A DNA stretch of 41,227 nucleotides, taken from an uncultured bacterium. Its GTDB lineage: Bacteria; Fidelibacterota; Marinisomatia; Marinisomatales; UBA2128. Positions 1 to 41,227 of this stretch are shown in pieces (within the stretch, counting starts at the first letter, position 1; each line of letters begins with the position of its first letter). The position numbers and the translations under genes were made by a program. Below the pieces are notes generated by a model. It was not told the DNA's origin. It worked only from the letters and a program-made list of their open reading frames with translations, and did not search any database. Where the stretch lies: positions 1-41,227 of the forward strand of contig CAZHRR010000003.1 of assembly GCA_964534955.1 (NCBI GenBank), in the 5' to 3' direction.

Positions 1-21
1 GATAATTTATTATATTTATAC

Positions 22-606
22 ATGGTATATCAAAAGTTGAAAAATATTGAACCTCTGTTATTCTCGTATCGGGAAGTAGCAAAGGTCTTGAATATCCAAT
101 TATCATCAGCGAAGCTACTTTGTCACCGTTACCAGAAACAGAAGTATTTCGTGAGATTAAAAAGGGATGTCTATATTCTTGCTGAACGATGGAATTATTT
201 ATCCGCACTGGAATTATTTCAGATCGCAAATCGACTGCAAGTACCTTCTTACATTTCTTTAACAACTGCTCTTTCCTATTATGGTTATTCTACACAGATT
301 CAGCAGGGATTTTTTGAATCTGTTGCAATAAAACGCACTTGGAAGAGAAACATTGAATCCACCATTTTCAGTTATACACGCATCTCTGATAAATATTACT
401 TCGGGTTTCGCAGGATGAACGGCATTTTTATAGCTGAACCGGAAAAGGCGTTGACTGATGCATTATATCTGACATCTATTGGAAGGTATGGTCTTGACTT
501 TTCTGCACTGGAAATGTCAAAGATTGATTTGAAAATAGTGGATACATTATTAAACAAATATCCGGAAAAAACAAAATCAACATGGGATAATTATGCAAGA
601 CCTTAA
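22..606 (+). CDS. Type IV toxin-antitoxin AbiEi-family antitoxin / transcriptional regulator
   Basis: N-terminal wHTH-like region; PSYISLTTALSYYG and AEPEKALTD motifs typical of AbiEi-like antitoxins; overlaps the downstream nucleotidyltransferase toxin gene. Confidence 0.8.
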   Translation: MVYQKLKNIEPLLFSYREVAKVLNIQLSSAKLLCHRYQKQKYFVRLKRDVYILAERWNYLSALELFQIANRLQVPSYISLTTALSYYGYSTQIQQGFFESVAIKRTWKRNIESTIFSYTRISDKYYFGFRRMNGIFIAEPEKALTDALYLTSIGRYGLDFSALEMSKIDLKIVDTLLNKYPEKTKSTWDNYARP

Positions 607-1258
607 GCTTCATGAACAATTTGAAATTGAAGTCCTCGATTACTTAAACAGTCACCGAATACTGGATCATCTTATATTTGGCGGGGGGACTTCACTACGC
701 TTGTGTCATGAATTAAACCGCTATTCCATTGATCTTGATTTCTATCTAAAGAACCCGGCTCAAATGGACACAGATCAACTGTTCATCCGCTTTCAATCTG
801 TCATAGAACATGAATATATACTGACGGATACACAGGATAAATACAGAACGCTCTTATTTGAATTCAGGAGTGACCGTTATCCAAGCCGGTTAAAAATTGA
901 GATCAATAAGAGCGCTGTTTTTACCGATTTTCAACAAACGATCGCTTTTTCTCCATACTCAACACGGCAGGTTCTGTTAAATGTGTTATCCCTGGATCAA
1001 ATGATGGAAAATAAAGTAGCTGCCTTTTTAGACAGAAAGGAAGCCAGGGATGCGCATGATATAGAATTCCTTGTCCGGCGCGGGATACAGCTTCCTAAGG
1101 ATAAAAACGTGTTGATTCAAATGGGGAAGAAATTACACTCACTTACACTAAATGATATCCGCGTTAAACTGGGATCGTTATTAACTGACGAAATCAGGCA
1201 GTATTACGTTACCCATGGCTTTGAGTTTTTAATTCAGCATATTCAGCAAAATAAATAA
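593..1258 (+). CDS. AbiEii/AbiGii-family nucleotidyltransferase toxin
   Basis: FGGGTSL...RYSIDLDF motif and KVAAFLDR..ARDAHDI motif; 14-bp overlap with the antitoxin gene. Confidence 0.88.
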   Translation: MQDLKLHEQFEIEVLDYLNSHRILDHLIFGGGTSLRLCHELNRYSIDLDFYLKNPAQMDTDQLFIRFQSVIEHEYILTDTQDKYRTLLFEFRSDRYPSRLKIEINKSAVFTDFQQTIAFSPYSTRQVLLNVLSLDQMMENKVAAFLDRKEARDAHDIEFLVRRGIQLPKDKNVLIQMGKKLHSLTLNDIRVKLGSLLTDEIRQYYVTHGFEFLIQHIQQNK

Positions 1259-1300
1259 TCTATAAATGGGTTTCTTCCTGTCACTACCAGAAGATAGGTG

Positions 1301-1370
1301 GGCATCACCTGCCTCGCACCTTGATCGACCGAAAGAGAATGAGGGGTGTATGTTAAGAGGGGGTGATGTC
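1301..1370 (+). other. Long imperfect hairpin that sequesters an RBS and ATG of a 27-codon sORF (1366..1449)
   Basis: GGCATCACCT (1301-1310) pairs with GGGTGATGTC (1361-1370); GCACCTT (1316-1322) pairs with GGGGTGT (1343-1349), using G-U pairs. Confidence 0.35.
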
Positions 1371-1587
1371 TGAGAACAGTTACCGTAGAAATGCCCAAAT
1401 TACGAGGCGACTTCAAAATCCAAAGTTAACTGAACAAATAATGACCTGAAAACTTCCCCAAGACATTTTTAAATTAGTCTGGAAAGATTTACTTCTCTCA
1501 TACAGTGAAATAGATAATAGATTTGCCAGGAAGACCAAGTTATATTTACAAAGCGAATAAAACGGTCTTTAAAGAGGGGGAATAATT

Positions 1588-2229
1588 ATGATGAAGCAAT
1601 TCGTGTTTTGTGTTTTGGGGATAATACCGTTAATGCTTTATGCACAAATTGACTACAACAGTCAGATCCAGTCTATCTTTAATGCGAATTGTATCAATTG
1701 CCATGGATCATCCGGTGGACTCAGTCTAACCTCATACGACAATTTGATGACAGGAGGGAATCACGGTGAGGTGGTAACACCCTTCGATGCGGATAACAGC
1801 ATTCTTGTGCAGAAACTACAGCCCAATCCTCCCTTTGGAGACCGTATGCCCAGAAACAATCAATCTTATTTTGATGATCATCCTGATGAATTGCAGTTGA
1901 TTATCGATTGGATAAATGAAGGAGCATCTGAGTTTATCTCAGTAACCGCCAACGTAGAAATACCAGGCTCATTCGCCATTTTAGAGTCCTATCCCAATCC
2001 GTTCAACGCCGCCGTGACCATAACATTTTCAGTCCACCAGATGATGGATCTGGAACTTGAGGTTGTCGATATTCTGGGACGAAGAGTAACTATTCTGGCA
2101 CGAGGTGTGACTGACCCAGGTCGTCATCGGGTTATATGGCTGGCGGAGGACATCTCCAGTGGTCTCTACTTTGCCCGACTTAATGCAGATGGATGGTCTT
2201 CCACCGCTAAGTTGCTTTTGCTAAAATGA
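1588..2229 (+). CDS. Secreted monoheme c-type cytochrome (planctomycete cytochrome c-like) with T9SS/Por-type C-terminal sorting domain
   Basis: Signal peptide ending LYA-Q; CINCH heme motif; RMP and WINEGA domain signature; C-terminal YPNPFN...DILGR.V...SSGLYF...KLLLLK; RBS AGAGGGGG. Confidence 0.8.
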   Translation: MMKQFVFCVLGIIPLMLYAQIDYNSQIQSIFNANCINCHGSSGGLSLTSYDNLMTGGNHGEVVTPFDADNSILVQKLQPNPPFGDRMPRNNQSYFDDHPDELQLIIDWINEGASEFISVTANVEIPGSFAILESYPNPFNAAVTITFSVHQMMDLELEVVDILGRRVTILARGVTDPGRHRVIWLAEDISSGLYFARLNADGWSSTAKLLLLK

Positions 2230-2630
2230 TGCGTCTTGGAGGTTGGCTGGAAGGCACTATCATCCTTGGAATCCTGACAGGTTGTACGGACATAGGCAGC
2301 GGACCTCCTCCGGATGACCTTACTTTTTCAGATGATGTCCAGGTCATCTTCGATCACAATTGTACTACTAGCTGTCATGAAGGAGTGAATGCAACAGGAG
2401 GCCTCAGTCTTACCTCTGGAAAAAGCTACGCTAATCTCGTGAACGTTCCCTCTTCTTATGCCGGATTGCTTCGTGTGGAGCCGGGTAATGCCGATAGCTC
2501 GTTGCTTTATTTGAAGGTGATTGGTTATCCTCAAACTGGCGTCAGGATGCCTTTGGACGGTACGACACTCTCGAGTATGCAGATTTCAGCAATCAGGACG
2601 TGGATCGATGAAGGTGCTAAGAACGACTAA
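2226..2630 (+). CDS. Lipoprotein c-type cytochrome with atypical CX3CH motif; paralog of the upstream cytochrome domain
   Basis: Lipobox ILTG-C; CTTSCH; shares GGLSLTS..Y.NL, P.(D/N)AD.S.L..K, RMP and WI.EGA with 1588..2229. Confidence 0.72.
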   Translation: MMRLGGWLEGTIILGILTGCTDIGSGPPPDDLTFSDDVQVIFDHNCTTSCHEGVNATGGLSLTSGKSYANLVNVPSSYAGLLRVEPGNADSSLLYLKVIGYPQTGVRMPLDGTTLSSMQISAIRTWIDEGAKND

Positions 2631-3714
2631 CGTCTTCTATTTCCTGCTGATTATCTTTTCGGTGCTGCCGGAAACCGTCCATTCTGTACCCCGGCTGGCG
2701 GTACAGAATGGATTTTCTTGTGTGACCTGTCATGTGAATCCAGCTGGAGGTGGTCTGAGGAATGAATACGGTTCATCGATAGTATCATTGGATGAACTTC
2801 CATTAAAGCCCTCGTCGAAGCATCCGGTATTCACAGGAGCTCTCTCCAATCATCTTCGGATTGGTGCTGACATTCGACTGCAGACCTATGTTCACAGTAA
2901 AGAGGAAACCCAGTGGGAGAGGGTCTCTTTCCCCATGCAGTTGGAGTTCTACGGCCACTGGCTGATTACCAGGAATCTTCAGGCTTATGCCGCCGTGGAT
3001 GCTCTTTGGGATAACACTGAGGGGTGGGTCAATCTGCAGCCAGCCAACCTCGAAGGATATATTAGAGCAGGCAGAATGACGCCTCATTTTGGGTTGGCTT
3101 TAGACGACCATACTACCTTCGTCAGAGGAGGGAACATCAAGCTGAAGAACGGTCTGAATGCGGAAGGGATGATCTTTTCGTCCTTGCGTTCATCTCCTGT
3201 CACAGTGGAAGTGGGTATAAACGCGGGAGATTTCTTCATCACTGGAAGTGTTTCGGACGGCTATATTTCTGGAAAAACAGGAAGTCATACCTTCGGAGGG
3301 CGTGTGGAATATTCCGGGGCGCTTCTAAAGAATCAGGCGCTGGCAGGCTGTTCTGCAATACTGGAAGATGACCTTATCCTGGCAGGAATGTTTGGAGGTA
3401 TTTCAAGAGGTCCATTCACTTGGATGGGAGAGGTGGACATAGCGGACAATTGGGTAGGAGACGGTACTTCTCTGGCGTCGTTCAATGAGTTAAGTTACAG
3501 CCTGGTTCAAGGCATTACTCTTACAGCCAGATACGATTTTTTCGATGAGGATATCACCTACCTTCAAAATGCACTTGGACGAGTGGCTGCGGGCATTGAG
3601 TTCTTTCCTTTGCCATATGTGGAAATCCGAAGTCAGGTTCGTGTAACTAAGGTGTCAGGTGAAGATGAAAGTCAAAGTCCTGAGTTGTTGGTTCAGCTTC
3701 ATCTCTGGTTTTGA
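2608..3714 (+). CDS. Cytochrome c-porin fusion (Cyc2-like architecture): N-terminal monoheme plus outer-membrane beta-barrel
   Basis: Start reassigned to ATG 2608 (MKVLRTT, signal peptide). VPRLAVQNGFSCVTCH follows the cleavage site; alternating beta-strand pattern; C-terminal VQLHLWF beta-signal. Confidence 0.7.
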   Translation: MKVLRTTNVFYFLLIIFSVLPETVHSVPRLAVQNGFSCVTCHVNPAGGGLRNEYGSSIVSLDELPLKPSSKHPVFTGALSNHLRIGADIRLQTYVHSKEETQWERVSFPMQLEFYGHWLITRNLQAYAAVDALWDNTEGWVNLQPANLEGYIRAGRMTPHFGLALDDHTTFVRGGNIKLKNGLNAEGMIFSSLRSSPVTVEVGINAGDFFITGSVSDGYISGKTGSHTFGGRVEYSGALLKNQALAGCSAILEDDLILAGMFGGISRGPFTWMGEVDIADNWVGDGTSLASFNELSYSLVQGITLTARYDFFDEDITYLQNALGRVAAGIEFFPLPYVEIRSQVRVTKVSGEDESQSPELLVQLHLWF

Positions 3715-3727
3715 AAAGGGGGAATAA

Positions 3728-4090
3728 ATGAGGTTAACAGTCATAGGTATTATTACGGTGTTTCTGTTTTCAGGGATAGTTCAGGCACAGGATCTGAAAA
3801 ACGTGCAGGTACTCCCGTTTAATAGCACCCGCGAGATTGTACCATTCATGAAAAAAATGGCGATGAACCTGGATGTAAAGTGCAATTACTGCCATAATAT
3901 GAAGGACAAGTCACTGGATGAGATTAAGCACAAGCGCATCGCCCGGGAGATGATGCGAATGGTGAAGCGCATCAACAAGGAATATATGACTCCGTTGAAG
4001 ATTGATGCTATAACATGCTGGACTTGCCATCGCGGAACTACCGCTCCGCAGCGCAGTGCCGAAGACACGCGGAAACCACACAACCATTAA
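3728..4090 (+). CDS. Periplasmic diheme c-type cytochrome (reaction-centre cytochrome PufC-like small family)
   Basis: Signal peptide ending VQA-Q; LKNVQVL; CNYCH and CWTCH; K.IAREMMRM..RIN motif; RBS AGGGGG. Confidence 0.78.
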   Translation: MRLTVIGIITVFLFSGIVQAQDLKNVQVLPFNSTREIVPFMKKMAMNLDVKCNYCHNMKDKSLDEIKHKRIAREMMRMVKRINKEYMTPLKIDAITCWTCHRGTTAPQRSAEDTRKPHNH

Positions 4091-4107
4091 TTTTATGGGA
4101 ATACTTT

Positions 4108-5481
4108 ATGGATACGAAGCCGGTTATTACTTACGCTGAAGAACACAGTCAGAAATTTATTGAAGATCTGGTAGAATTTGTAGAGATCCCAAGCATTTCC
4201 AGCAGCTCAGAGCATAAAGGAGAGGTTCACCGATGTGCTGAGTTTCTGCGGGACCAGATGCTCCAGGCCGGACTCCTTCGAGCAGAGCTGATTGAGACAA
4301 CAGGACACCCTATAGTTTTTGGCGAATGGAACGGAGCTGAGGGGAAGCCAATTATCCTGATATATGGACATTACGATGTACAGCCTGTTGATCCATTGGA
4401 GCTGTGGGAGACACCGCCGTTCGAGCCGGATGTGCGGAACGGGCGGATGTACGGCCGCGGGACTGTGGACGATAAAGGACAGATTTACATTCACTTGAAA
4501 GCTATCGAATCGTGGCTGGAAGTAAATGGTGGCTTACCACTGAACATCAAGTTTATCGCTGAAGGTGAAGAGGAAATTGGAAGTAAAAATCTGTGTGAAT
4601 TTCTTAGGAATAATCGCGAACTGTTGAAAGCTGATGTGTCGGTTATTTCTGATACGCCAATGTTCCAGAAGAGAATGCCCTCCATATGCTACGGTCTCCG
4701 GGGACTGGCGTACTTTCAACTGAATCTCCGCGGATCGAAGCAGGACCTTCATTCAGGAACATTTGGCGGCGCTGTAAAGAATCCTATTCATGCCTTAGCC
4801 GAGATGATCACTAAGCTCAAAGACGAAGCCGGGCGCATTACTATCCCCGGATTCTATGATGATGTGCTCCCTGTCAGCGATGTAGAGCATGCAGACCTCT
4901 CAGCCCTGCCTTTTGATGAGGAGATGTACCGTATGGAAGTGGGTGCACCCGCACTGTACGGCGAGGAAGGATACTCAGTCTTGGAAAACCTCTGGGCTCG
5001 ACCGACGCTGGATGTGTGCGGCATCTGGGGTGGATTTCAGGGAGAGGGAGCCAAAACGGTTATTCCGGCGGAAGCACATGCCAAGGTGAGTATGCGGCTT
5101 GTGCCTAACCAGACACCGGAGAGGGTTGGTGATCTTTTTGAAGAATACATAAGGGTAATTGCACCTCTGGAAATGGAAGTTACGGTGGAACAGTTACACG
5201 GGGGTGACGGTTTCATTGCCGATATGTCTCATCCTGCCTTCGACGCCGCAAGGAAGGCTCTACAGAAGGGATTTGGTAGAGAGGCTGTGCTCATTCGTGA
5301 GGGCGGCTCTATTCCGTTCGTCCAGACTTTAGTCGATACCCTGAAAGTGCCATGCCTCCTGATCGGCTTTGGACTGCCGGATGAAAACGCTCACGCACCT
5401 AACGAATGGATCGATCTGGAGAATTATCAGTTGGGGATATTAAGTTCAATCTATCTTTACGAAGAACTTTCGCATGATTAA
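4108..5481 (+). CDS. M20 family metallo-dipeptidase
   Basis: YGHYDVQP, GRGTVDDKGQ, EGEEEIGS, DLHSG, GGSIP and NAHAPNE motifs; start reassigned to ATG 4108. Confidence 0.9.
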   Translation: MDTKPVITYAEEHSQKFIEDLVEFVEIPSISSSSEHKGEVHRCAEFLRDQMLQAGLLRAELIETTGHPIVFGEWNGAEGKPIILIYGHYDVQPVDPLELWETPPFEPDVRNGRMYGRGTVDDKGQIYIHLKAIESWLEVNGGLPLNIKFIAEGEEEIGSKNLCEFLRNNRELLKADVSVISDTPMFQKRMPSICYGLRGLAYFQLNLRGSKQDLHSGTFGGAVKNPIHALAEMITKLKDEAGRITIPGFYDDVLPVSDVEHADLSALPFDEEMYRMEVGAPALYGEEGYSVLENLWARPTLDVCGIWGGFQGEGAKTVIPAEAHAKVSMRLVPNQTPERVGDLFEEYIRVIAPLEMEVTVEQLHGGDGFIADMSHPAFDAARKALQKGFGREAVLIREGGSIPFVQTLVDTLKVPCLLIGFGLPDENAHAPNEWIDLENYQLGILSSIYLYEELSHD

Positions 5482-6769
5482 GATGAAGTACATTTTTCTG
5501 ACAACCTGGCTGTGGATTACCTGTCTTTCCGTGACTGTTCAAGCGAAGCAGCAAGATCTTACTCTGATTTCCGATATTTCAGTGGAAGGGCATAGTGTAA
5601 CTGAGGAGTATATCATCCTCCGGGAGATTCAACATCCTGTGAATGCTCCTTATGACTCGGTCTTGGCTGCAGAAGACAGGAACAGGATCGACAACCTCGG
5701 GATTTTCTCCGAAGTGAAGATTCGGCTGCTGCCCAATGGTGATGGAACTCAAACACTGATATATAGAGTAGTGGAATCCTGGCGGCTTTTCCCAATACCT
5801 ATTATCATGTATGAGGAGGATGTCGGGTGGTCTTTCGGCGGGATGGTGCTCTTGAAAAATTTTAGGGGCAGGAACGAAAACCTGTCGGCGTTTGCCTCCT
5901 TTGGACGTCGGAATGTAGGCGGTATCGGGTTTGATGATCCTTGGGTTTTGGGCGATCATGTTTCATTTCGCGGACATTTTTTCTATAAGATGACTGAGCA
6001 CTTGTTTCTCCCTCATGATTATCGTGAATTGGACTTGGAGACAACTGTTGGCCGCTACTTTGGTTATCACTGGAAAGTGTGGGGTACAGTGAGCATTGAG
6101 CAGAGACGGATTGATTTTTTTTCTGAAGAAAAGCAGGATGTTGAACATCGCTATTTCCAGACGAAGTTTCAGCTGATTTACGACACACGTGATCTGTACA
6201 TAGATCCTTCAGAAGGAATCTACATTGACACCCAGCTTCGTCCAGAACTGGGGCTAAACGAAGATTCACCAAATTTCACTGAATTGGACATCACTGCCAG
6301 TGCTTTCAAATCCATTATTCCAGGGAAAAGGAAGTGGGTTGCAGGTGTGTCATTTACTTTGCACCACTATTTTGGTGAGAGCATTCCCTACAAAGTTTTT
6401 TCTGTGGGAGGGGTAGAGTCTATTCGTGGATGGGAAGTGCTTGACTCAACTCTTTATGCGAAAGAACCGTTCCGTTCTGGATTGAATTTTTATTATGCTT
6501 CGGCTGAACTGCGTCAGACTGTGATTCCAAAACGGCTGACGCACTTCGGAACCGAATTCGGGTTGATTCTCGTTGAGTTCTTTGATTTGGGTGCCGCCGC
6601 CATTAACTTTTCTGATATGATGAGCAAGAAACCCATAATGGGTACTGGCATCGGGATACGTTTCTATATTCCAGGTAATATCTTGTTTAGAGTAGATTAT
6701 GGGGTTAGTCTTTATGAACGTGCGTGGGGTGTTCCCAAATGGCACATATCTGTAGGGCACAAGTTTTAG
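5474..6769 (+). CDS. Omp85 (BamA/TamA) family outer-membrane protein with one POTRA domain
   Basis: Signal peptide; POTRA-like ISVEGHSVTEEYIILRE...LGIFS; NFRGRNE; GGVESIRGW (VRGF-like); GIGIRF; terminal F. Confidence 0.82.
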   Translation: MIKMKYIFLTTWLWITCLSVTVQAKQQDLTLISDISVEGHSVTEEYIILREIQHPVNAPYDSVLAAEDRNRIDNLGIFSEVKIRLLPNGDGTQTLIYRVVESWRLFPIPIIMYEEDVGWSFGGMVLLKNFRGRNENLSAFASFGRRNVGGIGFDDPWVLGDHVSFRGHFFYKMTEHLFLPHDYRELDLETTVGRYFGYHWKVWGTVSIEQRRIDFFSEEKQDVEHRYFQTKFQLIYDTRDLYIDPSEGIYIDTQLRPELGLNEDSPNFTELDITASAFKSIIPGKRKWVAGVSFTLHHYFGESIPYKVFSVGGVESIRGWEVLDSTLYAKEPFRSGLNFYYASAELRQTVIPKRLTHFGTEFGLILVEFFDLGAAAINFSDMMSKKPIMGTGIGIRFYIPGNILFRVDYGVSLYERAWGVPKWHISVGHKF

Positions 6770-6795
6770 ACCTACGTTCGTAAGGGAGGTAGACA

Positions 6796-8445
6796 ATGTC
6801 TGCACATGAACAGTTTAATGATCTGGTCAATCGCTACTACGACGACTTCTTCAGTTTTAATCCTACAGCCGGCCGCTCTGCCGGCTTCCATCGCTATCTT
6901 GGGAAGGTACCGGACTTTTCTTATGAAAACATCATGGGTTTTCTCAAGCGGATGCGATTCTATCTGATTGAAGCTGAGCGGCTGGAGAAGGAAGACCTTG
7001 GTATCCAGGAGACTGTAGATTTGAAGCAGCTGTTGATGGCGATCAGGTATGAACGTTTTAGACTGCTGCAGTTAAGGTGGTGGGCAGAAGATCCTATGAC
7101 TTATGAAGCCCATCTCGACATCAGCACTTATCTAAAGCGGAACTACGATTCTATGACGGTCAGAGCCCAGCATGCTGCTCAACATCTGAGAGAGATTCCG
7201 CGATTTCTCGACCAGCAGAAGTTTAACCTTCAATCTCCTCTTCCCAGAATCAATCTCCAGACTGCTATAGAGACATATAAAGGATACAGGGATTTCTATC
7301 AAAAGGAAGTTTCTCACTACTTTTCCGAGATGGAGGATGAGAGCGTATATCTGGATTTGGAGCAGTCCGCTATCCGGGCTACTCGATCCCTTGACACATT
7401 CATCATGTATATGGAGGAAACTCTCCTCCCTGAGGCGACAGATAACTTCGCTATCGGGCGCTTTAACTTCATTGATATGCTCCGTTATGGTGAAATGGTA
7501 GAGATTAAGCTTGATGAACTTTTGAAAGTGGGTGAAGAGGATCTGGCCCGGAACAGTGCTGAATTTGAAGACTTAGCACAGCAATTTATACCCGGGAAGA
7601 GTGCAGCGGATGTGATGAAGGAAGTTGCGAAAGATCATCCCGATGCGGAATCTCTGGTTTCCGATACTGAAGAGATGCTGGAGACCATCCGAACATTCAT
7701 CATCGAAAAGGATCTCGTGACCATCCCCTCTGAAGTTCGCATACGGGTGGAAGAAACTCCCACATTTTATCGGTGGGCTTTCGCCATGTGTGATACTCCT
7801 GGTCCCTATGAGAAGAAGGCAACAGAATCATTTTATTATGTAACCAATGTACTGGATGAGTGGCCGGACAAAAAGAAGGAGGAGTGGCTCACTAAATTCG
7901 ACTATGCAACGCTGGATAATGTCTCCGTCCACGAAGCTTACCCTGGACACTTTGTTCATCATCTACACACGTTATCAGCGCCTTCTAAAGTGTCCAAATT
8001 GACTGGAGCTTACTCCTACTGGGAAGGGTGGGCTCACTACGGGGAAGAAATGATGATGGAAGAAGGCTGGCATGAGGGCGACGTACGCTATCGTCTGGCT
8101 CAGTTCTCCGAGGCACTTCTCCGGGACTGTCGTTTTATCTGTGCCATTAAAATGCATACCGGTCAGATGACCGTTGATGAGGCCACGGAGTTCCTTATGG
8201 ATAATGCCTTCATGACAGAGACGCCCGCCCGTAAGGAGGCGGAACGAGGTACTTTCGATCCGGGATATTTGAATTATACACTTGGGAAGCTGATGATCCT
8301 TAAACTCAGGGAAGACTGGAAGATTCAGGAAGGAGATTCATTCTCCCTGAAGCGGTTCCACGATACTTTCCTCTCTTTCGGCGCCCCGCCTATTCCCCTC
8401 GTTCGGAAACTTATGCTTTCAGCCGACGATGGTAAGATTCTCTAA
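6796..8445 (+). CDS. DUF885 family protein (metallopeptidase-like)
   Basis: HEAYPGHFVH, EGWAHYGE, YTLGKLMI and FHDTFLSFGAPP motifs. Confidence 0.85.
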   Translation: MSAHEQFNDLVNRYYDDFFSFNPTAGRSAGFHRYLGKVPDFSYENIMGFLKRMRFYLIEAERLEKEDLGIQETVDLKQLLMAIRYERFRLLQLRWWAEDPMTYEAHLDISTYLKRNYDSMTVRAQHAAQHLREIPRFLDQQKFNLQSPLPRINLQTAIETYKGYRDFYQKEVSHYFSEMEDESVYLDLEQSAIRATRSLDTFIMYMEETLLPEATDNFAIGRFNFIDMLRYGEMVEIKLDELLKVGEEDLARNSAEFEDLAQQFIPGKSAADVMKEVAKDHPDAESLVSDTEEMLETIRTFIIEKDLVTIPSEVRIRVEETPTFYRWAFAMCDTPGPYEKKATESFYYVTNVLDEWPDKKKEEWLTKFDYATLDNVSVHEAYPGHFVHHLHTLSAPSKVSKLTGAYSYWEGWAHYGEEMMMEEGWHEGDVRYRLAQFSEALLRDCRFICAIKMHTGQMTVDEATEFLMDNAFMTETPARKEAERGTFDPGYLNYTLGKLMILKLREDWKIQEGDSFSLKRFHDTFLSFGAPPIPLVRKLMLSADDGKIL

Positions 8446-8843
8446 TGCAGGAACGCCGTAGGGTTTATTCCGGCGCTCCCTGGGAATCTCAGGTCGGCTA
8501 CTGCCGTGCAATTCGTGCCGGTGATCTTATCTATGTTACAGGTACAGCACCCGTGGTGGAGGATGGTTCGACTTTTTCTCCGGGTAATGCCTATGCTCAA
8601 ACCCGACGCTGTCTGGACATTATCGCCGAGACACTGAAGGAATTGGAGGCAGATCTTTCAGATGTCGTCCGGACTCGGATGTTCGTAACGGATATTGACT
8701 GTTGGGAAGATTACGGCCGTGCTCATCGCGAGTTCTTTGGAGAGAATCCGCCTGCTACTACCATGGTTGAAGTAAAGTCTCTCATTGATCCTGAGATGCT
8801 GATAGAAATTGAAGCTGATGCTGTAGTCCAAAGTACCGGCTAA
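8445..8843 (+). CDS. RidA/YjgF/UK114 family protein
   Basis: WESQVGYCRA, DVVRTRMFVTDI and LIEIEADA motifs. Confidence 0.9.
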   Translation: MQERRRVYSGAPWESQVGYCRAIRAGDLIYVTGTAPVVEDGSTFSPGNAYAQTRRCLDIIAETLKELEADLSDVVRTRMFVTDIDCWEDYGRAHREFFGENPPATTMVEVKSLIDPEMLIEIEADAVVQSTG

Positions 8844-9502
8844 CTGCCGGTTCCATTCCGGGATCGCTTTAGAAGTACAACCTTCTCAAACTTATTCTCT
8901 GTTCCTTTTCGCAGTCTGCTGATGTTACTTCGGTGGGTTATGATGATGAAAAGAAAGACGGTGAGGGTGAAGAGTTTCAAAGAGATTCCTGCTGGTGCAA
9001 AACCTAATTCCGGCAATGTCCATGTAGTAAGAGGTAAGAAAGCAGTAGCTGTCAGGGAGCTTACAGAAACATAACCCCATATGATCAGCGTGAGAACGAA
9101 TGCCGCAACGCAGACGGGGATTGCTACTGGATAAAGGGCAATAACTATACCTAGAAGAGTTGCGACTCCCTTACCTCCCCTGAAACCAGCGAAGATTGTG
9201 AAAGTATGCCCCAATACTGCCGCAGAACCGATCAGAATGCCGGGAAGATGGATATCGGTAACGGGGAGATCTGGGAAGAAAGCAGGTATCATCGCAGCGG
9301 CAAACCATCCCTTGAAAATATCCACTACAGCTACCACCAGTGCGGGACGGATTCCGAGTACGCGGTACACGTTTGTCATGCCTGCGTTACCACTCCCATG
9401 TTTCCTGATATCAATCCGGCTGTGAATTTTTCCCATAGCAAGACTGGAGGGGATAGAGCCCAATAGGTAACCGAGGAGGATTGCGAGAAATAATTGAGGC
9501 AT
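8840..9502 (-). CDS. plsY: Glycerol-3-phosphate acyltransferase PlsY
   Basis: YLLGSIP, GSGNAGMTN, FRGGKGVAT and HRSNISRL motifs. Confidence 0.95.
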   Translation of the reverse strand: MPQLFLAILLGYLLGSIPSSLAMGKIHSRIDIRKHGSGNAGMTNVYRVLGIRPALVVAVVDIFKGWFAAAMIPAFFPDLPVTDIHLPGILIGSAAVLGHTFTIFAGFRGGKGVATLLGIVIALYPVAIPVCVAAFVLTLIIWGYVSVSSLTATAFLPLTTWTLPELGFAPAGISLKLFTLTVFLFIIITHRSNISRLRKGTENKFEKVVLLKRSRNGTGS

Positions 9503-9599
9503 TATAAATAAGTCGGGAACTTAATAGTCAGCAGGAGAGTAAAGTGTCTTGGAAGAGCCGGTCTGGGGGCCACTTGTCTCACCCTCCTAATAACCCCAC

Positions 9600-10229
9600 T
9601 TAATCCCCCGGGCCGGTTTCTTTATTTCCAATACTTCTGATTTGATTTTTCTCAGGTGCCAGCATTCCGCCGGAAATAATTGTTTTCATTCCTTGTTCTA
9701 CAGTCATTTGAGCATCAATTGAATGAGCTTCCGGTACAATTAACATATAACCGGAAGTGGGATTCGGTGTAGTGGGAAGGAAGACGTGAATGTAGGGAAT
9801 ATCATTCTGGTCTACCGATTTTCCCGTGACAAAGGCGAGACTCCATATTCCCTTTCGTGGATATTCAATGAGCACCGTTCGCTTAAAGGCTTTACTAGAA
9901 GAACCACCCAATACCTGAGTAATCTGTTTGACAGTACCGTAAACACTTTTAGCAATAGGGATGCGCTGCAGCATAGATTCACCCAACTGAATGAGCTTAC
10001 GTCCCAAAAGATTTGTAACCAGAATGCCGAGAAAGAAGATAGCAATAAAAGAGACTATAAGTCCCAATCCTGGGATGTGGAAACCGATTATCCGGTCTAC
10101 TAATGGAGCAGCCATGCCGTCAAAAAAATTGAAAAGGAACTGCAGTACCCAGACGGTAGCGGCGACTGGTGCCAGCGTAACCAAGCCGGTAACAATCTTA
10201 CCCCGTACTGTTTTTAGATAGCCGCTCAT
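9600..10229 (-). CDS. DUF502 membrane protein
   Basis: RIPIAKSVY, LIEYPRKG and VFLPTTPNPTSGY motifs. Confidence 0.9.
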   Translation of the reverse strand: MSGYLKTVRGKIVTGLVTLAPVAATVWVLQFLFNFFDGMAAPLVDRIIGFHIPGLGLIVSFIAIFFLGILVTNLLGRKLIQLGESMLQRIPIAKSVYGTVKQITQVLGGSSSKAFKRTVLIEYPRKGIWSLAFVTGKSVDQNDIPYIHVFLPTTPNPTSGYMLIVPEAHSIDAQMTVEQGMKTIISGGMLAPEKNQIRSIGNKETGPGD

Positions 10230-10294
10230 ATTCTTGGGGAGAAATTACATTCTAAACTGTTAGGTAACAATTAGAAGGAGATAATAATTTTTGA

Positions 10295-10329
10295 TTTACT
10301 ATTTTCTCCAAAGGAGTCTGTGACAATTG
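10295..10329. repeat. Left arm of a ~35-bp imperfect inverted repeat (partner 11317..11351)
   Basis: Its reverse complement CAATTGT-CACAGACTCCTTTGGAGAAAATAGTAAA aligns to CAATTGTTCACAGAATCCCGTGG-GAAAATAGTTAA with 30 matches in 36 columns. Confidence 0.65.
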
Positions 10330-10452
10330 ACTATTGTACAATATATTAACAAAGAGAAAAGGGTAAATCTGTCTTAGTTTAGGCTACCCGAAGTTCTTAT
10401 CTTAATGCAGCATCTTGCGGTAAACGTCAGAAGTAAATAATCAATTAGTTGA

Positions 10453-10638
10453 TCAATTCCTAAATAATCCTTCAAGCTTCAACAGCTGTTTCTTCATTTC
10501 CAGTCCTCCGCCGTATCCGCCCAGTGAACCATCATGAGCAATGACCCTGTGACAGGGGATTATGATGGGAATGGGATTGTGTGCATTGGCACCGCCCACA
10601 GCTCTCACAGCTTTGGGATTTCCCATTTGTTCGGCTAT
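10453..10638 (-). pseudogene. Duplicated 3' fragment of ogt ([16 protein letters not shown]...PCHRV...LEGLFRN*)
   Basis: 10489..10638 matches 11396..11545 with 6 differences in 150 bp; open frame with its own stop codon; 5' part absent. Confidence 0.9.
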
Positions 10639-10763
10639 AGGGAAAAAGTAACCAGCGTGAAACTTGTGTCGGAGAACTTAAATATGGAGTAGAAACGATG
10701 AATCATAAAAAATCCAAAAATCATGCTACCAGCCCTTCACGACCGGTTGACTGTGGGTTAGGT
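10639..10763 (-). mobile_element. Degenerate integron attC-like recombination site downstream of hicB
   Basis: On the minus strand, ACCTAAC (RYYYAAC) lies 10 nt after the hicB stop. Arm GTCAACCGGTCGTGAA pairs with TTCACGCTGGTTAC, leaving two extrahelical bases. The terminal GTTRRRY box is missing and the site abuts the ogt fragment. Confidence 0.5.
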
Positions 10764-10773
10764 GGCTATACAT

Positions 10774-10986
10774 TTATGCATATACCAACCTATGTCCTTT
10801 AACTTCAGGAATAGGGTCACCAAATTCTCTTGCAGTATCCAACCATAATTGAATTGCATCTTTTACGTTTACAAGTGCTTCATCATAACTATTCCCATGT
10901 GCAAGGCAACCTTGTAATTCTGGAACTTCCGCAATATAAATTTCGTCTTCCTTATCCCAATAAATTATGATTTCATACTTGCTCAT
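10774..10986 (-). CDS. hicB: HicB family antitoxin
   Basis: YEIIIYW..ED..YIAEVPEL.GC.AHG.SY.EAL...AI.LW......GDPIPE signature. Confidence 0.9.
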   Translation of the reverse strand: MSKYEIIIYWDKEDEIYIAEVPELQGCLAHGNSYDEALVNVKDAIQLWLDTAREFGDPIPEVKGHRLVYA

Positions 10987-11239
10987 TTAATTCATCCCCT
11001 AAGTTGTATTCTATTATTACTTTACGAACCTGTCGAACTTGGTACGCTTTTGCATTATTACCCTCACGTTGCAAGTTCACTTTTTCAATTATTCCACTCT
11101 TTCTGAAAATATGATGACTTCCACGAATACGTTCTTCAAATCCTAAACGTTTCAACAGTTGTTGTTAATCATCAAAACCAATGTTTTTATCCGAACCGCT
11201 CCGCAGTATTTTAAACAGAAGTTTTCCATATCTCCCCAT
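10973..11239 (-). pseudogene. hicA: HicA family toxin with in-frame stop at codon 25
   Basis: From ATG 11239 it reads MGRYGKLLFKILRSGSDKNIGFDD*QQLLKRLGFEERIRGSHHIF..., with TAA at 11165-11167; GSH motif and AKAYQVRQV are present. Confidence 0.85.
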
Positions 11240-11316
11240 AATACAAATTAGCAAATCAAGTAATTAGAAAAAACCACCATTTTTACGTCAAATTTCGATT
11301 TTTGTTTGAGCATTGA

Positions 11317-11351
11317 CAATTGTTCACAGAATCCCGTGGGAAAATAGTTAA
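11317..11351. repeat. Right arm of a ~35-bp imperfect inverted repeat (partner 10295..10329)
   Basis: See the left arm; lies 8 bp beyond the ogt stop codon. Confidence 0.65.
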
Positions 11352-11359
11352 TTCGTTAA

Positions 11360-11842
11360 TCAATGCCACTGTGCGTTTTCTAGCTTCAAAAGATATTTCT
11401 TCATTTTCAGTCCTCCGCCGTATCCGCCCAGTGAACCATCATGAGCAATGACCCTGTGACAGGGGATGATGATGGGAATGGGATTGTGTGCATTGGCGCC
11501 ACCTACAGCTCTCACAGCTTTGGGATTTCCCATTCGTTCGGCTATCTCCTTATATGAAGCTGTTTCTCCGTACGGAATTCGTTTTACTTCATCCAGAGCC
11601 TGTTTTCTGAATGGAGTAGTTTGAAGATCCAAAGGAACTGTGAACTGCTGGAGTCTGTCGTCAAAGTAGGCGATGAGTTCGTCGCAGACTGGCTGGAGGA
11701 GACGTATATCTTCAGAGGATTCCATTATGGAAAAAGCCGGATCATCCACCTCACTGGGTAGTTGAATCCGGCAGACTCCTTTATCTGATTGAACAATAAC
11801 CAAGGAGCCTATAGGCGAATCAAGTGTTGTGTGAATAAGCAT
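11360..11842 (-). CDS. ogt: Methylated-DNA--protein-cysteine methyltransferase
   Basis: IPYGETASY, AVRAVG, active-site PCHRV and LGGYGGG motifs. Confidence 0.95.
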   Translation of the reverse strand: MLIHTTLDSPIGSLVIVQSDKGVCRIQLPSEVDDPAFSIMESSEDIRLLQPVCDELIAYFDDRLQQFTVPLDLQTTPFRKQALDEVKRIPYGETASYKEIAERMGNPKAVRAVGGANAHNPIPIIIPCHRVIAHDGSLGGYGGGLKMKKYLLKLENAQWH

Positions 11843-11843
11843 A

Positions 11844-12743
11844 TCAGGGTACCGTTTCAGCTGTTTGTGATCGACCTTGTCGGTAATTTACAAAAAATAC
11901 GCCGGTGAGGATAAGAATTGCTCCCTCAAGCATCCGTGGAGTAAACTGTTCACCCAGTAGCTGCCATCCAATAATGACGGCGATGATGGGCGGAATGAGA
12001 GCGATAGTGGATATTTGCGTCACCGTAAGGTGTTTGTAGAGCCAGAAGTAAATGCTCCAGACAACCGCTGTACCCGGGATTGCAAGATAGAACAAAGCAG
12101 CAGTGTTGCGCACACCCCACTCTACGCTCAGTGGATCCTCAATAAGAAAAGAGACCGGCAGCAAAACAACTACTGCAAGGGTCTGTGACACAACATTTAG
12201 ATGGAAGTGAGGGACTTCTATCTGGTGTTTTTTGTAGAGTACGTTGGGCCAAACAGCTATCAAGACAGCCACAAGGACAGCTGCAACTCCTTTCAGTTCA
12301 AATCCTTCAAAGACACTCTTATCCTGAATAAATATCAGGGTAGTTCCTATAAACCCCATCAAAACACCTGTAATTTTTTGTGTAGTCAAATGATCAGTAC
12401 GGATAGTAAAGTGCGCGAGAAAAGCTACTCCTATTGGAAATATTGACCAGATTACGGCGGAAAGACCCGAATGAATGAATTGTGTTCCCCAGTAGGTGAG
12501 GGTGTAGGAGCATACGAAAACGACTGCTCCGAAAGCAATGTACATTTTTACGGCATTCCTGGATAGGACGAGCCTTTCTCGCCGGTAGAGAAATATACTC
12601 CACAGAATCACAATAGAGATTGCAAACCGCAGGCTCACGGCAAGGATGGGTGGGGTATTTTCAAGACCGATCTTAATTGCATACCAGGTAGTTCCCCAGA
12701 TACAGCTGACAAGAATATAAGCCAGTATTATGGCTGGTCTCAT
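11844..12743 (-). CDS. EamA/DMT family transporter
   Basis: IWGTTW..IK, PP....LRF, about 10 hydrophobic segments, LGE near the C-terminus. Confidence 0.9.
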   Translation of the reverse strand: MRPAIILAYILVSCIWGTTWYAIKIGLENTPPILAVSLRFAISIVILWSIFLYRRERLVLSRNAVKMYIAFGAVVFVCSYTLTYWGTQFIHSGLSAVIWSIFPIGVAFLAHFTIRTDHLTTQKITGVLMGFIGTTLIFIQDKSVFEGFELKGVAAVLVAVLIAVWPNVLYKKHQIEVPHFHLNVVSQTLAVVVLLPVSFLIEDPLSVEWGVRNTAALFYLAIPGTAVVWSIYFWLYKHLTVTQISTIALIPPIIAVIIGWQLLGEQFTPRMLEGAILILTGVFFVNYRQGRSQTAETVP

Positions 12744-12788
12744 TCTGTAATCAAAAGAGATGGGATAAGAGAGTGGAGAGACAGTACC

Positions 12789-13739
12789 TTAGCGACCCTT
12801 GCTCTCACCATAGCGGTTGTACAACGCTACAACTACGGGACTGGCTACGAACATGGACGAGTAAGTCCCCACCAGGATGCCTACCATCATAGCGAAAGCG
12901 AAATAGCGGATGACTTCACCGCCTGCCAGCCAGAGTACGAAGACTACCATAAAAGTAGTCAGTGAGGTGATAATCGTTCGAGAGAGCGACTCGTTGATGC
13001 TCTTATTGATGATCGCCTCATACTTCTCCTGCTTCAGCCGTTTGAGGTTTTCGCGTACACGGTCGAACACTACAATAGTGTCATTAAGTGAATAACCGAC
13101 GATGGTCAAGAATGCCGCTACAATGACTAGAGAAATCTCGTAATCCATGATTGAGAAGATGCCCAGGGTGATGAGGACATCATGAACCAGGGCGGCTATG
13201 GCACCCAAAGCGAACTTAAACTGGAACCGGATGGAGATGTAGATAAGAATCATCAGAATAGCAGAGATGATAGCGAGGACAGCCTTCCCGCGAAGTTCTG
13301 CGCCAATCTTGGGGCCTATAGTATCTGTGGACAGTTTGAATTCAGTCATTTCATCTGGAACACTCTCGGGGAATGCAGTGTAGAGTTTGTTAATGACAGC
13401 CTCATCAGCATCCTCCACAGACTCAGGCAGCTTGGGGAGGCGGACACTTACCAGATCACTCCCCTTTTCGTCCCGTTCCAGCTTGATTTCGGCTTTGCTG
13501 AAGTCGAAGGTTTCGTCAATAATTTCCACTTCGGTCAGAACGTCGCGTACACTGCTGATTTCCACCGATTTATTGTACTTGACCATTACTCTGGTACCGC
13601 CAGTAAAGTCGATCCCTAACTTGGGACCACTCTGAAGGAATAGCGATATCAGGCCTGCCAGAAGGAGAGCCCCGGAAATGACGAAACCGAAGCGGCGTGC
13701 TCCGAGAAAATCAATCTTGGTTTCTGATAGAAATCTCAT
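12789..13739 (-). CDS. secF: Protein translocase subunit SecF
   Basis: LGIDFTGG, IGPKIGAEL, HDVL and GYSLNDTIVVFDRVRE motifs. Confidence 0.97.
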   Translation of the reverse strand: MRFLSETKIDFLGARRFGFVISGALLLAGLISLFLQSGPKLGIDFTGGTRVMVKYNKSVEISSVRDVLTEVEIIDETFDFSKAEIKLERDEKGSDLVSVRLPKLPESVEDADEAVINKLYTAFPESVPDEMTEFKLSTDTIGPKIGAELRGKAVLAIISAILMILIYISIRFQFKFALGAIAALVHDVLITLGIFSIMDYEISLVIVAAFLTIVGYSLNDTIVVFDRVRENLKRLKQEKYEAIINKSINESLSRTIITSLTTFMVVFVLWLAGGEVIRYFAFAMMVGILVGTYSSMFVASPVVVALYNRYGESKGR

Positions 13740-15544
13740 ATGCTTAAAGTCTGCAGTTGTCTGCGGGATGTGATGATGTTAAAGATAGTCCGAGTGAAGA
13801 AGATAGCCGTAAACATGCTGATGGCTATACCTGCAAATAGGACAACAGCAAAACCTTTGATGGGGCCTGTACCGAACTGCCATAGGATCAGTGCCACCAG
13901 AAGAGTTGTAACGTTTGCATCGATAATGGTTGTCAGCGCTCGAGCGTAACCGCTGTCAATGGCGGTTCTGACTGTCTTCCCTTTGCCCAGCTCTTCCCTG
14001 ATACGTTCGAAAATGATAACATTGGCATCTACTGACATACCCACAGTAAGGATCAATCCGGCTATCCCTGGGAGAGTGAGAGTGGCATCAAGGGTAGCAA
14101 GTACTGCCATCACCAGTGCGATGTTCCAGATGAGTGCAACATTGGCAATGACGCCGGCAAACTTGTAGTAAATAAGCATGAAAATAAGCACGATTACTAG
14201 ACCAACCAGGATGGATTTCGTCCCCTTGTCTACGGAGTCTTGCCCTAGTGCAGGCCCAACTTCATGGCCATAGACTTTTCGGATAGGTGCCGGAAGTTTA
14301 CCAGCCCTGAGGACAATGGCGATATCCTTGGCCTCTTCCATATTGTCCAACCCTTCTACCTGAGTGCGGCCGTCGGTGATCTTCGAACGGATGACAGGAG
14401 CCATGTGAACCTTGTTGTCCAAGACAATAGCAACACGGTCTCCAACCCGGCTGGTGATGACTGACCACGTCTTGGCTCCCTCAGAGTTCATGCTTAACCG
14501 GACGATGGGCTGACCGTTGTAAATGTCGGCGACAGCATTATCTACAACCTGACCGGTAAGTTTGGGATTATTAGGGTCAGCATCAAGATAGTAGAGGATA
14601 TAAGTTTCTTCCAGTCCGGTTGAAGACTGTTGAGGATCACTGCTCCAAACAAAACGCCCAAAATCTTTCTGGATAATCTGTTTTACATCTTCCCGCTTCA
14701 GAAACCTATTTACGCGCAATCGGTTGGACAATGGTACACCCATATCACCTGATGGGGTAGGGGTCAGTAATGAGGAAAAATTATCAGCGCTGATAGCTTC
14801 TGTTTCTAGCAGTGTTTCATCAGCTAATTGTAATTCCAAACCGCCCGTGTCAGCTTCTGTTGTATCCAACTCAGTAAGAGATGTATCACCCTCGAATTGG
14901 AGAGCATCAATCTTACTTACAATATTCTGCGTGGAAGGGCTGTCCTTTAAATAAGCAAATTCAAGCAAAGCGGTTCGCTCCAGGAGAGCTTCGGCCCTGT
15001 CAGTATCGGTTACCCCAGCCAGTTCTACGATTATGCGATGGCTTCCCTGTTTTTGGATGGTGGGCTCAGAAACACCGAACTCATCTACCCGGTTCTGTAA
15101 TATCTCCAGCACTTGATTGATTGCGTCATTTGCCGCAGCATTGAGACCGTCTTTGATTTCTGCATTGTTAGAGCCGAGTCCTTCAAAGTGACGCTTTAGT
15201 TGGATTCCCTCTGCTGTTGCTGTCTGAATAAACCGACTGATAAAAGTTTCCTGGTTACCGGTTTTTTTGGCGTTTGCCAGTATAGCTATAAGAAGAGAAT
15301 CAGCCTGAGGTTTTACTGGTACTGCTAAATTCCCTACCATAGTTGGGATATCCACTTCTAAGAGGAATGAGGCGCCGCCCTGTAGATCGAGTCCCAGCTT
15401 AATGGACTCCTTCTTAAGCTCCTCGATTTGAGTTTCGTCCTCCGGCGGGAAAAACTGAAGTTTCACTGACGGCCATAATGCCCAGACAGCCCATAGGAAA
15501 ATCAGAATGCTGAAGAAAATTCTGGGTTTGTTATTATGAGACAT
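13736..15544 (-). CDS. secD: Protein translocase subunit SecD
   Basis: LGLDLQGG, RVDEFGVSEP, VGPALG and GMSVDANVIIFERIREE motifs. Confidence 0.97.
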   Translation of the reverse strand: MSHNNKPRIFFSILIFLWAVWALWPSVKLQFFPPEDETQIEELKKESIKLGLDLQGGASFLLEVDIPTMVGNLAVPVKPQADSLLIAILANAKKTGNQETFISRFIQTATAEGIQLKRHFEGLGSNNAEIKDGLNAAANDAINQVLEILQNRVDEFGVSEPTIQKQGSHRIIVELAGVTDTDRAEALLERTALLEFAYLKDSPSTQNIVSKIDALQFEGDTSLTELDTTEADTGGLELQLADETLLETEAISADNFSSLLTPTPSGDMGVPLSNRLRVNRFLKREDVKQIIQKDFGRFVWSSDPQQSSTGLEETYILYYLDADPNNPKLTGQVVDNAVADIYNGQPIVRLSMNSEGAKTWSVITSRVGDRVAIVLDNKVHMAPVIRSKITDGRTQVEGLDNMEEAKDIAIVLRAGKLPAPIRKVYGHEVGPALGQDSVDKGTKSILVGLVIVLIFMLIYYKFAGVIANVALIWNIALVMAVLATLDATLTLPGIAGLILTVGMSVDANVIIFERIREELGKGKTVRTAIDSGYARALTTIIDANVTTLLVALILWQFGTGPIKGFAVVLFAGIAISMFTAIFFTRTIFNIITSRRQLQTLSI

Positions 15545-15650
15545 TATTTCTGGTAGCGGTTCTAAAGTATTCTTTCTCGAACAAGCGGTGGCGAATTTAC
15601 CGTAGTGCTAAGTGGGAGGCAATCATTTTTAGTGAGTTTACAGGTGTTCT

Positions 15651-15713
15651 TCATTCCTTTTCTACCAGCTCCAGAAGCTGCCGAATCCACCTTATTAAAC
15701 GTTCCTCATTTAG
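15651..15713 (-). repeat. Duplicated 3' end of the DUF1801 gene (LNEERLIRWIRQLLELVEKE*)
   Basis: 56/63 nt identical to 17316..17378 (LNEERVIEWIRQLLELVEKD*); both copies end in TGA. Confidence 0.88.
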
Positions 15714-15756
15714 TACTGTTGGATAAGCATGTGATAATGCTCAGTTTTGTAGACGT

Positions 15757-16209
15757 TTAATCAAAAACATATCGCTCATCATAGTCTATATCAAATGCCT
15801 TCAAGAAGCCTAAATACTCCTGCTTAAACGTCTGTTTTTCATGATGCTTTTCCTGGTTTTGAATGTATTGAAACACATCATCTATTTGAGAATGGCCGTA
15901 TGAAAACGCTCCATATCCTTCCTGCCAGTTAAATTTTCCCCGAATCAATTTTTTTGAATTGATGAAATTTGATGTGTCCTTTTTCATATCCCGAACTAAA
16001 TCAGATATAGATTCCTTAGGCTTCATCCCAATAAATATATGAACGTGGTTAGGCATACTATTTATAGTAATGAGTTTGTGATCCTTGTTTTGAACTATAC
16101 CCGTTAAGTATCTATAGATCTCGTCTTTTATGTCTTTATTGATAAGGTTTTGTCTTGATTGAGTTGAAAAGACAATTTGAATGTAGATTTGTGTGAAGGT
16201 GTTTGCCAT
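15757..16209 (-). CDS. tnpA: IS200/IS605-family Y1 HUH transposase (RAYT-like, no tnpB)
   Basis: MANTFTQIYIQIVF start, HUH motif NHVHI, F.WQEGYGAFS, catalytic YI.NQ. Confidence 0.9.
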   Translation of the reverse strand: MANTFTQIYIQIVFSTQSRQNLINKDIKDEIYRYLTGIVQNKDHKLITINSMPNHVHIFIGMKPKESISDLVRDMKKDTSNFINSKKLIRGKFNWQEGYGAFSYGHSQIDDVFQYIQNQEKHHEKQTFKQEYLGFLKAFDIDYDERYVFD

Positions 16210-16228
16210 TGGTTTATCTCCTTTGTTG

Positions 16229-16356
16229 AACTCCTACGGGTTTCTCCCCTAAGTCTATGAAATCTATCAGGACTTAGTTTTATTTGTTTTGACTCCATTA
16301 GGAGTCTGATATTTATAGCACAAAAATTTTAATAAACACAACACCGTTAGGTGTTG
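16229..16356. repeat. Cluster of REP-like short palindromes upstream of the transposase
   Basis: AACTCCTACGGGTT (16229-16242); CTAAGTC...GACTTAG (16249-16277); GACTCC-ATTA-GGAGTC (16291-16306); CAACACC-GTTA-GGTGTTG (16339-16356). Confidence 0.65.
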
Positions 16357-16435
16357 AATGAAATTGTTTTTGATTTTTTATTTTTGCTCATTCATGTTGG
16401 ACATATAAGGTGTATTTTCTATTGGAGGTAAGATT

Positions 16436-16816
16436 TTAAGAGATTGGTTTTCTATGAATTTCATGATTGAAATCTGGGGCTAATGAGGATTTTTTAATTA
16501 CTCGACTCAGGAGGTCAGCATTCTCAGATGTCACAGATTCTCGGCATCTATAACAATAGCTCTCACTTTTTCTGTTTTCATAAGGTAGAAAATAGTTGTG
16601 GCAATTTGCACACGATAACCATTGCCTTTCGCAATTCTGGCAAAGATGATGGTTTTTTTCTTGTGTCTGGAAGGAAGTAGAGCACACAGCGCATGATCTA
16701 TTAAAAGTTTTTTGTACTACTTCACGCCTGTGGCCCCTATTTCTGAGAAGTTGAATATCTAGAGATTTTCTTTCTTCAAGTTCATCAAAACATGAATCAC
16801 AATGCAATTGATACAT
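16436..16816 (-). CDS. Cys-rich hypothetical protein with repeated CxxC-x(n)-CxxC Zn-ribbon units; probably the C-terminal half of a frameshifted gene
   Basis: CDSC, CAVC...CQNC and CANC...CYRC; 58-bp out-of-frame overlap with the upstream ORF. Confidence 0.55.
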   Translation of the reverse strand: MYQLHCDSCFDELEERKSLDIQLLRNRGHRREVVQKTFNRSCAVCSTSFQTQEKNHHLCQNCERQWLSCANCHNYFLPYENRKSESYCYRCRESVTSENADLLSRVIKKSSLAPDFNHEIHRKPIS

Positions 16817-17250
16817 GAATTCAGGCTTAAAATATTTTTACACCACCCAAGGAGAATAGTATCTTTATGTTTGAAAAATACATAGTCGTAACCACGATAA
16901 GTTGACTTGATAGCTTCAGACTCCATTAAGTAGAGAGAATCAAGAACTTCCTCGGGTATCTGTGGTATCTTGATGTTCCTTATGCATACATCGTACTTGA
17001 ATGTTTGACGTTGTAGTAAGAGTGGTTTATCTTCATCATTGTTATTTCTTAAAACCGAGTCGGATTCTTTTGGAATTGACTCGACAAAATCTTGTATAAC
17101 TCTCTGTGGATTACTAATAGTAAGTTTTACATTCCTTCTAAATTCCAAAAGGTATGTTCGGCAGAATCTCCAATACCTTCCAGCACAATCAACACATATA
17201 TCATTAATTAGAGAAAGGTTTTTATCTTTATGACATTCTATGCAATGCAT
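16759..17250 (-). CDS. Hypothetical protein with N-terminal CxxC...CxxC; probably the N-terminal half of a frameshifted gene
   Basis: 163-aa AT-rich ORF with CIEC...CVDC; no recognisable family. Confidence 0.55.
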   Translation of the reverse strand: MHCIECHKDKNLSLINDICVDCAGRYWRFCRTYLLEFRRNVKLTISNPQRVIQDFVESIPKESDSVLRNNNDEDKPLLLQRQTFKYDVCIRNIKIPQIPEEVLDSLYLMESEAIKSTYRGYDYVFFKHKDTILLGWCKNILSLNSCINCIVIHVLMNLKKENL

Positions 17251-17315
17251 ATTGTGTCTATTGATAAAGTTTTGTAAAAGAACAATGTTTTTTCCTCATT
17301 AAGAATAAATCCTAT

Positions 17316-17680
17316 TCAGTCCTTTTCTACCAACTCCAGAAGCTGCCGAATCCACTCGATTACACGTTCCTCATTCAGTTCAATAATGAAGCGAAATTTC
17401 ACCTGCCTCATTCTGGTGCCAGTTCCTTCAATAACGTTCTCAGAATCGTCAAAATCAAGACCGTGGATAAAACCCGAGTTTCCCATTATCTTATCAGTAG
17501 AGATGTAGAAAAGATTCTGATCAGTAAAGTAAACAGGATTTCCCCATTTGATAGCTTCGTTCAAAAGCAGGATGTTATCGAGAACTATCTTGGGAGTTGT
17601 TGTGCAATCTCTTGAAATGGTTAAGAGACTTTGGCAACATAGTACTCCGCATCCTTAGCGTTGATTCGTTTGCAGCTCAC
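17316..17680 (-). pseudogene. DUF1801 (YdhG-like) pseudogene
   Basis: GTG overlaps the kbl stop; reads [28 protein letters not shown]/frameshift/KIVLDN...EAIKWGNPVY...EGTGTRMRQVK. Confidence 0.72.
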
Positions 17681-18864
17681 CCTCCGATAACCCCTTGTTT
17701 TTTGCCAATTATAATAAAAGCCTCAATCGCTTTATCCAACTGTCTCTTTGAATGCGCCGCGCTAATCTGTACCCGTATACGGGCTTCACCTTTGGGGACT
17801 ACAGGATAAGAAAAACCGATCACGTAAATTCCTTTTTTCAACAAGTTAGCTGCCATATCTTGGGCAAGCTGTGCATCCCCCAGCATAATAGGTACGATTG
17901 GATGAATGCCAGGATGGATGTCGAAGCCGGCTTCTGTCATTTTCTCACGGAAGTATATAGTATTTTCCTCCAGCTGGTCCCGCAGTTCAGTCGTCTCTGA
18001 CAGCATATCTATGCAGGCGATACCGGCTGCAACAATAGCTGGTGCTAATGTATTGCTGAAGAGATACGGCCGGGAGCGCTGCCTCAGGATATCCACAATT
18101 TCCTGCCGCCCGGAAGTGAATCCGCCACTGGCTCCGCCCAAAGCTTTCCCCAAAGTTGAAGTGACGATATCCACTCTTCCCATGACGCTACAATGGTCAA
18201 TGGAGCCCCTGCCTGCAGGACCAAAAAATCCGGTAGCGTGGGAATCGTCCACCATAACAAGGGCGTCATACTTCTCCGCCAGATTGCAGATATCTTTCAG
18301 CTTAGCCACATCGCCATCCATTGAAAAGACACCGTCGGTAGCGATTAGGCGGGTCTTGTGTGATTTTGTCTGCTTAAGTACATTCTCCAGTGCGGAAAAG
18401 TCGGAGTGAGGATAGCGGAACCGTTCAGCCTTGCAGAGGCGGATACCGTCTATGATGGAGGCGTGATTAAGCTGATCAGAGATGACTACATCTTCCGGCC
18501 CTAACAGTGTTTCGAACAGTCCACCATTGGCATCGAAGCAGGATGTGTAGAGGATAGTATCATCCATCTGAAGGAATTGGGCGATCTTCTTCTCCAGCTC
18601 CTTGTGGATGGTTTGCGTACCGCAGATGAAGCGGACAGAACTGAGACCAAATCCCCACTTTTCCAGTCCCTGCTGAGCTGCAGTTATGAGCTCATGATTA
18701 TTAGCCAATCCGAGGTAGTTATTGGCGCAGAAATTTAGGACTGTCTTTCCGCTCACGGTGATTTCCGCACTCTGGGGTGATTGAATTACACGCTCATCCT
18801 TGAACAGTCCAGCCTCACGAATATTTTGCAGTTCCTCAGTCAATTTAGGTGTGATTGTATCCAT
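17677..18864 (-). CDS. kbl: Glycine C-acetyltransferase (2-amino-3-ketobutyrate CoA ligase)
   Basis: [23 protein letters not shown] lysine in [19 protein letters not shown]; start placed at ATG 18864 (or 18867) behind GGAG. Confidence 0.95.
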
Positions 18865-18956
18865 CATTTCTCCACTTAGATTCTTGTGTACATTTCTCCA
18901 ATTATCCAATATTCCATCACTCCATTACACCACATCTTCAAAGGTACTACTCTCGT

Positions 18957-19976
18957 TTAAATCTCGTATCGTTTCCTAATCTCAGGAATCAGGTAGTCTT
19001 CGAATGCACTATCGAAATTGTGTTCCGGTTCCCAGCCCCAGTCATTCCGGGCTTTGTGGTCATCCACATTAGCTGGCCAGCTGTCCACGATGGACTGACG
19101 CTTATCGTTGATGATGAAGTCGATTTTTGCTTCAGGGAAATAGGTCAATGTTTTTTCCCGGAATTCACCAGCTGTTGGACTGAACGATGTAACATTGTAA
19201 ACAGAACGGGAGAGAGAGTCTTCCTCCGCTTCCATGAGTTGCAGAATGGCTTCGATTGCATCTGCCATAGTCATGAAGGGTAGGGCAGAATCTTTCCGGA
19301 CGAAACAGTGGTACTGCTTGCTCTGTGCGGCTCTATGGATCATTTCCGGTGCGAAGTCACTTGTTCCGCCGGCGGGTAATGTATGAGCACTGATAAGCCC
19401 CGGTAGTCGAATAGCCCGAAAATCGACCCTGCCGCGGGAAGACTCAGCGGAGAGTCGCTTGTAGAAACGGGAGAAATAGATACCCAGGTTTTCGCAGTAG
19501 AGTTTGTTACAGCCGTAGATGGTTTCTGGGTGGCGGTAATCGTCTTCTCCCACGGGACCAGCCAGATTTTTCGCTTCCAGGCTGGCCATTCCATAGACAG
19601 CAATGGAACTGGGGAAGAAGAACTTCACCGGGCGGCCCTGGCTGATGGACTGCTCCATGGCAAGATGCAGCAAATTGATGGTTCCGCCAACATTAACTTT
19701 ATGGGCTGTCATTGGTGAGAATTCTGCCCGGGTACTCAGGATGGCGGCCAAATGGTAAATGGTAGAGACTTCAAACTCAGCGTTGATTCGCTCCAGCAGA
19801 TTTCTATCAAGTATGTTGCCTTGGATGGATTCCTGTACAAGAGAGTGGATGCTTTCGTCCAAAAAATCCAAGTCGAGACCTACCATATTAGCTCCGCCTT
19901 TTTGGGATAGGGAACGAATAAGCCCTTGACCGATTTCGCCATTGGCTCCGGTAATCAGGATTATTGGTTTTCTCAT
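18957..19976 (-). CDS. SDR/epimerase-type L-threonine 3-dehydrogenase
   Basis: ITGANGEIG, HLAAILS, PSSIAVYG, YGCNK, GGTSDFA and RQSIVDSWP motifs; directly upstream of kbl. Confidence 0.8.
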   Translation of the reverse strand: MRKPIILITGANGEIGQGLIRSLSQKGGANMVGLDLDFLDESIHSLVQESIQGNILDRNLLERINAEFEVSTIYHLAAILSTRAEFSPMTAHKVNVGGTINLLHLAMEQSISQGRPVKFFFPSSIAVYGMASLEAKNLAGPVGEDDYRHPETIYGCNKLYCENLGIYFSRFYKRLSAESSRGRVDFRAIRLPGLISAHTLPAGGTSDFAPEMIHRAAQSKQYHCFVRKDSALPFMTMADAIEAILQLMEAEEDSLSRSVYNVTSFSPTAGEFREKTLTYFPEAKIDFIINDKRQSIVDSWPANVDDHKARNDWGWEPEHNFDSAFEDYLIPEIRKRYEI

Positions 19977-20286
19977 GTTTTAACTGTGTTATTGATATTT
20001 ATTGCTGGTTATTGTCATGAGAACTAATAGTTCATTCATTGCGCTTTCAATAATGATTGTACCTTCTCTATAACCATCTATAACAGATGGAATCAATTTA
20101 GTTTCAGAAGGTATCTCCTGCAAGCCATTTTCACAATTTTCTCGACGAGAAATTGCTTTGCTATAGTCGGGAATCTCCTTGTATCTCCTTAACTCCGCCG
20201 TTAAATTCGAGTCGCTGAATTTCATCAAGACTGCCAACCGAAAACATATTTAACAAATTGTCGGGAAGAAGTTAATAAAGATAGAT

Positions 20287-21072
20287 ATGGGAAGAGTAAT
20301 AGCATTTGTGAACCAGAAGGGAGGTGTTGGAAAGACAACTTCTGCTGTGAACTTAGCAGCTGGCATGGCAGTTTCTGAGAAAAAGACCCTGCTCATAGAT
20401 CTGGATCCTCAAACCAATGCCACCACTGCCCTTTCCCATCTGTTAAAGAATGGATCTGCAACCATTTATGATCTACTCATCGAAAATACTCCCATTGAAG
20501 AAGCTATCACCGAGACCGAATTGGATCACCTCTATATAGTCCCAAGTACGAGCGATTTGGTAGGGGCAGAAATTGAACTGGTGGGGCTCATGGCTCGGGA
20601 ATACCGTTTGCGGGATGCTCTGAAACCTGTTCTGAGGAAGTTTCACTACATTCTGGTGGACTGTCCCCCTTCTCTGGGATTACTGACGCTGAACGGACTG
20701 GCAGCAGCGAAATCTATCCTCATTCCTATACAGTGTGAGTTTCTAGCAATGGAAGGTCTAAACCAACTCCAGAAGACCATTCAGCTCGTCCAACGGCACT
20801 TGAACAAACGTTTGGATATTGAAGGAGTGCTCATTACTATGTTTGACCAGCGGCTTAATCTCGCCAAGCAGGTGGAAAAGGAGGTGAGAAGTCATTTCAA
20901 GAATAGCGTCTTTAAGACTGTGATAAGAAGGAATGTGCGCCTTGGTGAGGCACCTAGTTATGGGAAACCAATCCTGCTCTACGAAGCTAATTCCACCGGT
21001 GCGCAGGACTACCTCAAGTTAGCAGAGGAGATACTCAAGCGTGACAGCAAAAAAACTCGGAAGAGGTCTTAG
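20287..21072 (+). CDS. parA: Chromosome partitioning ATPase ParA/Soj
   Basis: NQKGGVGKTT, DLDPQ, DCPPSLG and RNVRLGEAPSYG motifs. Confidence 0.96.
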   Translation: MGRVIAFVNQKGGVGKTTSAVNLAAGMAVSEKKTLLIDLDPQTNATTALSHLLKNGSATIYDLLIENTPIEEAITETELDHLYIVPSTSDLVGAEIELVGLMAREYRLRDALKPVLRKFHYILVDCPPSLGLLTLNGLAAAKSILIPIQCEFLAMEGLNQLQKTIQLVQRHLNKRLDIEGVLITMFDQRLNLAKQVEKEVRSHFKNSVFKTVIRRNVRLGEAPSYGKPILLYEANSTGAQDYLKLAEEILKRDSKKTRKRS

Positions 21073-21904
21073 CGCCCTTATTAGAGAAACCACCGATGAG
21101 ACTGCAGGTCCCGATTCCATCCTGCAGATTCCCGTAAGTCTCATTGCTCCCAATCCCCATCAGCCCCGGCAGAAGTTTGACGAGGATAGCCTTCATGAGC
21201 TGGCCGAATCCATAAAATCTAAGGGTATCATCCAGCCCATCACCGTTCGGGCTGGTGAGGATAAATATGAATTAGTGGCCGGCGAGCGAAGACTAAGGGC
21301 TGCAAAGTTAGCAGGATTGACGGAAATCCCGGCGCATATTCTGGTTGTGGAAGATGACGCTGAGATGATGGAATATGCTCTTATCGAGAACATCCAGCGT
21401 GAGAATCTGAATATTATGGAAGAGGCAGTAGCGTTCTCTGTTCTCGCTAAAAGGTATAAGATGTCTCACACGGCTATTGCTGAAGCTGTCGGTAAGGGAC
21501 GTGTTGCCATATCCAATACCCTCCGTCTTTTGAAGCTTCCACCGGAAATACGCATGAGCCTGCGGACAGATGAGATCACGGCTGGTCATGCCCGAGCACT
21601 ACTTGCCCTGAAAGAGCCTAAAGCCATGATCAAGCTCTGGAAGCATATTGTAAGTCATGGAGAGTCTGTAAGAACGACTGAAGAGATGGTGTCGAAATTT
21701 CTTGCCGGCGTCAAGAAAGGCAAAAAGCGAACTAAAAAACAGAAAGGTGCAGCACTGCAACGCATTGAAGATGAGCTGATCTCTCTTCTCGGAACCAAGG
21801 TTGTGGTTAAACCAAAGTCAAGGGGAGGAAGCATCGAAATCGAATACTATTCAGACGATGACTTGGATCGTCTAATAGAGTTACTCTCTGAACTGAATTC
21901 ATAA
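21041..21904 (+). CDS. parB: Chromosome partitioning protein ParB/Spo0J
   Basis: LGRGLSALI, NPHQPR, AGERRLRA, ENIQRENL and GHARALL motifs. Confidence 0.96.
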   Translation: MTAKKLGRGLSALIRETTDETAGPDSILQIPVSLIAPNPHQPRQKFDEDSLHELAESIKSKGIIQPITVRAGEDKYELVAGERRLRAAKLAGLTEIPAHILVVEDDAEMMEYALIENIQRENLNIMEEAVAFSVLAKRYKMSHTAIAEAVGKGRVAISNTLRLLKLPPEIRMSLRTDEITAGHARALLALKEPKAMIKLWKHIVSHGESVRTTEEMVSKFLAGVKKGKKRTKKQKGAALQRIEDELISLLGTKVVVKPKSRGGSIEIEYYSDDDLDRLIELLSELNS

Positions 21905-21928
21905 TGTCCACGATGGACACTTCGTGAA

Positions 21929-22720
21929 ATGGCCAGAAAACGGTATACTGTTGTCTTTGTTCAGGAAGAGGGAGAAACCAGTCGTAACTTTTCTGTCTCT
22001 AAGCTGCAGTTGTGGACTTTGCTCATTACTGGATTGGTAGTTATAGCAGCTGGATTCGTCATAGGATTCCTTGCGGTTCCAAAGGCTTTTGAGTATGATG
22101 AGCTTCTGGCAGAGAATGAGTTGCTTAAAGCTGATCGTTCTTGGGTACTGGCTGAACTCGAGAAGGAGCTTCTAAATCTGAAAGCCATGCGTACTTATGT
22201 TGAAACTATTCTTGGTCCTGATGTAGAGATTCCTATCGATTTGAACTCACCAGATTCACAAGAACCAATCCTGCTTTCCGGTGTGCCTATCAGCGTTTTG
22301 GAAAATCTCCCCACCACTATGCCTGTAGCAGGATATATCACCCAGGGATTTGTACCACCTTCCCGGAGTTGGAAAGGGAGCCATACGGGCATAGATGTTG
22401 CTGCCCCCCAACAGACAGCCATTTTTTCGGCGGCATCAGGTCTAGTGGTCTTTTCAGGGTGGACTCTGGATTTTGGACATCTAATCATTATAACCCATGG
22501 AGATGGATATATCACACTATACGGCCATAATGAAGAAAACCTGGTACAAGCACCTCAGCGAGTGGAAAGAGGGCAACTCATCGCTCTGTTGGGAGAGACA
22601 GGAGATGCTACTGGACCTCACTTACATTTCGAGATCTGGAAGGATGGTGTTCCTGTAGACCCTGTTGGATTTATCGTTGAATATCATGATTATGACATTA
22701 CAGGAGCATCTGATGGCTAA
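21929..22720 (+). CDS. M23 family peptidoglycan metallopeptidase
   Basis: N-terminal TM segment and coiled coil; HTGID, YGHN and TGPHLHFE motifs. Confidence 0.92.
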   Translation: MARKRYTVVFVQEEGETSRNFSVSKLQLWTLLITGLVVIAAGFVIGFLAVPKAFEYDELLAENELLKADRSWVLAELEKELLNLKAMRTYVETILGPDVEIPIDLNSPDSQEPILLSGVPISVLENLPTTMPVAGYITQGFVPPSRSWKGSHTGIDVAAPQQTAIFSAASGLVVFSGWTLDFGHLIIITHGDGYITLYGHNEENLVQAPQRVERGQLIALLGETGDATGPHLHFEIWKDGVPVDPVGFIVEYHDYDITGASDG

Positions 22721-23144
22721 GGACAGCTTGAAACATGTTGGGACTATGATCGGCGCCGATGCTGTGATTCGTGGAGATTTGGTGTTGAAAGGTGGTGCGA
22801 TTATCTGTGGAAAGATTCACGGTAATGTTTTTACTGAGGGTCCAGTCCGGGTCGCCCGGGATGCGTATGTCAAAGGGGATGTGATGGCCTCGGACGCCTA
22901 TGTTGGCGGTCTTGTGGAAGGAAAACTTTCCACTATTGGTAAGGTTGTCCTTCGTGGTCATTCCATCGTTAAAGGAGATATCATCTACCGGAAACTTGTG
23001 ATAGAAGAGGGGGCTCAGTTTGAAGGCAGATGCGATCTCGCACCAGTAGAGAAAGAGATTCAGAACCACTTACCAGATCAAAAGAGAGTCGAAACTTCTG
23101 AAGAGAAACAGGATGATGACACAGATTCTTTCCAAGGGGATTAA
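22713..23144 (+). CDS. Bactofilin (polymer-forming cytoskeletal protein)
   Basis: TMIGADAVIRGDL, repeated V.G.V beta-helix units, LVIEEGAQFEGRC; start reassigned to ATG 22713. Confidence 0.9.
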   Translation: MAKDSLKHVGTMIGADAVIRGDLVLKGGAIICGKIHGNVFTEGPVRVARDAYVKGDVMASDAYVGGLVEGKLSTIGKVVLRGHSIVKGDIIYRKLVIEEGAQFEGRCDLAPVEKEIQNHLPDQKRVETSEEKQDDDTDSFQGD

Positions 23145-23163
23145 TCTGAGTGGTGATAAAGCT

Positions 23164-23412
23164 GTGACCAAACCCGATAACAACTATATGGCCAGAGTGT
23201 TTGAAGCCTTTCAGCAGATTGTTCTCCAAGCTGGTCCATATATGAATGCCTCTTATATGTTAGTAGGATCTATCCTGGGCCTGGGGCTCTTAGGCTACTT
23301 TCTGGATCAATGGCTTGATACATCGCCCTGGCTGTTGGTTGCGGGACTTCTCCTTGGTGTATTAATAGGAATATGGGAGTTAGCCCGGGTGAGCCTTAAA
23401 GGTAAAGTGTAG
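23164..23412 (+). CDS. AtpZ/AtpI family protein
   Basis: LGYFLDQWLDTSPWLLVAGLLLG signature; start uncertain (23113, 23164 or 23188). Confidence 0.85.
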   Translation: MTKPDNNYMARVFEAFQQIVLQAGPYMNASYMLVGSILGLGLLGYFLDQWLDTSPWLLVAGLLLGVLIGIWELARVSLKGKV

Positions 23413-23415
23413 TTT

Positions 23416-23715
23416 ATGATTCTTTCCATTCTTCTCGGTGCTGCCATACCCCTTGTTATCAATCTTGTCACCTTTTTAATTATCAGAACGATTATTAATA
23501 AATCTCCTCAGAAAGCGTTAAGTGCCAACATCTCAGTTTTTGTTATAAGGTTGATACTTTATGCAGCGGCATTAATCATAATCATATCGCTGCTGGATGT
23601 AAAATTTGCAGCTTTTGTTTTCTCGTTTTGTTTGGTTTTTATATTTCTTCAAATAGGTGAAGCATTGTATTTTCAACGATTCTTTTCTAGTACTAAACCA
23701 GACAAAACTCAATGA
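23416..23715 (+). CDS. ATP synthase protein I-like membrane protein
   Basis: Small, highly hydrophobic ORF between the AtpZ-like gene and atpB. Confidence 0.6.
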   Translation: MILSILLGAAIPLVINLVTFLIIRTIINKSPQKALSANISVFVIRLILYAAALIIIISLLDVKFAAFVFSFCLVFIFLQIGEALYFQRFFSSTKPDKTQ

Positions 23716-24575
23716 TTAATCCGCAAGTACCCCCCACATCTGAGCACACCAGTGTTCTGGACGAGGTGGGGCAAGTAATATTGCACCATGTTTCTAACAG
23801 TGAGCCGCTGATTCCTCTTCCTACAGTTTTTGGCATTGATTTGTCTATCACAAAACATGTAGTGATGCTTTGGGTAGCGGCGGTTGTAGTATTCACACTT
23901 TTTTATCTCGGGACCAGGATTTACCGGAAAGAGACTTACCCCATTCCACGAGGTCTCTCAAATGCATTGGAGAGCTTAGTGGATTTTATTCGTACACAGG
24001 TGGTTATTCCTAATGTTGGAAAGGAAGATGCCATGAGATGGGCTCCGCTAATCCTCACATTTTTCTTTTTCATACTGACCACCAATACACTTGGAATGAT
24101 CCCAATTTTCGATCTAATTCCGAAGGGGGGAGGTTCTACAGCTACAGGGAATTTCAATGTAACTGCAGGTTTGGCTACTGTCACCTTTATGTCTATCATC
24201 GTTGCAGGAAGCATAAAGCACGGGTTTGTAGGGCATTGGAAAAATCTGGCACCCGGAGGACATCCTTTAGGTGTCTATTTTATTCTGGTGCCAATTGAGA
24301 TCATAGCCATGTTTGTGAAACCTTTTGCTCTCACTATGCGATTAGCTGCAAATATGACAGGAGGGCACATCGCCATACTCTCCATAACTTCCTTTGTGTT
24401 TATCTTTGCAGAGTTGTTTGGCAGCTGGGCAGGTATTGCCACCGGAGTTTTCATATCTGTGCCGCTAAATGTTGCTATTTCAGCTCTTGAGATAATTGTT
24501 ATACTGATCCAAGCCTACGTATTTACACTGCTAACTTCAATTTTTGTTGGGATGGCAGTTCATCCCCATCATTAG
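23712..24575 (+). CDS. atpB: F0F1 ATP synthase subunit a
   Basis: DLSITKHV, PFALTMRLAANM (essential Arg) and IQAYVFTLL motifs. Confidence 0.97.
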   Translation: MINPQVPPTSEHTSVLDEVGQVILHHVSNSEPLIPLPTVFGIDLSITKHVVMLWVAAVVVFTLFYLGTRIYRKETYPIPRGLSNALESLVDFIRTQVVIPNVGKEDAMRWAPLILTFFFFILTTNTLGMIPIFDLIPKGGGSTATGNFNVTAGLATVTFMSIIVAGSIKHGFVGHWKNLAPGGHPLGVYFILVPIEIIAMFVKPFALTMRLAANMTGGHIAILSITSFVFIFAELFGSWAGIATGVFISVPLNVAISALEIIVILIQAYVFTLLTSIFVGMAVHPHH

Positions 24576-24620
24576 AATCCAATTACATTGTTTTACACTG
24601 ACAATAAGGAGGAATAACAG

Positions 24621-24950
24621 ATGAAACGATTAGTCATGCTTATGGTTGCTTTAATCTTCATGCTCGGGATGGCAGTGCCTGTCTTCGCGGCTGAGACAGC
24701 AGAAGAAGCTGCTGCAGCCGGAAGCGGTTCTACACTTCACTACTTTGGTGCTGCAATCGGTCTCGGAATGGTCGTATCTGCAGCCGGTTACGGAATCAGC
24801 AGATTTACTGCAGCAGCAGCCGAATCCATTGCTCGTCAGCCGGAAGCCGCAGCGCAGATCACAGCAGCTATCAACCTTCCGCTCTTTCTGCTCGAAGGTG
24901 TAGCGATCCTGGGCGAGGTCTTTTGTCTGCTCATCGTGTTGATGAAGTAA
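24621..24950 (+). CDS. atpE: F0F1 ATP synthase subunit c with N-terminal signal-peptide-like extension
   Basis: ARQPE loop, conserved Glu in LLEGV, position between atpB and atpF. Confidence 0.93.
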   Translation: MKRLVMLMVALIFMLGMAVPVFAAETAEEAAAAGSGSTLHYFGAAIGLGMVVSAAGYGISRFTAAAAESIARQPEAAAQITAAINLPLFLLEGVAILGEVFCLLIVLMK

Positions 24951-24980
24951 CGAGTACTGTAAATCTAAACGAGGTTAACT

Positions 24981-25499
24981 ATGGATAATCCTCTCGTACG
25001 AATCGAGCCGGGTCTCTTTATCTGGACAATTATCACGTTTCTGGCCTTATTGGCCGTGTTGGCCAAGTTCGTCTGGAAACCGCTGACGGAAGCATTAGAG
25101 CGCCGGGAAGAGAAAATCCGAAAGTCGCTGGAAGATGCTGACAAAGCCCAAGAACGTCTGGAGCAGATCCAACAGGAAGCCGAGGAAGTTATTGCAAAGG
25201 CTCGTCACGAAGCCCAGGTGGTATTGGAAGATGGCAAAGCGACAGCACAAAAGGTGAAGGATAATATCGTCTCCGACGCCAAGGAGAAAGCCGAGGCTCT
25301 GGTACAGAGCGCTCAGAAGAAGATCAAGATCGAGAAAGAAAGAGCCATCGATGAGATAAAAGGAGATGTTATTGATCTTTCTCTCCAAGTAGCTGAAAAG
25401 CTTATCAAGCGTAACATCAGCAAGGAAGACAATTTAGCGCTGATTCAAGATTCACTGAAAAAAGTCGGCACTGAAGGTGAGAATAGAGCGGAAAGCTAA
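24981..25499 (+). CDS. atpF: F0F1 ATP synthase subunit b
   Basis: N-terminal TM segment, WKPL...L..REEKI, long coiled coil. Confidence 0.95.
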   Translation: MDNPLVRIEPGLFIWTIITFLALLAVLAKFVWKPLTEALERREEKIRKSLEDADKAQERLEQIQQEAEEVIAKARHEAQVVLEDGKATAQKVKDNIVSDAKEKAEALVQSAQKKIKIEKERAIDEIKGDVIDLSLQVAEKLIKRNISKEDNLALIQDSLKKVGTEGENRAES

Positions 25500-26019
25500 A
25501 CGGTACGCTTCCGTCCTCTTGGCGGTCAGCAGAGAGCGAAATGCCGTGGAAGAGGTATATGCTTCGCTGACTCTCCTAAGTAGGTTTGTAAAGAAAGAAG
25601 CGGCATTCAGGACGTTTTTCCTCACCCATCAGCTGGTTGCAGACCAGAAGATAGAGGTACTCGATGCAATTTTGGGAGAGTCCTGCCATCCGTTGGCGAA
25701 GGCGCTTTTTGGCCTTTTGGCTGAAAGGAGGGAACAGAATCTTCTGTCGGATATAGCTCGTGTATTTGAGATGATGCGGGCGGATGAACTCCAAATCCTG
25801 GAGGCAACTGCTTTTACGGCTGAAGAGCTGTTGGAGGATGAATATAGTGCAATCCGTGAAAGTCTGGCTGGCAGTACAGGCAAAACAGTAGAGTTCAAGG
25901 CGAAGGTGGATCCTGAACTCTTGGGTGGTCTAAAACTCCGGCTGGGGAACCTCTTCATTGATGGGTCAATCAGAGGGCGATTGCACTCGCTCAAACGGGA
26001 ATTAACTATTAAGCAGTAA
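25477..26019 (+). CDS. atpH: F0F1 ATP synthase subunit delta
   Basis: AKRYA and VDPELLGG.....G...IDGS motifs. Confidence 0.95.
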   Translation: MRIERKAKRYASVLLAVSRERNAVEEVYASLTLLSRFVKKEAAFRTFFLTHQLVADQKIEVLDAILGESCHPLAKALFGLLAERREQNLLSDIARVFEMMRADELQILEATAFTAEELLEDEYSAIRESLAGSTGKTVEFKAKVDPELLGGLKLRLGNLFIDGSIRGRLHSLKRELTIKQ

Positions 26020-26034
26020 TAGGATTATTTGAAA

Positions 26035-27561
26035 ATGGATATCAAGACGAATGAAATAAGAGATCTCCTGATCAGGGAAATAGAGAAGTTTGATGTTACC
26101 GTTGATGTTGCCGAAGTGGGAGAAGTCATTGAAGTCGGCGACGGCGTGGCACGAGTCAGCGGCTTGGAAAATGTAGTCAGTTCCGAACTGGTTGAATTAC
26201 CTAACGATGTTTTCGGTATGGCGCTAAATCTGGAGGAAGACAATGTTGGGTTGGTACTATTTGGTGAGAGCCATCTGGTTAAGGAGGGTGATGATGCAAA
26301 GCGAACCGGACGGGTAGTGGAAATTCCTGTCGGTGAAGCAATGCTGGGAAGAGTAGTGAATCCGTTAGGTCACCCCATTGATGGAAAAGGTCCTATCGAT
26401 ACAACCGATAGTCTGCCAATCGAACGGAAAGCGTTGGGTGTGTTAGCTCGCCAGCCGGTGAAGAAGCCGCTGCAGAGCGGGCTCAAGGCTATTGACAGCA
26501 TGATTCCCATTGGCCGAGGCCAGCGTGAATTGATTATCGGCGATAGGCAGACCGGAAAGACAGCTATCGCCGTTGATACCATCATCAACCAGAAGAGTAC
26601 CCATGAAACTGATTCCCCGGTATATTGCATTTATGTAGCTATAGGACAAAAAGCGTCTACAGTGGCTCAGGTAGTGGCAAAGCTGGAGGAGCATGGTGCT
26701 ATGGAATACACAACCGTAGTGGCTGCTAATGCTTCGGATCCGGCGCCTCTGCAGTACATAGCTCCATATTCCGGCTGTTCTATGGGTGAATTTTACAGGG
26801 ACAACGAAAGACATTCACTTGTGATATATGATGATCTTTCCAAGCACGCATGGGCTTATCGTCAGATGTCGCTTCTGCTTAGGAGACCTCCCGGCCGAGA
26901 GGCGTATCCAGGAGATGTCTTTTATCTGCACAGTCGACTTCTTGAGCGTGCCAGTAAACTGCACGATGACCTTGGCGGCGGCTCGCTGACGGCTCTCCCT
27001 ATCATCGAGACGCAGGAAGGCGATGTCTCTGCTTACATCCCGACCAATGTTATCTCTATTACAGACGGCCAGATATATCTGGAGACCGGTTTGTTTAACG
27101 CAGGAGTTCGTCCAGCAATTGACGTGGGACTTTCAGTCTCCCGTGTAGGGGGAAACGCTCAGATCAAAGGGATGAAGAAAGTGGCAGGCATGCTTCGTCT
27201 GGACCTGGCGCAGTTCCGTGAGTTGGAGGCGTTCGCTAAATTTGGCTCTGATCTGGACAAGAACACCCGGGCGCAGCTTACAAGAGGTCAGCGGATGGTG
27301 GAGATCCTGAAGCAGGACCAATACTCGCCGGTGGATGTAGCAAAACAAGTGACGATTATCTGGGCTGGTAATAACGGTTCTCTCGATGATATCCCTCTGA
27401 ACAAGGTTGCTGAGTTTGAAGAAAGTTTTCACTCCTTTATGGAAGCGAACTATGGCAGGATTCTCGATGAATTTTCTGCTGTTGGAGAGTTGAGTGAAGA
27501 GAGCGAGAAGACTCTTGAAAAGGCAGTAAACGAATTTAAGGCAGGGTTCTCCGCTGAATAA
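26035..27561 (+). CDS. atpA: F0F1 ATP synthase subunit alpha
   Basis: GDRQTGKT and [20 protein letters not shown] motifs; ATG at 26035 (TTG 26029 is an alternative start). Confidence 0.98.
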
Positions 27562-28419
27562 ATGGCAAATCTGAAAGACATCCGGGACCGGATAAAGTCT
27601 ATCCGGAGTATCCAGCAGGTGACAAAAGCCATGAAGATGGTTGCGGCGGCAAAACTTCGACGGGCTCAGGAGCGGATGGAACAGGCACGACCCTACGAAA
27701 AGCGCCTGAGTCAGGTTATTCATTCGCTGCTGCCGGATGTGGATCGCTCACTCCTGCCGTTGTTGGACGTACGGGAAGTGAAGAGGGTTGCTTTGGTAGT
27801 GTTTTCTTCTGATCGGGGTCTTGCAGGTTCATTTAACTCAAGTGTTATCCGACGGGCAGAGGAGGAGATTAAATCCATAGGGAAGGAAGCTACTGAGCTG
27901 ATTTGCATCGGTCGGCGAGTACGAGACTATTTCCGCAAGCGTGATTACAATATTGCTGTTGATCATGCTGACTTTTGGAGTGAGCTGAGTTTCACTCATG
28001 CCATGGAGTTTGGTAAAGATGTAATCGAGCTGTTTGTTTCCGGTGAGGTTGACGAGGTGCATGTTATTTTCAACTGGTTCAGAAGTGTCGGTACACAGGA
28101 AATCCGTATGGAACGTCTCCTTCCACTGGTTTACGAAGGAGAGGAGCAGACACTTATTGAAAGACTATACGAACCATCGAAGGACGAACTGGTCTGCTCA
28201 CTCATACCGCGACACATGAACGTGGAGATGTGGAAGTATCTTCTGGAATCATACGCAAGCGAACAGGCAGCCCGCATGGTGGCTATGGATAATGCCACTG
28301 AGAATGCAGGGGAACTTATTCACGACCTGCGGCTGGAGTTTAACAAGCTCAGGCAAGCGGCTATTACCAAGGAAGTATTGGAAATCGTAAGCGGAGCAGA
28401 AGCGCTGAAAACTCAATGA
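27562..28419 (+). CDS. atpG: F0F1 ATP synthase subunit gamma
   Basis: TKAMKMVAAAK, DRGLAG, SEQAARMVAM and RQAAITKE motifs. Confidence 0.98.
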   Translation: MANLKDIRDRIKSIRSIQQVTKAMKMVAAAKLRRAQERMEQARPYEKRLSQVIHSLLPDVDRSLLPLLDVREVKRVALVVFSSDRGLAGSFNSSVIRRAEEEIKSIGKEATELICIGRRVRDYFRKRDYNIAVDHADFWSELSFTHAMEFGKDVIELFVSGEVDEVHVIFNWFRSVGTQEIRMERLLPLVYEGEEQTLIERLYEPSKDELVCSLIPRHMNVEMWKYLLESYASEQAARMVAMDNATENAGELIHDLRLEFNKLRQAAITKEVLEIVSGAEALKTQ

Positions 28420-28453
28420 TGCCGCTTTACACATACAGTCAATTATCAGTTAG

Positions 28454-29865
<1,412 letters not shown>

Positions 29866-29866
<1 letters not shown>

Positions 29867-30261
29867 TGAAATCATTTCATCTGGAAATTGTAACACCTGA
29901 TGAACTCCGCGATAAGGGAGAAGTGACTTATGTCCGCTGTCCGGGGATGGATGGACTTTTTGGTGTCATGGGCGGGCATATCCCGGCTCTCATCGCGTTA
30001 ACTACTGGGGAGATCAAGGTCACTAAGGGGGGTAAGGATATTTTCTATGCTACTAGCGGCGGATATGCTGATATCTCAGCTGAGAAGGTTGAGCTTTTAG
30101 TGGAGACAGTAGAGCGGGCAGATGAAATTGATGTTGCACGAGCTAAAGCAGCTCGAGAAAGGGCGAAGGAGCATCTGTCAAAAGGCGATGTGGATTACAT
30201 TCAGGCGAAGGCAAAGGTGGAACGGGCGGCAAATCGTCTGGAAGTGGCAAAAAGACATTGA
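29866..30261 (+). CDS. atpC: F0F1 ATP synthase subunit epsilon
   Basis: LEIVTP, G.FGVM.GH.P and EID..RA..A..RA motifs. Confidence 0.96.
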
Positions 30262-30321
30262 CTATTTTCCTGCGCTGCAGAAACTCCTTCGTCCTTTTAA
30301 ATAGCAGAGACAAATTTTAAC

Positions 30322-32091
30322 ATGTTTAAGCGCACTCATACTTGCGGCGAACTCCGGTCTTCAGACATTGGCAGCAAAGTGAATCTGAACGGTTGGGTCT
30401 CTACCACCCGGGATCACGGCGGGCTCATCTTCGTAGATGTCCGTGACCGTTATGGAATCACACAGATTACGTTCAACGAAGAATCACATGCTGAGCAGTT
30501 CACCGTTGGTAGAAAGCTGTCTATTGAAGATGTCGTTTCGGTTCGCGGCACTGTTCAACCCAGGAAGAAAGGGGCAGTGAGGAGAAATCTTCCCACTGGT
30601 GAGATCGAAGTAGAAGTAGTGGAGATCGAAGTACTTTGTGAGACAGCTCCTCTTCCATTTGTGGTCAGTGACCGGGAAAGCGCCAGCGAGGATTTTCGGC
30701 TGAAGTACCGCTATTTGGAACTGCGGACGAAAGAGCTTCAGCACTACATGGATATCCGGCATAGAGCGTCTCAAGAGGTGCGGAGCTATCTTTCCAGCGA
30801 GGGTTTCATGGAGATCGAGACGCCGTTTCTCATGCGTTCCTCTCCGGAAGGTGCCCGGGACTACCTGGTGCCTAGCCGCATCCACAAAGGGAGATTTTAT
30901 GCATTGCCGCAGTCACCGCAGACATACAAACAGCTGTTGATGATCTCCGGATTTGACTGCTACTTCCAGATAGTCCGGTGCTTCCGGGATGAAGACCTTC
31001 GTGCGGATCGTCAGCCTGAGTTTACTCAGATTGATCTGGAGATGTCGTTTATTGATGAGGACGATATCCGGGAGGCTGTGGAAGGCCTTGTCCGGCATGT
31101 CTTCCGGGAAGTGATAAATGTGGAACTGTTTGAAGACTTTCCTGTGATGGCTTACGAAGAAGCGCTGGAGATGTACGGCACGGACCGGCCGGATATTCGT
31201 TTCGGCTTACCGCTGATAGATTTTGCGGAGTACGGTGCCGCTTCTGAGTTTAAGGCGATGCACGATGCAGAATGCGTTAAGGCGATTGTCATCGATGACG
31301 GCAGTAGCTACTCGCGGAAAGTGATAGACGGGCTTACAGATTTTGTGAAGGACTACTCAGCTCAGGAAGGAAAGGCAGCGCTGGGAGGACTGGCGTGGAT
31401 GCGCTTGAAAACCAGCGAGTTTTCCGGAGGTGTGAGCAAGTTTTTCGGCAAGGAATTACAGCAAAGGATTATCTCTGATCTGAAGCTTAAGGATGGCGCT
31501 CTCATCCTGGCGGCGGCAGGGGAACACTCCACTGTTCTGGCGACTATGGGAGCACTCCGGTTGGAGATTGCCAAAAGGGATGACCTGATTTCCAATGGTG
31601 AGTATCAACCTGTCTGGATAATGGAATTCCCTCAGTTTGAGAAGGACGAGAAGACCGGGCAGTGGACATTTCTGCACCATCCGTTCACTTCGCCACGGGA
31701 GGAAGATCTAGAGCTGTTGGAGAATGATCCCGAAGCGGTGAAATCTCGGGCCTACGACTTGGTCATCAATGGCTATGAAATAGCCGGCGGCTCCATCAGG
31801 AATCACAATCCAAAAGTACAGATGAAGATCTTTGAAATCTTGGGCATGTCGAAAGAGGAAGCCACTGAGAAGTTCGGCTTTTTACTGGAGGCGCTTACTT
31901 ACGGTGCTCCGCCTCACGGCGGCATTGCCTTCGGGTATGACCGCTTCGTTATGCTTCTGGCAGGGACTCACCAGATCCGGGACGTTATCGCCTTCCCCAA
32001 GACCACAAGCGCCCTCAGTCTTATGGACGGTTCACCCAGCGAAGTTGCTAAAGAGCAGCTGGACGAGCTGGGGATTCAGCTGAAGAAATAA
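30322..32091 (+). CDS. aspS: Aspartate--tRNA ligase (probably non-discriminating Asp/Asn type)
   Basis: RTHTCGEL, RDHGG, ALPQSPQ, FRDEDLRADRQPEF and GAPPHGG motifs. Confidence 0.97.
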   Translation: MFKRTHTCGELRSSDIGSKVNLNGWVSTTRDHGGLIFVDVRDRYGITQITFNEESHAEQFTVGRKLSIEDVVSVRGTVQPRKKGAVRRNLPTGEIEVEVVEIEVLCETAPLPFVVSDRESASEDFRLKYRYLELRTKELQHYMDIRHRASQEVRSYLSSEGFMEIETPFLMRSSPEGARDYLVPSRIHKGRFYALPQSPQTYKQLLMISGFDCYFQIVRCFRDEDLRADRQPEFTQIDLEMSFIDEDDIREAVEGLVRHVFREVINVELFEDFPVMAYEEALEMYGTDRPDIRFGLPLIDFAEYGAASEFKAMHDAECVKAIVIDDGSSYSRKVIDGLTDFVKDYSAQEGKAALGGLAWMRLKTSEFSGGVSKFFGKELQQRIISDLKLKDGALILAAAGEHSTVLATMGALRLEIAKRDDLISNGEYQPVWIMEFPQFEKDEKTGQWTFLHHPFTSPREEDLELLENDPEAVKSRAYDLVINGYEIAGGSIRNHNPKVQMKIFEILGMSKEEATEKFGFLLEALTYGAPPHGGIAFGYDRFVMLLAGTHQIRDVIAFPKTTSALSLMDGSPSEVAKEQLDELGIQLKK

Positions 32092-32105
32092 CACCTGTAA
32101 GTCAG

Positions 32106-32780
32106 ATGAACATTTTCATCACTGGCGCAAACCGTGGGCTCGGATTGGGATTTGTACAGCACTATGCGAACCGTGGTGACAACATTATTGCAGGGTGTCG
32201 TATTCCAGAACAAGCCGTCGAATTAAAGGAACTGGTTCCCAAGGAACATATTATTCGGATAGATGTGGCTGATCCTGAGTCCATTGCCCAAACCGTAGGA
32301 AGAGTCAGGGAGCTAGTAAATCGACTGGATATCCTCATCAATAACGCGGGGGTGGGTGAGGATACCAGTGCTGAACTTCCCTCATTTGACGATCTTATCC
32401 GTACATACTCTACGAATGCCATTGGTCCGGTGTTGCTGACAAAGCAGCTTAAGACGCTCCTGTCGAAAGGGTCGAAAGTGGTAAATGTCACTTCCCGCAT
32501 GGGTTCTATCGCTGACAATACTTCCGGCGGTTACTACGACTACAGGATGAGCAAGGCAGCTCTTAACATGGCCACGAAGAATCTCCACCTTGAGCAGTAC
32601 CAGCACGGGGTTATCGTGTTCGCAATTCACCCCGGCTGGGTACGGACCGATATGGGAGGGGCCAGTGCTCTCCTCAGCGTTGAGGAGTCGGTAAGAGGGA
32701 TGGTGCAGGTCATTGACACTGCCAGTACTGAGGTCGGAGGTACCTTCCTTGGATACGATGGCGAAGAGATTCCTTGGTGA
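32106..32780 (+). CDS. SDR family oxidoreductase (CsgA/C-factor-like)
   Basis: TGANRGLG, NNAG, YRMSK and HPGWVRTDMGG motifs. Confidence 0.92.
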   Translation: MNIFITGANRGLGLGFVQHYANRGDNIIAGCRIPEQAVELKELVPKEHIIRIDVADPESIAQTVGRVRELVNRLDILINNAGVGEDTSAELPSFDDLIRTYSTNAIGPVLLTKQLKTLLSKGSKVVNVTSRMGSIADNTSGGYYDYRMSKAALNMATKNLHLEQYQHGVIVFAIHPGWVRTDMGGASALLSVEESVRGMVQVIDTASTEVGGTFLGYDGEEIPW

Positions 32781-32841
32781 TTTGGGCAGAGTATTATATC
32801 CATGTTTATCTGTGTACATCTGTGGATAAATTCGCTTTGAT

Positions 32842-32859
32842 ATGAATATCACTCCCATT
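32842..32859 (+). repeat. Orphan duplicate of the first six codons of the sirtuin gene (MNITPI)
   Basis: ATG AAT ATC ACT CCC ATT versus TTG AAT ATC ACA CCT ATA at 34036..34053. Confidence 0.6.
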
Positions 32860-33018
32860 TCAAGAGGCAACACAGATAATAAACCTCCACATCAACAACG
32901 TTACAAAGAAGGATAACTTGAGAATAGGTGGACTTCTGAGGAATACTTGATAGTTCGAAAGTATAAGGGAGAATTCGATAGAACCTGAAATATTGGGCTT
33001 GAAGTATGGGTAAAATCT

Positions 33019-34029
33019 ATGGTGGATAAACAGACAGATATTGTCATCTATAAATCCAGAGGTGTTGAACCAACCTTGGAAGTAAACCTTACAGAAGACA
33101 CCGTTTGGTTGAATCAGCAACAGGTTAGCAAACTCTTTCAGGCTGAACGGAGTGTCATTGCAAAGCATATCAATAATATTTACAAAACAGGGGAATTAAA
33201 GCGTACAGCAACTTGTGCAAAATTTGCACAAGTTCAAATAGAAGGTGGAAGATTGGTCCAACGACTTATATTGCACTACAATTTAGATATGATCATTTCA
33301 GTGGGCTACCGGGTTAATTCCAAAGTTGCAACTCACTTCCGTATCTGGGCCACAAATGTGTTAAGAGACTATACTGTCAGAGGTTATGCGCTGAATAAAC
33401 AGAGACTACAAGAACGGGAGCGGGGACTTGATGAGTTGACCCAGAGTATAAAACTGATACAGTCAGTAGCCGAAACACGACAGCTTTCCCAGACCGAAAC
33501 CCGGGGATTACTTCAGGTCATTTCCGATTATGCCTATGGCCTGAAGACCCTGGATGATTTTGATCGTCGAAGTCTGACCATTCAGGATACTCACGAGGAG
33601 GTCAAGTTTGTTCTCGATTATGAAACCACCAGGAAAAGCATTGATGAAATGACTATCCAACTTAAGAAGTCTGGGGAAGAGGTGAGTCTGTTTGGCGTAG
33701 AAAAGGACTATTCGCTTAAAGGTTCGCTGAGATCCATCTACCAGACAGTAGGGGGTAAGGATGCCTACCCCAGTGTGGAAGAAAAGGCGGCACATTTACT
33801 TTACTTTGTTATCAAGAACCACCCCTTTGTGGATGGGAACAAGCGGGTCGGTGCCTCCCTCTTTCTCTGGTTTCTCGACCGAAATAGTTGCCTTTATAGG
33901 AAAGATGGTAGCAAACGGATTGCTGATAACGCTCTAGTAGCCCTCACACTGATGGTAGCCCAGAGTATCCCGGAAGAAAAAGAGCTTATCGTGAAAGTCA
34001 TTGTTAATTTAATTAACAGGGAGAATTGA
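33019..34029 (+). CDS. RhuM-like N-terminal domain plus Fic/Doc domain protein
   Basis: TVWL.Q and YNLDMIISVGYRVNS..AT.FR.WAT (RhuM); HPFVDGNKR (Fic/Doc). Confidence 0.9.
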   Translation: MVDKQTDIVIYKSRGVEPTLEVNLTEDTVWLNQQQVSKLFQAERSVIAKHINNIYKTGELKRTATCAKFAQVQIEGGRLVQRLILHYNLDMIISVGYRVNSKVATHFRIWATNVLRDYTVRGYALNKQRLQERERGLDELTQSIKLIQSVAETRQLSQTETRGLLQVISDYAYGLKTLDDFDRRSLTIQDTHEEVKFVLDYETTRKSIDEMTIQLKKSGEEVSLFGVEKDYSLKGSLRSIYQTVGGKDAYPSVEEKAAHLLYFVIKNHPFVDGNKRVGASLFLWFLDRNSCLYRKDGSKRIADNALVALTLMVAQSIPEEKELIVKVIVNLINREN

Positions 34030-34035
34030 ATAGTT

Positions 34036-34755
34036 TTGAATATCACACCTATAGACCCCGCCGATTATGATCATATTGTCTTTTTCACCGGTGCAGGAAT
34101 GTCGGCAGAATCGGGAGTGCCAACTTATCGCGGTTCAGGCGGTATCTGGCATGAGTACCGGTGGGAAGATTATGCCTGTCAAGAGGCGTGGGAGCGGAAT
34201 CCGGAAAAGGTTTTTGATTTTCACGATGAGCGGCGGAAGGAAGCGCTGAAGTGTGATCCCCACTCTGGGCACGAGGTGATTGCACGGCTTGAACAAAATC
34301 ACCAGGATGTAACAGTAGTCACGCAAAATATTGATGGTATGCATCAGCGGGCCGGCTCCCGGAAAGTGATCGAACTTCACGGCAGTATCTGGCGGGTACG
34401 CTGTGAGCAGGAAGGAGTTGTTCGTGAGGATGCTAATCCCGGATTGTACACTTCACGTAAATGTGACTGCGGAGCCTGGCTTCGACCGGATGTAATATGG
34501 TTCAGTGACTACCTGAATCCCGACACTTTACGCCAAGCCGATGAAGTTATTTCCAAGGCAAATCTGTTCATCTCTATCGGTACATCCGGAGTGGTATGGC
34601 CAGCAGCCGGTTATCCCCAGTTGGCAAAGTCCTCGGGTGCTGCATTAGTGGAGATTAATCCCGAACCTTCGGATCTGAGCGGGTTCTATGATCGGGTGAT
34701 AAGGGGAAAAGCTGGGGAAGTGCTGGGGAAGTTGTTCTTATTCGCTGGCGATTGA
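34036..34755 (+). CDS. cobB: NAD-dependent protein deacylase (CobB/Sir2 family)
   Basis: TGAGMSAESGVPTYRG, TQNIDGMHQRAG, ELHGS, LRPDVIWF, GTSGVVWPAA and EIN motifs. Confidence 0.92.
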   Translation: MNITPIDPADYDHIVFFTGAGMSAESGVPTYRGSGGIWHEYRWEDYACQEAWERNPEKVFDFHDERRKEALKCDPHSGHEVIARLEQNHQDVTVVTQNIDGMHQRAGSRKVIELHGSIWRVRCEQEGVVREDANPGLYTSRKCDCGAWLRPDVIWFSDYLNPDTLRQADEVISKANLFISIGTSGVVWPAAGYPQLAKSSGAALVEINPEPSDLSGFYDRVIRGKAGEVLGKLFLFAGD

Positions 34756-34937
34756 ATTTAGAGAAATCGAAGACAGAGATTCTCGAGATGTTCCTTGTCA
34801 GCCTCATCAAAATGTATTTCCAGTTATAACCAAGCAGTGCTTCGGGAGTGATAATGATCTCTCTGAAGGTATCTTCTTTATTCATTTCCCTCAATAGTAG
34901 ACCTTGATACTTAACTTTATCCATTATATGCTGGAAT

Positions 34938-34973
34938 AAAAAAACCGCCCCGGTATGGAAACGTCCAGGGCGG
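34938..34973 (-). terminator. Rho-independent terminator
   Basis: Minus strand reads CCGCCCTGG-N11-CCGGGGCGG followed by T7. Confidence 0.8.
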
Positions 34974-35022
34974 CAAGGGCTTTCATAGGGGTCATAAGTG
35001 GAGGGTTGGGGTGAAAGCCCTT
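34938..35022 (-). ncRNA. Candidate small RNA: 11-bp stem with C-rich loop, then a terminator (5' end unknown)
   Basis: AAGGGCTTTCA (34975-34985) and TGAAAGCCCTT (35012-35022) form a perfect inverted repeat; the minus-strand loop is CCCCAACCCTCCACTTATGACCCCTA. Confidence 0.45.
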
Positions 35023-35175
35023 CAGAAGTCTTTGAATTGACTATTTTCTAATTACAATTTTCCATTTTATCCATTGTATCCTACAGCAGTTGGAGCAGTA
35101 GGACCGCTCAACAATCACTAGTTACCAATCATTTATCCATCGTAATAACGGCAGGAATGTAGATGGACCACTCAT

Positions 35176-35213
35176 CGAAGCGAAGCGAAGATCCCGCACA
35201 TAAAGTGTCGGGA
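35176..35213. repeat. REP-like element just after the fadN stop: (CGAAG)x3 plus hairpin
   Basis: CGAAG x3 at 35176-35190; TCCCGCAC-ATAAA-GTGTCGGGA stem with one bulge. Confidence 0.5.
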
Positions 35214-35218
35214 CCAGA

Positions 35219-37552
35219 TCAGTTCCTAAGCGGTTTCCCCTTTTTCAACATGTGTCGGATTCGGTCGTGCGTCTTTTTTTCTCCGCAAAGTGACAGAAAT
35301 ATTTCCCGTTCGATATCGAGAAGATACTGCTCATCAACCGGCTTGGTGGGACCGCCTTTGTCACCACCCGTTACCACATAAGCCAGCTTCTTGGCGATGA
35401 ACTCATCGTGAGCTGATATCTTCCCCTGCATTTTAAATCCCTTTAGAGTCACCTTCATGGCGGTCCTGCCGCCCTTGCCGGCCAGCTTGATGTCTTCCCT
35501 GTAATCAGGTGCTTGGTAGCTGTCCACCATTTCCAGTGCTGCTTCTTTCGCCCGGTGGAGCAGATGCTCACGGTTGAGAACGATTTCGTCGTCCGGTCGC
35601 AGGTAGTGAAGCTTCTTGGCATGGGCGGCTGACATGGCAACTTTAGCAAAGCCAATTGTCTCCAGCGCCTTCTGGGAAATCTGGAACGGAGACAATTTTT
35701 TGGGACTATCATCCGTCAGGTGGAGAATGACTCGAAGGTTCCCAGCGGCTCCCGGGATGAGACCTACGCCCACTTCAACCAGTCCGCAGTAGAGTTCAGC
35801 TGAAGCCACACGCTTGTCGGCTGGACCCATCAACTCATAGCCTCCTCCCAGAGCCAGACCGAAAGGAGCTGCAATCACCGGAGCATTGATGAAGCGCATC
35901 CTCTGAGTCATGTCCTGGAGCATTTTGATTATGTCGCCGAGTTTTTCCCAATTGGCTTCCTCGCAGAACTGCAAGATCAGTTTCAGGTTAGCGCCGGCAC
36001 AGAAGTTCGCTCCACCGTGATTTAGGGTAAGCGCCTTGTACTTGCCGGCTTCTACCAGGTTGAGACCGTCGATAATGGTCTCTGCCACCGAGGTGTCAAT
36101 GGGGTTCATCACAGGCTGAAGGATGGAGTGGAACTCCACGTTCAAAACGCCGTCACCCAAGTCCACAAGTGAGGCGCTCCAGTCTTTTTTCACTACGTTT
36201 CCTTTAGATTTCTTAATGGAGAGGTTGATGGTCTTCTCACTTTGGAGTATTTCAGCAGGAGCCTTGTCTGGGATATTATAGTAGGTTTTGACTCCGTCGC
36301 TGATCTCGTAGAAGCTTTTACGGCCGGAAGCGATCATCTCTTCGACCCATGCTGGAACTTTTTTTCCTTCTTCCTTCATCTTGGAGAGAGACTTTTCGAC
36401 ACCAATGGCATCCCAGGTCTCGAAGGGGCCTATCTCCCAGCCAAATCCCCATTTCATAGCGTTGTCTACATTAATGATATCATCTGAGATTTCGGGTATC
36501 CGGTTAGCAGAGTAGATAAGCGTCCGCGAGAGGAGTTCCCAGAATAACTTGCCGGCCTTGTCATCACTCCACGCCATGGCTCTGATTTTACCCGGAAGCA
36601 GAGTTTGGTCTTTAGCTAGACGGAAGCCATCGAAGCGAACCCGCTTTTGAGGAGTGTACTCCATGCTTTTGAAATCGAGTGATAGAATACCTTCTTCGGT
36701 TTTTTTGTAGAAACCGGCTTTTGATTTCTGTCCTAATCTGTCATCTTCTACCAGCTTGGCGAGCACCTCAGGGACTTGGAACATGTCCCGATCTTCGTCG
36801 TCTTCTCCTCTTTCGTAGGATGTATTAGTAACATGACTGAGGATGTCCAGACCGACCACGTCTGCCGTCCGGTATGTAGCGCTCTTAGGTCTGCCTACGA
36901 TGGTGCCGGTCAGCTTATCCACCTCTTCCACAGTAAGACCCATCTCTTCCGTGAGCTTCAATGTTGCCATCATGCCGTAGACACCGATTCGGTTGGCGAT
37001 AAAGTTGGGAGTATCTTTGGCGTAAACAAGTCCCTTGCCCAGGACGTCTTCCAGGAAGGTGACCATGGTCTGGACTACATCATCATCTGCCAGATCAGTG
37101 ATGATTTCCACCAATCGCAGGTAGCGAGGGGGATTAAAAAAGTGGGTCAGCATGAACCGTTTCCGGAGATTTTCCGGCAGTGCTTCGGCGATGCCGTGGA
37201 CAGAAAGACCGGATGTATTCGTGCTCAGGATGACGTTATCCTTTACATGCGGAATGATATTCTGGAACACCTTGTGTTTAATATCCATGTTCTCCGCCAC
37301 CGCTTCTACGATCCAGTCCGCATCGCCCAGCTTCTCCAGATCGTTGTCGTAGGTACACCCCTCGATGAGTGATGTATTCTTTTTATCGTAGAGTGGAGCA
37401 GGCTTGAGAGAAGTAAGGACGTTCAGCCCGTTCTTTACGAGCTCGTCGTTCAGGTCAAACATTAGAGCTGGGATGCCTGCGTTGGCACAATGTCCGGCAA
37501 TCTGGGCACCCATTGTTCCGGCACCTAATATTGCTACTTTTTCAATTTTCAT
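35219..37552 (-). CDS. fadN: 3-hydroxyacyl-CoA dehydrogenase/enoyl-CoA hydratase (FadN-like)
   Basis: GAGTMGAQIA, STNTSG, HFFNPPRY, FCAGANL, GLVEVGVGLIP and GKPLRN motifs. Confidence 0.92.
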   Translation of the reverse strand: MKIEKVAILGAGTMGAQIAGHCANAGIPALMFDLNDELVKNGLNVLTSLKPAPLYDKKNTSLIEGCTYDNDLEKLGDADWIVEAVAENMDIKHKVFQNIIPHVKDNVILSTNTSGLSVHGIAEALPENLRKRFMLTHFFNPPRYLRLVEIITDLADDDVVQTMVTFLEDVLGKGLVYAKDTPNFIANRIGVYGMMATLKLTEEMGLTVEEVDKLTGTIVGRPKSATYRTADVVGLDILSHVTNTSYERGEDDEDRDMFQVPEVLAKLVEDDRLGQKSKAGFYKKTEEGILSLDFKSMEYTPQKRVRFDGFRLAKDQTLLPGKIRAMAWSDDKAGKLFWELLSRTLIYSANRIPEISDDIINVDNAMKWGFGWEIGPFETWDAIGVEKSLSKMKEEGKKVPAWVEEMIASGRKSFYEISDGVKTYYNIPDKAPAEILQSEKTINLSIKKSKGNVVKKDWSASLVDLGDGVLNVEFHSILQPVMNPIDTSVAETIIDGLNLVEAGKYKALTLNHGGANFCAGANLKLILQFCEEANWEKLGDIIKMLQDMTQRMRFINAPVIAAPFGLALGGGYELMGPADKRVASAELYCGLVEVGVGLIPGAAGNLRVILHLTDDSPKKLSPFQISQKALETIGFAKVAMSAAHAKKLHYLRPDDEIVLNREHLLHRAKEAALEMVDSYQAPDYREDIKLAGKGGRTAMKVTLKGFKMQGKISAHDEFIAKKLAYVVTGGDKGGPTKPVDEQYLLDIEREIFLSLCGEKKTHDRIRHMLKKGKPLRN

Positions 37553-37665
37553 TATTTACCTTACCCTTTTTTTACTTGTCACATTTTTAAATCCAAAGCA
37601 TGTCTTTTTTTACATAAGCTTATTTATACCTTCGTCCATCTTTTTTACCACTCACCAGTTACCAC

Positions 37666-38802
37666 TCACTTTTTCCTTCTAATAATTGTAGCAATACCTT
37701 GTCCCGTTCCGATGCACATGGTGGCCAGACCTAATTCGCCATCATTCTGCTCAAGGACGTTCAGGAGAGTTGTGATTATTCGGAGGCCTGAGCACCCCAG
37801 CGGATGCCCCAATGCAACTGCACCTCCGTTGAGGTTAACTTTCTCCTCAGGGAATTTTCCCTCACGGATTACGTAGAGGGACTGAGCCGCAAAAGCTTCA
37901 TTTAACTCGATAGCGTCAATGTCATCAAAGGTGAGGCCTGCCTTCTCCAGTGCTTTCTTGCTGGCGGGAATAGGACCCTTACCCATCTCTTCCCACTCAA
38001 CTCCGGCGATAGACCGAGATACAATTTCCGCCCTGATGGTTAAGTTGTTCTTTTGTGCAAACTCCTCGCTGCAGATAATAGCTGCAACTGCACCGATAGA
38101 GATCGGCGAACTTGATGCAGCAGTCACTGTACCGTTCTCGATGAATGCGGGACCGAGGGAGCGGATCTTTTCTTCATTCGGCTCCATGGGACCTTCGTCC
38201 TTGGATACAACAGTGCCGTCGTCCAGCGTGATGGAGACTACTTCATTATCGAATTTACCGGACTTTTGAGCCGATAGTGCCTTCACGTGGGAGGCAATGG
38301 CAAATTTGTCCTGATCTTCCCGGGAGATGTTTCCTCCCTTTGCCAGATTTTCAGCTGTTTCACCCATTCCGATGTAGAAATTTCTCTCCGCCAGTTCTGG
38401 ATGGAAGTCAGGGACAAATCCACCCATTGGAACGCCGAACATATCTTCCGCTCCAACAGCGATGCCGACCTGAATATCTCCAACCATTATGGCCTGGCTA
38501 AGCTGGTGAAGAGCATCCATAGATGAACCGCAAAATCGGTTCACTACCTTACCGCCTGCTTCATTTGGAATTCCTGCCAGGATGGCCACAGAACGCCCCA
38601 TGAGCATCCCCTGAGGTCCTTCGGGAAAGGCACAGCCCAGCACTACGTCATCAATGGTTTCGGGAGAGAAATTAGGGTTTCGCTCCAGAAGTGCTTTAAT
38701 TACTTGAGCTGTCAGGTCATCGCTCCGGATGTTGTTTGGCATTTGACCCCGCTTTACCCCAATTGGGGAGCGGACGGCATCAATTATGACAGCTTTTTTC
38801 AT
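37666..38802 (-). CDS. fadA: Acetyl-CoA C-acyltransferase (thiolase)
   Basis: NRFCGSS, NEAFA, GHPLG and MCIGTGQG motifs. Confidence 0.93.
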   Translation of the reverse strand: MKKAVIIDAVRSPIGVKRGQMPNNIRSDDLTAQVIKALLERNPNFSPETIDDVVLGCAFPEGPQGMLMGRSVAILAGIPNEAGGKVVNRFCGSSMDALHQLSQAIMVGDIQVGIAVGAEDMFGVPMGGFVPDFHPELAERNFYIGMGETAENLAKGGNISREDQDKFAIASHVKALSAQKSGKFDNEVVSITLDDGTVVSKDEGPMEPNEEKIRSLGPAFIENGTVTAASSSPISIGAVAAIICSEEFAQKNNLTIRAEIVSRSIAGVEWEEMGKGPIPASKKALEKAGLTFDDIDAIELNEAFAAQSLYVIREGKFPEEKVNLNGGAVALGHPLGCSGLRIITTLLNVLEQNDGELGLATMCIGTGQGIATIIRRKK

Positions 38803-38946
38803 CTCAAACTCCTGTTTTTGTGTTGACGTGCTTCTCTATTAAGTAAAAACCTATCTATATCGAAATCGATTAGAAGAATTGGTTTTTGCTTGTGAGACAG
38901 GTTTTCATTTCTGACCTTATTTTTCTTAATCAGTTTCATTTTTCTC

Positions 38947-40734
38947 CTAAAAAGGGTATGTGTTATTTTGATAGATGTAGTCAGCAATTTGTCGTTTCAT
39001 GGCTGCTACGTCAGTACTTGGGAGCAGCCGTACCTGAAAGTTTCGTAATTTGTTTATTACTGCTTCCGGCAAGCGACCATGGTAGATGTCATTTAATCCC
39101 GTAAGAGCACTATTAAGCAGTCCAAGTGCCATTTCAGCGGTGAAGGTCTTGGCGATGGCTTCCAGGATGGGTTCTTGCCCGTTGCCTTCCCCCAGTTGAG
39201 TAATTCTTGCTACAGTGCTGTCGGCCAGATAGAGATCCATGAAGGAGTTGGCCAGCAGTTCACCTAACTGCTGTTCGTGCTTCAAATCCTGACCAAATTC
39301 CTTCAGCGCTTCGTCAAAGACGTAGAGCATCAGGTACTTTCCTGTTTCGATCATCACCATCTCGTGCCATAGCAGACCTTCTCCGGACGTAGTAGGTTCT
39401 GTCTCCAGAAACTCGTCCACGCCCTTGATTTTTTCGCGTAAGGGGATCTCTTCCAGCAGTACCTTTTTCATAAGATAACCGGTAATAATCTGGCGGTTAA
39501 TCTCGTTACTCCCTTCCCAAATGCGGTCAATACGTGTGTCGCGGTAGATACGAGCCATGGGATATTCTTCGGTAAAACCGTAGCCGCCCAGGATCTGGAT
39601 GCCCAGGTCCGCGCAGAGGCCCAGTGTCTCGCTTCCGTACACCTTTACCATGGAAGATTCTATGGCAAACTGCTCCATCGCCTCACCCATCTTCAGATAG
39701 AAATCGTCGGCGCTGTGATCCAGTTCAGCAATGGCGCGGTCAATGTCACCGACGGTACGGTAGACGATACTGTCTAAAGCATAAGTTCGGACAGTCATGT
39801 CTGCGATATATTTGCGGATGATATCGAAGTAGGCGATAGGTTGACCGAACTGCCGCCGCTGAAGAGCATATTCCACAGCGTTCTCGATGATTCCCTTACT
39901 ACCGCCGAGAACAGAAGCCCCCAATTTAAGCCGGCCTACGTTTAGAGCATTGAAAGCAATGGCCGCGCCGTCGCCAATTTCGCCCAGGAGATTTTCCACC
40001 GGGACTTTGACATCAGTGAACTTGAGAGGTACTGTGGAACTTCCTTTTACACCCAGCTTATGTTCCTCGGCTCCAATTTCGAATCCGGGTATATCCGGTT
40101 CTACAATGAAAGCAGTGAACTTCGTGCCGTCCACTTGGGCAAATACCGTGAAGACTTTTGCCCACTGGCCGTTGGAGATAAACTGTTTTTCGCCGTTAAG
40201 GATATAGTTTTTCCCGTCTTCGCTCAGAAAGGCTGTCATCTTTCCAGACATGGCATCGGAGCCGGCCTCCGGTTCTGTGAGGGCGTAGGCGCCTATCCAT
40301 TCTCCGCTGGAAAGCTTGGGCAGGTATTTTTGCTTCTGCTTATCTGTGCCGAACCAGATGATGGGCAGCAAGCCTATTCCAGTCTGGACTGAGTAGGTTG
40401 TCGTAAAAGAACTCGACCCGCCGTACCGCATCGCTTCAGCGACGATAATAGCTGTGGTTTTGTCCAGATCCAGACCATCATACTTTTCCGGGATGTCAAT
40501 GGAGAGCAGACCCAGTTCACCCATCTGTTTGATGAGATTATGTGACAGTTCCTGATCATGTTTTTCGATCTCCAGGACTTGGGGAAGTACTTCATTGATA
40601 CAGAACTCCCTGGTCAGGTTTTCGATCTCGCGGTGTTCTTCTGTGAATTTTTCCCGTGTGAAAATGGGAAACACAGCTGCAGGGTTTAGTAGAAACATTC
40701 CTCCGGTGCGGATATCCGCTGATACGTCACTCAT
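38947..40734 (-). CDS. Acyl-CoA dehydrogenase (long FadE type)
   Basis: YALTEPEAGSD, GEKQFISN, R.QFG, QILGGYGF and RIWEGSNEI motifs. Confidence 0.93.
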   Translation of the reverse strand: MSDVSADIRTGGMFLLNPAAVFPIFTREKFTEEHREIENLTREFCINEVLPQVLEIEKHDQELSHNLIKQMGELGLLSIDIPEKYDGLDLDKTTAIIVAEAMRYGGSSSFTTTYSVQTGIGLLPIIWFGTDKQKQKYLPKLSSGEWIGAYALTEPEAGSDAMSGKMTAFLSEDGKNYILNGEKQFISNGQWAKVFTVFAQVDGTKFTAFIVEPDIPGFEIGAEEHKLGVKGSSTVPLKFTDVKVPVENLLGEIGDGAAIAFNALNVGRLKLGASVLGGSKGIIENAVEYALQRRQFGQPIAYFDIIRKYIADMTVRTYALDSIVYRTVGDIDRAIAELDHSADDFYLKMGEAMEQFAIESSMVKVYGSETLGLCADLGIQILGGYGFTEEYPMARIYRDTRIDRIWEGSNEINRQIITGYLMKKVLLEEIPLREKIKGVDEFLETEPTTSGEGLLWHEMVMIETGKYLMLYVFDEALKEFGQDLKHEQQLGELLANSFMDLYLADSTVARITQLGEGNGQEPILEAIAKTFTAEMALGLLNSALTGLNDIYHGRLPEAVINKLRNFQVRLLPSTDVAAMKRQIADYIYQNNTYPF

Positions 40735-41227
40735 TGCTTTGTCCTTTCGGTTTTTTTGTCAGGCCGGCAAGAATAAAGTCGGTGATAGTTTCGATATAAT
40801 GGCGGGCTTGTACTCTGTCTGTATCGAAGAGGGCAAACCATATAATGCCCTCAATATTTATCATGATGGAAAGAGCCGCCACATTAACCTCTACGTTTTT
40901 GAATTCTCCAGATTCAACTCCCTTGGCAACTATCGCTTCGATAAGTTCCAGAAGCTCGTGGTAAACGACTTGTGTTTTCTGGTGGAAGTCACTGTCGCGG
41001 CTGGCCAAAGCCCAAAACTCCAGTTCGGCCTTAAGCACATTGGGATTTTTCTCAAATACATCGAGGAAAAAGGCGAATAATTCGTGAAGCTGGTCTGAGG
41101 CAGAGAGGTCTTCCTCAACAATATGGTTAAGGGTGACACCAAATTTGTTAACCCAATGATTGATGAGGGAGAGGAAGACTTCCTTTTTTGACTTATAGTA
41201 CCAGTAAATGGCACCTTTGCTTAGACC
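40727..41227 (-). CDS. TetR/AcrR family transcriptional regulator (5'-truncated by window edge)
   Basis: The frame is open from the window end and reads GLSKGAIYWYYKSKKEVF (TetR HTH); C-terminal GVESGEFK; overlaps the ACAD start. Confidence 0.9.
   Translation of the reverse strand, partial: GLSKGAIYWYYKSKKEVFLSLINHWVNKFGVTLNHIVEEDLSASDQLHELFAFFLDVFEKNPNVLKAELEFWALASRDSDFHQKTQVVYHELLELIEAIVAKGVESGEFKNVEVNVAALSIMINIEGIIWFALFDTDRVQARHYIETITDFILAGLTKKPKGQSNE

What the first reader, a model, noticed from the sequence alone, without database searches (positions are those of the whole stretch)
1588..4090. Candidate novel outer-membrane electron conduit: sorted surface cytochrome + lipoprotein cytochrome + cytochrome-porin + diheme cytochrome
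Seen: four tightly coupled genes (4-bp overlap, 23-bp overlap, 13-bp gap), each with a heme-c motif and a different targeting signal (C-terminal sorting domain, lipobox, beta-barrel signal, plain signal peptide). Known: porin-cytochrome conduits (MtrCAB, PioAB, Cyc2) move electrons across the outer membrane. Inference: a low-heme chain running from the cell surface through the barrel to the periplasm. I do not recognise this combination as a described system.
Basis: partly seen in the sequence, partly recalled or inferred. Interest (0 to 1): 0.85.

Follow-up and report, generated by a model that had tools for sequence, protein, structure and literature searches.

The report
Cyc2-like cytochrome-porin operon, FoxE-like partner
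A marine Marinimicrobia genome carries a small operon built around a distant, previously unsorted relative of the iron-oxidising outer-membrane protein Cyc2, teamed with small cytochromes related to two other proteins of iron-based and photosynthetic electron transfer, which suggests a second widespread kind of single-haem electron gate in bacterial outer membranes.

Summary
The four genes, their overlaps and their targeting signals are real. Gene C (2608-3714) is not a new invention. It is a full-length but distant homologue of Cyc2, the fused monohaem cytochrome-porin (hhalign 99.3%, E 4e-20). Its model is a 16-strand barrel resembling OprO/OprP. It nevertheless fails both published Cyc2 sequence motifs (0 of 185 family proteins). 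It sits on its own side of one fully supported branch and co-exists with canonical Cyc2 in the same genomes. Genes A and B are one-domain relatives of FoxE, the Fe(II) oxidase (profile E 5.5e-12). Gene D is a two-haem PufC-type cytochrome (NF033196). The pair B-C is the conserved core: 28 of 29 close loci and 42 of 54 metagenome loci, against 2 of 119 canonical Cyc2 loci. D is confined to this order and class. A, the T9SS-sorted copy, is optional (10 of 25). The most likely role is a high-potential route carrying electrons from a soluble reductant such as Fe(II) into the periplasm. Activity, haem attachment and complex formation are untested. I rate it a new variant of a known kind.

The parts
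1588..2229 (+). Gene A: secreted monohaem cytochrome, made of a signal peptide, a FoxE-like/PSCyt1 domain and a T9SS type A sorting domain. It is an accessory paralogue of B.
   Evidence: ORF. PF07635 scores 29.3 bits against a cut-off of 22, and PF18962 32.3 against 27. TIGR04183 scores 30.9 against 23. It aligns with B orthologues over the whole haem domain. Such a gene is present in 10 of 25 close loci with enough flank.
1690..1704 (+). CINCH haem c motif of A (aa 35-39).
   Evidence: Read directly from the sequence.
1990..2214 (+). T9SS C-terminal sorting domain of A (aa 135-209).
   Evidence: The PorU sortase is present in the genome at 721 bits against a cut-off of 420.
2226..2630 (+). 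Gene B: lipoprotein with one FoxE-like/PSCyt1-like haem domain. It is the conserved partner of C.
   Evidence: ORF. PF07635 E 0.0023, 18.9 bits, below the cut-off of 22. The profile of 21 orthologues hits FoxE 5mab at E 5.5e-12 and hydrazine synthase alpha 5c2v at E 8.1e-7. It lies upstream of C in 28 of 29 close loci, 16 of 20 distant loci and 42 of 54 metagenome loci.
2283..2285 (+). Lipobox cysteine of B (C20 in L-T-G-C), followed by a conserved C-[ST]-D-[LM]-G.
   Evidence: C20, G24 and D22 are invariant or nearly invariant in alignment A3.
2361..2378 (+). CTTSCH of B (aa 46-51), a CX3CH variant haem motif.
   Evidence: C46, C50, H51 and M108-P109 are invariant in 21 orthologues, and the spacer runs from 2 to 6 residues.
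2608..3714 (+). Gene C: fused monohaem cytochrome and 16-strand porin, a member of a distinct clade of the Cyc2 superfamily.
   Evidence: hhalign against canonical Cyc2 gives Prob 99.25-99.27%, E 4e-20 to 5e-20 over 332-341 columns. The barrel alone gives 96.9% and the N-terminus alone 97.9%. The AF2 model has pLDDT 86.2 and 16 strands. Foldseek finds general porins, with OprP and OprO at TMq 0.59-0.61.
2719..2733 (+). CVTCH haem motif of C (aa 38-42), about 11 residues after the predicted signal-peptide cleavage site. The upstream motif SVPRLAVQN stands in place of AXPXFAR[Q/K][T/Y].
   Evidence: C38, C41, H42, P45 and G47 are invariant in 38 sequences. The published motif comes from Keffer et al. 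2021.
2854..3708 (+). Beta-barrel of C (aa 83-367, 16 predicted strands), ending in the aromatic terminus ...HLWF.
   Evidence: The family's last residue is F, L or Y in 170 of 185 proteins.
3728..4090 (+). Gene D: periplasmic dihaem cytochrome of the non-photosynthetic PufC-like family, with CNYCH at 3881-3895 and CWTCH at 4016-4030.
   Evidence: NF033196 scores 75.8 bits against a cut-off of 70. PF02276 gives E 2.7e-16. PDB PufC chains score down to E 1.1e-15. It is the only copy in the genome. It lies downstream of C in 27 of 31 close loci, 1 of 18 distant loci and 2 of 49 metagenome loci.

Best explanation
The locus is one operon built around a divergent Cyc2-type protein. C is an outer-membrane 16-strand porin whose first ~55 mature residues carry a single c-type haem. 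Its constant partner B is a lipid-anchored, one-domain relative of the Fe(II) oxidase FoxE, probably with His/Met ligation through the invariant M108. In this order and class the operon adds D, a soluble two-haem PufC-type cytochrome. In some genomes, including this one, it adds A, a second FoxE-like cytochrome that the type IX secretion system would put on or outside the cell surface.

The most likely working is as follows. A small soluble reductant, most likely Fe(II), reaches the haem of C in or at the pore. Electrons pass to B and/or D in the periplasm and then to a high-potential sink such as a haem-copper oxidase. A may extend the reach outward.

Shown here: the gene anatomy, the homologies, the fold, the conserved gene order, and the presence of haem-attachment and T9SS machinery. 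Inferred: haem attachment, the order of the carriers, the direction of flow, the substrate and the sink.
For: C is homologous to canonical Cyc2 over its whole length. Against 93 motif-defined Cyc2 proteins from named genomes (among them Mariprofundus, Sideroxydans, Gallionellaceae and Acidithiobacillus), hhalign gives Prob 99.25%, E 4.9e-20, 341 columns. The tool's own hhalign on 25 of them gives 99.27%, E 3.6e-20. The barrel alone gives 96.9% (E 1.5e-10) and the N-terminus alone 97.9% (E 4e-13), while the reversed-barrel control gives 0.3%.

The model has 16 strands at pLDDT 86.2. The highest TMq values among the listed PDB matches belong to OprO and OprP (0.59-0.61). These are the structures Keffer et al. 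name for Cyc2 (passages).

The profile of B and its orthologues matches both haem domains of FoxE (5mab) at E 5.5e-12. FoxE is described as the dihaem cytochrome that takes electrons from Fe(II), with His/Met ligation (PMC10654088, passages). D meets NF033196 and matches PufC chains at E 1e-15.

Gene order is conserved. B lies upstream of C in 28 of 29 close loci, 16 of 20 distant loci and 42 of 54 metagenome loci. D lies downstream in 27 of 31 close loci. The control set of 119 canonical Cyc2 loci has a B-like neighbour in only 2 loci and a D-like neighbour in none. In other cassettes the partners are also redox proteins, namely an EB_dh haem-b domain protein and a c4-like dihaem cytochrome.

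The genome has three Ccm-type PF01578 genes, PorU and about 50 CTD proteins.

In 301 genomes of the phylum, 85 of the 93 genomes with C also have COX1, against 113 of the 208 without C. The families without COX1 (0/33, 0/30, 0/9) also lack C.
Against: No activity, haem attachment or complex is shown.

C fails both published Cyc2 motifs, and 0 of 185 family proteins carry either. It lies across a fully supported branch from canonical Cyc2. It co-exists with canonical Cyc2 in 4 of 5 FCB genomes tested and in a congener, which points to a function that differs at least in part. Keffer et al. themselves call the function of divergent Cyc2 clusters uncertain.

The FoxE link is seen only with the profile. 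Single-sequence searches of A and B against PDB find nothing at E <= 0.01. The fold search of the B model is weak, with hydrazine synthase at E 0.02 and FoxE at E 0.9-2.9.

The window's own genome shows no COX1 and no cytochrome bd. All three congeners do have COX1, so this may be an assembly gap in a 242-contig MAG.

The COX1 association rests on related genomes that are not independent.

In 3 FCB genomes C stands alone, with no B within 1.5 kb.

From recall, not from any call: open-ocean Fe(II) is very scarce, which makes it doubtful as an energy source.
Confidence: 0.5

Rival explanations
1. The parts are the same but the flow is outward. The module passes respiratory electrons from the periplasm through C, and A where present, to a soluble extracellular acceptor such as chelated Fe(III), Mn(III/IV), humic quinones or oxygen species. 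It would serve as a small electron outlet beside the large multihaem systems of this genome.
For: The genome holds 23 ORFs with two or more CxxCH motifs, including 30-, 17- and 13-haem proteins, so extracellular electron transfer looks like part of its way of life. No O2 reductase was found in the window's own genome. A is predicted to be surface-sorted, which suits contact with outside acceptors.
Against: The closest characterised relatives (Cyc2, FoxE, PufC) all take up or carry electrons at high potential. C goes with COX1-bearing lineages and was found in none of the 72 sampled genomes of the three families that lack COX1. A is missing from most loci. The missing oxidase in this genome is probably an assembly gap.
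Confidence: 0.15
2. The module serves iron acquisition or handling and not energy. Fe(II) entering the pore is oxidised at C and B so that it can be captured in the periplasm, or Fe(III) is reduced at the surface for uptake. This would suit an iron-starved marine heterotroph.
For: It is a small single-copy operon among housekeeping genes, with an M20 peptidase, an Omp85-family protein, DUF885, SecDF and aspartyl-tRNA synthetase nearby, and not among respiratory genes. It is widespread in presumably heterotrophic genomes of the phylum (93 of 301). Cyc2-type pores are thought to admit dissolved Fe2+.
Against: None of the neighbour families recurring in the 20 longer loci that I clustered, as far as I annotated them, is an iron transporter or iron-binding protein. 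The only metal-related neighbour is a divergently placed P-type ATPase in one family. Three or four cytochromes are more than a ferroxidase step needs.
Confidence: 0.15
3. C is mainly a solute porin of the OprO/OprP kind. Its N-terminal haem segment would act as a plug, a sensor or a relic, and the neighbouring small cytochromes would work on an unrelated periplasmic substrate.
For: The fold search returns only ordinary porins. ESM Atlas neighbours with any Pfam family carry Porin_O_P. Haem-less porin-like ORFs in the same genome give weak matches.
Against: The haem motif and its surroundings are the best-conserved part of the family. C38, C41, H42, P45 and G47 are invariant in 38 sequences, and 173 of 185 proteins carry CxxCHxxPxG. 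The partner gene is a cytochrome in 42 of 54 unrelated metagenome loci.
Confidence: 0.07

Closest known systems
Cyc2, the fused cytochrome-porin of Fe(II)-oxidising bacteria (Acidithiobacillus Cyc2, Mariprofundus Cyc2PV-1, Leptospirillum Cyt572)
   Same: Both have a signal peptide and a single CXXCH within about 15 residues of the mature N-terminus. Both have a Pro/aromatic/Ala segment at the same 11-residue distance before the first Cys, and a fused 16-strand barrel with OprO/OprP-like fold. Homology is detectable over the full length and for each domain separately.
   Different: C lacks the defining AXPXFAR[Q/K][T/Y] and PXL motifs, which occur in 0 of 185 family proteins. The family has P-R-F-A-x-x-x-G-x-x-CxxCH-V-N-P-x-G-G-G instead, plus its own invariant residues (R90, M110, H168, R173). 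It is shorter, with a median of 379 aa against 440. It is separated by a branch with support 100. It co-exists with canonical Cyc2 in the same genomes. It has a PSCyt1/FoxE-like neighbour, which canonical loci have in only 2 of 119 cases.
FoxE, the dihaem c-type cytochrome Fe(II) oxidase of Rhodobacter ferrooxidans SW2 (PDB 5MAB); Pfam PSCyt1 (PF07635)
   Same: A and B share the domain signature CxxCH...GLNL...Y..L..G...PGD..S....MP....WI..GA with both FoxE haem domains, including the conserved Met. A passes the PSCyt1 cut-off.
   Different: A and B have one domain where FoxE has two. B is a lipoprotein with a CX3CH motif (a CX2-6CH spacer across orthologues). A has a T9SS sorting domain. No foxY- or foxZ-like neighbour was noted. 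The similarity is found only with the profile and is weak by fold search. The other solved relative is the C-terminal haem domain of hydrazine synthase alpha.
PufC, the tetrahaem cytochrome of photosynthetic reaction centres, and NCBIfam NF033196 (non-photosynthetic c-type cytochromes)
   Same: D aligns with the first two haem-binding segments of PufC, each with a Met-containing helix before CXXCH, and passes the NF033196 cut-off.
   Different: D has two haems where PufC has four and only 120 aa. No reaction-centre genes were seen in the window. It is a soluble periplasmic protein with a plain signal peptide.
Porin-cytochrome complexes MtrCAB, MtoAB and PioAB
   Same: All are an outer-membrane barrel plus c-type cytochromes encoded side by side for electron passage across the outer membrane.
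   Different: Those systems use a 26-strand barrel sheathing a separate decahaem cytochrome (passage). Here a 16-strand barrel is fused to one haem, and the partners carry one or two haems.

Membership tests
Cyc2 (as defined by Keffer et al. 2021, mBio, PMC8406198) | Signal peptide and a single CXXCH near the N-terminus | tested here: met
   C has CVTCH at aa 38-42 and one motif only. The Cys, Cys and His are invariant in 38 sequences.
Cyc2 (as defined by Keffer et al. 2021, mBio, PMC8406198) | AXPXFAR[Q/K][T/Y] motif upstream of CXXCH (used by the authors as an inclusion filter) | tested here: not met
   The window has S-V-P-R-L-A-V-Q-N. None of the 185 family proteins holds P.FAR[QK][TY]...C..CH, while 159 of 185 keep a relaxed P-x-[FYLIW]-[ASTG] at the same distance.
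Cyc2 (as defined by Keffer et al. 2021, mBio, PMC8406198) | PXL motif about 4 residues after CXXCH | tested here: not met
   0 of 185 family proteins have it, and 173 of 185 have CxxCHxxPxG instead. Among canonical proteins, 86 of 93 have PxL 3-5 residues after the His.
Cyc2 (as defined by Keffer et al. 2021, mBio, PMC8406198) | Fused 16-strand beta-barrel porin resembling OprO/OprP | tested here: met
   The AF2 model has 16 strands at pLDDT 86.2. OprP 2o4v gives TMq 0.59 and OprO 4rjw/4rjx give 0.60/0.61.
Cyc2 (as defined by Keffer et al. 2021, mBio, PMC8406198) | Length of at least 365 aa | tested here: met
   368 aa from the ATG at 2608.
Cyc2 superfamily (homology) | Significant profile-profile similarity to canonical Cyc2 over both the cytochrome segment and the barrel | tested here: met
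   with a reversed-barrel control at Prob 0.3%.
Cyc2 (function) | Fe(II) oxidase activity and a haem potential near +200 mV | not testable with these tools
   This needs expression and biochemistry.
PSCyt1 (PF07635) / FoxE-like haem domain | Match to the family model above its cut-off | tested here: met
   A scores 29.3 bits against a cut-off of 22 (met). B scores 18.9 bits against 22 (below the cut-off). B's orthologue profile hits FoxE at E 5.5e-12. B-like proteins of another family of the phylum pass at 26.7 bits.
T9SS type A cargo | C-terminal sorting domain above the cut-off, and a PorU sortase in the genome | tested here: met
   For A, PF18962 scores 32.3 against 27 and TIGR04183 30.9 against 23. 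PorU NF033707 scores 721 bits against 420.
NF033196 (c_type_nonphoto, PufC-like) | Score above the curated cut-off, with two CXXCH motifs | tested here: met
   D scores 75.8 bits against 70 and has two motifs.
MtrCAB/PioAB-type porin-cytochrome complex | A barrel of about 26 strands with a separate decahaem cytochrome inside | tested here: not met
   C has 16 strands and one fused haem. Its neighbours have one or two haems.

The most novel reading that the evidence does not exclude
C represents a very large sister family of Cyc2 that has not been recognised as such. A profile search gave 4165 cluster representatives at E <= 0.001 and 956 at E <= 1e-30. The published motif filter excludes this family by construction. 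Typically paired with a FoxE-type monohaem cytochrome, it would be a second, widespread kind of single-haem outer-membrane redox gate. Its presence in a third of sampled Marinimicrobia (SAR406) genomes, and its link with haem-copper oxidases, would mean that abundant marine heterotrophs take electrons from dissolved Fe(II) or another small reductant at the cell surface. In some of them a T9SS-displayed cytochrome would be part of the chain.
Probability: 0.3. Interest if true: 0.8.

Novelty: new variant of a known kind. Interest (0 to 1): 0.6.

Why it matters
Cyc2 is the main genetic marker used to find iron-oxidising bacteria in genomes and metagenomes, and the published definition relies on a sequence motif. 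This locus shows a large homologous clade that fails that motif. The clade has its own conserved partner, a relative of the iron oxidase FoxE, and occurs in Fidelibacterota (Marinimicrobia), Ignavibacteriota and Bacteroidota, often beside canonical Cyc2.

If the clade oxidises Fe(II), present surveys undercount iron oxidisers, and abundant marine heterotrophs would take part in iron redox cycling. If it handles another substrate, it marks where Cyc2-type pores changed function, which bears on how far Cyc2 hits can be trusted as markers. In either case the B-C pair is a compact, testable two-protein system.

Tried and rejected
Complex prediction for C (27-368) with two haems and B (20-134), each with its alignment: no verdict, score 0.01 against a mark of 0.32, and controls not run. 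This is evidence neither for nor against binding.

Expression: no RNA holder was listed for window 1500-4200.

Promoter and terminator scan of 1200-4400: 6 promoter-like sites against 5.4 expected, and 0 terminator-like sites against 3.2 expected. This was uninformative.

tblastn of family member P0018 against plasmids at E <= 1: no match.

Single-sequence PDB searches of A and B: nothing at E <= 0.01. Only the orthologue profile reaches FoxE.

Foldseek of the B model (pLDDT 80.4): no match at E <= 0.001. The top rows were hydrazine synthase alpha (E 0.02, TMq 0.54) and FoxE (E 0.9-2.9, TMq 0.23-0.35). These are the same two entries as by sequence, but the support is weak.

The nos_propeller search of the own genome found nothing, and its control rang nowhere, so it is uninformative.

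I first read the absence of COX1 and cytochrome bd in the own genome as a sign of an anaerobe. I dropped that reading when all three congeners turned out to have COX1.

I considered MtrCAB/PioAB membership and rejected it on strand number and haem count.

I first took the B orthologues that my CxxCH/CxxxCH counts showed as lacking a motif to be haem-free. The alignment showed longer spacers, CX4CH and CX6CH, with the Cys, Cys and His kept.

Literature: five searches listed no paper that links Cyc2 with Marinimicrobia/Marinisomatota/SAR406/Fidelibacterota, or PSCyt1/FoxE-like genes with Cyc2. Only the top 12-25 rows of each listing were seen. Supplementary files were not opened. Keffer et al.'s Fig. 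S6-S8 and their figshare tree and alignment could show whether any members of this clade were included, and I could not see them. I could not run the FeGenie Cyc2 HMMs.


Full report
OBSERVATION. The window is contig C3 of a 2.57-Mb, 242-contig genome. The nearest database relatives of gene C are labelled Candidatus Marinimicrobia or Neomarinimicrobiota. A and B overlap by 4 bp, B and C overlap by 23 bp, and a 13-bp gap separates C and D. A has CINCH, C has CVTCH, and D has CNYCH and CWTCH. B has CTTSCH, which is CX3CH and not CXXCH.

The targeting signals are also as described. A carries a T9SS type A sorting domain above both curated cut-offs. B has a lipobox (L-T-G-C20). C has a signal peptide and an aromatic C-terminus. 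D has a plain signal peptide.

WHAT EACH GENE IS. A matches PSCyt1 (PF07635) above its cut-off, and B matches it just below. Aligned together, A and B orthologues share one domain. A profile of 21 B orthologues (A3) hits only two solved families at E <= 1e-4. One is FoxE (5mab), at E 5.5e-12 and over both of its haem domains. The other is the C-terminal haem domain of hydrazine synthase alpha, at E 8.1e-7.

[quoted passage not shown] The link is visible only at profile level. Single-sequence searches of A and B find nothing. A fold search with the B model (pLDDT 80.4) ranks the same two entries first but weakly.

In B orthologues the two Cys, the His and an M-P pair are invariant, while the Cys-Cys spacer varies from 2 to 6 residues. 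CX3CH and CX4CH are known haem c motifs in Desulfovibrio cytochromes c3; this is recalled and comes from no call.

D passes NCBIfam NF033196, the non-photosynthetic relatives of PufC. It matches reaction-centre cytochromes in PDB at E down to 1.1e-15 over their first two haem segments. It is single-copy in the genome.

GENE C IS A DISTANT CYC2. C has no Pfam or NCBIfam match. Its family is large. The word-indexed search gave 37 hits. The exhaustive profile search gave 4165 representatives at E <= 0.001 and 956 at E <= 1e-30, of which I saw the best 150. ESM Atlas neighbours are unnamed clusters from Fidelibacterota, Ignavibacteriota and Bacteroidota.

The AF2 model (pLDDT 86.2, pTM 0.83) is a 16-strand barrel preceded by a short helical N-terminal segment that holds the haem motif. 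Foldseek returns general porins. OprP and OprO have the highest query-normalised TM-scores among the listed rows (0.59-0.61). Keffer et al. 2021 (passages) describe Cyc2 as a signal peptide, one CXXCH, a 16-strand porin with structural likeness to OprO/OprP, an AXPXFAR[Q/K][T/Y] motif upstream and a PXL motif downstream of the haem site, and a length of at least 365 aa.

To test homology directly I fetched canonical Cyc2 genes with a degenerate DNA pattern of that motif. They include Mariprofundus, other Zetaproteobacteria, Sideroxydans, Gallionellaceae, Acidithiobacillus, Chlorobiaceae, Nitrospira defluvii and Ralstonia. From 117 loci with the motif in frame I kept 93 ORFs of at least 365 aa.

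The results of that test:
- The family HMM finds 87 of the 93 at E <= 1e-3, though at only 20-54 bits.
- Profile against profile gives Prob 99.25%, E 4.9e-20 over 341 columns, covering nearly all of both profiles.
- The tool's own hhalign on a 25-sequence subset gives 99.27%, E 3.6e-20.
- The barrel alone (96.9%, E 1.5e-10) and the N-terminal segment alone (97.9%, E 4e-13) each match. A reversed barrel does not (0.3%).

C is therefore a true homologue of Cyc2 in both of its parts.

C NEVERTHELESS BELONGS TO A SEPARATE CLADE. Four observations support this.
- None of the 185 family proteins I hold has the strict upstream motif or PXL. 173 have CxxCHxxPxG, which none of the 93 canonical proteins has. 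The family consensus is A-L-P-R-F-A-x-x-x-G-x-x-CxxCH-V-N-P-x-G-G-G-x-R-N-x-Y-G, and R90, M110, H168 and R173 are invariant. Keffer et al. removed sequences lacking the motif before building their tree, so this clade would have been filtered out.
- On a FastTree of 119 rows, the two sets fall on either side of one branch with support 100. The rows were 70 family members and 49 canonical proteins. The family set was the window protein, the hits of 340-440 aa with a haem motif, and every fourth of the rest. The canonical set was every second protein plus named ones. All other rows were left out. The groups were defined by how they were found, so this shows separation and not rooting.
- The two kinds co-exist. 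Four of five FCB genomes picked because they hold a canonical Cyc2 also hold a family member: Ignavibacteriaceae 1.6e-96, Melioribacteraceae 8e-82, a Bacteroidetes MAG 4e-52 and Kapabacteria 3e-33. Marinilabilia salmonicolor does not.
- In the window's phylum the canonical profile finds 56 of 301 genomes at E <= 1e-5 (a few of these are only weak or partial matches), including a congener but not the window's genome (local check).

GENE ORDER. Within the phylum, 93 of 301 sampled genomes (63 of 180 high-quality ones) have C at E <= 1e-20, usually once. It is missing from some whole families (0/30, 0/33, 0/30).

- Close loci. In 32 loci of the same order and class, own locus included, a B-like gene lies directly upstream in 28 of 29 loci with enough flank. 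A D-like gene lies downstream in 27 of 31. An A-like gene (haem domain plus T9SS tail) is present in 10 of 25.
- Distant loci. In 20 more distant loci of the phylum that I picked from the list, B-like is upstream in 16 of 20, D downstream in 1 of 18 and A in 0 of 20. There B can be longer, with two Ig-like domains before a PSCyt1 domain that passes its cut-off. Another cassette type reads EB_dh haem-b domain protein, c4-like dihaem cytochrome, B-like, then C. It also occurs as a second copy in a congener.
- Metagenome loci. In 120 loci found by the family's own DNA motif, 72 carry a C gene of at least 150 bits. Of 54 with at least 450 nt upstream, 42 have a B-like gene directly upstream. D follows in 2 of 49.
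- Control. The 119 canonical Cyc2 loci (858 kb) have a B-like hit in 2 loci and a D-like hit in none (tblastn).
- Counter-example. In three FCB genomes C stands alone within 1.5 kb.

The conserved unit is therefore B-C. D is a feature of this order and class, and A is an optional duplicate of B.

GENOME BACKGROUND. The genome has three PF01578 genes (two CcmF-sized and one CcmC-sized) and no ResB, which indicates System I haem attachment. It has PorU and about 50 proteins with the sorting domain. A crude ORF count finds 23 ORFs with two or more CxxCH motifs, including 30-, 17-, 17-, 17- and 13-haem proteins on other contigs. Four ORFs match the molybdopterin oxidoreductase family.

No COX1 or cytochrome bd was found in it. 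All three congeners have COX1, so I treat this as a probable assembly gap. Across the 301 genomes the counts are C+COX1+ 85, C+COX1- 8, C-COX1+ 113 and C-COX1- 95. The three families without any COX1 also lack C, yet many of them carry canonical-type Cyc2 (10/33, 6/30, 7/9). These genomes are related, so the association is a lead and not a test.

HOW IT MOST LIKELY WORKS. A 16-strand pore with one haem cannot bridge the membrane by itself. As argued for Cyc2, the substrate must come to the haem. I therefore read C as a gate at which a small soluble reductant, most likely Fe(II), gives up an electron. B, and in this lineage D, then carry the electron on through the periplasm to a high-potential sink.

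Three things support this reading. C, B and D each have their closest characterised relatives in high-potential electron uptake or transfer. The partners in other cassettes are also redox proteins. C goes with oxidase-bearing lineages. A would add a haem on the outer face where it is present.

Everything beyond anatomy, homology and gene order is inference. I put 0.5 on this reading as a whole, and more, about 0.75, on the weaker claim that the operon is an outer-membrane redox module of some kind. The rivals are outward flow to soluble acceptors, iron acquisition in place of energy, and a plain porin with a vestigial haem segment. They are listed with their tests.

NOVELTY. Several things appear to be undescribed, as far as five literature searches of limited reach show. 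These are the separate large clade that fails the published motifs, its regular pairing with a FoxE-like monohaem cytochrome, the PufC-type partner in Marinimicrobia, and the T9SS-sorted paralogue. I could not see the supplementary motif logos or the figshare tree of Keffer et al., nor run FeGenie, and either could show that part of this clade is already counted under 'Cluster 3'.

LIMITS.
- The complex prediction gave no verdict.
- No RNA runs were listed.
- ORF calling in my scripts was crude (stop-to-stop or first start codon), so the neighbour counts are lower bounds.

Noticed in passing
window 22-1258 (+): Directly upstream of the operon lies a pair of overlapping genes. The second (593-1258) is an AbiEii-type nucleotidyltransferase toxin (PF08843, E 3.7e-21). 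The first (22-606) has no Pfam match and could be its antitoxin partner.
   Followed up: partly
G000 contigs C20, C40 and C1 (outside the window): The same genome holds clusters of very large multihaem cytochromes. By a crude ORF count there are ORFs with 30, 17, 17, 17, 13, 11 and 11 CxxCH motifs, and 23 ORFs with two or more. This points to a separate, large extracellular electron-transfer apparatus.
   Followed up: no
G000 whole genome versus congeners G001-G003: No haem-copper oxidase (COX1) or cytochrome bd was found in the window's genome at 97% marker completeness. All three genomes of the same genus have COX1 at E 1e-131 to 1e-143. The cause is either a real loss or, more likely, a missing contig.
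   Followed up: partly
L170 (G003:C78, second copy in a congener); also L161-L163, L168, L169: A second cassette type reads EB_dh haem-b domain protein (PF09459, E 2.6e-24), a c4-like dihaem cytochrome of about 320 aa, a B-like gene, then the C-family porin. In L168 and L169 a 420-430 aa protein with a Big_2 domain and two CxxCH motifs follows C.
   Followed up: partly
L129 (Bacteroidetes MAG, contig SCSM01000045.1): Here a Cyc2 with the canonical motif gives the highest score of all canonical proteins to the C-family HMM (54 bits). It has PSCyt1-like neighbours, one with similarity to A's T9SS tail. It may be an intermediate form, and it met another long branch in the tree.
   Followed up: no
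Phylum families f26, f28 and f30: Families of the phylum with no COX1 hit in any sampled genome (0/33, 0/30, 0/9) and no C-family gene often carry canonical-type Cyc2 (10/33, 6/30, 7/9). So the two paralogues have nearly opposite distributions with respect to oxidases.
   Followed up: partly
window 2283-2300 and B orthologues (alignment A3): The residues after the lipobox cysteine of B are conserved as C-[ST]-D-[LM]-G. D22 is nearly invariant and G24 is invariant. This may be a sorting signal or a contact site. Which membrane face B occupies is unknown.
   Followed up: no
Metagenome loci such as L217, L218, L232, L267 and L287: Several contigs carry ORFs of only about 80-85 aa that match just the N-terminal haem segment of the family at about 50 bits. 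They could be stand-alone mini-cytochromes, split genes or frameshifted assemblies.
   Followed up: no
L155-L160, L164, L172 (families f24 and f29): In eight loci of the phylum (seven from family f24, one from f29) a heavy-metal P-type ATPase (HMA plus E1-E2 ATPase domains) is encoded divergently, directly upstream of the B-like/C pair.
   Followed up: no
window 5474-6769 (+): An Omp85-superfamily protein (PF01103, E 4.7e-23) lies two genes downstream of the operon, after an M20 peptidase. The closeness to a beta-barrel gene may be coincidence, and I did not check whether it is conserved.
   Followed up: no

Follow-up and report, generated by a model that had tools for sequence, protein, structure and literature searches.

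The gene at 1588-2229 of the window (the whole stretch of Marinisomatota DNA analysed, 41,227 nucleotides) encodes a c-type cytochrome that carries a C-terminal sorting domain (CTD) of the T9SS (type IX secretion system). The make-up of the protein, a signal peptide, a PSCyt1-type monoheme domain and a type A T9SS sorting domain, is confirmed, and the tagged cytochrome is not a one-off but belongs to a widespread family that combines this module and tag. Our preferred reading, with a probability of about 0.5, is that it is a one-electron carrier exported to the cell surface by a motor-less SprA-PorV translocon and acting here as an optional outer member of a porin relay. Export of the holo-protein is likely; if it is exported, participation in this organism's porin relay is favoured with rather less assurance.

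A monoheme cytochrome with a sorting domain

The gene and its parts are laid out as follows.

1588-2229, + strand: CTD-tagged monoheme cytochrome gene, 213 aa, assigned from the open reading frame (ORF), domain matches and homologues
1588-1644, + strand: predicted Sec/SPase I signal peptide, residues 1-19, with the mature protein starting at Gln20
1645-1935, + strand: PSCyt1/FoxE-like heme c domain, with CINCH at 1690-1704 and the predicted distal ligand Met87 at 1846-1848
1963-2226, + strand: C-terminal sorting domain of T9SS type A, predicted to have seven strands, with Lys208 at 2209-2211

A purine-rich ribosome-binding site is located at approximately 1574-1580, 5′ of the ORF. Scanning 1250-4300 for promoters and terminators gave results at chance level, with none on the + strand.

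The original prediction, a c-type cytochrome fused to a T9SS-like CTD with a CINCH motif followed by a YPNPFN...GLYF...KLLLLK tail, holds in every element. CINCH occupies residues 35-39 (nt 1690-1704), YPNPFN residues 135-140 (nt 1990-2007), GLYF residues 192-195 (nt 2161-2172) and KLLLLK residues 208-213. The PSCyt1 profile PF07635 matches at 29.3 bits (cut-off 22), TIGR04183, the profile that had been proposed as a check, at 30.9 bits (cut-off 23) and PF18962 at 32.3 bits (cut-off 27), these two at residues 135-210, the extreme C-terminus. The signal peptide and the distal methionine are features beyond that prediction. Judged by hydropathy and alignment, residues 1-19 are the sole hydrophobic stretch and provide the predicted N-terminal Sec signal peptide of a T9SS type A cargo; the alignment also shows a conserved Q-x-D-Y at the start of the mature domain.

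Of 654 candidates, 507 matched in a homologue search with the tagged cytochrome. Both domains are covered by about three dozen of the 120 homologues listed, those with a name being Marinimicrobia/Fidelibacterota. For the alignment 26 rows were picked from the 120, and one, P0043, a CTD-only match lacking the heme motif, was removed before counting. C35, C38, H39, M87, P88, W108 and PNPFN are invariant in the resulting 25 full-length homologues. In the genome that carries the window, five of the 90 ORFs ending in a CTD contain CxxCH, with eight motifs observed against 0.04 expected from composition. The AlphaFold model of the tagged cytochrome (mean pLDDT 80.5) consists of a helical domain, a low-confidence linker (residues 118-127) and a seven-strand sandwich, the CTD, with pLDDT 83-96.

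The closest solved relative of the heme domain is FoxE, a diheme protein from Rhodobacter ferrooxidans SW2 that is a putative Fe(II) oxidase (PDB code 5MAB; Z 9.3, rmsd 2.6, 92 aligned residues, 33% identity). A single-sequence search with the domain missed FoxE; a profile of 21 heme modules recovered it at E 4e-12 and matched hydrazine synthase alpha at E 2e-6. In the profile alignment the MP motif containing Met87 falls on the RMP of both FoxE repeats. The hemes of FoxE are Met-ligated, according to a Rhodoferax model compared with 5MAB in the accessible part of PMC10654088; the word FoxE is absent from PMC13741234. From the invariance of Met87 and the homology with FoxE we infer a His/Met heme c with this residue as the second ligand.

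A conserved CxxCH (25 of 25 homologues) in an exported protein, together with a maturation system, is what characterizes a c-type cytochrome. The genome encodes CcmA/B/C/E-like proteins and two CcmF, most scoring below the equivalog cut-offs, and many multiheme cytochromes with up to 30 motifs. A CxxCH that takes no heme, the fold being derived from a cytochrome but the motif serving as a disulfide or metal site, is very improbable. Such an arrangement might be suspected from several module-carrying families in which CcmF_C is absent or rare (0/15 in f17, 3/30 in f28, 0/9 in f30), and five of 50 module-carrying genomes without CcmF_C also gave no match to the heme-lyase family PF01578. The other 45 do have a PF01578 gene, which largely removes the idea of a heme-free module in CcmF-less families. 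In addition the histidine and methionine are invariant to the same degree as the cysteines, the module shows homology to heme domains both in FoxE and in hydrazine synthase alpha, and the tagged cytochrome's own genome has Ccm genes.

A type A CTD is a sandwich of seven strands that has a lysine close to its end (PMC10994853, accessible part). Both features are seen in the model and alignment of the tagged cytochrome, and the lysine, Lys208, is shared by 19 of the 25 homologues. Fold matches of the tail include the CTDs of RemA, NucA (Z 8.0), mirolase, RgpB and PorU (Z 8.5), but since many unrelated Ig folds are also among them the profile match is the better evidence for a CTD. When the tail alone was compared with the PDB by sequence the best T9SS CTD gave a non-significant E of 0.87. 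The use of TIGR04183 as a marker of the FCB superphylum is already published (PMC5317091, accessible part).

The heme-porin cassette and the module outside it

The tagged gene heads an operon in which it is followed by genes for a lipoprotein, a heme-porin and a diheme cytochrome.

2226-2630, + strand: paralogous heme-module lipoprotein with Cys20 lipobox, CTTSCH and Met108; ATGA overlap with the tagged gene
2608-3714, + strand: Cyc2-like fused heme-porin with signal, one N-terminal CxxCH and a barrel of 16 predicted strands; length 368 aa, counted from the ATG at 2608
3728-4090, + strand: diheme c-type cytochrome that has a signal peptide and is predicted to be periplasmic; NF033196, PF02276

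The lipoprotein gene overlaps that of the heme-porin, and the diheme gene starts 13 nt after the latter. Cys20 of the lipoprotein is invariant in 15 of 15 sequences. The diheme cytochrome matches NF033196 at 75.8 bits (cut-off 70) as well as PF02276. No Pfam, NCBIfam or PDB sequence match was obtained for the heme-porin; the best fold match to its model (mean pLDDT 64, below 50 in the heme region) is OprP, with Z 21.3. Cyc2 comprises a signal, one N-terminal CxxCH and a 16-strand OprP-like porin, at least 365 aa in all (10.1101/228056, accessible part), and the model of the heme-porin has this architecture. Two Cyc2 motifs were sought in 59 members of the porin family, AxPxFAR[QK][TY] upstream and PxL downstream of CxxCH, and neither occurs in any of them. 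A relaxed P-x-F-A, placed before the heme motif in the same register as in Cyc2, is present in 56 of the 59.

The porin family occurs in 97 of 301 genomes of the phylum, and 60 loci were fetched, picked from strong matches across families among those 97. The lipoprotein gene is upstream of the porin in 51 of the 60 and the diheme gene downstream in 49. A tagged cytochrome is located upstream on the same strand in 11 loci, representing six families and two orders, and in divergent orientation in three. It is missing from the head of 49 cassettes (40 of the 51 with at least 1.4 kb of upstream sequence), and the cassette of a same-genus genome, L053, lacks it at that position. The 11 of 60 heads, together with stand-alone fusions in genomes without the porin, rule out the tagged gene as an obligate part of the cassette. 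Going by the record labels, related porins also occur in Ignavibacteria, Poribacteria, Nitrospirota and Bacteroidota. Some of them have a heme-module partner; at the related loci seen in those records there is no tagged head.

The operon suggests a relay in which electrons could pass between the tagged cytochrome, the heme lipoprotein, the heme-porin and the periplasmic diheme. This reading is based on four heme genes that overlap or lie 13 nt apart and on the tagged head in six families. It is weakened by the 49 cassettes without that head and by the genomes with a stand-alone fusion, 20 of 20 of which lack the porin. A further point against it is that a single small heme makes poor contact with minerals compared with MtrC-type multihemes. 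As to direction, the resemblance to FoxE and Cyc2 speaks slightly for electron uptake, with Fe(II) as an example of a dissolved reductant. Six of the 60 cassettes have upstream a choice-of-anchor V protein that contains CxxCH and ends in a dockerin-like tail; this is another surface anchor and argues for display at the surface.

Several features of these loci are recorded here in their own right. The choice-of-anchor V proteins, with CxxCH or CxxxCH, are those of L075, L077, L079, L085, L092 and L066, the last also being fused to a heme module. At L115 a CTD-only ORF of 84 aa occupies the usual place of the tagged cytochrome and is possibly a broken or miscalled copy. Directly upstream of the tagged gene, at 22-1258 (+ strand) of the window, is an AbiEi/AbiEii-like type IV toxin-antitoxin pair in DNA of lower GC content; same-genus relatives have a hydrolase gene there, so the pair looks like an insertion. 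Genes for an M20 dipeptidase, a POTRA plus Omp85 barrel protein, DUF885 and a RidA-like protein follow the cassette on the same strand (4015-8843).

How is the module used elsewhere? The whole family comprises 47,780 clusters, and in the phylum the module is found in 191 of 301 genomes against 97 for the porin. Stand-alone short CTD fusions account for six of 19 hand-picked Marinisomatota loci and come from five genomes. The module is also part of cohesin, lamin-tail and dockerin proteins of 350-1400 aa; a paralogue in the tagged cytochrome's own genome (G000:C33:3220-6876, L104; 1218 aa) combines it with three cohesin matches and a CTD. With the dockerin-tailed heme proteins of relatives, L104 hints at cohesin-dockerin scaffolds that display hemes. 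Cohesin, dockerin and lamin-tail proteins are typical of cell surfaces, and the occurrence of the same module on them is a further reason for the surface-export reading.

A second lineage was sampled through 251 genomes of a Bacteroidota-containing group. The same fusion, 220 residues long and 30-40% identical to the query, occurs in 15 of the best 30 loci. These fusions share 47-63% identity with a Balneolaceae-labelled protein and stand alone beside recN, mostly with an Fe-S oxidoreductase gene as well. The porin family was found in 0 of 20 genomes with a stand-alone fusion, both positive controls (2/2) being detected. The Atlas lists four clusters with the module-CTD architecture, commonest in Balneolota or Fidelibacterota. 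Our own profile found a CTD in one among the top 148 new module representatives, a list ordered by repeat number and hence no measure of fusion frequency. In a tree of 70 heme modules, built without rows containing X and without modules that lack both CTD and lipobox, the tagged, lipoprotein and scaffold forms are interleaved and the tagged cytochrome is not sister to its own lipoprotein neighbour; the tree is a quick version with many open forks and supports no order of events.

These distributions bear on an alternative in which the cytochrome is exported with its heme but works outside respiratory electron transfer, as a general surface redox module carried by many secreted proteins. It might serve as a one-electron donor or sink for surface enzymes, reduce metals for uptake, quench oxidants or act in sensing, and the head of the porin operon would be one context of several. 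The stand-alone forms in both lineages agree with it, in particular the synteny between Fe-S oxidoreductase and recN in the Balneolaceae-like loci and the absence of the porin from those Balneolaceae-like genomes examined, as do the fusions to large cohesin, lamin-tail and dockerin proteins and the excess of module-bearing over porin-bearing genomes. Against this, the tagged gene is translationally coupled with three further heme genes, both here and in six families, and in the second lineage a module lipoprotein beside a YceI and DUF5777 barrel operon could mean that another conduit serves there. We consider this alternative unlikely, though the strongest of the competitors. The lipoprotein heads the YceI plus DUF5777 operon in eight of the best 30 loci of the Balneolaceae-like lineage (L227-L229, L231, L235, L237, L239 and L241).

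The tagged cytochrome's own genome contains further heme proteins. Three CTD proteins (G000:C46:13217-16042, C85:42-4238 and C111:6673-7953) share, just before the CTD, a segment with two CxxCH approximately 37-41 residues apart that is unrelated to the PSCyt1 module and is possibly a second secreted heme module. One multiheme island (G000:C40, L107) combines HmcB/HmcC-like genes with nine cytochromes that have 4-18 motifs. In another (G000:C20, L108) proteins with 17, 30 and 8 hemes are encoded ahead of a predicted barrel-like gene. These islands are stronger conventional candidates for extracellular electron transfer than the tagged cytochrome.

Translocon genes and the case for export

The search for sprA, porV and porU that had been suggested located all three in the tagged cytochrome's own genome (completeness 97.45%): SprA at 629 bits, eight PorV-family barrels over the cut-off, and PorU at 721 bits with GHG and TC motifs, presumably the catalytic pair, aligned with those of 6za2. 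CTD matches number 88, at the ends of ORFs many of which are 500-3500 aa long. SprA is over the cut-off in 293 of 301 phylum genomes, and even genomes of about 0.8 Mb retain it. All genomes in which the fusion was observed have SprA, which is present in 20 of 20 genomes of the second lineage.

The canonical T9SS also has the motor subunit GldM, which was not found here. The profile search gave none in the tagged cytochrome's own genome, 0/151 in phylum genomes and 0/20 in the Balneolaceae-like lineage, with the caveat that a very divergent homologue could be missed; as a control the profile was over the cut-off in 14 of 61 genomes of the Bacteroidota-containing sample. GldL, GldN and PorP gave no match in the own genome, nor did the positive controls for these profiles. 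No intact GldK-like gene was found by way of the FGE domain, the sole match to which is a broken piece of 46 residues. The system thus looks motor-less, and we infer export from the other components. In Flavobacterium the GldLM motor releases cargo from the translocon, and in F. johnsoniae lacking the motor the cargo stays trapped there (PMC10994853, accessible part). Export here therefore needs another release mechanism, and the reading is weakened to that extent. A lead to the energy source is offered by loci L216-L219 of three other families, where a heme-module lipoprotein gene follows that of a PorV/PorQ-family barrel and faces, by eye, an apparent exbB-exbD-tonB.

The original prediction that a holo-cytochrome reaches the cell surface is therefore upheld in part: CTD, sprA/porV/porU and Ccm genes are present and the GldLM motor was not found. 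The Bacteroidota T9SS precedent that it invoked applies to the CTD and translocon genes; the host is of Marinisomatota and no GldLM motor was found in it. Domain matches above cut-off, motifs conserved in 25 of 25 homologues, and the SprA/PorV/PorU and Ccm genes remain the basis for surface export.

Does the holo-cytochrome instead stay in the periplasm? The tail would then be a CTD-like Ig domain without export function in motor-less lineages, and the cytochrome, free or docked on a PorV-family barrel, would shuttle electrons at the porin's inner side. Apart from the motor and hub genes not found, this would agree with the generic FlgD_ig matches given by the CTD tails of homologues, the unrelated Ig domains that make up most fold matches of the tail, and the periplasmic partners with which FoxE is described (PMC10654088, accessible part); no publication was found that shows CTD-dependent export in Marinisomatota. 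It accounts poorly for the retention of SprA in even genomes of about 0.8 Mb, the catalytic motifs kept by PorU and the 88 CTD matches at the ends of often very long ORFs, and an untagged periplasmic diheme is already part of the cassette. We regard periplasmic retention as improbable, more so than a surface role outside respiration.

For the surface-exported carrier the following steps are envisaged. Sec would export the tagged cytochrome, with cleavage before Gln20 as predicted from the sequence. Ccm would attach heme c at C35/C38/H39 in the periplasm, with Met87 as second ligand. By analogy with Bacteroidota, PorV in SprA would capture the CTD and PorU would remove it, and the cytochrome of roughly 100 residues would then be attached to a surface glycolipid or released.

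Novelty and comparison with known systems

A full-text search, covering few subscription papers and no supplements, found no publication on cytochromes as T9SS cargo. The words 'cytochrome' and 'heme' are absent from a 2024 review of T9SS cargo (PMC11205867), and the accessible parts of PMC9606717, PMC8067304, 10.1101/2025.05.29.656830 and PMC5688066 contain nothing on cytochrome-CTD fusions. The domain pair is already visible in automatic annotation, and the supplementary domain tables of papers could list such fusions. New here are the monoheme FoxE-like tagged family, its link to a Cyc2-like cassette, the optional nature of that link and a testable stand-alone orthologue.

If exported, the protein would represent a route for c-type cytochromes to the outside of Gram-negative cells that our literature search did not find described, and this in a marine phylum that is widespread and to which those parts of the literature that were examined ascribe no extracellular electron transfer. 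The tagged cytochrome is small (about 21 kDa) and its heme colour would report both location and CTD cleavage, making it a natural reporter for SprA-PorV-PorU export without the GldLM motor. The match to the Balneolaceae-labelled protein places the same fusion in a lineage that, we assume, has cultured members. A wider proposal is tentative and rather doubtful: that in Marinisomatota (SAR406) and Balneolota a motor-less T9SS-type translocon displays holo-cytochromes c, and that part of SAR406 has a minimal five-heme conduit, of tagged FoxE-like cytochrome, heme lipoprotein, Cyc2-like heme-porin and periplasmic diheme, through which electrons pass to or from dissolved metals or partner cells.

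The tagged cytochrome has one heme motif where FoxE has two, so the intramolecular ligand swap of FoxE does not arise. It bears a sorting tail and has no adjoining foxY or foxZ, its neighbours being the lipoprotein, porin and diheme genes; the two heme repeats and foxEYZ context of FoxE proper are absent.

In common with the Bacteroidota type A cargo RemA, NucA, mirolase and RgpB it has a signal peptide, a passenger, a short low-confidence linker and a seven-strand C-terminal domain with YPNP, GxY and a near-terminal lysine, in a genome with SprA, PorV and PorU. The differences are that the passenger is a c-type cytochrome, that the host phylum is Marinisomatota and that the GldLM motor and GldN were not found in the genome.

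The heme-porin shares with Cyc2 the signal, the single N-terminal CxxCH and the 16-strand OprP-like barrel, and differs in having lipoprotein, diheme and sometimes CTD-tagged partners. The operon follows the logic of the MtrCAB and PioAB conduits, an outer cytochrome, a barrel and a periplasmic cytochrome, with five hemes over four proteins compared with 20 in those systems. The outer cytochrome would be exported by a T9SS-type route, not by the T2SS as a lipoprotein.

Follow-up and report, generated by a model that had tools for sequence, protein, structure and literature searches.

Accessory genes bracketed by diverged copies of core-gene ends in a Marinisomatales genome: a pattern pointing to spread through ordinary recombination, with no integrase carried by the cassettes

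Some site-specific islands and prophages integrate into the 3' end of a gene and carry a replacement for that end; at the far junction, a fragment of the native end remains. For the cassettes considered here, the closest described kind is the "insertion with long target duplication", reported, as far as the cited parts of the two papers go, for restriction-modification (RM) genes with nearly identical repeats, e.g. 44/46 and 47/47 (Furuta, Abe and Kobayashi 2010, PMC2853133; Mruk and Kobayashi 2013, PMC3874152). A review of this route treats it, in the sections used here, as a property of RM systems (PMC3874152). An earlier note on the present DNA had called the arrangement undescribed; this was too strong, as gene insertion that involves no mobility gene and duplicates a long target stretch, variable in length, has been published for RM genes (PMC2853133, part cited). 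A further related group is formed by integron cassettes located outside integrons. The CALIN concept belongs here (Cury et al. 2016, PMC4889954, part cited), and a preprint documents, in the portion cited, that excision may be imprecise and use genomic sites nearby (bioRxiv 10.1101/2022.09.11.507474).

The window, i.e. the whole stretch of DNA that was analysed, comprises 41,227 nucleotides. It was compared with genomes of the same genus (G001 and G002 among them) and with near-conspecific strains represented by contigs in other metagenomes (X3, X5). In each putative cassette, small accessory genes (toxin-antitoxin (TA), Fic or orphan genes) adjoin the end of a core gene, with one direct copy of that end on either side. 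The length of the duplication varies among the three window loci: about 270, 65 and about 17 nt. The first locus, ogt/hicAB, is composed as follows:

10280 to 10638, minus strand: ogt repeat copy B, the displaced ogt 3' fragment and, downstream of it, the native intergenic DNA as far as the DUF502 gene
10637 to 10770, minus strand: attC-like site of the hicAB cassette, its distal end abutting repeat copy B
10774 to 10986, minus strand: hicB antitoxin gene, 70 aa (Pfam HicB_lk_antitox / UPF0150)
10973 to 11239, minus strand: hicA toxin gene, an apparent pseudogene (HicA_toxin match with one TAA inside)
11290 to 11545, minus strand: ogt repeat copy A, the last ~185 nt of ogt and ~70-85 nt of downstream intergenic DNA
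11360 to 11842, minus strand: intact ogt, an ORF of 160 aa (Pfam Methyltransf_1N and DNA_binding_1)

The ogt direct repeat (10471-10638 and 11378-11545) measures 168 nt with 94% identity in the repeat search, and 204 nt with 88% identity at a spacing of 907 by blastn. A four-way alignment with two congeners defines the duplicated unit as the last ~185 nt of the gene and ~85 nt of intergenic DNA 3' of it, ~270 nt in total. The displaced fragment (ORF 10453-10626) is still open, with a 57-aa frame matching the Ogt DNA-binding domain. The core of the two copies is 96% identical and the tail of intact ogt (11360-11395) is 61% identical to the fragment tail; the identity drops from one value to the other at a single point, beside a 60-nt identical block. 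The downstream part of copy A shows 78.6% identity to congener G001 and 65.7% to copy B. Intact ogt consists of a native 5' part and core with a non-native C-terminal tail, the native tail being kept by the displaced fragment. The codon differences of the pair (6 synonymous vs 8 non-synonymous) lack a strong synonymous bias because the C-terminal tail is wholly different. In hicA, the in-frame TAA (11165-11167) gives DD*QQLLKR, compared to DDLRQLLKR in the 92%-identical cassette of G020.

The second locus carries a DUF1801-family gene:

15650 to 15714, minus strand: repeat copy B2, the displaced DUF1801 3' end, beside the secD upstream region
15745 to 16360, minus strand: IS200-like element inserted within cargo 2, with a Y1 transposase at 15757-16209 (Pfam Y1_Tnp)
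16436 to 17250, minus strand: cargo 2, two overlapping Cys-rich (Zn-ribbon-like) ORFs, function unassigned
17316 to 17564, minus strand: DUF1801-family gene, 82 aa, ending in repeat copy A2 (65 nt, 17315-17379)

Here the repeat (15650-15714 and 17315-17379) is 65 nt long, 89% identical, spaced by 1665 and terminates at the stop codon; its codon differences are 3 synonymous vs 3 non-synonymous. The Cys-rich ORFs gave no match in Pfam or PADLOC. The Y1 transposase is part of a separate, multi-copy IS200-like element, further copies of which, with conserved ends, are present elsewhere in the genome.

The third locus, with the shortest repeat (15-19 nt), involves cobB:

32842 to 32860, plus strand: remnant of the cobB 5' end (ATG and 4-5 codons), upstream of the RhuM-Fic gene
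33019 to 34029, plus strand: cargo 3, the RhuM-Fic gene (Pfam Virulence_RhuM and Fic)
34036 to 34755, plus strand: intact cobB of the Sir2 family; the second copy of the short repeat forms its first ~19 nt

The remnant matches the window's own cobB start at 14/19 positions, which is the window-wide best (next best 13), and the cobB start of congener G002 at 15/15. The ribosome-binding site of cobB is supplied by the last codons of the RhuM-Fic gene, which corresponds to the PADLOC candidate system PDC-S23 (E 3e-133). This cargo is absent between SDR and cobB in G001, absent in G002, present in G003 and represented by a 76% homologue in G006. A 23-nt pair (32959/34011) was rejected as a cobB duplicate, both members lying inside the RhuM-Fic cassette conserved in G006. 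Four duplicated ends had been proposed in the earlier note; those of ogt, DUF1801 and, in a short form, cobB stand, and the RBS and ATG of kbl, put forward as a cargo-free case, were rejected as an ordinary exact 10-mer repeat, 26 nt apart. The window contains 15 near 10-mer repeats of the kbl type; 200 Markov shuffles average 2.4 and reach at most 13.

In relatives, filled and empty alleles were both found, the empty sites being seamless in the congeners and in X5. At ogt, G001 and G002 are empty, with the DUF502 gene directly after ogt; G001 also possesses a single DUF1801 end, and SDR followed by cobB without an insert. The X5 contig, from a ~95%-identical strain of another study, has seamless joints at 10488->11396 and 15692->17367. 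The depth of cargo 2 is 28-38 in X3, vs 160-180 for the flanks, and in X5 this cargo is nearly absent; among ~95%-identical strains the cargo is polymorphic. The ogt copies differ at six core positions, four of which are readable in X3 and X5 and two unreadable. At the readable ones (10500, 10591, 10594, 10597) the single-copy ogt alleles in the empty-site contigs of both populations carry the letters of copy A, followed by the tail of copy B, and the foreign DNA is therefore one contiguous, circularly permuted block of ~10500-11395. The tails are exchanged in the same way at locus C24, where the tail of the intact gene is unlike G003 and that of the fragment is like G003. At locus C52 the functional parts of each copy are relative-like and the non-functional parts diverged; G003 has a single-copy empty site for the repeats of both loci. 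The non-native tails of the intact genes at ogt and C24 indicate that the cargo arrived with the gene end of a related allele, as had been claimed earlier, and homology-anchored recombination is compatible with this.

Cargo that lies at a gene boundary and is enclosed by two diverged gene-end copies recurs in the genome: 24 such cassettes, mostly with toxin-antitoxin, restriction or abortive-infection genes, were found in the 2.57-Mb assembly. A rule-based selection singled out 24 of the 74 near direct-repeat pairs as bracketing cargo; 14 of these 24 include a gene 3' end, compared to 5.1 on average when pairs were placed at random 300 times. At least 16 of the 24 cassettes picked by eye contain genes of TA, RM or Abi type; one cassette, C80, consists of an RM pair, and its repeat measures 86 nt. 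Such cassettes contain six of the 11 hicA loci of this genome, and in-frame stops in four of the 11 mark eroding toxins. Among hicB loci from many phyla, 20/80 are bracketed, vs 7/121 shifted controls; for the hicB loci on contigs >300 kb the count is 0/8. The repeat pairs of the 24 cassettes are 77-97% identical, none fully; the cargo measures 0.4-5 kb, and the spacing goes down to 572-922 nt for many cassettes. The repeats at C93 and C31 cover tRNA 5' parts, not 3' parts; hicB locus L033, elsewhere, is bracketed by a tRNA 3' part. ComEC is present in the genome and Ku was not found.

The differences in the 14 gene-overlapping pairs, by codon position [46, 30, 93], fall on the third position in 55% of cases (p = 1e-8 vs one third), with one premature stop in the fragments. 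Genome-wide, the copies differ like alleles, with C22, C155 and C52 lacking the synonymous bias. The earlier statement that copies differ largely at synonymous sites holds for the genome-wide sum, but only in part for the ogt and DUF1801 pairs themselves.

The absence of an integrase, also asserted before, is confirmed for 10295-34053, which contains no recombinase besides the IS200-like element nested in cargo 2, and does not extend to the genome. Another contig, G000:C160, encodes an integron integrase (IntI; TIGR02249, 351 bits vs a cut-off of 265), besides which only XerC and XerD were found in this 97%-complete genome. The hicAB unit itself ends in an attC-like site with the following features: (i) an R''-like ACCTAAC 12 nt past the hicB stop; (ii) membership of a family whose ~135-nt elements occupy 14 places across 11/233 genomes of the order (nhmmer E 8.5e-24; CM 94 bits), with a predicted ssDNA hairpin, a bulged L-box stem in which 15 pairs are conserved, and an R' of GTTAGGC type; (iii) a degenerate distal core in the window copy; (iv) a junction to GATAGCC inside ogt, a GWT-type pseudo-core with a 5/7 match to the GTTAGGC family core. 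This junction reads CCCT joined to ATAGCC, the exact expectation being CCG joined to ATAGCC, and no GTT core was found at the 5' boundary of the hicAB cassette. In the G020:C16 array, four sites of the family lie ~500-800 nt apart with TA ORFs between. By its site structure, which apart from the degenerate distal core follows the attC layout R''(RYYYAAC)-L''...L'-R'(GTTRRRY) with a bulged, imperfect hairpin, and by this array and the IntI of the lineage, hicAB is classified as a putative attC-bearing integron gene cassette. A CM search for the family across 26 sources, which other attC families could escape, gave matches only in the window, L002 and L014 (remainder E >= 0.46), and in 9/24 cassettes the spacer 3' of the cargo (<55 nt) is too short for an attC.

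The cassette pattern points to spread by ordinary recombination and not by an integrase of their own. A two-step reading, to which a probability of about 0.5 is given, combines a rare illegitimate or IntI-made junction with subsequent spread by homologous recombination within the repeat. In the first step, the junction would set cargo beside a gene end and duplicate that end; for hicAB it looks integron-made, judging by the attC-like site and the GATAGCC in ogt, and IntI could act in trans. In the second step, the outcome of which is observed, one repeat copy plus cargo would pass between related lineages via host homologous recombination in the repeat; equivalently, a circle would loop out by repeat-by-repeat recombination and re-insert via a single Campbell-type crossover. 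After each transfer the recipient gene would still be intact and end in a donor-derived tail, its own former tail remaining as a fragment beyond the cargo, so that the copies would differ like alleles. Since selection would retain only insertions whose duplication spans the gene end, a "gene-end" pattern would result. Against this proposal, repeats of 17-65 nt are short for a RecA-type crossover, the C52 mosaic fits in situ duplication with decay equally well, and the synonymous bias is not strong in the window pairs. No circular, tandem or excision form was seen in the contigs, which drop rare forms; moreover, the 60-nt exact ogt block exceeds the assembler's apparent k of 55, and the k-mer graph alone therefore cannot separate an integrated form from an empty chromosome with a 907-bp circle. 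It is also possible, as a tentative generalization, that TA and defence cassettes share an integrase-free life cycle: travelling with a copy of a core-gene end, they would loop out and "home" into the same end of relatives by a single host-mediated crossover, restoring the gene and leaving the old end as a fossil. If true, diverged gene-end duplicates would be a readable record of cassette traffic in many phyla.

Insertion in situ with a long target duplication, through staggered breaks or replication template switching, with later drift and occasional gene conversion, would require neither a carried end nor a circle. It agrees with the class published for RM genes (PMC2853133, in its cited part), with the RM pair C80, with the C52 mosaic and with the three pairs free of synonymous bias. 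Decay predicts, however, the reverse of what is seen at ogt and C24, where the functional copy has the non-native tail and the dead fragment the native one. Further points against it are the downstream part of ogt copy A, nearer to another species than to copy B, the pooled third-position excess with open frames in the fragments, and the fact that 0/24 pairs are identical despite the cargo polymorphism among ~95%-identical strains. This explanation is regarded as unlikely.

For hicAB, IntI might also have acted alone: a circle in the form of an "extended cassette", made up of the ogt 3' end, 85 nt, hicAB and attC, would be imprecisely excised by recombination of attC with a GWT site inside ogt, and IntI would then re-insert it into that GWT site in a different lineage, without homologous recombination. 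The attC-like site exactly at the boundary with ogt fragment B, the GATAGCC match, the IntI gene and the same attC family in the G020 array speak for it, as do experiments in which IntI inserted at GWT ("attG") sites across the genome and excised imprecisely (bioRxiv 10.1101/2022.09.11.507474, part cited). This route predicts a donor core in copy A and a native core in copy B; X3 and X5 show the opposite at 4/6 differing core positions, the other two being unreadable. The inexact attC-ogt junction also disagrees with it, and it leaves uncovered both the cassettes without attC and the hicAB of G005, which has a 47-nt repeat without an attC match. As the sole explanation it is improbable.

It is very improbable that the cassettes are remnants of integrase-borne islands, with the repeats as attL/attR and the integrase and most cargo deleted around addictive TA genes. 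Such islands typically carry a replacement 3' end, TA genes resist deletion and at L033 the bracketing sequence is a tRNA 3' part, but the repeat sequence differs at each locus without a common core, the spacings are very small, the genome yields only XerC, XerD and one IntI, and the C93 and C31 repeats cover the 5' side of tRNAs. An assembly artefact, in which strain-chimeric short-read contigs create apparent duplicates, has hardly any probability: the assembly is scaffolded from 242 contigs with k=55 overlaps at gaps, 6/24 repeats contain exact matches >=55 nt and the long-contig hicB loci lack brackets, yet the other 18/24 contain none, which makes the graph path unambiguous, both cargo junctions of the ogt and DUF1801 loci recur inside independent Logan contigs, cassette depth is 7.9 vs 9.4-9.8 for the flanks, and other assemblies show the same architecture.

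Compared to the known systems, the cassettes resemble site-specific islands and prophages in the host gene kept intact by an element-borne end and in the displaced native end at the far junction. They differ in having neither an integrase in or near them nor a common att core, and in the small size of the cargo. The HUH/REP-type ssDNA mechanism suggested earlier is not supported: IS200/IS605 and REP/RAYT elements have common subterminal hairpins or ends and no target duplication, whereas the present duplications are long, no terminal motif or hairpin common to 25 cassettes (the 24 picked by eye and C9) was found, and the Y1 transposase belongs to another element. With cassettes that lie apart from an integron (SALIN, through attC x attG recombination at GWT sites; bioRxiv 10.1101/2022.09.11.507474, part cited), hicAB shares the single attC-like site just 3' of hicB, abutting a GAT site in ogt, and an IntI encoded elsewhere in the genome. 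In contrast, IntI insertion yields no target duplication, the remaining repeat-bracketed cassettes have no detectable attC in the 26-source search, and the ogt core alleles fit a homologous crossover better than IntI re-insertion. Integrase-less TA islets spread via flanking core genes (PMC13617665, PMC12359135, parts cited) are similar as compact TA loci without mobility genes in core-gene neighbourhoods, with host recombination as the vehicle and eroding toxins (here 4/11 hicA). In the cited parts, those papers invoke double crossovers in the flanking genes, whereas here the crossover would lie within the duplicated gene end travelling with the cargo; a term search found "direct repeat" in neither paper, "duplication" once in PMC13617665, in another sense, and never in PMC12359135. 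Insertions with long target duplication are likewise small gene units without a mobility gene, with direct repeats >30 bp, locus-dependent in length, that align to a single copy at a relative's empty site; C80 is itself an RM pair. The ogt (~270 nt) and DUF1801 (65 nt) repeats exceed 30 bp and that of cobB (~17-19 nt) does not; single-copy empty sites exist for ogt (G001/G002), DUF1801 (G001), C52 and C24 (G003) and as the X5 joints, and the only mobile-element gene in or beside a window insert is that of the IS200-like element nested in cargo 2. The differences relate to the cargo, mostly type II TA, Abi, Fic and NTPase genes, and to the repeats, which are not both target-derived and near-identical: their identity is 77-97%, and the tail and downstream part of ogt copy A are not of the native allele. 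What is new here are the allele-like repeat differences (55% at the third position), together with the foreign tail on the intact gene in ogt and one other locus.

The source assembly, G000, comprises 2.57 Mb in 242 contigs, and the window belongs to its contig C3. The public metagenome runs containing the window are of seawater or other marine origin, which indicates a marine source. Every genome used is a metagenome assembly, and the run data are contigs rather than reads. Between 8.8 and 34.8 kb the window consists of housekeeping DNA broken by three foreign blocks. The housekeeping genes are plsY, a DUF502 gene, ogt, an EamA transporter gene, secF, secD, a DUF1801 gene, kbl, a tdh-like epimerase gene, parA, parB, the genes of an M23 peptidase and a bactofilin, the ATP synthase operon, aspS, an SDR gene and cobB. 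Rfam and tRNA scans of the window gave no matches. Related strains show strong polymorphism or partial loss of the EamA transporter gene (11689-12703): contigs of runs X3 and X5 jump from 12175 to 12703 (527 nt), and a diverged stretch of equal length replaces 11689-11941 in X5.

Features of the ogt/hicAB and DUF1801 cassettes (window coordinates)
11842-11360, minus strand: intact ogt
between intact ogt and hicA, minus strand: ogt-downstream DNA, ~70-85 nt
11239-10973, minus strand: hicA, with an in-frame TAA at 11167-11165
10986-10774, minus strand: hicB
10770-10637, minus strand: structured, attC-like element, ~135 nt
10638-10453, minus strand: duplicate of the 3'-terminal 185 nt of ogt, followed by intergenic DNA up to the DUF502 gene
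17379-17315 and 15714-15650: DUF1801 repeat, 65 nt, 89% identity, ending at the DUF1801 stop codon

The ogt repeat measures 168 nt at 94% identity by repeat search and 204 nt at 88% by blastn; alignment with two congeners extends the duplicated unit to ~270 nt, reaching ~85 nt beyond the stop codon. In both congeners, G001 and G002, the DUF502 gene directly follows ogt with no cargo between them, and the claim of the earlier note that hicAB is bracketed by copies of the ogt 3' end was borne out. Contigs of four public runs were compared with positions 9600-18000. In X5, a run from another study whose flanks are ~95% identical at a depth of ~520, position 10488 is joined to 11396 within one contig, omitting 907 nt and containing 41 ambiguous letters; this joint is an empty site for the cassette. 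The cassette has a depth of 7.9 against 9.4-9.8 in its flanks in runs X1 and X2, a difference too weak for a claim of partial excision, and no circle or back-joint of hicAB was seen in the run contigs, which cannot reveal rare forms.

Copy A of the repeat, within intact ogt, and copy B, the fragment displaced beyond the cargo, are 96% identical in the conserved core, 61% in the C-terminal tail and 66% (with 106 gap columns) in the downstream DNA. The drop in identity is located at one point, adjoining a 60-nt identical block, and the DNA downstream of copy A is closer to G001 (78.6%) than to copy B. Only 24 letters separate the single-copy ogt end of X3 (10047-10638) from the window, and at four of them, all in the core (10500, 10591, 10594 and 10597), X3 has the letter of copy A. 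Since the 19 A/B tail differences do not fit the remaining count, the X3 tail is B-type; X5 gives the same outcome, with A-type core letters and a B-type tail. The native ogt allele, as read from these two related populations, thus combines an A core with a B tail. The intact ogt carries a foreign tail, and its native tail is displaced. These alleles point to a single contiguous foreign block at ~10500-11395, composed of B core, attC-like element, hicB, hicA, donor intergenic DNA and A tail, which is a circular permutation of "gene end + cargo". The single switch point by the longest identical block fits one reciprocal crossover; two crossovers, both favouring the 60-nt block, are possible.

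The spacer behind hicB is a member of a sharply bounded family of ~135-nt elements, detected at 14 places in 11 of the 233 genomes of the order, with no matches for a reversed-pattern control. The family shows characteristic features: (i) ends of the form yTAAC ... GTTAGGc; (ii) an inner stem of GTAACCGGCGTGAAA paired with TTTCACGTCCGGTTGAC, with bulged bases; (iii) 15 conserved pairs, two of them with compensatory changes. The element lies 12 nt after the hicB stop in the window, in a 92%-identical cassette on contig C36 of G020 and on contig C68 of G006, both genomes from other families of the order. A further contig of G020 (C16; L134, 1000-4000) carries a cassette array of four attC-like sites at intervals of ~500-800 nt, the intervening ORFs being of HicAB and PIN type. 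Judged by sequence and fold, the hicAB spacer is an attC-like site. Additional sites of the family are present in G000 at C4:7610-7744, C170:271-393 and C170:993-1069. G000 encodes XerD, XerC and one integron integrase (C160:2-790, L152; TIGR02249, 351 bits against a cut-off of 265), whose gene is cut by the contig start, so that its cassette array would be located off the contig.

The start of ogt fragment B coincides exactly with the distal boundary of the element (...TTTTTCCCT|ATAGCC), and the corresponding ogt site, GGAG|ATAGCC, is of the GWT type and resembles the GTTAGGC core of the family. The junction is not letter-perfect, and a GTT core is absent from the 5' boundary of the hicAB cassette. 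An attC-like site is present at the ogt-fragment junction, and IntI is encoded in trans. A preprint reports that IntI catalyses insertion into GWT sites of the genome and that excision can be imprecise, using sites nearby (bioRxiv 10.1101/2022.09.11.507474).

The second block consists of two Cys-rich ORFs and a nested IS200-like element with further copies in the genome. The earlier note had placed this Zn-ribbon/transposase block between duplicates of the DUF1801 3' end, as is indeed the case. In G001 this end is a single copy without cargo, and an X5 contig joins 15692 to 17367, omitting 1674 nt, which represents the empty site. The cargo is polymorphic: in X3 it has a depth of 28-38 where the flanks have 160-180, and in X5 it is almost missing. 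The DUF1801 gene itself (17316-17564; L017, L018) is eroding in the genus, G002 retaining the last ~95 nt and the comparison genome G003 ~20 nt. As to the IS200-like element (15745-16360), one X5 contig runs from 16359 back to 15745 through 29 unrelated letters, a junction of either the tandem or the circle type, and X3 variants omit ~355 nt of the transposase gene.

The third block, a RhuM-Fic gene (PADLOC candidate system PDC-S23), is situated between the SDR gene and cobB. No RhuM-Fic gene separates cobB from SDR in G001 or from aspS in G002; the insertion is common to G003 and the window, and G006 has a 76% homologue at another site. A cobB remnant at 32842 (ATGAATATCACTCCC...) agrees with the cobB start of G002 in 15 of 15 positions. 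With the cobB start of the window itself it agrees in 14 of 19, more than any other place in the window does. The supposed duplication of the cobB 5' end is real, with a length of only ~17-19 nt; a 23-nt pair at 32959/34011 was ruled out as the duplicate, both members lying inside the cassette. The final Fic codons (GGGAGAATTGA; 34011-34035) act as the Shine-Dalgarno region of cobB, whose TTG start follows 6 nt on, and the insertion has apparently rewired the translation signals of cobB. The repeated kbl ribosome-binding site and ATG, suggested as a fourth case, is a 10-mer repeated 26 nt apart; 15 such repeats occur in the window against 2.4 in shuffles, and it was left out of the count.

Self-comparison of G000 yielded 74 near direct-repeat pairs, of which a fixed rule retained 24: the repeat has two copies, neither of them lies within a long ORF, and the interval holds one ORF or more. 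A gene 3' end is included in 14 of the 24 (random placement: mean 5.1, maximum 11, 300 trials) and any gene end in 19 (mean 7.2, maximum 14, 300 trials); diverged gene-end duplicates do recur around cargo in this 2.57-Mb genome. In 18 of the 24, every exact match is shorter than the assembler's apparent k of 55. Identical 55-nt stretches at a spacing of 155 nt were discarded as 100-N scaffold gaps with k=55 overlaps (e.g. C1:23442-23541), which mimic direct repeats in self-comparison. Loci C52 and C24 have single-copy empty sites in G003. The cargo examined includes HicAB-type pairs, PIN/MazE-like, HipBA, YoeB/ParE with DUF2281, DUF4258, DUF4160/DUF2442, HTH/M78 with RHH antitoxin, Fic, AbiEii plus an AEP-TOTE helicase, an ORF6N/nucleotidyltransferase block, a restriction-modification (RM) pair of type II and several AAA/STAND-like NTPases. 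Of 24 cassettes picked by eye, at least 16 have cargo of toxin-antitoxin (TA), RM or Abi type. Six of the 11 hicA loci of G000 lie within repeat-bracketed cassettes. Four of the 11 (C13, C201, C3, C54) have in-frame stops with hicB open, an erosion of the toxin. At C93:90-396/5629-5935 (307 nt; AbiEii/AEP-TOTE cargo) and C31:13978-14121/16583-16725 (144 nt; hipBA cargo) the repeats extend over the 5' part of a tRNA gene (Glu and Phe, respectively), whereas integrases usually duplicate the 3' part.

Among loci of HicB relatives from many phyla, 20 of 80 are bracketed by direct repeats (at least 28 nt, within 4.5 kb) against 7 of 121 shifted control positions, some of the bracketed loci having repeats in many copies, possibly attC or REP arrays, and one being bracketed by part of a tRNA; on contigs above 300 kb, 0 of 8 hicB loci are bracketed. 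Tight cases include L058, where a gene 3' end is repeated over 275 nt, L054, with a repeat of 127 nt, and, from a genome of the same order, L007/L037, where the repeat comprises 47 nt of an amidohydrolase 3' end.

Codon analysis covered the 14 repeat pairs with a copy overlapping an ORF of at least 80 aa, excluding nine pairs without such an ORF and one gapped pair. The differences number 46, 30 and 93 by codon position, 55% falling on the third (p = 1e-8 against one third; p = 8e-4 against the rough 42% expected with one copy drifting freely), a signal driven by C24 (24 synonymous, 8 not), C93 and C5, while the "ORFs" of C22 and C155 may be spurious. The copies differ like alleles overall. 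Counted by codons, 72 differences are synonymous against 68 non-synonymous, and the fragments contain one premature stop. At C24, paralleling ogt, the tail of the intact gene is unlike G003 and that of the fragment is G003-like. The pattern at C52 is compatible with either a carried gene end or in-situ duplication.

The cassettes are insertions relative to empty sites and are accompanied by duplicated gene ends. We propose that a rare founding event creates the unit, with recombination by IntI between attC and a pseudo-site suggested for hicAB only, and that the unit would spread among related lineages by homologous recombination inside the repeat, equivalent to circle excision and Campbell-type re-entry. 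The run contigs contained no circle or excision product of the cassettes, and no Ku was found in the 97%-complete G000. Selection would account for the gene-end bias: with 91% of the genome coding, a duplication of 50-300 nt persists only where one copy of the gene stays intact. Sites of the present attC family were not found in the other repeat-bracketed cassettes of G000, nine of the 24 cassettes have no room for one in the spacer, no motif is shared at the inner boundaries, and spacer folding gave no general hairpin signal. No result depends on two structural attC scanners, which proved unusable (0 matches; 1 of 5 known sites recovered). A GC-rich repeat beside four cassettes (~31 copies, e.g. 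C22:22697-22846) was rejected as attC, being REP-like, and G000 has 12 Y1-transposase matches, some RAYT-like. The HUH mechanism offered by the earlier note, as well as membership of integrase islands, was dismissed, as the defining features of either were looked for and not found.

How type II TA and small defence loci arrive at "ordinary" chromosomal positions without a mobility gene is debated; the sections consulted of PMC13617665 and PMC12359135 invoke lost transposases and double crossovers in flanking core genes. Long gene-end duplicates that diverge in an allele-like manner provide a signature for sequence searches, present at 24 loci of a single marine genome of 2.57 Mb and at a quarter of the sampled hicB loci, in many phyla. 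If the gene end is indeed carried with the cargo, a mechanism described only for RM genes would widen to the conflict-gene pool and be tied to integron cassettes escaped from arrays. The repeats alone would then allow cassette transfers to be dated and traced, and annotators would read short gene-end fragments beside TA genes as footprints of a cassette process, not as noise.

Long target duplication is apparently not described for TA cassettes in the literature searched, including parts of PMC3874152, PMC13617665 and PMC12359135. In the text available of the last two, "direct repeat" occurs in neither, and "duplication" appears once, in another sense, in PMC13617665 and nowhere in PMC12359135. 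The integron "attG/SALIN" route accounts for the escape of hicAB from arrays but produces no duplication. The published long-target-duplication class (PMC2853133) comprises RM genes with near-identical repeats, whereas the present copies are diverged and the cargo is wider. In contrast to the double crossovers in flanking core genes described in those parts of the recent TA-islet work (PMC13617665, PMC12359135), the crossover proposed here would take place inside the repeat.
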